Shown: positions 1-64,000 of the stretch, piece by piece
Numbering within the stretch: position 1 is the first letter of the stretch
Layout of the letters: every line of letters starts with the position of its first letter
Source of the DNA: Pelomyxa schiedti
Lineage: Eukaryota > Protista > Evosea
Assembly (NCBI GenBank): GCA_020536535.1
Contig: JAHLWZ010000489.1
Span: 5,139 to 69,138, forward strand
Length of the DNA stretch: 64,000 nt
Direction of reading: 5' to 3'
The notes under the pieces: generated by a model
What the model saw: only the letters and a program-made list of their open reading frames with translations
Database searches by the model: none
What the model was told of the DNA's origin: nothing
Program-made: the position numbers and the translations under genes

Positions 1-1524
1 TCACCGCCTTGGTTCTCGTCTGGGTCACGGAGATACCCAAAGGCCATGTGTCCCACACAATCATTCCAGTTGTCAAGGAACCCCTGGTCATGGATGGGAT
101 CCCCAGTCTGCGTTGGTACCATAAGTTCTTGTTGTTGTTGTTCACTTCCACGTCCACCACGTCCGCGTCGCTTGTTCTTCTTCTTCTTGTTGGTGACAAT
201 TACATTGCGTGAGCTGAACAGTATTTGCTTTGGGTCGAGGGTTGTGGGCGTGATGGAGTTGTTGAGCCACTTGTCAAACAGGGAGGGGTCTTCCTCTATG
301 TGCGCTTCCTCCTCTTTCCAGCAGAAGTGTGGCCGAACCTGCGCGGGATGAGGATTGGGAATTTAATTGATTGGGCAGGCATTGGGGATAGGGATAGGGA
401 AAATGAAATCACCTTTCTTGTTGAAGTCCGGATGCTAGGTGATGTGAATGTGAAGCTGTTTGGTTCCTCGGCACCACTGTGGGGTTGTGGTTGTAGCCGT
501 AGAATGTTTCTCTGTACTTCGCTCAACCCAAAGGTGACCAAATGTGCAAATGAGTGCGAAACACGGCATAGACTACGTATTTCACACCTACTATCTACTG
601 AACCGACATAGGTACCCTCGTAGACAGAGGTAAACCTTGATTTCCATAAAACAAGCAAGTGGAAAGGAGGTAATATGCATGTACCTTCCATCCTTGAGCA
701 TGAATATACCGAAAGTGGCCCGCTCTTCAAAAGAAGTAAGGTAATGAGATGCGTTTAAAGCAAAAATGCAGGATACGTCTCCTCGGCAAAACCCTATTCA
801 ATACTCTAAGTTTGAGGTTTTTATTCACATGGCACACCGTGGCAAGGGCCTGTATATCCCGGAACTGGGAGTAGATCTGCGGAGGAGAGCTGCTCAATTG
901 GACCCCACCATAACTCACTCCAGTCAGGAGAGGGTTGTAATATGGTCCTTGAGTAACCTTCTCTACGGAGAGCCGTAAGATACAAAAACAACATAGAAAA
1001 GTACCTATCAGAGGAAACTGGAAAGCAATCTGTTATAGTGGACGAGTAATGAATGGCAAGATAAGGGTCTGTTTTCCCGGGGAAAAAAGTGAACCAAGAA
1101 TCCGAAGGTACAAAAGCACTGGTACCTTTGAATATGATATGGCTGTCCCACTCAACAATGGCCACTTGTTTTGCAGGAAGACTTGCACAAGCCATCAATT
1201 CTATCAGCAGTTGCACCCACCCATCCTTTCCCAGTAAAAAGTTAAAACCGAAAACGTCCCTGCCGGTCCCTCCCTATCCCATAACTCGAACTCACGTGTG
1301 GGTGCACACACCTTTGGGTCCGCATATCCGCGGCCCGTTGTGGTTGCAGTTGCGGCTCCGTCGCCGGCACTCGGCAGCCCGTTGGTCGCCATCACCATGT
1401 TGCGTGCCACTACCTGGCTTACACGACGCCACAGGCGGCACACGTGGGCACATGCCCAAACAAGTGTTTCGCTATCGCACTCCTGCACGATCTTGCCAAC
1501 AACGTGCTCGGGAAGCGTGGACAT
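1..1524 (-). CDS. F-box domain protein (multi-exon, 3' end runs off window)
   Basis: N-terminal MSTLPEHVVGKIVQECDSETLVWACAHVCRLWRRVS fits the F-box consensus (LP.E....I...L.......VCR.WR). Downstream minus-strand ORF pieces (821-1216, 296-730) continue towards the window start. Confidence 0.7.
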
Positions 1525-1650
1525 GTTTTGTTTGTTTCGCGCGTGCCTTTCCACCAACCAAAAGGTGCGGAATTGATGGCGAAGAGTTGTTCGGGGAATG
1601 GAAAATCATTGAATGTGAAATGGGGGGTGATTGGGCTTGTTTTGTTTGGC

Positions 1651-2712
1651 TCAGCTTTTGGTGGGTAGTAGCTTGGAGATCATTCTGAGTTCGATGTCAG
1701 AGAGATCCCACGAGTGTGCGACCAGCTCGATGTTCTCCTTCTCGGCAGTGAATGACTTTGCCATGTCCTGCCTGGCCATTGCTGGGCCGCCAGGCTGCGG
1801 TGGCACCCCAGGGACCAGCGCCACGTTGCCTGGGAACCGCGTGGATGGTGACTGTGGCTGCGGTGCAGCGCCGGCAGTTGGTGATGTTGTTGGCATGGAG
1901 CCCGACGTGGAGGAGGGTGCTGTGGTTGGTGCTGGTGCTGGTGCGCCCATTGCCATGGGCGGCGGTGCCTCGGACCCCAGCACGAGGGATGTGATGCCGC
2001 GAAGCCCGAACAGGGTTAGGAAGTACCATGAGTGAGAGCTGACGTAGGAAACATCCAGGGAAGCTAGTTCTATCCCCCTTTGGAGCATCACCTTGAATCT
2101 GTGTTTGTTCGTGAGTGTTGCAATGTATGTTGGAGTTTTGGAGGGAAGGGACCTCTGGGTGAGTGGGAAAGGGAGCTTCAAAACTAGAAATCCACTGAAG
2201 AAAAAGGAGACCCAAGACATAAGCAGCAGCTGCGGAACCATCATTGTCACGTTATTCTTCATCATATCCATCATCGAGTTTTGATCAAGCATTGCCGGCA
2301 TTCCGGGAAGAGAAGGTATGGACGGCGTGCTATTAGTGTTCTTGGCGCTATTTTCTGCAGCAATTACAGCGGGCTGAGCCAGTATACCGCCGTTGGAGGA
2401 GCAAAAATAGGCCTTACGCTGCCGGAAAGCACTCAGAGGCAAAAAGCAGCTCCTGGTGTGCAGTTTGTTTGCTCTCATGAGAGTGTGTCCCTGTGTTTAT
2501 GTTAAATACCCCATTAAAGTCAATGGTATGTATTAAGACATCATCGGTACTTGGTATAGCAGCACCGGGGTGGCCGGTCTCGGTTTTGACGCCGTCAACC
2601 GGAAGATGAAGTGTTTGAGTATGGTCGTAATGAACACGACAGCAGCAATGGATACAAGCACCCAGTTGCGGATGCTACTGTCCAACACCAATGCTCCCCC
2701 GTCACCCCACAT
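1651..2712 (-). CDS. EMC3: ER membrane protein complex subunit 3
   Basis: LVLDSSIRNWVL, F..RKAYF, MDMMKNN...WVSFFFSGF...KLPFPLT-RFKVMLQRGI...LDVSYVSS.SWYFL.LFGLRG are EMC3/TMEM111 signatures; two short introns. Confidence 0.93.
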
Positions 2713-2900
2713 CACTGTGAATACCTCAGATTAATTACCGGAAGTGATCTTCGCCCAGCTCTCAATTGGCACTTTGACAAAGTCTACAATGAAGTGAAAC
2801 CCCTGCGCGCATGCCAAACATACGGGTGCGATGGTTTTGATGATACCACCATAGGAATCTCAAAACGTTAAAAAAAACAAAAAAAAAGCAACAGGCAAAG

Positions 2901-4362
2901 ATGTCGACCGAAGACGCACGTCGCCGTTGGGAGATGGAGAACAACATACAGACTATATCTACTGCTACTCCGGCGGTGGTGTCTGTCGCAAATCCGGCGG
3001 TGGCTACATCTGATGCACCCGACGATGGTATATACAAGTACGACAACGCTGCTGTTACTGCCCAGATCAACGCTAAGCCTTGGGCTCGCGAGTAAGTGTG
3101 CTACTGCAGAGTGTTTATTTTTTTTTAACCATTTTGTACGAATCATGTTAGCCCCCACTACTTTAAACAAGTCAAGATGAGCGCAATTGCTCTTCTGAAG
3201 ATGGTTATGCACGCTCGTGCCGGAGGAACTATTGAAGTGATGGGTCTCATGTTGGGAAAAGTACAAGGAAATACCATGATTGTTATGGTACCGCTTCGTT
3301 GTGCCGTACCCAACTTAACTGTGGCAGGACTCTTTTGCCCTCCCTGTTGAAGGAACAGAGACCAGAGTCAATGCCGGTTTCGCAGCCAATGAGTATATGG
3401 TTGACTACATCAATGTCATTCACCAAGTATGATTCATAAGCATTAAACATGAATCACCTCACTCTTACCAGGTTGGCCGCATGGAGAACGCCATTGGGTG
3501 GTACCACAGTCACCCTGGATATGGTTGTTGGCTCTCAGGCATTGATGTTTCCACACAACTCACTTATCAGCAATACCAGGAACCATGGCTTGCTGTTGTG
3601 GTGCGTTTCACTTAACCGACTGTTCGTAATCTGACTCTTGGCAGGTTGACCCAACAAGGACGATATCTGCAGGGAAGGTGGAAATAGGAGCATTCCGAAC
3701 ATACCCTTCAGATTACAAAGCCCCGGATGAGGGTCCAAGCCAGTACCAGTCTATCCCCCTTGCCAAAATTGAAGACTTCGGTGTTCATTGCAAAGCGTAT
3801 GCGAAAGCCGAAATGGTTTTATGTAATTAACTATTCCTAAGATACTACCCTGTTCCTATTCAGTACTTCAAGTCATCTCTGGATTCTCATTTGCTGGATC
3901 TATTGTGGCACAAGTACTGGGTCAGCACACTGTCCTCATCTTCCATTCTCACGGTAAGAATTGATTCATTATTTGTTCTCTGTCCTGACTCTACACAGAA
4001 TGCCACCTACATCTCTGGGCAACTCGCCGACTTGGCCGATAAACTTGAGCAAGCCGAAATACAAATTAACCAAGGTCGCCATCACCCAATGCTCCATGGG
4101 CCAACTGCAGCATCAATGCCCGGTGCGGACACCAAGACCAAGAAGGAAGACTCTCAGCTCGGGAAGCTCACAAAAGACTGGTACGGTGCTCCCCTCCTAG
4201 CAAGTCTAACCCAGTACCAGTGCCAAGACCGCCATAGAGCACGTGAACGGCATAATGTCACAAATCATGAAGGACATGCTGTTCAACCCCACCACAGCCA
4301 TATCGACCACAACAACTGCCTCCACAACAACCGCCTCCAGCGCCGCCATACAAAGGCTGTAA
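2901..4362 (+). CDS. CSN5: COP9 signalosome subunit 5 (JAMM deneddylase)
   Basis: Spliced product contains [84 protein letters not shown]; seven ~40-60 nt GT-AG introns. Confidence 0.97.
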
Positions 4363-5258
4363 GTTCTCATAGGACCAACCCACTGAGGTTACCCAACAAG
4401 AAATCAAATTTTCACTATTTCTTTTTTCTTTGTCCCACCAATTTGATTGTAAATCCTGCACTGAGGCGTTTGTGGCGTAGTGGGACGCACTGCTTCTAAT
4501 GTTGTAGGGATACTAGGAGATCTAGAATTTAGATTTTTCTAAATTCGATCTGTTCCGAGTGGATCAACTGCGCAAGGTATTACACGGTATTACAATCTCC
4601 CCAAAGGGGAAAACAAGGGTATTACCAGGTATTACACTGTGCCGGTGCTTATAAACGTTACTTTGATTAACAAAATACTAAAAAACCGCTAATGAGTCTT
4701 AAGGATGTACTGGGGTTGTTGTTCAGAAGGACAAATAAGACCAGGGAAGTGGCGTGGGAAGCAGAGCTGCCAATACCTCTCTGGATATATATTCCAAATA
4801 CTGAGAGGCACTATGGTGCTGTTGAAATGTCACCACACCGTCTCAGATTGCCACACCAATCTAGGGAACCAGGACAAAAGGAAACTATCAACACAGTGTG
4901 GAAAAGCAAAGACAAGCTGACGCTTGGTTCTGGGTCTTGCCCATATACTGAGTGTGTCGAACTCGCTGCAAATTGCCACTTGAGAAAAGGTTGAATGGTC
5001 TTGCGCTGAATGTATTGAATCACTAACAATTTGCATGATAGACCCCAGTGGTGAGAAATTCTACTTAGTGAACGAAACCAAGCACAACTACCCTCCATAT
5101 CGCCTGAGGCTGGTGTATCTTGTGGAAGGAAAATTACAGCTGTCTGACATCATCCTAATCACAAGTCACTAACTCTGTCCACATCAGTATCAAGTCTTTA
5201 ATAGACATTTCAAAATACCCATCCCTCCCTTTTTTTTAGTTGTACCTCACTAAATACA

Positions 5259-6236
5259 TCACAATCCACGGGGGAGAGTTGGTTCCATCACAAACTTGAA
5301 GGAGCAGTCCTGGCAGCACATGTTCACAGCTGGATACAATGGTTGTGATGTGTCCACGTGGTCGAAGCTCACAAGTAGTTTCATGTTCCTGAACACATCA
5401 ACGTGGCCCCACTGCTTGTTTGCAGCCTCAAACGTCAGCAGGAACGAGAACTGGTCTGTTTCCCTCACTGGTGCGGCGTCTGTGACTCCCTTAGAGATGA
5501 CTCCATGTAATCTGGTCTCTACCCGTGCACTAAAGAATGCCAAGCCAAATGACTTGACCCCACGATAACACAGAGTGGAACAGTTGATTGGGTAGTAGTC
5601 ACCACCTCCACTCGTCTCAGAATCGAGTTCAATTCCAATGAGTGATGTGCTGGCTCCAAGTCCGACCTGTGTGCTCCAACATTAGGAAGAAAATCGAAAT
5701 TTTAAGAAAGTTTGAGGTTCGAGAGAAGGAGTAGCTATTAATACAAACCTGGCACCCACCCCTGAATTTGGCCACGTCAAAGGCCCAGTACACTTTCTTG
5801 TTGGTGCGTGATATTTCCTGAAGGGATGGTTCCAGCCATGCTATTCTCCCTCCAACAGTACTCCCACACCCGCCTTTAAGTGAATAAGTCCACTGTGGTG
5901 TGTCATCGGTCACTGTGATTCCCTTCCCTATTATCTGCCACGTTCCTCTCCAATACACTGATATGTCCCCTGAAGACAAGTATAGAAAAGTCAGAAGTAT
6001 AAAATGCAAAGAGCAAGCCACACACCGAGCAGGAATTCTAAGATGATTCTTGCCACAGACAAAGGCACAGCGAGTGTGCAGGTTGGTGACGACGACATCA
6101 TCATCATGACACTGTGTGCACCAGCCCTCTCGTGCCACCCTGCCAAAAACGCAACTGACTGTCGTTGCTTGAATGAGTACTTGGGGGTAGTGGTGGATGT
6201 GATGGGGTTCATTGGTCGTTGGTGTTCCTCAGTCAT
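5259..6236 (-). CDS. Hypothetical protein with SPRY/B30.2-like C-terminal domain
   Basis: Three exons join in frame via GT-AG introns. VYWAFDV..CQVGLG ... SFGL ... QPLYPAVNM resembles SPRY motifs. Confidence 0.55.
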
Positions 6237-6465
6237 TGCCTCGCTTTACCCGTGACTCACACGTGTTTTTCTGGTTTTTCCTAGAACCCAAGAATCAATC
6301 AGTGGGATTCGCATCACGCAAGGCATTGCTCATCATTGTGTGTCGCGGTTCGCTACTTCTCTTGATGTATGAGCCTCCTGCACTGGGCAGTTTCGTTTGA
6401 TCAATCGTCGTCATCTTCTTCGGCGAATCCATCGACGATTACTTAAGGTAAGATACATCAACTGG

Positions 6466-7197
6466 ATGGAGGCTCTCGGGCGTGTTGCGGTGGTGATGGC
6501 GATTGTTGGTCTGGTTGGCACAGCGATTATGGGATGTGATGGGGCCACGGCCAACTGCACGAGCGACAGGGCGATGACGGTGTCCATTACTAGTGACAAG
6601 GACAACCAATTCTCGCTGGTGGCCATGGGATACCCATGGGTCCCATCGGATGTGTCCCACGGCACACTCTACGGCACTCCCCCGGTATGTGTGTTACCCC
6701 CCCCGGGTTTTGTTTTGTTTTGTTTTGTTTTGTTTTGTTTTGTTTTGTTTTGTTTTGTTTTGTTTTGTTTTGTTTTGTTTTGTTTTGTTTTGTTTTGTTT
6801 TGTTTTGTTTTGTTTTGTTTTGTTTTGAAGCTGACTGTGGATAGACATTCAAAATTTTTGCTATGAATGACAACTGCGGCCTGGGGCAGGATTGCTATGA
6901 CACTTTCGCGTTCACTATGACCTACAGTGACACGTGAGTTACTCCCTCTTGTTTTATTGCTGGGATATAGAATGACATACATGGCCAGGTACTACGCAAT
7001 AGCCCTAACAGGGACTGACAAATCCGGGGATGAGAGCTGGACTTGTGATCAATCAACCTCCACGTGTGTATTGCTCTTCCCCTTCTATGTATATCAAGCA
7101 ATTCCTAAAACCACACAGGGGATACTGTGGACCAAAGACAATGCAGTGCAAGTGGTCCTCATCTGATCACATCTATTTCGACCTCAATCTATGCTAG
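6466..7197 (+). CDS. Small secreted Cys-containing protein
   Basis: Signal-peptide-like MEALGRVAVVMAIVGLVGTAIMGC; four exons join in frame with GT-AG introns, ending HIYFDLNLC-stop. Confidence 0.6.
6707..6826. repeat. (GTTTT)24 pentanucleotide microsatellite inside an intron
   Basis: Perfect tandem GTTTT run of 120 nt. Confidence 0.97.
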
Positions 7198-7203
7198 AGA
7201 TAA

Positions 7204-8059
<856 letters not shown>

Positions 8060-8188
8060 GTTGAGTGATGACACCGGCACTTTCACACCTCACAGACTTC
8101 ATTTTGTATGGATAATAAGTAACACGCATCTCTTTTGTTGATTATGCAATGTGCGCTTCATTTCACAAGTAATTCCATAAAACGGAAG

Positions 8189-9619
8189 TCAGTGTCGGTA
8201 GTTGAGGTTGCAGTCCCTTTTTGTTCTCAGTTTCTGCTTTCTGATATAGGGTATCCACTTTTGCATCTTTTTGGGAAGTTAGTACACAAACAAAAAACTA
8301 GCACAAATACTTGTTCTGTATCCAGCAAAGTTTCCACTGTGTTGTAGCTCTGTGCTAGCGTTTTGTTGTCCCAAAAATTGTGCACTGCGTTGTGACATGG
8401 TCTGCATATCTGAGAGGATTGGAATAAGATACATAACGATCGGTGGTCTCATTTAAAACGAGGGAGGCTGGCGGTGGAGTGTCATAAGAATAAGAGTGTG
8501 CGTACCATGATTCCTTGATTCAGAACTTTTTTCTTCCAACCCTTCTTTACATACCTCTCGTGAACCTGACGCGGAATTACGTGGTGCTTTGTGAGTGGCA
8601 TTTCTCTTTCGCATAGTTCACATTCACCCTCCCCAAGTATCTCCCCTTCTTCCTCATCCTCGTCATCATCGTCGTCATCGTCACCATCGCTGTCAGTATC
8701 ATTTTCACTTCCTTCATCATCACTGGAATCGCTCTTTTTCGGCTTTTTGTTTGTATTGTTAGTGCGGGAACATAAATTTGTTTGAATATGGAAAAAGGAA
8801 TAAAATGGGTGCATACAATAGGCGGGACATATCCAGGAATCATTCCACACTAACGCCGTTAGCTATACGGGAACAGGTATTGTACGGCAAGATAAGTTAC
8901 CTTCTGTAGTTCTAGAAACAATTTGTCACATAATTGCGTTATCTCGTCGCGGCTCAATTCACTAATAAAACCAAGTAAGTGCCAAGTGATTCGATTCCAA
9001 TCCAACAAATAGGCATCCCAACCCAGCCGACCAACCTTTCGAGCCACTCGCCGACGAGCCTCACCACGTCCGCGGATGTGGCCAGCGAGGCCAGCGGCGC
9101 CTCGTGCAGCACCTCCCCCATGTACGACACCACGTACTCGTTGGCCCCCGGCACCGACGCGATCACGCTCGCCGCCACCACCTCCTCCACCGCCTCCAGG
9201 CTCACGCCCCCCTCCCCCTCCCCGTCCCCGTCCTTCCCCTCCTCTGCGTCGTCGCTGTCTGGCGTGCTCGCTGGCTTGCGTGCCGGTGGGGCTTTGTTCT
9301 TTGCTGGGGTGGGCGACGTGGTGTGTGCCTTGGTGGTGGTGGTGGACGTTGGCTTCCTTGTCTTCTTGGCGGTGCTGCCGAGAACAAGGACAACGGGGGG
9401 CGCCGGGCCACTGCTGCCACCACGACCACGAGCCCCTCCAGTGGTGGTGCTGCTCGCTGTTGCCGTTGTTGTTGCCTTTGCTGTGGTGGTGGTGCCGCCC
9501 CTCTTTGGTGGTGTTGTTGTTGTTGGCGACGGCGGGGGCCCTGGCTTGTTGCGAGTACCGACGGCGGATGTAGCCGCGGTTGTGGTACCGCCTCGGCTGC
9601 GTCCCCCTCTGCTTGACAT
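8189..9619 (-). CDS. Protein with C-terminal Zn-binding HNH endonuclease-like domain
   Basis: Low-complexity N-terminus, helical domain and acidic tract, then CELCEREMPLTKHHVIP...ICRPCHNAVH...TLA..YNTVE.L (CxxC-HH-CxxCH HNH motif). Confidence 0.75.
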
Positions 9620-9654
9620 CAAACTCGGTTTTCTAAGAAAAGACCATGTTCAAC

Positions 9655-9782
9655 AAAAAACGAGTCTCGTGCTCTGGAATGCTATTCGATCAGGCTCGGG
9701 GGGAAGTACCCAGACGTAGCCCAGGCAGCGCCCGACCACACGAATCCCATCCACTAGCACAAGTTTCGCTGCCCTGGTGGGC
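9655..9782 (-). ncRNA. Novel structured small ncRNA, family member A (~128 nt)
   Basis: ACCCATAA 61 nt upstream; 5' hairpin GCCC-ACCA-GGGC; closing helix GCGA/UCGU; inner helices CUUGUGCU/AGCACGAG, AUUCG/CGAAU, GGUCGGGC/GCCUGAUC; ends in U6. Confidence 0.75.
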
Positions 9783-9836
9783 AAAACTCCGACCTGCACT
9801 GGCCATAAGTTAGTCCTCCAGTTTCCTCAAACACCC

Positions 9837-9844
9837 TTATGGGT
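9837..9844 (-). promoter_or_regulatory. DUSE-like upstream element ACCCATAA for ncRNA A
   Basis: Same motif and spacing (-61) as upstream of U2. Confidence 0.7.
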
Positions 9845-10033
9845 GGCAGCTCTATGCCTGGACAGATGAAATGGATACTCCTTTACCATGCATTTAGTGG
9901 TAGGAATCATTTCTCCCTCTTCTTTTAGGTTTATAAATATGGGGTATGTTACAATGAAAGTGGGGCCGGTTGTTGTGTTGTTGGGTTGATGTAACCAGAA
10001 CTTTCCGTGGGCTATACATACAAACTGCAGGAA

Positions 10034-13000
10034 TCAAGGGTCACCCGGGGATGGTGGAGTATCAGGAGGGGAACAGTCCTCAACGCGGCAGTGCCGCATC
10101 CTCTTGTTTTGCATCCACTTGCAGCCAAACACTCCGGCAGCTATGGCACCACCGCCGGCACAAAGTCCGGCGATCGAAACAAGTGCCCACGCCCACGCAA
10201 GGTTCTTGTTGTGGTGATTGGGTTTCCCGGATGATGACGACGGTTCGGGAAGTGACTCGACGGGGGAGGACGAGGCCAATTCGCCGGAAGAATCTGCGGG
10301 GGATTCTGATTCTGATGTTGAGTGCGAATGTGAATGTGAATGCGATGTTGAATGAGAGTGACTGGCCGAAGTGGAATCGGAATGTGAGGGGACTTGGGAG
10401 TGGGGGTGGGATGTGGATCCAGAATCAGAACCGGATCGAGAACCGGAACCGGATTTGGAGACGGATGTGGATACAGATTCTGACAGTGAGGCTGAATGAG
10501 AAGATTGTGAGTAGGAAGACTCGGATACGGATGAAGAAGACTGGGAAGAGGAGGAAAATGACTCAGACGAAGAAGACTGTGACGATGATGACAGGGACTC
10601 AGACGAGGATGATTGCGAGGAAGATTCGGATTCTGATAGTGAGACAGAGTCGGAATGCGATGACGACAAAGAGAGCGAATTTGAGGATGAAGACTGGACT
10701 GAGGAAGATTGTGAGGAAGATAATTGAGAGGAGGACGACTGTGAAGATGACTGCGACGATGAAGATGACAGTGATAAGGAAGCAGATGATGATGACTGCG
10801 ATGAAGATGACTGCGACGAAGATGAGTGCGACAAAGATGACGAAAAGGACTCAGACGATGAAGCGGAATGAGATGATTCAGACGATGATGATACTGAAGA
10901 AGATGATGACAACGAAGATGATAAAGAAGAAGAAGACTGGGACTGTGATGAGGAGATTACACAGCACTCTTGATTTCCACCAAGGTTATCAAGGCCTTCG
11001 GGACATAGTGTGCACCCACGGGTTTCGTTCGTTGCATCACCACCATAGCCCCGTAAGCACCAGCAGAAGGAGGAATTAGTTGTGGAAGTAGAATGTAGAG
11101 GACAGGGCACGCAACTTCCTACACCACCAAGTGAATATGTTCCAGGTTGACAGAGCAAACAGTAATTTCCACTTTTCCCACTTCCCGGTAAACACATGCA
11201 TCCTGTTGCAGCTCTGTTTATCGTCGTAGTATTGCCCGGGCAAGTAGTACAATTGTTGTTACTTGTTTCTGATTTGTAAGTGCCCTCCAAGCAAGGGTTG
11301 CAGCTTGGTCCACCATAGCCTGGGTTGCACAAGCACATAGTGTGATTCGATGTAGTGGAAGAGTTGGATGGGCATGAGCCACAGAGCGCGTTAGCGGTAG
11401 TCTGTTTGTATTTATTATTTTGGCATAGGGTACACTGGGACAGTTCAGCTGAACCCTCATATCCTGGGAGGCATAAACAAGAGCTTTTAGACACCTTCCC
11501 AGTTCCAAGGGTAGTCGAATTTGGTACACATGGCGTACATGCAGAATTGGACGTGTTATTTTTGAAGGTTCCTGTGGCACAAGGAGTGCACACTCCAGTA
11601 TTCAATGAAAAGCCTTCAAGACATAAGCACTGTGAGGAGAGAATAGAGGCTACGGCTAGGGTGGTGGAGTTTCCTATGCAAGGAGTGCAAACTGCGTTTG
11701 AAGTATCGGATTTATAAGTTGCAGTCGCGCAAGGAGAACAGCCCAGTATAGAATCAAAGTTGGTATACCCAGGTAGACAATAAAACTGGCTTAAAGAGGT
11801 GGCTCCCAGCGCAGTGGTATTTGTGTGAGGCGGGCCTGTTATGCAAGGAGAATTGCCTTGGCTCGCCTTGTAAGTGCCATAGGGGCAGAGGGTACAACTG
11901 CCAGAAGTATCGTTTGCATATCCACCATATCCTGCTTTGCATACACAGTCCTGGATGGTAATAGAGGTGTTTTTATTGTTGGTGGAGGAGGCAGTGCAGT
12001 GAGTGCAAGCAATGTTGGCGTCTGTTCCTTTGTACTGATCTAAAGGGCAGGCTGTGCAAACTCCGGTTGAGGCATCTCCTCCATATCCCTTGGAGCAAAT
12101 ACAAGCGGACCGTGCTTTCTGACCAGTCAGACCGAGAGTTGTTGAGGATGTAGTACAGCTGGTGCATGACCCTGTATTCAGCCATGTATCCTTGTAAGTG
12201 TTCACAGGGCAAGCTGTGCAGCTGCCTGTACTAGCATCTCCATAATTTCCTTTATCACATTTACAATCACTTCTGGTGGACGAGCCTAGTTTTTGATTTG
12301 AGGAGTTTGTTGGACATAAAATACAGTTCCCGTTAGAAGTTGCGATCTTGTAGTAGTTTGTTTGGCAGATGGAACAGCCAAGGGAACTAGAGGCATTTCC
12401 ACTGAAACCAGGCAGGCACTTGCAGTATGAGATGCTGTCCGCACCGAGTACTGTGTCGGTCGTGGAATTCCCTGTGCAAGACGTGCAACTATTTGCGTTG
12501 CCTAGTGCACTCTTCCAGGTATTAAGTGGACATTGCTGACAAGGTCCACCTGTTTCTGCATGGCCATAATACCCAGGAAGGCAGCTGCAAGATGTTATTG
12601 CAGTACTTCCAGTGGACGAAGTGGTTGACTTAGAGCAGCACGCCGTGCAATTCACGTCATTTCCCCAGGAGTTTTTATAAGTACCTAGTCCGCAGGCTGT
12701 ACAAAGTGCTCCAGACGCGAGCCCAGCATTTCCCCAAAATCCAGGTTTGCACAAGCATTTAGTTTTCGCATCAGATGCAGTAGCACTATTGGTGCCACTA
12801 TTAGATATACAACCAGTACAATCTGTATTTCCTCTGGCATCCTTGTAGTAGTCTGCAGAGCACGCAGAACAGGCTCCTGTAATGTACCCATAGCCTTTTA
12901 TGCAAGCACAATCAGATACTGAAGTTGCAATCTGAATTACTGTAGTTGCTTGTGAAACACATGCTGTGCAAGGAGTATTTGCTGTAGCTGACTTCCAGTA

Positions 13001-15769
13001 GTTGTAACCACATACATCGCAGGTAGCAGGGGGAGTGAAAGAGGTATTTTTATAACCAGGCGAACACTTACACTGAGATGGAGATGTGGAGCCAGAAGCA
13101 CTAACGGAGTTTGTGGGGCAGGTGCTACAAGGATCATTTGATAGTACGTCCTTGTAAGTGTTGATTGCACAAATTTGGCAGGACCCCGCTGATAAAGTGT
13201 ACCCTGGACTGCACAAGCATTGGGAAGACAATGTTGAAGTTTGAGAGCTAGTGTTGCTGTAAGCGCCACAAGAACTGCAGGCGCTATCCAATGCTGTGGA
13301 CCACTTCCCATATCCACATACTTTGCACCCACTAGGAATTGCAGACTTTCCAGGATCGTTTGAAGTGTACCCCGCTTTGCACCGACAGTCATTTGAGCAG
13401 TAATGCCAGCTATTTGCTGGACACGTCGCAGTGCAGTTTACAAGGTATGATGTGAGGGGACACAGGCAGCTTCCATATGTCCCTGCTGAGTATCCTGCAA
13501 ACTCACAGTTGGTTCCACAGGTCCTGTGTACAAACAAAAATGTTAGACACCTTGGGGTGAAAAGGAATTTACATCGATGTGCAACTGCATTTACCAGTCT
13601 CAAGAGAGCATACACCAGCTCCACTGCAGGTGCCATCAGTGCCACATAATGTTGAACAGGTTGAACCTCCGTAACCTTCATAGCAGTGACAAACTTTGCT
13701 GTCACTGCATATGCCTTGAGAACATAAACACAGTGATGCTTTGCCATAAAATGTCCTCTGTAAAAGGTCTCAGTCCAATGGAGGGGGGAGAAAAGCATAC
13801 GAATGATGTGGGAGACTGTCCTGTGTAACCACTCACATAGATATTTTCACTATCTGAGAGAATTGCAGTAGGCCACTCTGCAGATGAAGAGGTGAGTTGT
13901 CCGGCTGACATACATGTCCCATCTGTTGTACTTAGTCTCAAAATACATGCGTCAGTGACGTCAGCATATCTTGTGGTGGTGGTTACTTGGACGAAAATAG
14001 AACATGGCATACAGTGTCGTTGAACATAGAGATAGCTTTGCTGTAAACGGAAAAGCAGCATATATGGTGGTCCCAGAAACGGCAGAAAGTGCAAAGGCTG
14101 TTTCACCCCACGGATATGTTGCCTGAATTATTCGTTATATAATGATCAGGGAACAAGTTAGAACATACCGATGAGATCAAAGGCGGTAGGATGTATGATT
14201 CTTGGTAAGCACGTGCCCACTGGCAAGTCAGAGTGTAACTTGACCCTTGGCCAGTTATTTTTGCCAAAAAAACAGCTTCAGTTGTTGCTGTGAGAGAAGT
14301 GCTACAAATAGTGGTGGTGCCATTGAATCGTCCAAAGATATAATAAGCATATGATGAGGTAGTGATGGATAAAACACCAAGTTCACCACGAGACCCAGAA
14401 TTCGGCGATACAACAGAGAGAGGGGTGACAGTAGCACCAGTATCTGGGTCTGCAAGCCATTTAGAGTTCAAGGTTTTCAGACGGTACCATACTCAGACAA
14501 TAGACATAGCTGATAGTAGGTGTTGATACACCCACTATAGGGTAATATGTCGAGGTGGGAATGTATGCCTGAATTCCTATGGATCTGATTGTCCCAGATG
14601 TCGTTGAAAGTTTCACAAGCCATGAAACAGATTGCCCGATCATTTTCATGACCCAGGCCTAGTTGGATCAGTCAAAGGGCACCGGTTTTGATAATACATA
14701 CATCCCGGTTTGGAGAGGAGTATATTGAGTAGGTTGTGTCATTGTACGCTGCATAAAAAGGAGCTCCTGATAGGGCAACAAAGTATCCTCCCCAATACAA
14801 CGTATTCGATGAAGCCTGAATGAATTGTGTCACAACGGAGAGATATTGTAAAACAAGTACTCATACTTGATAGGAACACGCTGTGGGTGCAATGCCTCCA
14901 TTGACAGTGGATTTAGTAACATGTACCCAAGCTACAACGCCATCAGCACCTACACGCATGACAAAGGGCATTCCATAGGTAGCCGTGCCAAAATCAGACC
15001 GTAGAATCGAACCAAAATAGGTTGGCCCACTCACAAGACCAACAACAAACACTCCAGATGTAAAAAAAAGTTAAAGGAAACGCTCAAAAGTAACAGAAAA
15101 AGGGATGTAAAAGGATATCCACCAGCATCACATATGGCGCACATTTGCGCTTTGAAGCTTGAACTTATGGTTCCATCAGAAGTAACTCTTGTTACCCATT
15201 GGTAGGTTCCATTAGTAAAGAGTTTGGCAACGTAGCCAGTTTGAGTTGCAGTAGAGGACAACTTTTGTGAGTTAGTATTTTCTCAGTACAATGGGGGAGG
15301 AAAAATACTTGGTTTATGACTATCCCAGGTGGGAAAGTCCAACTTGCTCCACCCGCTGCACCAGTCAAAGTTCCTATTGTATAAACCTACAGATAATAAA
15401 TAACCCACCTCCACAAAATACTCTTTAACCAACCTCCAAAATTTAAAAAAAGAAAGGAAACGAAAAAAAAAGGGGGAAAAAAAAAAAGAAAACAACCTGG
15501 CCGGCAGACAACACTGCAGTCGGACCCATCATCATGTTTGAGCTCGTCGCGGCCAACGCCCCAACCCCAGGCGACTGCGTCCACACGTCCCCGAACATCC
15601 TGTCCTCCCCAAAAACCCCGCACCCACTCATCATCGTCATCACCGCCGTCACAAACAAAATCGCCAACGCATTGTGGGTGGTACCGCCCTCCCACATTCT
15701 TCTCCTCCTGCTCCTCCCTCGCGAGGGTGCTGCGTGCGCCCTGCAACCACAACTAATTTTACACGACAT
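10034..15769 (-). CDS. Giant type I membrane Cys-rich surface protein (beta-propeller-like N-terminus, GCC2/GCC3 ephrin-receptor-like repeats, Ser-rich stalk, TM)
   Basis: Hydrophobic N-terminal segment; repeated YVAKL/FVMRV/FLAKI..W motifs; many C..C..GTYK...N..C..C...STT...C.C.PGY repeats; poly-Ser stalk; TM LAWAWALVSIAGLCAGGGAIAAGVFGC; short tail. Start codon uncertain. Confidence 0.8.
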
Positions 15770-15979
15770 CAACAGCAGTATGTTTTGTTTCGTTGAGCTC
15801 TTTTCAGAGAATTTCCGTCACCCAAAAACAACGCGTGGGTTCCTGCGGGATTCCGGACCTCCAGCCACTCCCTCCCCCAACAAAGGGCACCAACCACCTC
15901 CCTCTTGTTCCAATTCACACCCCCCAGTTGTGGGTGTGGAACAGCCGGTCCACATCACAATAATCAAAACCGTTTCGAA

Positions 15980-18900
15980 ATGGCATCGGCGCCAGTGCCC
16001 GGGCAACGGCTGAGCGGCATCGACTCTAGCGACGCGTGGCCCAGCGGCTCCACGTCCCCGCCGCTGCCGCCCAGGGGAGCAGCACCCCCAGCCACGACCA
16101 CCACCACCAAGAGTGCCACCAGCATACAGTTCTCCGCCACGCTGACAACCGCCTCGCCTGTTATCGACGAAGGATCAGACGGCGACGGCTACGCGGGGGG
16201 CAACCCGCCAACCACGACGACTACCACTACTACTACAACTACTACTACGAGCGTGGGTGGTGATGGGGGTGGGGGCACAGGGAGCAGTAGCAACAAGAGG
16301 CGTCGTGGCGGGCACGGGCACGAGCACGAGCACGGGGGCGAGAGGGAGCTCCTGGATGTGGACGGTCGGTACCAACCTATATATATACTTGTAGCTATTT
16401 TTAGATAAAGCTGTGATTGAGTAACTTGTGTTACTGTACATCAATATGTATATGTACATATGTTAAGCCAGCTAGCGTGTGTGTCTGCGCGAGGGTGGTT
16501 TCGCCACACGCCATCTAATGAGCCAAAGAAGATGAACACCATGAGGGTGGGGGTGGTGAACGGCAACCTCTGGTTGCTTCATCTCGTGTGCCCAAAAAAG
16601 ATCCGCTGCCTCCGCTCAAGACGTGCACAAATCTGATTTCGTTGATCGCTGCCTGCAGAGAGCGAGCAAAGAGAGATGGCTTGTGGTTTGCAGTGGAAGT
16701 ATTTATCTCTATAATCCCGTTTGTTGTGGCTGGCTTTATTACTGCTGCAGTACTGGCGCTACTCTGGGGATTTGAAGAAACCTGGAACGCTCTTGGGTGG
16801 CAAGGATGGGCTACCATGGCTGTAACCATCTTTTTGGTTTTAGTTCTTCTCAAGGAAGTGACCCACCCAGCCGTCATGGTGATGGCAGCGGACCTAATTC
16901 TGGTTCACCTTGTTAGTGCATAAATTTTTTTATTCTCAGTGTGCACCAGGTCTGCATGACTGTTATAACCATTGATGATGCTTGTGCCGGTTTTGGAAAT
17001 ACAAGTGTGGCAACCATAGCTATTATGTTAATTGTCAGTGAAGGAATTAAGTATGCCTCCAGATTATTTTGTCGTCTTATCCTTTCAGAGAGACAAAGGC
17101 CTTAGATATTATTGGGCGTTATGTTCTTCCAAAGGGAAAACAAGTATAAGCGGTCTCACACACAAAAAAAAACTAAATTCACAAGGCCCGTTACTTGTGG
17201 TGGGCTCAAGTTCGCTTGTTAGTGCCAGTACAGTGCTTATCGGCATTCCTCAACAACACTCCTTGTGTTGCCATGAATATTCCTGTTGTGATGAACTATT
17301 GTAAAACAACGGGAAGAAGGTAATAACTATTACTTCTTCATACCTGACATTTTCAAACAGCCCGTCAAAGATGCTTATGCCACTGAGCTTTGGTGTAATT
17401 GTTGGTGGGCTTATTACTCTTGTAGGTACCAGTACTAATATGGTGGTTGTCGGACTGCTTCAAGATGTTGCTCCACATATAACCTTGGGAATGTTTGAAA
17501 TAGGTATTGCTATTTCACTTAGCATTTTTTAATGAAGTTAGGCATTATTGGCGTTCCACTTTCTATACTGACTGTACTCTACACGGTTTTTGCTTCCAGG
17601 TATTGCTCATGTGGCAACCAACCCATAACCTTTCTTAACAAAGGCTTCTGCCAGACGACCGCCGTACATCACTTATGGAAAGCTACACAGGAAATCAGCA
17701 TGACTATACTGTTACTGTTGCCGTTCAAAAAGATTCTGTTGTGGTTGGTAATACAATTGGAGGAGCTGGTTTAAGGAATCTCTCTGGGCTATATCTATTT
17801 GCTGTTGAGCGAAGATTGGAAGTATACGTCCAATAATATCTTTTCTTTTCCTCACAAATTATAGTTTTTGCCTGAAACGAATCCAGACACTGTAATTCTT
17901 GCAGATGATGTACTTTATTTCAGTGGAGCGGTAAAATCCGTGAAAGAGCTACTGGCAATAGATGGCTTGCAGCCTCGAGAGCATTCTAGAATTGCAGGAG
18001 TTCAAGATAAACACCTGGGATTGCTGGAAGTTGTACTTGACCCGAAGTCTCAGTTGATTGGGCAGACTATCAGAGAATCAAAATTCAGGTCAGTTGCAGC
18101 TGATGATTTTTAGACGACCACCTAAATGAACCAAAACAAGGACAACTTATAAGGCCTCGGTGGTTGCTGTCTCTCGACGGGGAAAAGCCATAAAAGGCAA
18201 ACTTGGTGACCTTAGATTGAAGCAAGGTGACCTGATACTGGTGCTGGCCCCACGCTCTTTTATACGTGATTACTCCAACAATTTTCTTCTCATATCGGAG
18301 ATATCAGGCAGCGCTCTCTTTTCATTTACACCGTATGTTCATAAAACAATATGGACGCCTTCACCCACTGTAAACAGATGGCAAGTGATTACGTCTTTAG
18401 TGTGCCTGCTAGTTCCAGTTTGCCTTGCTGCTACTGAAAAGGTTTCCCTTGCTACAGTCGGAATGGCCGGTGTATTCGGACTGATTATCACTGGAGTACT
18501 TACAGTGCAACAATGTGTCAGAGCAATAGAGGCACGTTCCCGTACTCCCGGCCACCGTCACCTTAACTATTTACAGGGCCTTGTTCTTATCACCGTGGCG
18601 GGGTCATTTGCCCTTTCCACCGCCATCAGCAACTCCGGTGTTGCAGTGACCATCGCCAATTCTATTGTAAAGCTAGTTGGACCTTGGGTATCTAATTGCT
18701 TCTTCAACACAGTACTAAAACAGAGTTTTAGGGAGACATTGGTCTTCTTTTGGGCATCTACCTTCCCACAGTTGCTCTGACAAATATAATGAACAACACC
18801 GCTGTTGTTGCCTTGATGTTCCCAATAGTGTATGCCACACCAGCCCCTTCCCCTTAAGTAAAGGATAATGTCAGGTGGTCACTGGTTGAGAGCACAGGAT

Positions 18901-19171
18901 TGGCCGTGAAAGCGGCAATGTATTGTCTGATGGTGTCAGCCTCATCCTGCTTTATTCTACCCATAGGATACCAGACTAACCTTATGGTAATGGGTCCAGG
19001 AAACTACACGTAAGTATCCTATAACCCGATTTTACACCTGATTTAAATATAATCCTCATACAACCAACCGATTCACACAGAATGGTGCACTTTATCAAAT
19101 TCGGAACCCCTCTGACTATCCTCCTGGGGGCAGCCACTATTCTGATTCCATATTTTGTGTGGTGTGACTGA
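15980..19171 (+). CDS. SLC13-family Na+/sulfate (or dicarboxylate) symporter with TrkA-C/RCK_C domains
   Basis: SAFLNNTP, PSKMLMPLSFG..GG.ITLVGTSTNMVV, TrkA-C segments (LIGQTIRESKFR; VAVSRRG...LKQGD), PIGYQTNLMVMGPGNY..F.KFG.PL. Confidence 0.9.
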
Positions 19172-19293
19172 GCAACACCATTTTTCACTCAAAAAAATCC
19201 TTTGTATCTGTACCGTGTTTTCCTCCATTTCTAAACTTGTTCTATCCTGCGATTAGAAATTCAAATTGAGTGCAAAGCGAAACGTCGTAGGGG

Positions 19294-21314
19294 ATGTACA
19301 CGGCGAAGACGCGCGATAACGACCCCACCAACTCGAAGTCGGGCTCCCATAATGCCATGCCCGTTGCTGGTAGCCCAACCGCCCCGCGCCCTCACATTTT
19401 TAGACGGTTTTACAGTTGGACTGTTTGGAATTGGACTGGAAACATATTGGAGTCAATTCGAGGGACTGCGTGACAGACTTATGGGGTATTTGGCAAGAGT
19501 GGAGAGGTCACTGCTTGATATGAGCCAAAAAATATCTATTAATATCGTAAATGCTGGTTTGTTGTCTGTTAATTGTTATTTCTCTAATGATGGGTTTTTC
19601 ATATAAATAGGTCTTGTTGATAGTAGTGAAAGTGCACGTTTGGCTGGGACACTGTTTGCTCGGACTAATGCAACGTTTTCCTTTAGCTCCGCTATACAAT
19701 TTCTGATTAGATTTCCGTTTAGATTGATTTACTTGTGCTGTACGTTACAACCTACGCTCTAAGCTCTACGGTTTTGCTTGTACTGCAAAGCCTGAAAGGA
19801 TCTAAAGTAAACTTTATAGGGTTTTGGCGTTTTCTGAAACACCTTTTAGGTGCCTGTACTTGTTCTTAACTTACAACCAACTGAGAGGATCGATTACAGC
19901 ACTTTTAATGCTCTTCCATCACGCCATCAGAAGACTGGAGAGTGGTTAGCAAATTGCCAAGCTTGTTGTATTCCAGGTAACAGAATCAAACAAAGCACTC
20001 CCCTAATCGAAAAAAGAGATATCTTGCGTTCTCAAGCAAACCAGCACAAAGTACTATATTGTAACTGGGACACTGGACAACCAGGGCGTTTGGGATGAAA
20101 TCCGTGGCTATATTATGGCCTGCACGGTGGCGGTCTCACTTGCCCACAGTCGTGTGGGGCTAATGGGTCGGTATTACTGCGGAATGTGCGATGTATATAC
20201 GGATTATACCCGGTTATGCCATGCATTTGGTGTAGAGTTTGTGCACGTGGAAGTGGACGAACTGACTGCTACATTCATTGAAATCGCACGCAGCTACAAT
20301 GCAACACCTGGCACTCCTCCACTCAGCGGAGTTTCAGCCTCTGCTACTCCCAACCCAGTAACACACATGCTGGAAACATTATTCCCACAAGTTTTCTCCA
20401 TCTCACCACAGTGCTCTGGAGAGGACCTTATCCAAGCGGCAATAACATCATGCGCTCTGCAAAACATTGTGAAAAGGCATAACCTAGGGGCTATAGCTTA
20501 CTACTATGAGGGGCAAGGGCACTTGGAGCACAGCGAAGCCCGAAATAACCGCGACTCTATTGCATCCATTATACCCGGTGCAACTATCCTTACAGCTTTG
20601 GGGACACCAATGGCTGGGGAGTACGAAGTGAAGAATGTCATTGCTATGAAGATAATGGACCTTCTTGGGTGCGGTGGGTCCTTTTCTGAGTTCTACTCCA
20701 TGGTTTTTCTTGTTTTTCTTAAGCTAATTCCGATTAACCCACAATCAGGATTTTGTAGATGACGTACTTATTCTTGGGCATGATGGGCCTTGCCATTCAA
20801 GAATAGCCCAATGTGCTGATTCCCTGTTCCCTCCTAATTCTCAACCCTACCCAGATAAAGTCGACTTAGTTCCCCTGGAAGTCTACCACGGGAAAAAAGG
20901 AAGAGGCCTGAGCGTTCAAATGAGTGTGGTCCATGGGCCTATAACAATACTCTCTGTATGTCAGTCCCCATCCGGTGGTGTTCTCCTTCTAGTAGCGGAA
21001 GGAACCGCAGTCCCCGGTCCCACGCTAGGTACTAAATCCACAATTCCATCATCAACTAGCAATATATTATATATAACAATAATAGAATAAAATCTTCTAT
21101 CCACTTCTGAATTCAGAAGAATATCCACTGACACTGAATTTCAGAAATAGGAAACACCAACACGCGGTGCCGATTCAATGCACGCGTAGGTGACATGGTC
21201 AATGCGTGGTCAATGGCTGGGCCATCCCATCATTGCGCCCTGGCCACTGGTCACCTGGCCTCTGTCATCCACAAACTGGCTTTGCTCCTGGGCATAGACT
21301 TCCAGCAAGTTTGA
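19294..21314 (+). CDS. L-arabinose/L-fucose isomerase family protein (bacterial-type, intron-containing)
   Basis: VGLFGIGLETYWSQFEGLRDRL, YVTTYALSSTVL, TGEWLANCQAC, MGRYYCGMCDVY, AGEYEVKNVIAMKIMD..G.GGSFSEFY, LGHDGP.H, YHGK.G.GLS, IGNTN.R, GPSHHCA. Confidence 0.85.
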
Positions 21315-21583
21315 GGATTCCTCAGAGAAGGTTACTGACCTATAAGCTAATTCTATGCAATGTTGATTGTTTGTAGCCAACAACTCGACAACAACCACCA
21401 ATGTGTCCATCATCAAGCCCCAAAACAAAAAGAAGGGTAGAAGAATTACACCATCACTAGTTCGTTCTTTTCACGAAACTTTTTTTTTTCTTTTTGTCGT
21501 CGGTGACAGGAGCAAAAGCCCGGATACACTAACGACGCAACGCAAACATTAAACAAAGAAAAAAAAACAAGACACACATAGAG

Positions 21584-24026
<2,443 letters not shown>

Positions 24027-24154
24027 TACACTTCATTAATGTACACCCCACACCCCTTTGTTACTATCACACATTGCTTTTTTTTTTTCTTCTTCTTCTT
24101 AGTTTGTTTTGACGGGATGGAGGTGGTGACACTGTTCTCACCGTGCAGTTTAGG

Positions 24155-26353
24155 TTACGTTGATCTTGGCCTTTTGGGGGCTGGAGTGTGGGCTTGGTCC
24201 GCCAGCCAGTCCTTGGTCTCGTCACAAAGCCAATCCCTTTGAGTCCTGGGTAAGGTTGTGTTGGCGTAGTCCAAAATCTCGGGCACAGCGAGCCCCAGCT
24301 TTTTGATGGAGAGGGAAATATGACGCGGCGATGCCAGGACGATGTTCAGGAGCGCGTTCCTGGTACGAGTGTTCTTGTCGTTTTCTTCCGTCATGTCGTT
24401 CTGCTTTGGAACGTACCTGATGGCGGCTGAGATACCAGGAAATCGCCTCAGAAGCATCCTCCACGTGGACAAGCTTATGATCCACGGCAGCAAATAACCT
24501 TCGGCTTTGGCTAGTACGCTCAGCACCTTTTTTTTTTCCCCGGTTAGAATAGGTAGATAGAGGTGCTGATTTTAAACCTGAGGTAACGTGATGTCGAATC
24601 TTTGAATCAGCCACTCTGCACAGTTGGTTTTCCTTAACAGGTTTTGCAGTAAATCAATAGTATTTTTTCTCTTGATGTCCTCTGCATTCAGGTGGTAAGT
24701 CTCAACCACCCACTTCACAGACTTGCTGGAGAGCATGTGAACCGAGAGGCTTTTGCCTGCTTGGGACTGTGTTGGCATCAGAAGGGCATATATCTCACTG
24801 ATAGACTTGAAGTCATATTCCGCTGCATACAAGAGAACTGTGTCCCACATTTCATTTGTATCTTCAGAGTGGGGGATGTCAAATTTCTTCAACAGGAACA
24901 AGGCACCTGGGAAGTTTTTTTTTCTGAGGCAGTTCACAACTGCATTCATCAAATCACCCTCGTCAGGTATCCTTGGTAGTAGTCTGTTGACGAGCCACTC
25001 AAGTGGCTTGTACCCATAATCCAGTGCATGTGCCACCGCTGAGAGCTCGACCTTCTCAGAGCCCATAATGTTGTGGTATCTCTCCTGCAGCCAGTTTGCT
25101 ACTGCCATGTTGTGTGCACCTAGTGCCTTGCAGAGCATATCTGGAACTGTAATATTCCGGTGTGCGGCATATTGTGTTTCTCTCTGCAGCACCAACTGTA
25201 CCACAGGAACACTGTCTCTCTTGTTTGTGAACACGTGGTCATCAATTGTTAGGAAAACGTGGCAACTGTCAATAAGCCACTCAACGAGACTTACATCGCA
25301 GATTGTGTGGACAGCATGCAGCAGGCACTTCTTTGATGGTGTCACCAAACCACTATCAAGCATCCACCTCAAAGTCTTTGCTTCTCTGCAACTTTCCACA
25401 CATTCTTCCCACTCCATGGCCGGGAATTTAAACGCGAACCACTTGCACCCCTCAATCTTCTCCTCAGCACGCTTTTTACCTCCCAGAAACTTCTTTGCCA
25501 TCGTCTCTGGATGCGTGACAGCAGGGCATTTTCCGACCAGCCACTTTATCACGTCCAAGTCACCACTTGACAGGCCCGGGCAATAGTGCGTTTCACCAAA
25601 CAGCCACTTCACCACGTCCAGGTGGCCGCCCTGAGCAGCCGCACCAAGTGCGTAGCCGAGCTCCGCCTCACTTGCGCCGAACCTGTGCACCATCCACCTT
25701 GCTATCTTCAAGTGACCGGCCCTGCACACAGAGCACAACAGAGGTTCTTTCTGTTGGTCGCTGCTCCAGAAATGCACGTCCCTCACGTCGTCGTCTGCAT
25801 CCTCGCCACGCTCACCAGCAGGCCAGCTCAACCCACAATTCCTCATCCACGATAAGTCATCACATGTAGCGCTACTGCTACTCCCCCTCCCACAATGGCG
25901 CCGCTGGGGTGCCGGTACTGGGCTTGTTGCAGTGGTTGTGGTTGGAGACGGATTGGATCTTGCGGCGAGGGACTGAGCGGCTCTGAGGTGGCCGCCGACA
26001 CACAGACCACGAAACACAGCCAGGCAGTCCTTGTAGCTGTCCCTGGTGTCCCGGTGTCCCACAATCCACCTCACGCACCTCCCTCTGCCATCATCGCATG
26101 CGGCGATGGCGGCGCACTCCAGCGCGAAGTAGGACGAGCGGTAGCGCGTGCCCCCGAGCCTCACGTTTCTGGTCGCTAGTACCGCGGCGCATGCGCGTGG
26201 CACGAGTGGGAACATCGACTCGGCGAGGGCCATCAGGCGGACACACTTGTTGCGCGTCAGTGGGTGGCCGTCGCTCTTGCTTTCCAGAATGTATGGCACT
26301 ACGACGTGTACCCAGACAGTGTGCGAAACCGTCAGAACGATCTTGTTCGCCAT
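24155..26353 (-). CDS. Ankyrin-repeat-like protein (lineage-expanded family, paralog of 48186-50466)
   Basis: Repeated AC..GHL.V.KWL motifs; one intron 24527-24577. Confidence 0.75.
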
Positions 26354-26356
26354 TAT

Positions 26357-27200
26357 TCAAATAATTGCTTTTGTCAAGGAAAGGAAATGGGCAGAAGGGG
26401 GCGAAGAGTTCTTCCAATCATATTCTAATGATGGTACACCATACTTTGAAGCGGATCTATTTACATTTTCGGTACAATGCATTTGGTTGACAAAATTGCT
26501 GATGGTGGCATGGATGATGATGGTTGGTGTGACAGGAGACATCCCCTCAGAATCGTGGCCAACAGCATGGCAACCATAGTAATACCAATTAACATGCTCA
26601 TTATTGGGCTTGACGAAGCAGTCGTCGCAGTGGGGGTGCCCGCATCGGTAAGAATGTTGCACCCGGGACCACACACGCCTTCACATTGGAATCCATCTAA
26701 GAAGCATTCCTCAGTCCAGCAATCCATGTCGCATTGGTAGTTGCCAATCAGCCAGGGCCACAGTTAGTGCACTGCACATTGGAAATGGGAGTTAGAGACA
26801 CGGCAAAATAAAGTATAAGATATAAGATTACAAGTGTATGATGTGATCCGCTGAGCCATATATAATAAAAAAAAGAAGCTCCTACACACAGCAGTCTCCG
26901 CCGTCCCACGCACAGTCGGCGTTGGCGCACTCCCAATCGCACATGCCATTGCCCCAGTCTGCTGCAGCGCAGTTCCAGTCGCCGCAGTCTCCGCCGTCGT
27001 AGTTGCATTCCTCTGTCATGCACCACGAGTCGCATTGGCGGTTCCCGATCGATCTGTCCGGGCATCCAGGGTTGCATAGGTCTGTTTGTTGTTGGTGAGA
27101 TATAAAAATGGCGCAAAAGGAAAAGAAAAACGGGAAATGGAGCACGCCTCTGCAGTCGCCCTTATCGAAGAAGTTTCCCCTGCTGAAACACTCGACGACT
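26357..27200 (-). pseudogene. Deleted, frameshifted copy of the LNR-repeat gene
   Basis: Near-identical to parts of 28032-29691, but the signal-peptide segment is deleted and an internal deletion near 26640 joins 'CNILTDAG' out of frame to the C-terminal 'PHCDDCFVKP..VNWYYY' block. Confidence 0.75.
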
Positions 27201-27464
27201 TCCCGAAAGAGGGAAAAATCACGACACGAGTCCCTGCGATGATGATTGCACACACACCCACCTCAGCGGAATCCTCCTCCTCGTCTTCCCCGATACCTCC
27301 ACCGAGCAGCGGCCTCGGCTGGTGGCGACGCTCCTTGGGGGAGCACACAGCCTGGGCGACCCACGTGTGAGGCACGCTGTTGTGGATCTGCCTCTTGTGC
27401 GAGTTTGTGGCCATGAAGCTGTGACCGAAAGACTTTCTTGATGGTTCTTGGAATTGTCCAGACT

Positions 27465-27472
27465 GCCCATAA
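27465..27472 (+). promoter_or_regulatory. DUSE-like snRNA upstream element (G)CCCATAA
   Basis: First C is 61 nt upstream of U2 +1; resembles the Dictyostelium DUSE consensus WCCCAYAA found at about -60. Confidence 0.75.
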
Positions 27473-27526
27473 TTTCTCTGTAAGCAGTAGCTGGGTATTT
27501 TCGAGGGCAGGGACAAACTGACCTTC

Positions 27527-27742
27527 ATACCTTCTCGGCCTTTTGGCTAAGATCAAGTGTAGTATCTGTTCTTTTCAGCTTAATATCTGAAAGCTGCCCA
27601 TTGGGTAGCATCGATATTAAACTTATTTTTTGTGGGGTCGCTGGGGGTGCCTGGTTGGTGGTGGGGCTTGCTCCGCCGTCAACTTGGGCTCCCTCCTGAT
27701 TGCCCAGGCACTGCACTGCCGCCTCGTGTGGTCAGCCCCACT
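27527..27742 (+). ncRNA. U2: U2 spliceosomal snRNA
   Basis: ATACCTTCTCGGCCTTTTGGCTAAGATCAAGTGTAGTATCTGTTCTT; branch-point recognition GTAGTA 27559-27564; Sm site ATTTTTTG 27625-27632; GCTTGCT stem III and CTGCAC loop IV. 3' end approximate. Confidence 0.97.
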
Positions 27743-28031
27743 CCCAATTCAAGCAAAACAAAGCATTTCTTTTAATCTTGTTTGTGACTATGGTCCGTGC
27801 CGAAAACTTGTGTGTTGGGAATAAGGAAAGGAACCTGTGGAATCTGGATGCTGTGCAGTGGGTCCACTTAAGACAAACACATCTACCACACTCAGTCAGG
27901 TACACCTGTGTAGTGTACCTGCACAATGGCTGTGTTGACTTATCACCCACTATTTACAATGTACAAAGTTTTTATTTCAAAAAAAGGAGATGGTTGTTTT
28001 GTTTCTGGTATTTATGGTGGGGCATCATCTC

Positions 28032-29691
28032 CTATGCTGATGATGTTGATGATGAAGAAGAAGAATGATGATGGTTGGGATGACCAGGATACACCTGCTC
28101 AGAATCGTGGCCAATAGCATGGCAGTCATAGTAATACCAATTAACGTTCTCACCAGCGGGCTCGACGAAGCAGTCGTCGCAGTTGGGGTCAGTGCAAATG
28201 TGTGGAACGTGGACGCCCTCTGGTGACCACTCAGTGTATCCCCACAGGTTGTTGTCGATCAGTATGCAGTCAGACTTGGTCCAGTAGTAGATCATTGATG
28301 GTCTGCCATGACAGTCTGTGTTGGCAAACGTAGCATCCCACGCCGGCCTGGGCATATATGATTAAAATAAATGAAGAAATTAATACAAAACAACACTCAA
28401 AGGCAAAACACCATACAGTCGAGAGATACACACACAGAGAGAGAAACAAACATACTCTTCCTTGAACCAGCGGCCTATGAGGGCATCAAATTCGGCCACA
28501 GTGGCACAACCTTCAAGGAGGTTCCCAGCATCAGGGTAGCATGCCGGTTCCGAAGGGCAGTTACAGACCCAATCGTTCTCATTTGTGCAGTACTGAGCAA
28601 AGACCTCGAGGGCTTCCCCAGTGCATGTGGTGTCAACAAACTCCGCAGAGTAGTACACGAGTGAAAAGTCGCAGTCGCCGCCGTCATATCCACAGTCCTC
28701 ATTGTTGCACCGATCGTCGCAGTGATTATTGCCAATCATATCTTCGTGACACCACCAATCATCACGATCAGTGTAACCATCCATCTCACCACAGTAGCCA
28801 TCTATGTTGTGTGTTAGGCTCGTAAAGAGAGAATAGATTGATATAATAAGGGGAGACAAACAAGCGTCGCAGTCGCCGCCGTCCCGGTTGCAGTAATCGT
28901 TGTAGCACGTGGTGTCACAATTCCCGTCACCAACCTGGCTCCTTTGGCAATAGGGGTAGTCGCAGTACTGCCCGATCACGGCGTCACAGTCACCGCCGTC
29001 CCAGTTGCAGGCCTCGTTGTAGCAATCCATGTCACAATAGCCATTGCCCACGTCGGTTGGAATGTAGCACGAGGGAGCGCACAAGCCCTCGCAGTCGTAT
29101 CCGTCCCAGAAGCATTCCTCGGTCCAGCAATCTATGTCGCATTGTTCGTTGCCAATCAGCCAAGGGTAGCAGTTAGGAGCGCAGCCGATGAACACTGCAC
29201 ATTGAAAGGAAGTGAGGGTTAGACACATAAAACCAAAGTATAAGATATAAGATTAAAAAAAAAAGAAGATACTACGCACAGCAGTCCCCGCCGTCCCACG
29301 CACAGTCGGCGTTGGCGCACTCCCAATCGCACATGCCATTGCCCCAGTCTGCTGCAGCGCAGTTCCAGTCGCCGCAGGCCCCTCCGTCGCCACAGTCTCC
29401 GCCGTCGTAGTTGCATTCCTCTGTCATGCACCACGAGTCGCAATCACCGTTTCCGATGGAACTGTTATAGCACCCAGGGTTGCAGAGGCCTGTTTGTTGT
29501 TGGTGAGATATAAAATGGGCTAAAAAAAAAGGGAAGGAACCGCTGCAGTCGCCGTTGTCGAAGGAGTTTTCCATGCTGAAGCACTCGATGTCGCATTGGC
29601 CATCACCATTTCGACCATAACAATGGTCTCCCCAGCCTTCAGAGGCAAAGGCGAGTGTGGAGAGGGCAAGCAAAGCAATGATGCACCTCAT
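28032..29691 (-). CDS. Secreted Lin-12/Notch-repeat (LNR) protein
   Basis: Signal peptide MRCIIALLALSTLAFA; about seven G(N/D)G.CD..C....C..DGGDC repeats; Cys-rich C-terminal domain. 3' end uncertain. Confidence 0.85.
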
Positions 29692-30217
29692 CTTGTTGTT
29701 TGTTTGGTGAATGTTTATGTTTTTAGTGTTTGTTCTCTTTGACGAGAGAGTGTTGTTTGTTGCCTTGGTTGTTTGTTTGTTTTGTTTGCTTTTTTCTTTT
29801 GACAAACAAGAGCCAAACGGTTCCGCTTAAAAAGCCAGCCAGGCATCCACCGCTGCGGCACGCATCACGTTGTTCATTGCCCAAATTGATGAACGACTTC
29901 CGAAAGAGGGAAAAATCACAACACGAGTTTGCCAGTGACCTGTGATGGTTGAACTCTTCATCACTCCTTCTGCGCATCGCACTGTGCTCATGCACATCCG
30001 GACGGGAACAAAGGGCCCGCTTTTTAGTGTTCTTTCGGAGACACGTTCCGACAACGTCTTCTCTATAACCATCAACCGCCGCATCCTCGTCGCCCACTCC
30101 CCCTGTTGACGCCCCTTTCCCCACACCTCTTGTGAAGCAGACTTATGGGATCGCATTGAATAACACATGGTAGCCTAGATGGAAGAGTGAAGAACGACGA
30201 ACAAAGGGGTTGGCTTA

Positions 30218-30890
30218 ATGGTTACGGTACGGACTGCTCATCTGGGTGCAACGAGATCACTTGACAAGGGCGGCGGAGCCTGCGACTGGTCCTGCTACAA
30301 CGACGAACCGGACCGCGAGCGGCATGATGGCGACTGTGATACCTACATGGAGAGCCCACTACGCTACAATGCCTGCCTCGACACAGAGGTTGGCGATGGG
30401 GTTTGTAACAGCTACTGCTACAACCAGTTTGGTGACCGGGACGGCGGCGACTGCGGCAGAGTTCCCACCTCTCTGTTCTCTATGCAGTATCCCTCCTCTC
30501 CTCTTCTTGTGGGTGGTTTATTATTATTTATTAAGGTTTATAAGAATATAAGAATATAAGAATTGCCTTTCCTAACTCCAAACAACAGATGGGACCTACC
30601 GTGGCGAATTCTGCCACATGGACTTCATTGGTGATGATGACATGACTGCGACGTTTACTGCAACACGGATGAATGTGAATGTGAATATGATAGCGGTGAC
30701 TGGGACTTTCGCTGCGTCTACTACGAAACCGCGTTCACAGATGACACATGCACCGGCGACGTTCTCACGGTCAGTACTTACTATTCCCATTCCCGGGACT
30801 GCGGCCGCTACTGGGATGACCCCTCGACCTTATCTGCAGACATTCAATGCCCTAATCGACGACTGGTTCGAGGAAGAGTATGTTCGTGCT
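30218..30890 (+). pseudogene. Degenerate inverted LNR-repeat gene copy
   Basis: VGDGVCNSYCYNQFGDRDGGDC and ..FNALIDDWFEEE match the family, but frames shift and there is no signal peptide. Confidence 0.65.
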
Positions 30891-31057
30891 TATTATTATT
30901 ATACAAGTAATTTAATATTATATTTCTCGTCATTGATGGCTGCTGACTGATCTCGGTTGGTGGTGCCTCTGCTGCCAGCAGCTAAAACCCCTCCTCTATG
31001 TATATCTTTTTAAGAAGAAAAAAAACTGAGTGTTATGAAAACAAGTTTTTATTTCTC

Positions 31058-32610
31058 TCAATTTCTTAGGATCGTGAAGCGAGACAGGCAGCCAATGCAC
31101 ACGGCCGGTACATACTGTGTGTTGCTTGTGAGTGTGGTGTTCAATATTTCACGCCCATTGACTTTGAATGACACTTGCAAGCCTTTGTCCCTGCTGACCT
31201 CCATGATGACAGATGAACCTAACCCTTACTTCATCAAAGTATTCAAACTTGGGTGAGTCGGGGGATCCCCAATTCATCCTCACACCCAGTGCAACCTGGG
31301 GATTCCATTGGTCAGGAAGGTCTTGTATTGATGGGCTTTTCCGGCATAGTTCCTGTGGAACAAGTGCGAACTGAAATGCACCACATGCGGTCACTTCCAG
31401 TTTCAGGCTGGATGCTGGCAGCAACGGCGATGTGAGGAATGCCATTACACCCCCGGCGGATGCAGTCCGATAGCATGTGTCTCCTTCCACCCGGACTGAA
31501 CTTTCCTGAAAATAGTGTCAGTCAGTAAATGTAAGAATGAAAGGGACTTACAAGCTTGGAGGTGTCCCACTGCCACTTGGGTAAATCTTGCAGTACGTTT
31601 GCTTTGGAAAGTTCGAGCAGTTTGTCAACTTTTGCTTCAAGAACACTGAGGTCATGAACAAGTTTCTGTTCAAGTTAGTTTTGAGATGTTACATTGACGA
31701 TGTTACAGAATTCAGTGTGTTAAGTGATTCTATCTTGGAATTTTGGGAGGCTATTGTTGCCCTGAACTCGGCATGTTCTCGGGTGAGTTTCTTTTCAGTG
31801 TTGGTGAATAATTTGCGGAAAAGAGAAACATAAATACCTCGTTTTGTGCAGATAAAGACTCTATTTTTCCATTCAGCACGTCAAGATGGGGCCGCAGCAA
31901 AACTAAAGGGCAGGATTCCTTGTGAGAACCAAGCTGAGCTCTCTTTCCTGATTAATATGTGAGGTATTTGGGAAGGGGAAATTTGAAATACCCTTCCAGG
32001 AACACTGGGGGGATTCGCAAGGAAGGAGTGCACAAGAGCAAACTCCATTATGCATGGGCATGTTTTTTGGAGAAACCAGCTCACCACACCCATTCGGGCA
32101 CTCTGTAAAGATATAAGACGTAGTCGAGTGAAGTAAATACCAGCAGGAAGTTGCTTGCACTCCAACTGGTGGTTCTTAAAAGATACACGCGCACCAACGT
32201 CACCACACAAAATACATTCAACCTGGAGTTGATCCACCTTTCCAAACGGTTAGTTACTCTACATATATATACATACATATATATCAATCACTGAGATAGC
32301 CAGAAAGTCAAAACCACAACCACCCATAATTCAAACAGCCCAACGGCAACAACAACCCAAATACACACACACGCACCACCACGTGGGCCTCGCACAGGAT
32401 GGTGCCGCACGAGTGCATGACAGGCGCGACGTAGGGCCCCCCGCACACCCCGCACACAAGCAGCCCGCTGATGCTCCCCTCGTTGATGTACTTGTACATC
32501 CGTGTGCTTGTTGGTGTTGGTGTTGGTTGTGGTTGTGGGGTGCATCCTGGGGCACCAGCTCCCACTGCTGCTGCTGGAACCACCTTGGTTTGTCCTGGTC
32601 CACCCGACAT
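31058..32610 (-). CDS. RING finger + TRAF-type zinc finger + coiled-coil + SPRY-like protein (probable E3 ligase)
   Basis: YKYIN...LVCGVCGGPYVAPVMHSCGTILC, ECPNGCGELV....H..VC....PC...CSW; C-terminal VSFKVNG...YVPAVC. Confidence 0.75.
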
Positions 32611-32903
32611 GTCCTTGGTGTTTTTATGGGAAGGGATAAGACTGTGAAGAACGCGCTTGTTGGGTCTTGCACAAGGAGAGCTCGCATGGGCATTTCTCCA
32701 GCTCCCTCTGGAGAGATTAGATTCGGGAAAGAGAGGCCTTATTTTGGGTACTTTTTTCTTCATCTTGTCATCAGGGCGTTCTGGGAAGAAGATCTTCTTA
32801 CTGGAGGGACACTTAAGAAATAAAAATCAATCAATAAACCTAACGCGTCGCTGCGCGATCGTTAAACGCCGGATTTGCGACAAGATCGTTGAAACGTACA
32901 CAA

Positions 32904-33726
32904 ATGGCCAAAGGAAAGAAGGAACTGGTCGCCAAACTCATTTTGATTGTTTGCGGGCTCGCTTTCGTATGTACAAACGACGATATAATATATATGTATT
33001 TGCCAGGTTGTAATGAAAATATATGCAGGTGGTGTGCTGCGCGTTTTACGCTTGGCAAATATACCTTGCTTCTGACGTTGATACTAACGGCTCCGCTGCG
33101 GGTGGTCACGAAGTTGACCTTGGAGGTTGGCTTTCTACAACGCTTTAGCTTTAGTTTTCGACTTACCTCCTTTCCCATACACTTAGGTGTCATCAGCAAC
33201 GCAGTGTGTATTTTAGTATTAATCATTATCTGTGTACTCTGTTTCATTGGGGCACTGAAACAAATAATTGCAGTCCTTGGAACAGTGAGTTCACCCTCAC
33301 ACAATGCGCGAGCCTTATGTACATTTTAGTTGATTCTTTCTGGGGTTATCATGTTCCTTCTGTGCCTTCTCCAAATTATCTTCTACCTCGTTGGACGTAA
33401 CACTTGCGATGACAGCTCTTTCTTTAAGTAAGTAGGTATGAACCCTTGCCAGCATCTGAGTTCCCTTACAGTTACGTTTGTGACCATCAGACTTGGTGGC
33501 TTATTATCGTGAATGCTGTGATATGCGGACTAGCGGTAATATTTTCATCTGCAACTTGCAGTTCCAACCAAATACACAGGCACTTAGCATTGTTTGTTCC
33601 GCTGTTCTATTGTACTGCAAGTCAAAAGACAAACCAGCAGATACTGCCCTTGGTAATGCTTTTTTCTTTCCTCCACCAACCAAGCACTAACATCCACCAA
33701 CAGATAACTACTATCCCAGTTCCTAG
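32904..33726 (+). CDS. Small four-transmembrane protein
   Basis: Exons join via GT-AG introns into a protein with four hydrophobic segments. Confidence 0.6.
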
Positions 33727-33876
33727 AGAACCAGCCATTAGGCAATATGTAACTCCAACTACATCACCCCATACCCCGTTGTATCAATTTAAAAAACCCT
33801 CGAGTTTTGAAAAACAATTAAAAAAACCCAAGCAATTATTATTATTATTATTAAAAAGCAACGATAGGCCCTAGGA

Positions 33877-36800
33877 ATGATGCTCCGTACATCAACCGGG
33901 GAGTCAATCGTCGACGAGTCGATAGCCCACTGCGGTGACGTCGTTGCCCTGCTCTCGCTGTCCGCCCCAGGCCACCTCCAACAACAACCCATAATGCCCA
34001 TCCAGCAGCACCAACAAACCCAGGTACCCCCACAACAGCAAACAGTGATGACACAACAACCACTCAACTCCGCACCAAATGCAAATGTTGGTGTTGGTGT
34101 CCCACTGAGTGGTGCCCCCCACGATACTACAATGGCGTCATCCCATAATCACCCCCAGCCAAAACGCGGGGACGGGGCTTCCACCCGGCGGCATAACAAC
34201 CACAACAACCCAAATAACACCAACAACGGTGGCAATGTAGGGAGAGGGGGTGGCGGAATGGTCATTATGGGAGGGTGCTACTCCGTGGAGGACGTGGAGA
34301 ACGCCAACAACATCAACAACAATAACAACAACAATACCACCACAACACAACCTTCACACCATTTCACAAGACAACAACAACATCAACAGCAGGCACATAC
34401 GAATCGCCGCCAGCACAATAATAATAGCAACAACAACAACAACAACAATCACCATCAACAACAGCACAAGCAGTATAATAACAACAACATGGCCATGGGA
34501 CATCAATTAGGGGATATTGGTGGTTATGGTGAGAGGGTAGAGGGTTCATGTTGTTGTTGCTGTGGGGACGGAAGCTGGGAGAACATGGCCTGGGTATCTG
34601 CCTTGTTGATTGTATGTAATTCTTTCGTAGCATGGGAGTACCTTGTCATCACTTCGTTTTCTTTCTGTTGTTGTGCAATCTGCGCATACACTCGCTTCAA
34701 TTTGTGAATTCATTCTCATTGGTTCGTTTCAGGGATGCAAAGTTGTGGTGCAGGTGAAGGACGGCTCCAAGTATGAAGGGATATTCCATTCATCGTGCTT
34801 GGGTATTCTTCATACTATCTGTAGTGCTGTTTCATTTGGCAATAGATAGCCATGATGGCTACGGTGTTGTTCTCCAGATGGCCGTTATTAAGGCGGGTCC
34901 CCTTTGCACTGATAACAAGAGCGATGCAGCTTCCAAATCTTCAGATAATCAGACACTTCCGCTAGTAATTATACCACCCGAGGAGTTTGTTCAACTTCAA
35001 ATTGAGGATTGGGACTATGCTATACAAGCCTCAGGTCTTCCCACTGGCTCAGGTTGGAATGGTGTTGCTTGGATTTTAAAGACATACTCATTAATTATTC
35101 AGGCTTTGCCACAGACACTGAGATCAGTGCCCAAAGAAGGGTAGGTGGTACTGAACGTGAGCTCACACCATGGGTAGCTGAAGACACAAACATAATACCA
35201 GATCACCTCACTTTAGAGTATAACAAATGCCAACCAACAGCGTGAGATCTCACCATTTATACAGAAACACATTTTCGAGGAGTGGTTCAGGCTGGGATCA
35301 ATTCAAAACAAATGAAATGCTGTATGCCTTTGCTACCAGTGGAACATATTTCTCAAGCCTGTAACTAAGGTTTGGTGTAAAATCTACGTATACTGAGGAG
35401 CAGTACACAACTGTATTAAACAAGAATCACCCCAATTATTTGAAACAAGTGTCCACTGCAGAACGTATTGCCCATGAAATGGAAAAGGTGGGATTCTTCT
35501 TCTAGTACTTTTTCTTTTTAACACTATCAGCAACCTACTAGTAACCCTCACTTGGCTGAAGAAAGAGGTATCGCTCTTCCCGAATCGGCTTATTCGGAGG
35601 AGGACAGGTTGTCAATGCCTTTATAAAAATACCACTTAACATGAACCAGGTTCAGTGCAGTCATTCAAGACGGTGTTATGCAACCAACAGAACGCAAATC
35701 GAGCTCTCGATTTCCGATCAACCAACCCCAGTTTCAGATCTTTAACAATGGAACGGAAACGAAACCCTCTCCCAACTCCCTCACACCCCTCACAGAGCCC
35801 AATTCCTTGCCAGCTCAAAACTCCCAAACCCCTGCAACCGTGCCTCCCCAAGCACAACCACAGGGAACAAATCAACCACAATTACCTCAAATTTATATGC
35901 CACCCTCCAAGCGTAAACTACTTGAGCAGCAATTACAGAAACAAGGACAGAAGGCACAAATAGTCACTCAAGAGCAGAGTCTGGACTTTGGGCAAGGCAA
36001 TTCCCACAGTTCAGCTCCGCTCGACACAACCTCACAACAACCACCCCAAACTTCTTTGGAAAAATCTTTACCATCAAAGCAGCCCTTGATGCCACCTGCA
36101 AAACCACAGGCCCTCCAGCCAAGCATTCCATTGGTCTCAATCCCTGTAAAACCCCCACTTATAGCCATGACCATTCAACCCAAAGCAAAGTTTCCATCAA
36201 CAGCCTTATCTTCTTTTACTCCACATGTACCAGATCGCACATCAACTGCCGAAGAAGAAACCACATCAGAAGTGAAGTCTGGGCACACTCAACCATCTCC
36301 ATCAGGGGTATCTTCTCCAGGGTCTTCAGTATCAAAAGCCACCCCAACAACTCCAAGAACTCCAAAAACAACTCCACTAACACCCAGGTCACCACGTACT
36401 GTAACCCCAACAACCACCCCAACCACCACACCAGCAACTACACCCAGGGCCGCGCATAGTGGAGACCATGACACTCCTATTGACTCTCCCAGGATAAAGC
36501 AAGAGGTGAGCTATCAATTCCCATTTCTTCTGGTCTGATATTAACTTTTAGGGTGACTTGAGTTTATCCCCAGACTACGCAAGGTTTATTTTACCCCAAA
36601 CTTGAAGTTTCTAATGCTGTTTTAGGCGAAGCCCTGTTCTTCAAGTGTGCAAGTATTTATTATGTTATTTATTTTCACCTCCTCCAAGTGCCCGCCATCA
36701 CCCACACTTCATCCGCATGAAATGAAAGACAGAAGGAGCCCACTTTTCAATGAGAGGGTCAGGGTGAGGCAAGGTGTGATCACTGAAACCTTCAAAGTAA

Positions 36801-38260
36801 TTACCATTTTGTTTGTTTTTTTCTTAGACTCATTCCCACACAGCCTCAGGCCCCTCTCCAATCTAAAGATGATAAGGTTTCTTTCCTTAAATGGCTTACT
36901 TACTGTGACTTGCTACACAGATTGTTTCTGTTGAGACTAGCAGACAGTCACCACTCATGTCTCCTTTCGTCGATAACCCAAAGAGGATTCAAGCATTGGC
37001 CCTGGAACCTGCACCTCCACATGTGTCAGGTAATGCCATTTTTGTCACTTTTTTATCCAAAGTGTTTTACGCTCTGAAAAAGATGCTGTCATCAAAGATT
37101 TCCTCAAGTTCTCTCATGAAGCAAATTTACAGAAGAAAAAAGAAGAGGAGCAAAAAGTTATGAAGTCATTGAAGGACTTCCACTCGCAACTTCCAGTAAG
37201 GAAAAAAAAATAAACTCAAGTCAAAATAACCATCCCATCAGCAACTTTTGGCAAAAAAGAAAAATACTTCAGATACTGGAGTGACCAAAGTTTGTTCACC
37301 AGCACCCACCAGTAACGCAACTGTCTCCAAAGAAACTACTACTACAACCACGTGCACTGCAACACCAGCTTCACCTCCAGCCAGCACACTACCTTCTCCA
37401 GTAGTGAAATTGTCTCCTCTCGCTCCGTCATTCACCCCTTCAAGACTCCCCGCACCAACAAAAACAGCAACACCAAGTAATTTGTCAGTATCTAGCATTA
37501 CTCTCAATCCGTTAGCACCCTCTTTCACTCCTGGGGTATGTGGAAAACACTTTTTTGATGAAAAATATTCTAACCTTTTCTTACAAACAGAAAAAGGCAA
37601 GTCCTGTGAACTTTTCTTCTTAGCCATGTCTGATAGAACATTATTACCAGGATCAGCCACTGGACCACAGTAGCAAGGGGAAATCTAATGTCCACAGCTT
37701 CATTGACTCTATTTGCCAATCTCTTGTTGCCCTGAGGCAACAGAAACCAGACAATAAAAACTTCCGTGTGTAAAGAAAAGCTGATCTTGTCATTTGCTAA
37801 TTTTGTGGCAGCAATAACCTGGACTGGCACTGGCAGTGGAACATTCCCGGAAGACTTCGAAGACGAGAATACTATTGATGAGACTGATCTAGCAAGTGAC
37901 GAAAACGGGTTTTTATCCTTTTCCCCTTATTATTGCTTTGAATAATATTTCATATAGTTACTACCCCGATGTTATGTACCCACAGGTTTGTAAATTCGGC
38001 TGTTTATTTTCCCATCGTTAATCAACAATAGGCCGGCTACGTACTGGATCCTTTTCCTCCAATTCCTACATGTAAGAGTGATTCTTTTTCTTTATCCAAT
38101 GCTTACATCTAACATTACAATTTGCCGCGAACAGACCCGCCTAGTTTCATTCCTCCAGTATGTCTTGGTCCTCTTTGTTTATAACATATTGACCAACAAC
38201 CAGGCATTGGGAGTACCACCACCAATCCCAGGATTCCCACTTTATACATCCAGGTTTTGA
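33877..38260 (+). CDS. ATXN2: Ataxin-2/Pbp1 homolog (LSm, LsmAD, PAM2)
   Basis: GCKVVVQVKDGSKYEGIF; FATDTEIS..ERELTPW; WDQF..NE..FGVKSTY.E..YTT; NPHLAEERG..SEEDRFSAV; PAM2-like LSPLAPSFTP and LNPLAPSFTP. Ends approximate. Confidence 0.88.
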
Positions 38261-38313
38261 CCATAGAGCCCAATACATAAAAAAAAACAGAATCCACAAC
38301 CTTATTCGAAAAC

Positions 38314-38417
38314 AAAAAACGAAGGTGTTGTCGGCACCCACTCCCGCTAAGGAGTTAATGACGAATGCAGGTATCCTGCTTGTCGAGAACCGCAACATAG
38401 TCGTTACCCTTGTGGGC
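38314..38417 (-). ncRNA. Novel structured small ncRNA, family member C (~104 nt)
   Basis: TCCCATAA 62 nt upstream; 5' hairpin GCCC-ACAA-GGGU; closing ACGA/UCGU; UGUUG-CGGU/GCCG-A-CAACA; hairpins GCAGG-AUA-CCUGC and ACUCCU-UAGC-GGGAGU; ends in U6. Confidence 0.75.
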
Positions 38418-38472
38418 GAAAAAGCTGACCCAGGCGCCGCAGAAGAACAGGTAGATTTTCGCCCAACAGCTC

Positions 38473-38480
38473 TTATGGGA
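38473..38480 (-). promoter_or_regulatory. DUSE-like element TCCCATAA for ncRNA C
   Basis: At -62 from GCCCAC. Confidence 0.7.
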
Positions 38481-38669
38481 AAGTTTCGCTGGGTGTTCTT
38501 TCCCCCAGTGGAGGAGAGAAGGACGTGTTATTGCAATACAATTACGTCGAAGTACGTCAGACCTGACCAGGTAGACAAGTACAGTACTCCCTTTTTCGAT
38601 CTGGAAGGAGTGAACAGATTTGCACTTGATACTTCGTCGAACATTGCACTTCGGGCGTAGATCTTGTGA

Positions 38670-41069
38670 ATGTCAGGCGAGGTGGTGTGGCCGCGCGTGT
38701 TGGGGTTCGGTAACCCATTATTGGATATTACAGTCGACGTAAATGAGGCATTTCTCGCTAGGTCTCGTTTTTTTTTTTTTTCCCTTCTTTTCCCTCTGGG
38801 GGTCCTTTTTGGAACTGACACCCCTTATGCAGGTACGGACTGAGCCCGAATGCAGCTATTCTGGCTGGTCCAACTCACATGCCACTGTGCGTTAATTTCT
38901 AGCGTCTCCCCTTTGACATTTCGCCGTTTCCACCGTTTCTTGTTCGGCGCCGAGTTTAACGAATTTGATTGAATTGAAAAGATACGAAGAAGTTGGAGCA
39001 ATGACCAGCAAAAAGCTGACGACCGGCGGAAGTTGCTTGAATACCATGAGAGCAGTACAGGTCAATCCTTTTCGCTTTTACTCACCGTTTACTTTTTGCG
39101 GACTAACTGGGCGTAGTGGATGACGCAGAAGAAACACATGACTGGCTTTGTGGGCAGTATAGGAGTTGATATTCCCAACAGTAAATCTCTTCAAGATTTG
39201 GTGGTCAATTGCGGAGTGAAACCCCTCTTTATGACGGCTGAGAAGGCTCCAACCGGCACTTGTGCTGCTCTGATCTGCGGAACCAACAGGTTTTATCCTG
39301 TTTCTAACCCTAAACATAAACTCAACTCTTTCAGGAGTCTTGTTACGAATCTAGGCGCGGCAGATTTGTTCACTCACTGGCACTTTGAAAGCGACCTTGT
39401 CCAGCAACACATTGCTAACGCTGTTGCATTTTATGCTGAAGGATTTTTCGTCACAGTAGCGTCTCATACTTTAGTGGAACTTGGAAAAATCGCTCTTAAA
39501 ACCAACAAGGTTTCCCATTTATCCGTTTTTATCAAATCCTAAAACGCTTGCAGCCATTTATGTTCAACCTATCTGCAGTCTTCCTGCTTCAAGTACCAGT
39601 ATTTTGGAATGGCATGAAGCAAGTTCTTCCCTACGTTGACGTTTTATTCTGCAATGAGACTGAGGCTGGAGCTTTATCAAACCAAATGGGATGGGGAACG
39701 GTATCTCTCTACGAAGTTGGAAAATCTCTAACTGCAGTCAACAAGATATCCATTGAGGAAATGGCCAAGAGGATTGCGGGAATGGAAAAGGCCAATACCA
39801 AGAGGGAAAGGATGGTAATTATCACTCAAGGGCCAGATCCCACTGTTGTCTTCCATGGAGGAAGAGTACCTACCCCGATTCACATGTGAAGTTAACGACC
39901 GGCTAGGTTAACGTATTTCCCACCCCAGTCGTTCCAAAGGCCGATATTGTTGATACCAATGGTGCAGGGGATTGTTTTGTAGGAGGTTTCATTAGTAAAT
40001 TCATTGGAGCCTGGCCAAGACCAACAACTTACCAACCCTCCCTCAACGAATGTGTGCGGTCTGGGCAATATTGCGCAATGCACTGCCTTACGAATGTAGG
40101 GTGCTCATTTTGCGGTTTACCTAAGCAGCAGTATTACCCTCTCACTCGAATACTTCATTTCTCACTTTCTGTTAGCACTGGTCTGCAACCGGTAATGAAG
40201 GCATTGGCTTTCGCAACTGAGAAGTATTCATTGACTTTATATTCACTCCTTCTCATGCCCACATCCAGACACAAGAATCAAAAGAGACTGGCCTCTGGGG
40301 AACCCTACATTTCTCACCCGGTTGGGGTCGCTAACGTACTCACTGAAGCTGGGGTATGCTGAGCAGTTTTTAGTTTTTCATTTTATTCATGTTTTCTATC
40401 CAGGTTGAGGACCCCACAGTTTTAATGGCTGCTTTCCTTCACGAGTAACCTTTATCTTTTTTTGACAAGTCCTAATTTGTTTCTCAAGCACCGTGGAGGA
40501 TACTGGAACAACACCGGAGGAGATTGAGGCCGAATTCGGTCCCGCTGTCCGTGAAATTGTTATGGAAGTCACTGACAATAAGTCTCTTCCCAAAAGGAAG
40601 CGCAAAGAATTACAGGTTCGGGCGTTTTTACCCGTGCTACAAAGTCTCATTCCGCTTTTTAGATAGAGCATGCCTTGCACATCTCAAACTCTGCCAAGCT
40701 GATAAAACTGGCTGACAAAATTCATAACCTGGAGAGCTTAGCCCAGTGCTCCCCCTGGTTTGTTTCCCCTACCTTCCACCTCCCCTTTATTAACTCCGCT
40801 CTTTTTCCTTCATACCCACCAGGCCTGCGGATATAATGCGAGGCTACTTCATCTGGGGATTCATGGTGGCACAAGGGCTGTTTGGGATCAACAGCCGGCT
40901 TGATGCACGGGCCCGGGCCGTGTTTGTCAACACAAGGCTACCTCCAGCCCATGTGGAACCTGTCATGCCATCCCTTGTTCCTGCTGAACTGCAACCCCAC
41001 CTTATCCAATACTTGGAAGCCATGGACCGCATCGAGGCTGCTAAGGCTACTACCGCAACCAAACATTGA
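38670..41069 (+). CDS. ADK: Adenosine kinase fused to a MESH1/HDDC3-like HD hydrolase
   Basis: [52 protein letters not shown], then in frame [58 protein letters not shown]. Confidence 0.9.
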
Positions 41070-41267
41070 ACCACCAACACTCGAAGTTGAAGCCCATTAA
41101 AAAAATCAGAGTCTAGTTTTGAATCAAGATATTTCATGTGAAACACAGACCTTATTGGATTATCATCCCAAAAAACCTAAGCACCGACCCATCTACTCGG
41201 GAACCAACTACCTACGACGCAGAGAATTCCGAATTGTGGGTCTGAGGAAGATATTGTGTTGTGCAAT

Positions 41268-41474
41268 AAAAAACGAGAATTACTCCCTTATGGAGCACCA
41301 CCAACCTCCCAAGCCTTTTCAGCCCAGGAACGGACATTCCAGGGCTACATCAGAACCAACACACAGTCCCCACTTTTGTGGAGACTGCACACTGGAATCC
41401 AACAAACCCCAAAGAGCCTTAAGTCCATAGCACCCCAAGCAAAGTCTTAATTCCCGCCACCCACTTTTGTGGGC
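41268..41474 (-). ncRNA. Novel structured small ncRNA, family member B (~207 nt)
   Basis: ACCCATAA 62 nt upstream; 5' hairpin GCCCAC-AAAA-GUGGGU; 10-bp closing helix GCGGGAAUUA/UAAUUCUCGU; inner UAUGGA/UCCAUA, UUCCAG/CUGGAA, GCAGUCUCCAC-AAAA-GUGGGGACUGU; ends in U6. Confidence 0.78.
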
Positions 41475-41529
41475 AAGATTAGGCTTGTTCCCCAGTCTGA
41501 TAAATACCTATTTTTTTCCCGAAGGATCA

Positions 41530-41537
41530 TTATGGGT
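41530..41537 (-). promoter_or_regulatory. DUSE-like element ACCCATAA for ncRNA B
   Basis: At -62 from GCCCAC. Confidence 0.7.
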
Positions 41538-41718
41538 TTTTTTTTGCAGTTTATTTTTTGTTTATGTTTTCTTCTTGGTTATTTGGTGTTTTTAGAGGTT
41601 TTTTTAGTGTTACAGAACCAAATTACATAGAGATGTGTCTCAATGGAAGTTTGTACAGCCCAGGGAGTGAGTGCCGTCAGTAGTATGACATAGTCTCATT
41701 CAGCAGCAGTACAGGTAA

Positions 41719-44700
41719 TCAGAGGTGGCTATTGCTGTTGCTTGTGTTAATGGTGTTGTTGTTACTGTTGGGTGAGGGACGTTGTGGTATGGGCCTCGCC
41801 GGAGGTGGTGGGGGTGTTGGTTTCAGTGGAACTCGGTGGGCAATTGAGGGGCTTGCCGGCCGCAGTGCCGGGTCCGGGTGTGGTGTGCTGCTGTGAGGTA
41901 GTGTGGGAGGTGATGTGGGGTGCTGTGTTGGGGATACCGGCGGCGAACCGGGTGGTGCTGTGGGCTGTTGTGTTGGTGATTGGCTGGTTGGTGTGGTGGA
42001 AGCCGGGCTAGTTGTAGTTGTGGAACTGGCGGTTGGTGTTGTGGTGGAGTTTGTGGTTGGAGTTGGAGGGCGGTTGACGGGTGGTGTGGCGGCGGGACCG
42101 GCATTTGGTGCTGTGGATGTGGATGTGGAAGGTGGGTGCGGAGTTGGGTTGGAACTGGGATTTGGAGTTGTTGGTGGGTTTGGAGTTTTGCTTGAAGGTA
42201 CCTTTGGGGATGATGGCTCTAGGATGGATTTTGGTGAAAGTGATCTAATTATGGAACCTTTGTGCTCAATTAATTGAATTGAAGGAAGGAAAACGGCGCA
42301 CTTGATTTCCGGGGCGTTTCCTCTTTGGAAGAGGGCGTTTTTGCCGAAGATGTGACACTTTGTTTTCGACGGTGTGCATAGCCACCATTCGCAGTTGCTT
42401 GGGTCATTAGAGAAGATATTTCCTGTTTCGGCTTAATGTTACACACAAGGTAAAAAAAAAAAATACAGCTTGTTCCTCTTGCGTGAGCAATGTGATTTGT
42501 GAAGAGGGAGGAAGTATTGTCTCTTTTTCAAAACCTTGCATCAGATCTGCATCATGTCGACATACCTTGGAAAAGTGAGTCTTTAGTGGTGAGATGGTGT
42601 GAACTTCGGAGTGGTGTCTCAGAAGCATCAGAATTGCATTGTCTATCACTGCCACGGTATCTGGTAAATATGCATCAATGTCGCCGCCTTGACGAAGAAA
42701 CAGGGGTCCAAAAATGATGGCAGGCTGCCCTAGTGTAAGTCTAGGGTACAAATTTTTTGAACCTCTTTACCCTCATTAAGTCGAAGTGGCAGGATTCGGC
42801 CCAACATCGCAAAAACGTTGTGGTTATTGTGAGCACAGCACTGTTACATGGAGGAAGTTGATCTACGAGTTGCTTTAGTGCTCTGATCTCTTCGTCGGTA
42901 CTGCTCTCCTTTGCTGATTCCAGAGTTGGTGTTAAGCGAAATAAAACGGGCATTTACCAACAGACAGTTCCCCGATTTTACAAAACTTGGAGAATAGGCC
43001 AAATGTAAGAAGTGGTTCTGGCATCTCTGAGAAGAACAGGCGAACGAGTTCACCCAGACAGCAAACATCCACTGTACTCATGTCAACTTCCAGCCCTACA
43101 CCCGTGGACTCAGAGACAACACTTTTGAGAGAGTAAAAACCTGCATCAAATTGAGTCTTGACCTTATCCAACAAAGAAGGACTGCATTCCGTAGTGAACA
43201 ACTTTTCTGAGCTCAAGGCTGTGTTTATGTTAGACTTGGAAAAGTGAAGATAGATGAAAACCGTGTTCAAAAAGGTAGGAAAAGACAGTCAACAAGAACG
43301 GTGGGACAAGGGATGCACTATTTTGGGGCCGGGATGCAATAACAGCAAGTGGGAGACCAAATTGTTTTGTCTCAACTGAAAGGAATTTTAACACTATCAA
43401 ATATTGGTTGATGGCAAGTTATACCATTCACTTGAGACTGTTAAAAAAAAGTCAAAACACTACAAACTTCGAAGAATGCTTACCTGAGAAAAGAGAATTT
43501 TGAAAAACTTTCTGGTTTGTTCATCTGACCCCCAAGACAACTGTGAAAGTGTTATCTTAATTTGAAGGAGTTCACACACACCACCAAAGGGCGATCATCC
43601 TTCAGGTACTTGACCCATGGCCGTAAAACAACACATAAAAGGTGTGTTGGGTCTCGTGTGAGTATCACTTCGTAGTTGGCCAGAATGAGCACTCTTTTGG
43701 GATAGGGTTGCTTATGATGAGGTGAGAATTGAGGTTGAATGCAGGAATGCGCATACTTTACCATCGAAGTAACAGAATAAAATGCCATCCACAATGGCAA
43801 ACCAATGGGGCTTTAGTTTGTCTTTGGAAGATAGAGCTTTTTTTCTGGCTTGCAGGGTTGTGGTAGTGATTGTGTGTGGTGTAGCAGTGTGGGGGGTTGC
43901 AGATGGTGATATTGTTGGTGAAGATGCGGTAATAATGGTTGTTGAAGTAGATAAAGCAGTTTGAGAAGTTGAGAAAGCAGAGGCACCAACAAAGCCTCCA
44001 ATTGAAGAAACTGGGATAACTAATGGCACAGGAGTAGCTGCGGCCGGAAGAGAGGGAATAGACAACGATGTCGTTGCGGGTGTACTGGTTGTAGTGGTGT
44101 CTGCAACAACAAGAGTAAAGTGCGCTGGTCGGAACACACCATTGCCGCAATGGACCTTTTTTTTGCTGACTTTAGCTGTAGTCCCACAAATCGCTCCTGG
44201 TATCTATAGAAAAGTTAACTTTCACAGTTATGGAGCAAGGTAACCATTCTTAGATGCTTAGCATAATTTGGTTTCTGCCGTTTGTAGTTTTACAGTAAGT
44301 GAAAACGAGTTTTAAATTGTGAACTACCATAAGTCTTTCAAGAGCTAAAATAATAAGTGTGCCAGTGCCGACACCTTCAGTAAAGGAAAGGTTTCCATTC
44401 ACCCACTTCACTAAGAAGGGTTCAGGAGGTGATAAAGGGAAGTTTGCTTACCAAGGGAATTGTTGTAGTGAAGGAATACAAATTCAGGAGATGGTGTGTC
44501 AAATGTTGCCTCGAAGATTGACGTCATTATAGAAAGTGGTGCCTCACAATCGAGAATTGCAACTTTTTGATGTCAGGTGAGGGGTTGTAAGAAAGTGACT
44601 ACAAGTTTGAAGACAATTGTCAGCACAAACGTAGGCGGCATTTATGAAGTTTGGAGCTGGAATCAGAGCAAAGAAGGCACCCTTTGGGATGGTGAGCCCC

Positions 44701-47700
44701 GTGGTTAAAGCAATTATATGTTACTTACTCCCTTCTTTGTAAATGTTGGATGGTGCTTTAGTACGTCACGTAGGGATTGATGCTCAGAAACAATAAACCC
44801 CGGAGTTGATTTAATGGCTGGAGCCACTAGTGATACAGAAGGTGAGTCCTGAGTCACTACAGGCACAGAAGATGGGGATGTGGAATGTGTGTGTGGTACT
44901 GCCTTCCTGCGTACGGTCCACTTCTCCAGCATTTTCCTTTGTTGAGTTCAGTGTGCTCACTTTTTTTTTTAAAGACAAGAGTACTTTTTTGCTTCCCCAA
45001 CAGTAGTATCTGCTGGGAACGTCATTGGAGCTGGGACTGAGTTCCCTGGGTGAAGTACAAGGATGGAAACATCGTCACTGGAAACCATTCCTGATATGCT
45101 TAGGAGACTGTCCAGAGTACTGGTCTCCCTTGGGGGTGGCGGGGGAGCTGCACTCTCCTCCGTTTCTCGAGGTTCAATTCTTACAAGAAAAAGGGCTGTC
45201 AAAAGTCAAATAGAATTACGGGGACAGTACTTCAATGACTGTTTATAACAGGTATCCTCAGAGTAAGACACTCCCAGAGTGCCTATCCAAGTGGCCAAAG
45301 GCGTACTTGGTACTAAACAATATGGAGTCTGTTGAAATTGTTGAACCCGAAGAATGACATCAGCCTTGTGCAATATTAGACAGCCAAAAAATGAGAATGA
45401 TAGCTCACTTGAAGCCGGCACTTGAAGAAATTCACTTTCTCCTCTATAAATGTGGCATTCCCTTCCTCTTGTGAACGTAAATATCCAGTAAAGATTTGTT
45501 CATAACAAACCAATAAACGTAAGATCTGTCAAATAAATGCCAAGATAAGGAATGCAAGGCTGGTATCAAGTTAGTGTGGGGAAAGAGTTTCGACTACAGA
45601 CCGGAGGGATCTTCTGCAGTTTTTGTCGAAGAGTCTGAAAATTTTTTGTATTGTCAGTTAACTCACGCATTGCTTCCAGTGCTCTGGTGTGAGGAGCTCC
45701 AACAGCCTAGGGTCTATGAATTTAAGGGAAAAACCTGATGGAACCATACGGCCCAAGTCTTTTTTAGCCTGAACGCACTACTATTTGTGAACCCTGAGAG
45801 AACTGACATCAAACCATTATAGTTTTGTAATTCTGAGAGACACTGTCTACCAGATTAGAAGTTGCCTTGAAGTCAAACAGTCATACATTAGCAAGATCAA
45901 TAAACCGCTCAATGATTTTAACTCTGTCTTGAAAGTCATCAGTAGAACATATCTCTTCCACAACCCAGTGGCTTATCTGTAATGCTCAGTGCAAGAAGGA
46001 AAAGCTACGAAGTAAACTTGATTAAAGTGCTGGATCATTGCTGACACATTCGGGGAGAGAGATCTATCTTTTTTTGTCCAAGCAAGCCCAATCAATTCCC
46101 AAGGCTTAATTGCCCTGAAAAGATTTTGCTCGATGATAGTTATCTGCCTTGCTATCTCTTTTGGCTGTTGGTAGGTATTATGATAAAAGAAAATAATAAA
46201 GAACGAAAAGACCTGTAGTGCAGAGAAAGAGAGCATACTACTTTCCCAAGGGTGTCCCAAACACAAGCAAATTGGTAGTAAACATTCTGGAGGTTGCTTA
46301 TCAAAGACGCATTGTCTACTTTTTTCTTCACCACTGACCTGTTGGTGAAATAAGCGAAAGGAGATGTATAATGGAAAGTTACAGTTCTGGAAATGAGTTT
46401 AATGAGTTGCTCCGCGGGGTTCTTGAGCTCCGAAGATAACACAGAAGATGTAAAGTCTTTGACCCCCTCTATGATTGTATTATCAGTGAAGCTATTCCAC
46501 AAGCGCTCAACCCATTGCTTTAGAACAATGAATACTCTGTACAAAGGTTAAGGCAGCCGGAGGTTTTTCCAATACCTAAGTCGAAGAGGAAATAGAACAG
46601 TTTTGGACCACAAATCGACTTCTTCTTGGGATGAAAGCTCAGGAGGTGAGGGAGTATTATATCTTAGAAACAATGTGAGTTTTAAAAGAAAATATGATTA
46701 ACTGGATACTGTTCAATAAGAAGCTCAAGAAATCTCAGTGGGGTAGTATGTGCAGAGTAGGTTAACAAGTAGTGTAACATAAATTGGCCATCTGAATGAT
46801 GTTGGGACAGAGGGAAGAATGAAGAATTTACCTTGCTTGTGCTTTTCTGTGGTGAGTCTCGCCACAAGGGCCTCGGGGGTTCCTAGTTTAACAAGACCAT
46901 GTTCTATTACTATTTTCCTGCGCACGATAAGCCAAAAATAGAGGTATTTGAGTAATACTGTGAAAGGTCTGTAGAGTCTCCTTTATCAACATCTTTACTG
47001 CCATCTGCATCAGAGCCTTCCAGAGAGTCGATGGCCGAGAAAGATCCAGAAAGTGAATCAGATAGTGGGTTAGCTGTTAAGGTTGGGGTAGATGGTTTCA
47101 ATCCCGGGGATGGAGCTAAGGCTGGCGAAGAGGTATTTGATGGAATTTCACTTGTACTTGAAGATTCACTACTTGTCTCCTGACTCAGATGTAGGCGAGA
47201 CAGATTTGGCTCGGATAGGGAAGAGGCCACACCCCCCAGAGCACTGGAATCTGAGGCATCCTTTCCAGAGCTCTCCTGCTGATACAGAGACGACCTTAGG
47301 GCAGTGAAGCTTCCACGAGAAGAACCGAACACAATAGCCGTAGGCTCGCCATCACTCCCTATTGATGATGCAGATGCCCGGGCCCCTCCCGAGCCAAACC
47401 CACCCTGTGACTGCGATAGCAGCACAGCTCTCCTCTTATTCCTAAGCTCCTGTTGTTGCGTTGGAGCCACCCACCAATGAGGGTTTTTGGGTTGCACAAA
47501 CAACAGCTCCTCAGGCACAGCCGAGTTGGAACCCTCGCTCTCCGCCCCCTTATTACTCACGCTATCGCCACCGCTAGCTGGCGTTGCCGTTACCTTGGTG
47601 GCAGCGGTTGCACTGGCACTGCTTCCGTTTCCCGTGCTCGGCGAAGTGGTTGCAGCTGTTACAGCCGCACGCCCGTTACTTGAACCACCACTTGCAGATG

Positions 47701-48007
47701 TTGTCGCGTTCGCACCAGTCCCACCACTCGTGGTAGAACCGCTGCCGTTTGATGCCGCGGAAGCAGTGTCAGTACTAGAAGGCGAAGCGGTAGACAACGA
47801 TAGAGGGGCCATGACGAGGTGAGCGGGGGGCGGTCGCGACGGCGGGTGCGGGGGCGATGAAGATGACGACGACGACGATGTGGTCTTTTTGTGGCTGATT
47901 GTGTTGACAGGAGGTAGGTGTGTGTTGTTGTGCGTCGCATTCGTTGTCGTAGTTGTCGAAGACACCGGCACCGGGTGCGTGTTGCAAACCGCGACGTGGT
48001 GCGACAT
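41719..48007 (-). CDS. RasGEF (REM + CDC25) - PH - RhoGAP multidomain protein
   Basis: GTPEALVARL, LLTY...TP..FL..L, PKEIARQITIIE..LF.AI, NYNGLM, PCIPYLGIYLTDLTFI; PH KPHWFAIVDGILFCY; RhoGAP FGLPL..VPP, FFSEMPEPLLTF, LPP.N, IFGP.FLR. Confidence 0.85.
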
Positions 48008-48185
48008 TTTTTTTTCTTTTTTTTTTTTTTTTGAAAGGGCAACAGAGGAACGAACGAAGATCACATGAAATTCACCTGAATCTACAGCGGAACAAACCGC
48101 AACTCCTTTGGCCATCAAAACCGTCGTTAGTGACACAAGATATACCCGATCTACATGACAGCTGACAAAACATTTTTAATTTTTT

Positions 48186-48442
48186 TTAATCAAAAGGCAC
48201 CCAGGCACCTTTCCAAGGGTCGCCCAGCCTCGACTGTATGTCGGCGTGTGTGATCCCGAGGCGCTCCATTGACACGTTGAGGTGGAGGTGCGACGCAACA
48301 ACAAAGTCCATCAAGTGGTCGGCGGCAAACGAGGCTGTCATCTCGGGGAACACTCGAAGCAACATCTTCCACACTCCAACATTTGGCCTGTGTGCGGCAC
48401 TCTTTTTCCAGAGTGCTGTGTGGTTGTCCCCCATTGTGCCAA

Positions 48443-48477
<35 letters not shown>

Positions 48478-50466
48478 GAGGTTATGAAATTTCAGTGTTA
48501 CGTCGATTTAAAGAAGCGAGGGTGGAATTTACCTCGTCCAGGGTTACATTGAACGTGTGGATCAACCATTCTGCACAACCTTCTTTGTTGGAGGTAATCA
48601 ACAGAAACAGAAGTTTGTTGTGGCTCCTCTTGACTTGATTCTCATTCAAGTGGAAATATTCAATGAACCACCTCACAACTTTCCCTGACTTGACGTATGG
48701 CTGTGACAAGCCCTGTGCTACAGTATCTGGAGAGAAGCCAACAATTGATGCAAGCTCCTTGGCTTGTGATATATCGCCAAAAGCAGTAACGGCAACAACA
48801 GCCTTGATCTGAAGAATTTGATCAAATGAAACTTGATCAAGTTTCTTCAACAGCAATGACGCAAGTGAAAGTTGCCCACCTTCAAGGTTATCTTCAACAG
48901 CTTTACTTGCTGCTATTGAGGTGATGTTGCTGATCGCACACTTTGAGAGGAACCATTGCAACCCAGAGGTTCCACAACTCAGATTGCCCGCACATATCTG
49001 CTTGAGAATTCTTTCTGTCACACAAGGAACTGAATTCACATCATCCATCACATGGAAGTTCTGTTCAAACCAGTCTGCCACTGCTATGTTGCTTCTGGAG
49101 AGGGAGTTGACAAGGCACTGCCGAAGAGTATTGGTGTCCAGTCTGATGTTTGGCAGCAGGACCTGAATTAGTGACACGCTATCGTGTTTATTTCTGCACA
49201 CTGCAGCAAGTGCCTGGGTTTTAACTCTACTGAAAATGTTAGGGAAGGTTGAAGCCAACCATTGAACGTATTCCCCATCTGCAATATACTCGCATGTGTA
49301 ACAAAAGTCTAATGGATGGGTACAAGGCAGAAGCGGTTGATGGCCCACTTGAAAACCTTTGGGTTTTTGATGCCAGAAAGAATGGGGTGCTCCTCAGGTG
49401 AAAATCTTTCATTAATCCATTGGTAGCCTTCCTCCATGTCACTTTCATCTTTCTCTTCAGAGAGAGACATAAACCAGTTCAGTATTTGGTACCCTGGGGT
49501 TTCAGTGCTTAGATATCCCAAAAACAACTCCGTGCAGAACTTCATAACATCCAAACTTGGACTAAGAATGAACTGAACGGGACCGCACCTGTGGTGAGAT
49601 AGTAGTTCCCTGCAAGCCTCAACGACAGGGGTGCTAGAAACCAACCACTTGACAACATCAATGTGTCCCCACCTCACAGCAGCATGAAACGGCATCGGGA
49701 GCTCCCACAGCTCAGTCCCGACACCGCAGAACGTCGACATCACCCACTTGACAACCTCAAGGCTCCCACCCTTGCACGCATCATACAACAGGCTGTGCCC
49801 AATCGACTCACTGAACTTCACCTCCCTGATTTCATCCAACAGGTCACAGTCGCCAGCCGGCCACCTCAGGGCACCACGACGGCCACCCTCAACAAGCTCC
49901 CGTGCCATCGAAATGTGCCCCCCTGTTTTAAAAAGTGAAATGCCGGATCCAAATAAACACCAAACATAACACACAACACACAACGCGCAACGCGCAACGC
50001 GCAACGAACAACGAACAACGGACAACGGACAACGGACAACGAACAACGAACAACGCACACCTTGGCACAGACCCCTGAGCACAGCGAGGCACTCCTTCGT
50101 GTTGTTCCTCGTCGCCTTTCTCTTGAGCACCCAGTCCACGCACCTCGTGGCCCCAGCCATGCCGCCACACTTGAGCACAAAGTACCGCGACCCCGCCGGC
50201 GGCGCGGCGGCGGAGGCGGCGGTCACCCTGGCGGCCGCGGCCACCGCGCGGCAGACGCGGGGCACGAGGGGGAACAGCGCCTCCGCCACGCCCACCAGCC
50301 AGACGCACTGCGCCTGGGTGAGTGCCACGCCGCGGTTATGGGACGCAGACACCATCGGGTCCACCACGTGCTCCCACACCACTCGCGACACAGTCATCAA
50401 GTTGGCGATTGTGTCCCCGCGGGAGCCTCCAGGTCGTTGTCGTGGAACGGCGTCGTTGCAAGACAT
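48186..50466 (-). CDS. Ankyrin-repeat-like protein (paralog of 24155-26353)
   Basis: Shares VSRVVW.HVV..L, GLC.GGH, ACKGGSLEVVKW, CAEWLI..F.VTL and the last intron position with the 24-26 kb gene. Confidence 0.75.
49981..50057. repeat. Heptamer tandem repeat (CAACGNN)x11 inside an intron
   Basis: CAACGCG x3, CAACGAA x2, CAACGGA x3, CAACGAA x2, CAACGCA. Confidence 0.9.
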
Positions 50467-50579
50467 CGACGCGAGCTTGCTTTTTGTTTTGTTATGTGAA
50501 TGAGAGGAAACGAAAGTTGCTGAACATACCTAGCTGTTGCTTTTTTTTATGGTTTTTTTTTACCCCCGTGTTGGTGTGG

Positions 50580-51803
50580 TTACATGCATGAAGCTATTGG
50601 TAGTTGTTGTTCAGCAGCTATTTTCCGGCGCTTGGCTTTGGCTTCCGCGTAGCTCTTGATGACCTTATCACGCAGGGACTCAAAGTAGCGTTGCTGTAGT
50701 GCTGCTTGTGAATTTGTTTTGGTGATGGGGCTTTTCTTGGAAGATTTTGGGAGTAGTGGTGGGGGAGCTCCTTCAAGTAGCCTTACGGCCGGTGGCATGA
50801 ATGCCGGAAGTAATTCCTGAGATAGGTGTTTGGTTCTACTTTTGAACAACTCTCTCAAACCTTTTTCTTTGTGACCGGTGGAAGCTTTGGTGGACAATCG
50901 GCTACTTCACCAAATTTAATAACTTCCTGTATTGTAGAGTGTCAGTTCACAATATATAAAATACATAAAAAGGAATTTGGTACGTGTCTGTGCAGCCTAT
51001 CTAAGGGGTCATTGCTGGGAGTTTCATCACTACTGCTATCATCGCCACCATCAGAATCACTCTCACTGTCGCGGTCACTAGCTTGTTGCTGCTTCAATCC
51101 CTTACTGGGCTTCTGAAGTGGAGCAACTTGTTCTTGCCGGGGTCTTTTCTGAGCCTGCTGAGGTGGCTGTTCCGAATGCTTCCGGCCCGGCGTTGGAGTA
51201 TTGTGGGAGGGTTTTGGTTTTGGGGGTGGTTGATCACGACGTCGAACTGCCACAGAGGACGCCTTCGAAGGTGCAGTTGTGGTGCCGAGTTTGGGTATTT
51301 CATTTGGTGTCTCGCCAGACTTTTTCGGCTTTCTTCTTTTGTTGCTCCTCTTTGGGAGGCCAGTTATGGGATCAATCTTTACAGGCGTTTCCGGTGTGGT
51401 TTCATCGGCAGTAGTTCCCCGGCTGCTCCACAGTGGTCTAAAGGAAATTTAGAATTAATTACAATTTGGAACCCAACGCTGACCGGGGAGTGGTGTCAAC
51501 GGCCACAACCGCGTCCGGGTCGTTTTTCTTCTGCCAGGTCACGATGTCCTTTAGCCTCCGAGACAGTCGGTCGCCGCCCTCGGCGGGGTCCGCGCCCCCT
51601 CCCACAATTGCGCCGCCGGCGTCCTCGACCCCCTGCGCGCCCCTGCGGGGCTTCTTGGGCTTCTTTGGTACGTTGCCCTTGCCGCCGCCGACCTTCTTGT
51701 GTGCCTGCGCGTACGCCTGTGACGACGCGCGTCTGCTTGCCGGCGCGAATGGGTCGTACGCGCAGATCTTGTTGTGCTTCCGCGGCCGCACCTTGCGCGT
51801 CAT
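50580..51803 (-). CDS. CCDC137-like basic nuclear protein
   Basis: LSRRLKDIV, VIKFGEVADCPPKL and LRDKVIKSYAEAK resemble CCDC137 motifs; K/R-rich. Confidence 0.55.
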
Positions 51804-51952
51804 CCTGCCCCCCACCAATAGATACCAGATAGATCGCCAGCAATTCCCTGAACCGCGGTCCCAGCTTCCAGCGCCACGAAAAACCCAAAAAGATTTTTCT
51901 TTTCACAAACTTCCACCACACAGCGAGCTTGTTTGTTTAGACTACTAAACCA

Positions 51953-53785
51953 ATGAGGACAACGGTAGCGGGGGTGTTAATACTTGCGGTTGGGGTTTCC
52001 ATCGTCGTCGTGGCGCTGGGGATGGGAGCGGGGGCGGTTTCGCCGATTCCACGTGACCACCGGTTCCCGCAGCGCGTGGCCGAGTCCGCGCGAGGCAGGC
52101 GAATAACGTCACGCTTTGTCAGGAACAAAGGAGCACCACAGGAGCTCATTCGATTGTCAAATAGGGTTTGTTTTTTGTTTTCTTTCTTTTTTTTTTTTTT
52201 TTGGTTTCCCCCCTTTTCTCATTTTTAGTAGAACAACAACACCAAGAGGGTTGCACTTGTGAGTGGGACAATGGAGTTGCCGGTTGTCACGATGGAGTTC
52301 CCTGATCAGGCACACACTTACACAAACGATGACTTTGAGTCGCTTCTGTTTGAGCATTCCCGGACACCCACTCCCAGCATGTGGGACTATTACCAGGAGG
52401 TGTCATACAACGTATTCGGAGTGTCTGGCAGTGCTTATGGGTGGTATATGACTCCGCAGACCAAGTCGTATTACTATGACGGCACGAATTTGGCCCAACT
52501 GGCTGCCGAAAATCTTTGTGCTGCTGTTGGGAGTGGTCTGTCAATTTATGACAATGATGACGACGGGTATGTGGACTCTCTGGTAGTTGTGCACAGTGGC
52601 CAGGGTCAGGAAGTTACGGGAGACCCTGATGATATCTGGTCACACTCTTATCAGCTTGAGAATCCGTATTTATGTTCCGCTGCTGGGTAATTCGCTCCCA
52701 AAACCTCCAAGTTTTATTTACGTAACCCATAGAACGTATATCTGGAACTACCTCATACAACCAGAGTTGGGTGCCTACGGGGACATGACCGGCATTGGTG
52801 TGTTCTGTCATGAGTTAGGTCACGCTCTCGGTCTTCCCGACCTTTATGACACTGGAGATAGCGCCAATAACGGCCTTGGTCTGTATAGATGGAGTTTGAT
52901 GGCTTCTGGTAGTTGGGGTGGTATAGGAACTGACGAAAGGTGTGTGCTAAAAATTCTTTTTACTCTTGTGTTCCTCAATTTTCGTACAGTTACCCGGTGC
53001 ATCTTGACTGTTGGTGCAAGGCATCACTGGGATGGCTCACACCCACTGGCGTACTCACAACAGGACAGTACACCCTGCACCAAGTGGAAGACAACGCTGA
53101 GTGCGTTCTCTTGCAGCCGCTTTCCAACCCAACCCCATGTACCAATATTATATTCATATTGTTCCATAAGTTACATACACACAGCACAATACTGGCTGAT
53201 TGAAAACCGGCAACGTGTTTCATTTGATTACAATCTTCAAGGAACTGGCATTGTAATTTATCACATTGACGACACTATTATCGGCGCCAACTATTACGAA
53301 AATACTATCAACACCAATGACCACCCTTATGGAGTTGCCTTTGAGCAAGCCAGGTACTCTCTTGGTCTTCACTTTCTTTCTTTCTCACACTAAAATCCAG
53401 TGCCGCCTGTGATTCGTACTCGTGCCAGAGTTATTGGATCACGAACGCAACAGCATACCCAGCAACCGACGTGTGGAATTCCAACACCAAAATCGCGTTT
53501 GGGTCAAACACAGTTCCGTCCACAAAGGTGAATTCTGGGGACAGCTACCTCAGCTGCTCAATCAGGGACATTCCCGCATCATCCTCCGCAATGACAGTGA
53601 CACTCTCCCCCGAGGACGGAGTCATCAGCAGCTCCAGTAACAGTATCAGCATCAGCAGCAGCAGCAGTCACCACACAAAATCATCACCCAGCAGTCACGG
53701 CGATCCAGACGCAGCACCCAGTCTTGTTATTCCCCTCGTTCTGGTGTCTCTCTGTTTCTTGTTTTCTTCCCTCCTCCCTTTCTGA
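51953..53785 (+). CDS. M6-family (immune inhibitor A-like) zinc metalloprotease, copy 1
   Basis: Signal peptide; DYYQEVSY; YDNDDDGYVD...HSG.GQE...IWSH; GVFCHELGHALGLPDLYD; WSLMASGSW; YWLIENRQ; hydrophobic C-terminal anchor. Confidence 0.9.
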
Positions 53786-53985
53786 ATGTGATCCTACCCA
53801 ACACCAGTCAATTTTTTTCACACGATTTGATTGTTTTGATAGGTTGATTCCCATCAGATTCCTGCCCTTCGTTATCATGAAAAGGAAAAGGTATCGAAGT
53901 TTCCAAACCAACGGGTGGAAAAAAAAGAAGATAAGAAGGGTGTTTATTTTCGCAACCCACAACACGTTTTCTAAGAAATCCACCA

Positions 53986-55819
53986 ATGAGGTCAAAGGTG
54001 CCAGGGGTGTTAATACTTACAGTTGGCGCTATTATTGCCGTTGTCACTCATGGGAGGGGAGCGGGCGCTATGCCACCTGTTCCGCGAGACCCGTCGGTGG
54101 CAGCCCAGCACGGCGGAGCTCTGCGATTCCCTGAGCGCGCTCCCGAGTCTGTGAGGGGTATGCGAATAACGTCACACTTTGTGAGGGACAAAGGAGCCCC
54201 GCAGGAGCTCATTCGCTTGTCAAATAGGGTTTGTCTGTTTTCCACTCGGCGTTGTGTGTTTTGTTTTTTTCCTTGGAATATGTCTGTGGATTGTAAGTCT
54301 TTGCAGAACAACACCAAGAGGGTTGCACTTGTGAGTGGGACAATGGAGTTGCCGGTTGTCACGATGGAGTTCCCTGATCAGGCACACACTTACACAAACG
54401 ATGACTTTGAGTCGCTTCTGTTTGAGCATTCCCGGACACCCACTCCCAGCATGTGGGACTATTACCAGGAGGTGTCATACAACGTATTCGGAGTGTCTGG
54501 CAGTGCTTATGGGTGGTATATGACTCCGCAAAACAAGTCGTATTACTCCACAGGCCCGACATTGGCCCAACTGGCTGCCGAAAATCTTTGTGCTGCTGTT
54601 GGGAGTGGTCTGTCAATTTATGACAATGATGACGACGGGTATGTGGACTCTCTGGTAGTTGTGCACAGTGGCCAGAGTCAGGAAGTTACGGGAGACCCTG
54701 ATGATATCTGGTCGAGCGCCTATCATCTTGTGAGTCCGTATTTATGTTCCGCTGCTGGGTACTTCCCTCTAGCATCAAAACCTCCAAATTTTTACTTACA
54801 GAAACTATAGAAAGTATATCTGGAACTACGACGTTCAACCAGAGCTGGGTGCCTACAAAAACATGACCGGCATTGGTGTGTTCTGTCACGAATTTGGCCA
54901 CCTTCTCGGTCTTCCAGATCTTTATGACACTGGAAAAACTCATCCCGGCCTTGGTCTGTATAGATGGAGTTTGATGGCTGATGGTGCTTGGGGTGGGACC
55001 GGCATGGCTCAAACGTTCGCGGAAAATTCTTTTTACTCTTGTGTTCCTCAATTTTGGTACAGTTACCCGGTGCATCTTGACTGTTGGGGCAAGGCATCAC
55101 TGGGATGGCTCACACCCACTTCCGTACTCACAACAGGACAGTACACCCTGCACCAAGTGGAAGACAACGCCGAGTGCGTTCTCTTGGAGCCGCTTTCCAA
55201 CCCAACCCCATGTACCAACACACATTGTATTCTTGCTCCTTACATCTAAATGCAGCTCAATACTGGCTGATTGAAAACCGACAACGTGTTTCATTTGATT
55301 ACCAACTCCAAGGAACTGGCATCGTAATTTATCACATTGACGAAACTATTATCGATGCCAACTTTGAGACAAATACTGTCAACGTCAATGACGGCCCTTA
55401 TGGAGTTGCCTTTGAGCAAGCCAGGTACTCTCTTGTGTTTTCTTTCTCACACTCATCCAACGCACACCAGTGCCACCTGTGATTCGTACTCGTGCCAGAG
55501 TTATTGGATGCCGGACACACAACCATTCCCAGCAACCGACGCGTGGAATCCCAACACCAAAATCGCGTTTGGGTCAAACACATTTCCATCAACCAAGGTG
55601 AATTCTGAGGACAGCTACCTCAGCTGCTCAATCAGGGACATTCCCGCATCATCCTCCGCAATGACAGTGACACTCTCCCCCGAGGACGGAGTCATCAGCA
55701 CCTCCAGTCACAGTATCAGCAGCAGCAGTAGTCACCACACAGACGCAGCACCCAGTCTTGTTATTCCCCTCGTTCTGGTGTCTCTCTGTTTCTTGTTTTC
55801 TTCCCTCCTCCCTTTCTGA
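53986..55819 (+). CDS. M6-family zinc metalloprotease, copy 2 (tandem duplicate)
   Basis: GVFCHEFGHLLGLPDLYD; long stretches identical to copy 1. Confidence 0.9.
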
Positions 55820-55904
55820 ATGTGATCCTACCAAATAACCTAGCTCTTGTTCTGAGACCACTCTTTAAAATGGTCATGTTTCTTTCTATTTGGAATAAGC
55901 AGGT

Positions 55905-58900
55905 TCATATGCAGTCCGCAAAGTGTGAATCAAGGAGGAGCTTGGAAGAGGGTCTGTCACTTGGAGTGAACCGCCAGCATGATGTAATCATCTGTATCGC
56001 CCAGTCCCATGATTCGCCGTTGTTGTTGCTACTTGACGACGCGGACCTTCTTATATTGGTAGCATCTAGTGTGGGAATTTGGTTAGTTGGAGTGCCAATG
56101 AATCGAACTGGGGTACCAGGAGGTGATAGGATTTGCGGCGTTGCCGGCATTGGTGATACAGTTCCTTCTATGAGGGCTACGCGTACCTTGATTTGGTTCA
56201 GTACAAAGCCGCCTTTAACCAGCTTGGTGTAATTTGGGTCAGAGAGGAGGTGATCGAATGGGGATGAAAACAAATCAAGGAACATGTTGGCAATCATTCC
56301 TGTTTACGAAATGATAAGAGGAACGATAGTCATGTGTCTGTGGGCACACCAAAGCTCCAAATATCAGCTTTACTGTCACTTCGGACTCCTTTAAGAACTT
56401 CCGGGGGAAATACGTGTATCTCATTTCGTGCACCTTCAGTCTCTCCAGAAAAGAGGCATTCTGCAAGTCCGAAGTCCGCAATCTGGGGGAGTGTTTTAAT
56501 GACAAACGGAGGTGGTGTAGTGTACTTTGGCCCATGGACCGGCCCCGTCAGCATCCAAGCTGCAAATAAAGATATTTCCTGGATGAAATTGATTATTTGA
56601 GTACAGGAAAGAGAAAAGACCTGCGTGAAGGTCCCGGTGTACTAAGGGAGGATTTTGACTGTGAAGGTGGTTTAACCCCTTTAAAATGTCGGCAAATATC
56701 CTCTTCTGCAGCTTCATGGGTAGGACTTGCGCCACGAATTCACGCTTTTCCCACATTTCAAGCTGAGAGAGCTCGAACTTTCCAAGTTGCATGGCGTCTC
56801 CAGACCGTTTTGTAATCCTAGATTCCGCTGCCTGTTCAACCAAGGCCAGTAGGCAAGTCACGTCAGGCTTTCTGGGACCTCCAAACTCTGTGAGGAAATT
56901 AACCCAGGTATAGTTGGATCCCGCTGGAGATGACGAAATGGGAGACACCGGAAGACAAAGTTCCATAACCAACCTCAATTTTGGTTTTGGGCAGACACCA
57001 AAGAATCGCACCAAGTTTACGTGAGGCGGAAGTGATTGCATAACACTGGCTTCGTACATGAACTCAGATAAGTCCGATTGCTTGCTGTCATTGAGCTGCT
57101 TTATTGCAACCAGAACACCGCCACTAACCAATTCCCCTCTCAACACGGTTCCAAAGCCGCCCTTTCCAATGATATCTCCAATCTTCAAATCATCTTGCTT
57201 GATTATTGGGAAATGGTCAAGTGCAAGGTCAGGGGCAACCAACGTCACAGATATTTCCCCGTGATCACCTCCGCATCCGCTAATACCGTTGAAGCACCTC
57301 AGAATTCCAGTAGTAGATTCGATGGCGGATACACACTGGCACATTGTGAACACACCCTTGTGTTCTGGAACTGAAGTTGATCCCCTGTTGGCACAGTTGC
57401 ATAATGAAGAATGCAGGTCTCCTAATAGCTGCGGACATGCAAAGTACTGAGTAAGGCTATCATGCAAAGATGGATAGTGCAATCTGGTAAGAGTCGTCAT
57501 ACAGTCCAGCAACTTTGCATAAAACTTACCCCCATATTTCGCAAAGAGTTGGGTGATCCTAGTGGAGGCTTCCACTGGGGCACCTTGTGTGTTTCGATAG
57601 TTTCCTATGCGCAAGGGTGCCTGGTGACACTGGTGTAAGCAGAGTTGGACGGAAATGTAGTCCAGTGTCTCTTCAGAGCAAGTTACCAGAGCAACAACAA
57701 CAACAGATGTAGGTTGCATCTTCTGCCGGTATGATAAAACGATCCCTGACCGCCATGCGTGCAGTATATTGACACCATTTATTCCAAGGAGTCTTGTAAT
57801 GAGACGAGAGAAGAACCCAATTGGTATGAAGTCCAACTGAAAGATGCGCCCAGTGAGAGCAAAGAGGGGAGGGGGATTTGGTCTATACGCACAGCCGCAA
57901 GAAGATGCGCGCAAAGGGCACCATGCCGGAAGCATATTGACCCATTCAAGGTAAGTGGTAGTGCCTGTTATGTCCGAAATCAAGAGTATACCATTTGGTG
58001 GCTCTGCAGGAAGGAGGCAAGGTACTAGAAAGGAGCCATCAAATCTTTTATGAGCAATCTCAAAGCTCTGAAATAATTCCAATAGCGTGCTACGAATTGA
58101 AGATGGAAATTCTTTGAAGATTTTCGGTATACTAGCAGCTGGCAAACAACCTCCTCTTACCCATCTCTCATTTCCAGAGATGGAAATCACAGATTTCATG
58201 ACTGTTGACAACCACTCGGGTTTGAGAATAACCAGTTCTTCCAGCTTGCTTGCAGTGGAAACTGCTTTTCCAGAGACCATCTCCTGCACGGCTTCTGACA
58301 CCATACCCTCAGTCGCCGATGCACACGACATCAATTCCGTGAAGAGCTCTCCAGTTGATTTCAGTGCTTTTCTGGGTGATTCCTTTCCACTTGAAATGTC
58401 GGCTTCAGGTGAACCTTTTGTGTCTCGAGAATGAAAGTGGATAATCGCCCCCGCGTCAGCAAGGAAGTCAGCACACATCTGAACTTCCAGTATATCCACC
58501 TGTATTTTCGGTGGCGGTTTCACAGGGCGAGGCAGTATCGGTTGGTGGGTAATAGGATCGACCTGCAGTTCCTCTTCTTCTCCTGATCGAGCGTGTAACC
58601 CAATTTTCAGCCAGGTTCCTGCGGCAACAAAATCACTCCACGAGGTAAAACTGTTGCCAATCAACCGAGCAGGGATAGAACTATGTTCTTTGTTTGTGAG
58701 TTCTTTGTGAAATGCTACCCATTTAACAGCGACAATTAGACTAGTACTCATACATGTATCATCAAGTTCGTTAATAAGTGCTTTCAATGCAGACCCGGAG
58801 CCATATTCTGTAATAGTAGGAGGAGTTCCAGATGGCCCACTTTTCCACTGAAGACCTGCAGCTGTTTTATGGCTCATGCCATAAGCAGACTTGAGTTTGA

Positions 58901-61705
58901 TTGCACCACATCCAGAAATTGCAGTACTGAATTCTTTTGCTGCAAAAGCGAGTGCTGGAAGGGCGACTTCTTTAGAGGGAATCTGATCAAAATGGGAGCC
59001 AACAATAATCGCATAGGTTAAACTGTTAGAGGTGAGTTCGCGTTTTATTTGAGAGGCCCGCAGCTGCTTTGCCCAATAAACCAGACGCTTTGTATGCGGA
59101 CATTTTGGAATATGAGAACCTGTACTTGACTCTTTATGAAGTGATGATGTTTTTCGCTCTCGTGTGGAACTTGATACGGCAGGTGTCACAGACTGTGCGC
59201 GAGTACGAGCAACTGGTGGAAGCAGCCAATCTGCTACATGTTTCAAGTTGAATAAAACAATGAACAAAGAGTCAGAGCCAAGGAAGAACCTGATAAGCTG
59301 ATGTGAGGTTTTTACTCTCCGGGAAAAAAGGCATACTGATGTGAGGGGTAGAGAACCTCTTGACCTCCAAGATCCCACGCAACCCACTCAATTCCATTTT
59401 CCTTCATCTTGAAAGCGGGGTGGATGGCAATTCCGTCTGTGGCGACGCTGCCCGACGTTTTTTTGGTTGGTGTACCCTGCTTTTCGAGGCACTAGCAAAT
59501 CGTTAACATTCATTGCAGGGTGAAGGTAAAACTACCCGTAACAAGGTGGTTTTTCCAGTTGCTTCCTCGCCAACAAATAATACTTTCTTGGAATTCCACG
59601 GTATGCAAGTCCCATTATACTTGAGGAAATTTTTTAGGGTTTCGTTCCATTCCGTTCGGAATCTCGACGGAAGAGTTCTGAGTAAATTTCCTGCAAGTAG
59701 TACATTATTCAGCTTATGCAAGCAGCTTGGAAGAAAGTTGATAAAGTTTCCTCTGATATCAAGGCAATGGGAAGAAGAAGTATTCTTAGAAACGTTGGCA
59801 ACAAAAAGCTCACAGAATCCCACAGGCATCTCAGAGATACTTAAGTGGGCTAGGTTGACGCTTGTGAGGAATATCCCAATGGAATTGAAAAGGAATAAAG
59901 TCTCTGCTGCTTGCCAATTCTTTGCTCGCACCCATTCTCTTAGAAGATGTTCATAAGACTCGCATAGGAGAACTGAAACTTCAAACACCTGGGAACCATC
60001 CCGCACATTTAGGTTTAGTGACTGCATTAATGACTGAATGAAATCTCTTGCTTGTCTTGGTTTCATACATTCAACGTGAAGTACATTTCTTTTGATGAGA
60101 GTGGCTGAGACAAAAGGAGAGGTGCAACATTGGGTCGCACGCATCACAGAGTCAAAGGAATCAAAAATGCAAAATGGAGATAGGTTGCGGTTGCAGGATG
60201 GACATTTACTCCTTCCATTTCCAGTGCAATATAAAGTAATCACGTGGTCCAAGGATTCAACATCAGATTGCATTAAATACTTCATTGAACATGAGCGGGC
60301 GCCAACTTGTTGTAGTTCCTGTTTTAGAGCTGCTTCAGTAAGTTGTGTGCTCAACTTTGCATTTACTAACATTGCAATGAGTCCAAATTCTGTTTGAGAA
60401 ATTCGCGGGCATTAGCATCTGTATCGGAGTTGAGTTAGCTCAAAATGTAAGCGTTTGTGTACTTTGGTGATTGACGTCGAGCTCAGTAAGGGAAGAGGGT
60501 AGGCGGTCTAATATAAAGTTTCCATACTCAGAGTCAGGAAATGGAGCACCTACAAAATGGCATTAATATTCAACCTTTATAAAGATATCAACCGCTTAGA
60601 TTGAGGGAGGTAAGAGTGTGATTACGCCATAGAGATTCCACAACCTTCTCGGTTCCATATTCCGTGAGGAAATTACCTTGCCATTACTCAGGACAATTTA
60701 AAAAGTAAGTATACTTTACCTCCCAAATGTATCTTCAACAAAGATGTACTTATAGAGAGCAGGGAAGCAAGTGCTTCAGCTCCCACATCATCAAATCTAT
60801 TCCCTTCCCATGTTCAGTGAAGATGTAAGCTGACTGTTCACGTACGAGTCAAGCTTAGATCTGTTAGAAACTGGTTGTGCCTCAAGGATTCAGTAAGTTT
60901 AATAACTCCTTCATTCGAGATTTGGTTATCTACAGTTTGTTTTGCACAAGTCACACTTGAGATATATATAGTGCAAAATACCAGAGAGCACTACATCTGT
61001 GATGCTACAATTGTTCTCTAAGGCTAAGCCAAGTGCCGCAGAACCCTCGTTTCCAATCTGATTACCTTGGAGAATGAGTTACCAGAGTAAAAAGTGATAT
61101 TTTTACCTGCTAATATAACTTTAACAAGGGCTTCTGGGTGAAGTGTGATAGCATTAGAAAGATGGCCAACACCAGAGTTGGTGATGCGGTTATCTGACAG
61201 TGCATGTGAACTCCCTTACATGTATAAGGAATGACACATACGACTCAGGTCCAGAGTCGCGGGGTTTCGGATCAAGTCAAATCCTGTAGAAATGTGTTCA
61301 ATGTCCGTATCGGTTACAGAGCGGACTAATATGTGTCTGTCAAAGTAGTGCCTCAGAAGGAAACAAACCCACATGCAAACTCAAGAGACGTCCCTTTGGT
61401 GAGGATTTCACCCCACCAATACCGCCTTCGTTCTATGTCCTCTCCCCCCCTTGGAATTTGAATGGAAAATGAAACAAAGGGAAAAAAAAAAAAAATACGA
61501 AAACGCACAGCTGAGGCCACTTTGACATTATAGTGACGGTCAGATCGTCGTACGGCGGCGTTTGCGCGTCACGTGTCTTCGTCGCCGTCGTTGCGGCAAC
61601 ACCACCCTCAGCACTCACACCATCAGATCTGTCTGCAACAGCCGGAGCTGCGACACCATGTTGGCGCTGTTGCTGTGCCAACAAGTACTCGCTAAGTGTG
61701 GTCAT
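55905..61705 (-). CDS. Roco-family protein (LRR - Roc GTPase - COR - kinase)
   Basis: LRRs; KVLFVGEEATGKTTL, ATDGI, WDLGGQE..Y.SHQFFL, IIVGSHFD; COR VILKPEWL, P.GFFSRLI; kinase IGKGGFG.V, VAIK, HRDLHAGN, IADFG, D.WSFG. Confidence 0.9.
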
Positions 61706-61851
61706 TGTGCCCGTTTTTCTAGGAAGGACTTTTTTGCCGTCTGATGTCGTTTGGGGGATGGAAAAGGGAGAATATGGAATGTCGTCCAATAGCGGAGTGT
61801 TCTTATTAATCACAAAGTGATTATTCACAGACATAGAGAGAGATGAGGGGA

Positions 61852-63487
61852 TCATCCTCGCCAGTTGACAACCTGGACGGACACATCGCCATAAGACCAG
61901 CAGTCATAGAAATATGACTCGATTCCCACACCATCAGGCTGAACGAAACACTCCTTGCAGAGGGGGTCAGTGCAAACGTGGGGAACGAGGATGCCGTGTG
62001 GTGACCACTCGTTGTATCCCCACAGGTTGTTGTTGATGAGGATGCAATCGGACTTGGTCCAATAAATGAGCGCCTCTGGTGTGCCCGTGCAATCAGTGGT
62101 GGGATACTCGGCCCACATCGCTGGCCTGGGGTGTGATGGGTGGTGGGACCACATGAATCATAAAATAAAGCACAGAGAGAGAGAGAGAGAACGAACATAC
62201 TCTTCCTTGAACCAGCCAGCCAACAGGTCATTGTATTCATCCACAGTGATACAAGCCTCAGCTACGTTCCCATCTCCGCACCGCATTGTCGTAGGGACAC
62301 CCCAGCAGTCCGGCGTGTCCAGGGAGTCGTGGAATACAGCGTCGACGGTGAGTGCCTCGCCCTCGCACTTGTCGTCAGTGAACGCGGCCGTGACGTGGAC
62401 GTAGGGCCACGAGTCGCAGTCCCCGCCATCGTAGCTGCATGCCTCATTGTTGCACTCGGACTGACAAATATCGTTGCCAATGGATCTCCAATCACAATCG
62501 TAAGAGCACAATGTGTCGTCTAGTTGTGTGTTAAATTACGTGTCACAGGCTACCGCGTCACAGTTAGCACCACAAGAAGAGAGAGCGATGAGAGGAGAGG
62601 TCGCGATTTGGGAATAGAAAGAGGCAGAGACGAAAATTTGTGATGACGGCAATACACACTGCAGGCGCCATTGTCCCAGTTGCATGGTTCGTTGTAGCAC
62701 ACGGAGTCACATTCGTCGTCGAGGGACTCTCTGTCAGTGCAAACCCAGGAGCAGTGGTACGTGTACCACTCGTCGCAGTCGCCGCCGTCCCAGTTGCACT
62801 CCTCAACGTAGCAGTATTCTTCACAGTTGCCGTCACCCACAGTTGCCGTGAGGCAATCGGCCGAGCAGTAGGCGTCGCAGTCGCCGCCGTCCCACCCACA
62901 CTGCTCTTTATTGCATCCAACCCAGTCGCACCAGCCATTCCCAATGTCCTCAGGATCGCACTCATAGTCACAGTTGATGTAAACTGCAACAAAACAGTAA
63001 AGATACGAGTTACGGGAAGTGGTGGTCTCTATAAGGGGGAGCAGGACACACGGCAATCTCCACCGTCCCAGTCACAGGCCGCGTTGGCGCACTCGTAGTC
63101 ACAGGTTCCATCACCCAAGTTGCTGGCGTTGCAGTTCCAGCCACCGCATGACTTCAGGTCGGTGCAGTCACCACCGTCGAACATGCATGCAGCGGTCATG
63201 CACCACGCATCACAAATGCCGTCGTGAATGTGGCTGTTGTTGCATCCCGGGTTGCATATTCCTTTTGCTGTTGTTTGTTGTTGTTTGTGGAGCGTTAAAC
63301 AACCAAAAAGGAGTTGAAAAAGGAACGAACCGTTGCAGTCACCGTTGTCCCAGTTGTTTGTCCTGCTGTAACACTCGATGTTGCAAATGCCATCACCGAC
63401 TGAGGATTCAGAGCACTCGTCTGACCACCCGTTGTATGCAAAAGCAAACGTGGTGGACAGCGAAAGCAACACAATCACACACCTCAT
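61852..63487 (-). CDS. Secreted LNR-repeat protein (paralog of 28032-29691)
   Basis: MRCVIVLLSLSTTFAFA signal; GDG.CD..C...C.WDGGDC repeats; shared C-terminal YWTKSDCILI.NNLWGY.EWSP block. Confidence 0.85.
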
Positions 63488-64000
63488 GTTGTTTTGTGTT
63501 TGTTGTGGTTGTTTTGCAGTCTTTTCTTTCTTTGAGGCTGAATAAGAAGCCAGCAACGAGGCATCAACGGGTCGTTCATCAGTTACTTCCCTGCTCTGTT
63601 CGGTCACTGATTTCTTGAAAGGAAAAAATCAAAACTCGGAGTTTGAAGGGAAAATTTTCCTCCACATCAGAAGACGGTGACAGTCAAAATTCGAACCCAC
63701 TGCCCGAGTTCGCGAGCTGTCGCGAAAATCTTCTCGAAAAGGGCAATAAAAAAAACACCAGACCTACTTGTCAGGATCCTGCAAAATATCCATTCCCCAC
63801 TTTAGGCAAAATTGGGAACAAAAAATGTTTGCCCCCAGCGTCCACTGTTGAGTCCGGAGCCACCTGTGTCCAGGTGCCCACCTGGATTATTTTTTTCCTC
63901 TTTGACTGTCGCAAATCCGGCACCACCGGCTTTGGGGGCAAACTACTCCTCTTGTACCCGCGATCACAACAAGCCACGTCACAGATCACAGTTTGCAGCC

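Follow-up and report, generated by a model that had tools for sequence, protein, structure and literature searches.

A small family of putative circular RNA genes in Pelomyxa schiedti whose transcript ends are predicted to meet at a nick

Introduction

A window of the Pelomyxa schiedti genome, by which we mean the whole 64,000-nt stretch of DNA analysed, carries three small RNA units, all on the minus strand and none matching a known family. They raise the question of what kind of RNA is built with constant ends around unrelated middles. The original prediction had credited the units with five common features, namely the promoter, the +1 GCCCAC, the 5' hairpin, the closing helix and the T-run, and all five were confirmed (Table 1). 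Here we favour, with moderate confidence, the reading that the genome encodes, in these units, a small family of circular RNAs, which would arise in four steps by the sealing of a self-splinted nick, the enzyme being left unnamed.

Sequence data and searches

The genome was searched with patterns, with BLAST of each unit and with a covariance model, by which 150 of 15,260 candidates were scored. Thirteen pattern matches were judged on their first 80 letters. A test of nick geometry that ignored sequence was applied behind 101 CCCATAA sites and proved too permissive for use. The RNA evidence consists of assembled contigs, which carry neither strand nor ends and from which tips and rare variants are dropped. 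The two RNA runs that cover unit 3 (X3 and X4) represent a single sample of a single study, linked to a poly(A)-tailing protocol by year and label; the 2023 libraries of P. schiedti were poly(A)-tailed prior to Smart-seq2 (PMC10579272).

Table 1. Coordinates of the three units and of the U2 reference gene in the window; elements marked "fold" are predicted
Feature	Position	Strand	Basis or remark
Unit 1 promoter element ACCCATAA, DUSE-like	9837..9844	-	61 nt ahead of +1
Unit 1 RNA, predicted 124-nt circle, rod-like middle	9659..9782	-	fold
Unit 1 frame: 5' hairpin; closing strand AGCGA; partner UCGUU	9782-9771; 9770-9766; 9663-9659	-	fold
Unit 1 T6 terminator	9655..9660	-	
Unit 2 promoter element TCCCATAA	38473..38480	-	62 nt ahead of +1
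Unit 2 RNA, predicted 100-nt circle, three-way junction middle	38318..38417	-	fold
Unit 2 frame: 5' hairpin; closing strand AACGA; partner UCGUU	38417-38406; 38405-38401; 38322-38318	-	fold
Unit 2 T6 terminator	38314..38319	-	
Unit 3 promoter element ACCCATAA	41530..41537	-	62 nt ahead of +1
Unit 3 RNA, 203 nt, head-to-tail cycle	41272..41474	-	RNA contigs, runs X3 and X4
Unit 3 5' hairpin: 6 bp, AAAA loop, G1-U16 pair	41459..41474	-	fold; pair probabilities 0.93-1.0
Unit 3 closing strand GGCGG; partner UCGUU at 41276-41272; nick-side pair G17-U203	41454..41458	-	fold
Unit 3 long imperfect hairpin, G-U-rich	41333..41418	-	fold
Unit 3 short hairpin, GAAAA loop	41307..41329	-	fold
Unit 3 T6 terminator	41268..41273	-	first two U alone enter joined RNA
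U2 snRNA gene (27527-27741) with CCCATAA at -61	27465..27741	+	promoter reference, not family member

Promoters and copy number

CCCATAA starts 61, 62 and 62 nt ahead of G+1 in units 1, 2 and 3, respectively, and the predicted agreement with U2 (61 nt) was upheld. The spacing is 62-64 nt in 8/8 U6 genes of the same genome, each of which has a pyrimidine run before G+1. The comparison shows a DUSE-like promoter serving U2 and U6 in an archamoeba, beyond the dictyostelids. The motif on its own is common, with 21 occurrences in the window versus 7.6 in shuffled DNA, and so does not by itself identify an RNA gene. The second copy of unit 3 shows no difference in the 63 nt between promoter and +1. 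The description of the units as stand-alone small RNA genes with a DUSE-like promoter and no known family is supported. According to the available text of PMC7919456, DUSE is used by both Pol II and Pol III; the T6 end and purine start of the units suggest that they are probably transcribed by Pol III.

Many copies had been expected genome-wide. This was not supported, as the 52.4-Mb genome yielded, besides the three units, a single 95% copy of unit 3, counts that are lower bounds. Other pattern matches in the genome had no promoter or no UCGU-T5 end, or looked like coding DNA. Matches had also been expected to outnumber those in shuffled DNA, and here the full frame was found three times in the window and in 0 of 300 shuffles, using a pattern derived from the units themselves.

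Comparison with known RNA classes

Motif and Rfam tests bore out the earlier statement that the units carry no motifs of U1/U4/U5/U6, SRP, RNase P/MRP, U3, Y, tRNA or Class I RNA. The units have neither the 42-65 nt length of Class I RNAs nor their 11-nt motif beside the 5' stem. They have no SRP helix 8 motif and no Rfam match to SRP RNA; the Dictyostelium SRP model gave no match, and the protozoan SRP model located six ordinary SRP RNA genes elsewhere in the genome. No Sm site, U5 loop, U6 box, CR motifs, C/D boxes or Rfam match was found that would assign them to the spliceosomal snRNAs, RNase P/MRP or U3, and the U6 and MRP genes of P. schiedti were located elsewhere. Unit 3 contains the words CUGA and UGAUG, with no C box. 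A tRNA or permuted tRNA was rejected, as no cloverleaf was found in the linear or doubled sequence at the 80% threshold; the tRNA intron and mitochondrial modes returned only noise. With Rfam at the gathering score and at E 10, no family overlapped any of the three transcripts, as foreseen; the sole match touching unit 1 was SNORD19 (E 7.3), centred on the promoter.

Vault and Y RNAs are likewise few, short Pol III genes with paired ends and a variable middle, and their partner protein families occur in the genome (PMC7904556, PMC7058938, PMC4201824). The units might thus be vault or Y-like RNAs, circular or linear, bound by a single TROVE protein. The genome has one TROVE gene and six MVP loci, and homology search fails on the variable central domain of vault RNAs, which are few, short and Pol III-made (PMC7058938). 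We nevertheless consider this improbable. Vault genes have box A and box B (PMC7904556), whereas no unit has a box B and unit 1 alone has one loose box A-like match. The Ro-binding motifs GNCGAA and GGUCCGA are absent from the units, RRCGR being a loose resemblance (PMC4201824). The middles are tightly paired and not the open loop favoured by TEP1, an extra 5' hairpin and joined ends set the units apart, and Rfam gave no match for them.

Folds and the shared frame

On the minus strand, the fold energies of units 1, 2 and 3 are -54.8, -38.9 and -94.8 kcal/mol (z -3.4, -4.6 and -7.0), and 71-82% of each unit is paired in the predicted folds. The claim that the units fold only on the minus strand stands for unit 3, with its strong preference (-94.8 versus -47.2 on the plus strand), and for unit 1, with a clear one (plus-strand z -1.3), but was overstated for unit 2, where it is weak (plus-strand z -3.0).

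All nine frame pairs are formed in all four sequences compared (36/36 cells; the three units and the second copy of unit 3). Variation touches a single side of four pairs, and in no pair have both sides changed, which points to wobble tolerance and is not proof of covariation. No homolog was found beyond the P. schiedti genome, with pattern scans of viral and metagenome sequences giving chance, bacterial-looking matches, and hence there is no covariation. The strand to be joined, UCGUU/GCCC, is invariant in all units, and wobble changes that keep the pairing are confined to the partner strand. Most predicted pair probabilities lie at 0.93-1.0; that of the nick-side pair is 0.60-0.73. In all three units the 5' hairpin is predicted to lie flush against the closing helix with a zero-base gap. 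The most conserved stretch, 12-16 nt across this junction with little elsewhere, becomes contiguous only after joining.

In the predicted fold, unit 3 has a long hairpin that carries at its tip the same CCAC-AAAA-GUGG loop as the 5' hairpin. This long, near-perfect hairpin, in a genome with Piwi and RdRP genes, could mark the units as precursors of small silencing RNAs, the hairpin being diced and the joint described below a side product. We regard this as very improbable: units 1 and 2 have no long duplex, 32/83 predicted pairs of the unit 3 molecule are G-U, six differences between its two copies fall within positions 47-109 and one pair of the best stem is broken, and no target was found in the ~0.3 Mb of DNA searched.

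The head-to-tail joint of unit 3

Unit 3 assembles as a 203-nt head-to-tail cycle in two single-cell RNA runs (X3 and X4). The joint leads from 41474 to 41272, two U letters being assignable to either side; RNA coverage is limited to 41272-41474, and the contigs start exactly at the predicted +1. The U6 3' end proposed earlier was not recovered, the RNA being joined after UCGUU to G1. The X4 contig of 233 nt equals the 203-nt cycle plus a 30-nt overlap, which leaves no room for added letters at the joint, and neither poly(A) nor adapter loose ends are listed at either end of the contigs. The RNA matches two genomic copies letter for letter, and the joined form occurs neither in the genome nor in the DNA run (X2). 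No contig of unit 3 was present in a further run (X5), and none of unit 2 in X3, X4 or X5. The X3 contig depths match the bin means exactly and imply that junction words amount to ~74% of a fully circular pool; the joint is therefore not rare, provided that coverage is even, an argument that fails if the central hairpin is under-read.

The joint coincides exactly with the nick between 5' hairpin and closing helix, and the fold, made ahead of the comparison with RNA contigs, had already put the nick there. Since the joint sits at the nick and the geometry is common to the three units, the modelled frame looks like a self-splinted ligation site. The original prediction had seen in it a constant protein-binding scaffold; the constant frame stands, but as UCGUU is joined to G1 in unit 3 it is best read as a ligation nick and not as a scaffold alone.

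Linear Pol III transcripts folded as a nicked ring, with a frame that protects the ends and binds protein, would leave the same trace if the reverse transcriptase jumped from G1 to the 3' UU end. Smart-seq2 depends on template switching, and its template-switching enzyme can generate false joints. The RNA ends lie side by side, the joint is known from contigs of one sample, and Class I, vault and Y RNAs are likewise built of a closing stem around a variable middle. We hold such a jump to be possible but unlikely. Against it, there is one exact joint, which keeps two U where a raw Pol III end would have 4-6 and contains nothing added, and it seems a major form; flush zero-gap stacking in three units suits a ligation substrate. 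Poly(A) tailing should block the jump; had a tailed linear end taken part, A letters would be expected at the joint, and their absence counts for a true joint. We infer from the joint in the RNA contigs that the ring of unit 3 is likely to be covalently closed.

Unit 3 is intergenic and has no GT..AG splice signals at the joint, and so does not qualify as a back-spliced or lariat circRNA. Domesticated or selfish viroid-like or retrozyme-like elements replicating as RNA would also appear as small, 71-82% paired rings without a conserved ORF, and none was found in a rolling-circle reading of the units. Retrozyme circRNAs resemble the units as genome-encoded circles of 170-400 nt, closed most likely by a protein ligase, but are repeated retroelements cut by hammerheads (PMC7229834), whereas the units are single-copy promoter-terminator genes with no tandem units, and no hammerhead core or other self-cleaving ribozyme was found in them. 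The identity of unit 3 RNA with two genomic copies also speaks against RNA replication, which we find scarcely credible here.

Proposed mechanism and related systems

In the ligation reading that we prefer, transcription would begin at G+1 from a U6-type upstream promoter, as shown by comparison, and would stop in T6, presumably by Pol III. The first 12-16 nt are predicted to fold back as a hairpin and the next five to pair with the 3' UCGUU; the two helices would therefore stack end to end and bring G1 beside the last paired U. The unpaired U tail would be cut back to two U, judging from the joint, and the ends would be ligated into a ring of 203 nt for unit 3 and predicted rings of 124 and 100 nt for units 1 and 2. 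We tentatively suggest, with considerable doubt, that the ring, as an imperfect duplex that has no ends and is proof against exonucleases, acts by shape: dsRNA-binding proteins, for instance those of the RNAi machinery, would find in it a decoy or a scaffold, and it would not serve as an antisense guide. The variable guide proposed originally is not favoured, because the middles are unrelated and diverge faster than the flanks between the unit 3 copies (10/207 versus 13/633).

Five RNA-ligase loci were found in the P. schiedti genome, one of them with an Rnl5-type N-domain on contig C1180 and the other four being PF09414 loci; the TIGR02306 match is one exon and falls under the whole-protein cut-off. 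RtcB, Usb1, two Thg1 genes, RdRP and four Piwi loci are also encoded. The ligases are candidates for a role on these RNAs. If closure is real, the likeliest enzyme, with about even confidence, would be an ATP-dependent nick-sealing ligase of the Rnl5/Rnl type acting after conversion of the 5' triphosphate to a monophosphate. Usb1 trimming followed by RtcB ranks second and is rather unlikely, and a Thg1-like protein using the triphosphate directly ranks third and would be a surprise. Rnl5 seals 3'-OH/5'-P nicks within duplexes (PMC4408790), and the physiological functions of Rnl5-type ligases are described as uncharted in the available text of PMC5397189. It is conceivable, at somewhat less than even confidence, that a dedicated pathway exists in which the RNAs of stand-alone Pol III genes offer their own ends, as the sequence-specific nick UCGUU/GCCC, to a nick-sealing ligase and become stable 100-203-nt circles with interchangeable structured middles.

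The dictyostelid Class I RNAs share with the units a DUSE ~60 nt upstream, a T-run terminator, a 5' G, a short stem joining the ends and a variable middle. They differ in being 42-65 nt long, in having an 11-nt motif and many genes, and in having been found in dictyostelids only, and the available text of PMC7919456, on which this comparison draws, describes no 5' fold-back hairpin or circular form; the units are 100-203 nt long and lack the 11-nt motif. Whole transcripts joined start to end without the spliceosome are known from Bacillus DucS (PMC10504365), which at ~200 nt is of similar size, and from archaeal box C/D, SRP and RNase P circles (PMC12558985), and a protein ligase has been proposed for such prokaryotic circles. 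These are mostly isoforms of known linear RNAs, whereas the units are a eukaryotic family in which the conserved sequence is the junction. The permuted circular SRP RNA of Thermoproteus, as far as the available text of PMC4731332 describes it, likewise regains through circularisation a conserved element whose parts lie at opposite ends of the gene; the units differ in having no SRP motifs, with six ordinary SRP RNA genes elsewhere.

Engineered Pol III expression of circular RNA uses a U6-type promoter, an end-joining stem, twister ribozymes and the host RtcB. That system is artificial and ribozyme-dependent, whereas the units are natural and their ends are the transcript's own.

Conclusions

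Should the ring of unit 3 prove to be a reverse transcription artefact, the finding reduces to a new, though small, Pol III RNA family in one amoeba. If it is covalent, the units are a eukaryotic gene family built for circularisation via the ends of its own transcripts, having neither splice sites nor a ribozyme; a narrow literature search found no description of such a family. This would be a eukaryotic route to circular RNA apart from back-splicing, intron release and ribozyme cleavage. The units would then be natural, testable substrates for Rnl5-type nick-sealing ligases, and their 9-bp cassette might close arbitrary RNA cargo.

Gene units, promoter and family size

The three minus-strand small RNA genes of the original prediction (units 1 to 3) are present and intergenic. 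Unit 2 is flanked by a PAM2-motif gene on one side and an adenosine-kinase-like gene on the other, and unit 3 lies just beyond the transcript end of the adenosine-kinase-like gene. Each unit is preceded by CCCATAA, a DUSE-like promoter element, which also stands 61 nt before U2 in the window and 62-64 nt before the start in 8/8 U6 genes, each with a pyrimidine run followed by a G start; this similar spacing supports the promoter reading within the Pelomyxa schiedti genome. The word by itself does not mark an RNA gene: the window contains 21 copies where 7.6 are expected (2.75-fold over shuffles), and protein genes may also use it as a core promoter or start-context word.

The genome (52,367,397 bp in 5337 contigs; published assembly 52.4 Mb in 5337 scaffolds, PMC8887013) was searched with patterns including and omitting the promoter, with BLAST for each unit and with a covariance model. 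Many members had been expected genome-wide; besides units 1 to 3, the searches returned just a second copy of unit 3, and these counts are lower bounds. No homologs were found in the viral or metagenome contigs searched. The copy, on an 845-bp contig with 95.8% identity across its whole length, is probably an allele. Ten of the 207 RNA positions differ, every one in the middle (the variable core); the flanks differ at 13/633 positions and the 63-nt promoter at none. Of the RNA changes, four preserve pairing, two fall at unpaired positions and the other four disrupt three pairs.

Features of the window and of two further extracted loci (L068, L069)
Feature	Position	Strand	Observation
Unit 1	9655-9782	-	CCCATAA to G+1 (first transcribed nt) 61 nt; fold z-score -3.4; predicted nick pair A13-U124
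Unit 2	38314-38417	-	CCCATAA to G+1 62 nt; fold z-score -4.6; predicted nick pair A13-U100
Unit 3	41268-41474	-	CCCATAA to G+1 62 nt; fold z-score -7.0
Unit 1 predicted ring, end loop	9771-9782	-	ACCA on GGGC/GCCC stem, resembling a closed tRNA acceptor end; CCA not common to units 2 and 3; no cloverleaf found
Unit 3 rod loops	41370-41381; 41462-41473	-	CCAC-AAAA-GUGG at both ends; third loop GAAAA
Rejected candidate	17136-17210	-	Weak model match (12.6 bits, E 0.12) with GCCCAC start, T9 end and no promoter; treated as chance
GC-rich hairpin, two copies	L068:47-184; L069:1501-1635		133-136 nt, end CGT-T8; no nick fold; L069 copy lacks CCCATAA at -62; unassigned
CCCATAA sites (21, of which 5 read CCCATAATG)	e.g. 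19346; 33988; 34271	+; +; -	
Intronless ORF directly upstream of unit 1	10034-13798	-	1254-aa protein, ten ephrin-receptor-like repeats
Spliced RNA (single X4 contig, 1313 nt)	38655-41107	+	Adenosine-kinase-like exons, then HD/MESH1-like exons; TSO adapter at 38648, likely transcript start
Tandem duplication	52400-54810		Peptidase M6 (immune inhibitor A-like) domain matches; identical stretches bearing CCCATAA at 52441 and 54513
Intronless ORF	56496-59387	-	Long; Roco-type COR-kinase

RNA fold

The fold of unit 3, computed ahead of the read data, contains the pairs G1-U16 and G17-U203, so that the 5' hairpin and the closing helix would stack gap-free, with nucleotides 203 and 1 facing each other across a nick; the same geometry is predicted in units 1 and 2. 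Pair probabilities are 0.93-1.0 in this conserved frame and 0.60-0.73 at the nick pair. Throughout the family the joined strand UCGUU/GCCC is invariant, its partner strand GGGYRRCGR varies at four positions with pairing always kept, and the longest inter-unit similarity (12-16 nt) spans the junction. The middles are predicted to be 71-82% paired. Unit 3 has 32 G-U pairs among 83 and three A-rich loops, of which the two identical ones may have arisen by internal duplication or may be a protein-binding site in two copies.

Expression and the head-to-tail joint

Four sequencing runs (X2, DNA; X3 and X4, single-cell RNA from one sample; X5, a further run) were compared with window positions 38000-41900, holding units 2 and 3, using contigs that give neither strand nor level. 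X3 and X4 cover unit 3 exactly at 41272-41474 and both carry a head-to-tail joint, 41474 to 41272. The DNA run lacks this joint, and the genome does not contain the sequence it creates. The X4 contig of 233 nt goes once round the 203-nt cycle and overlaps itself by 30 nt, and both unit 3 copies are expressed in X3. No contig was found for unit 3 in X5, or for unit 2 in X3, X4 or X5. DNA carry-over looks low, as the neighbouring gene's introns are skipped and 38262-38523 is empty.

Unit 3 is quite probably covalently closed. The joint is single and exact, with no inserted letters, and holds two U against the 4-6 U of a raw end; these two are assignable to either end, and the TC before +1 in unit 2 favours a 3'-end origin. 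X3 contig depths reproduce bin means (50.5, 31.9), placing junction words at ~74% of a fully circular pool, an estimate that presumes even coverage and may not hold if reads under-represent the central hairpin. The joint could instead be a library artefact, given a protocol relying on template switching and evidence from contigs of a single sample. The 2023 P. schiedti libraries were poly(A)-tailed ahead of Smart-seq2 (PMC10579272); if X3 and X4 are such libraries, circles that had broken would enter them in permuted form, and a jump from a tailed linear end would bring A letters.

Comparison with known RNA classes

No Rfam family matches the units. They share their gene layout with Class I RNAs (PMC7919456) and would work like bacterial and archaeal end-joined circular ncRNAs (PMC10504365, PMC12558985). 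Narrow literature searches of incomplete coverage found no description of amoebal or Pol III end-joined circles. The units do not pass the tests that define Class I, SRP, vault, Y, tRNA, snRNA and retrozyme RNAs; a vault or Y identity is retained as a very improbable reading because TROVE and MVP genes exist in the genome. Other RNA genes located there comprise six for SRP RNA (contigs C455, C794, C834, C817, C714, C850), one 493-nt RNase MRP match (C811) and about 19 full-length U6 loci.

Candidate ligases, function and significance

Promoter, start and joint are established for unit 3. Pol III would transcribe the units, the U tail would be trimmed back to the helix, and the ends would then be ligated. 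The genome also encodes Usb1, two Thg1 genes and RtcB, which would require a 3' cyclic phosphate and a 5'-OH. ATP-dependent RNA ligases are encoded at five or more loci (C918, C1037, C1180, C451, C213), one of them with an Rnl5-type N-domain. Rnl5 seals duplex nicks with 3'-OH/5'-phosphate ends (PMC4408790), a specificity that would suit the unit substrate once its triphosphate is reduced. In Dictyostelium, a Thg1-like protein uses substrates other than tRNA (PMC5041481); RNA end-joining would be a new activity for such a protein.

The original prediction proposed a constant scaffold with variable cargo or guide, of which the guide role is now disfavoured: the middles are mutually unrelated and vary freely between copies, and no ORF is shared among the units. 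We tentatively suggest that each RNA forms a stable, imperfect duplex with no free ends, binding dsRNA-binding proteins or serving as a decoy for them; the genome has RdRP and Piwi genes. The units form a genuine RNA family, small and unclassified, and head-to-tail joining is directly evidenced for one of them, unit 3; the categorical newness of the family hinges on the circle being covalent.
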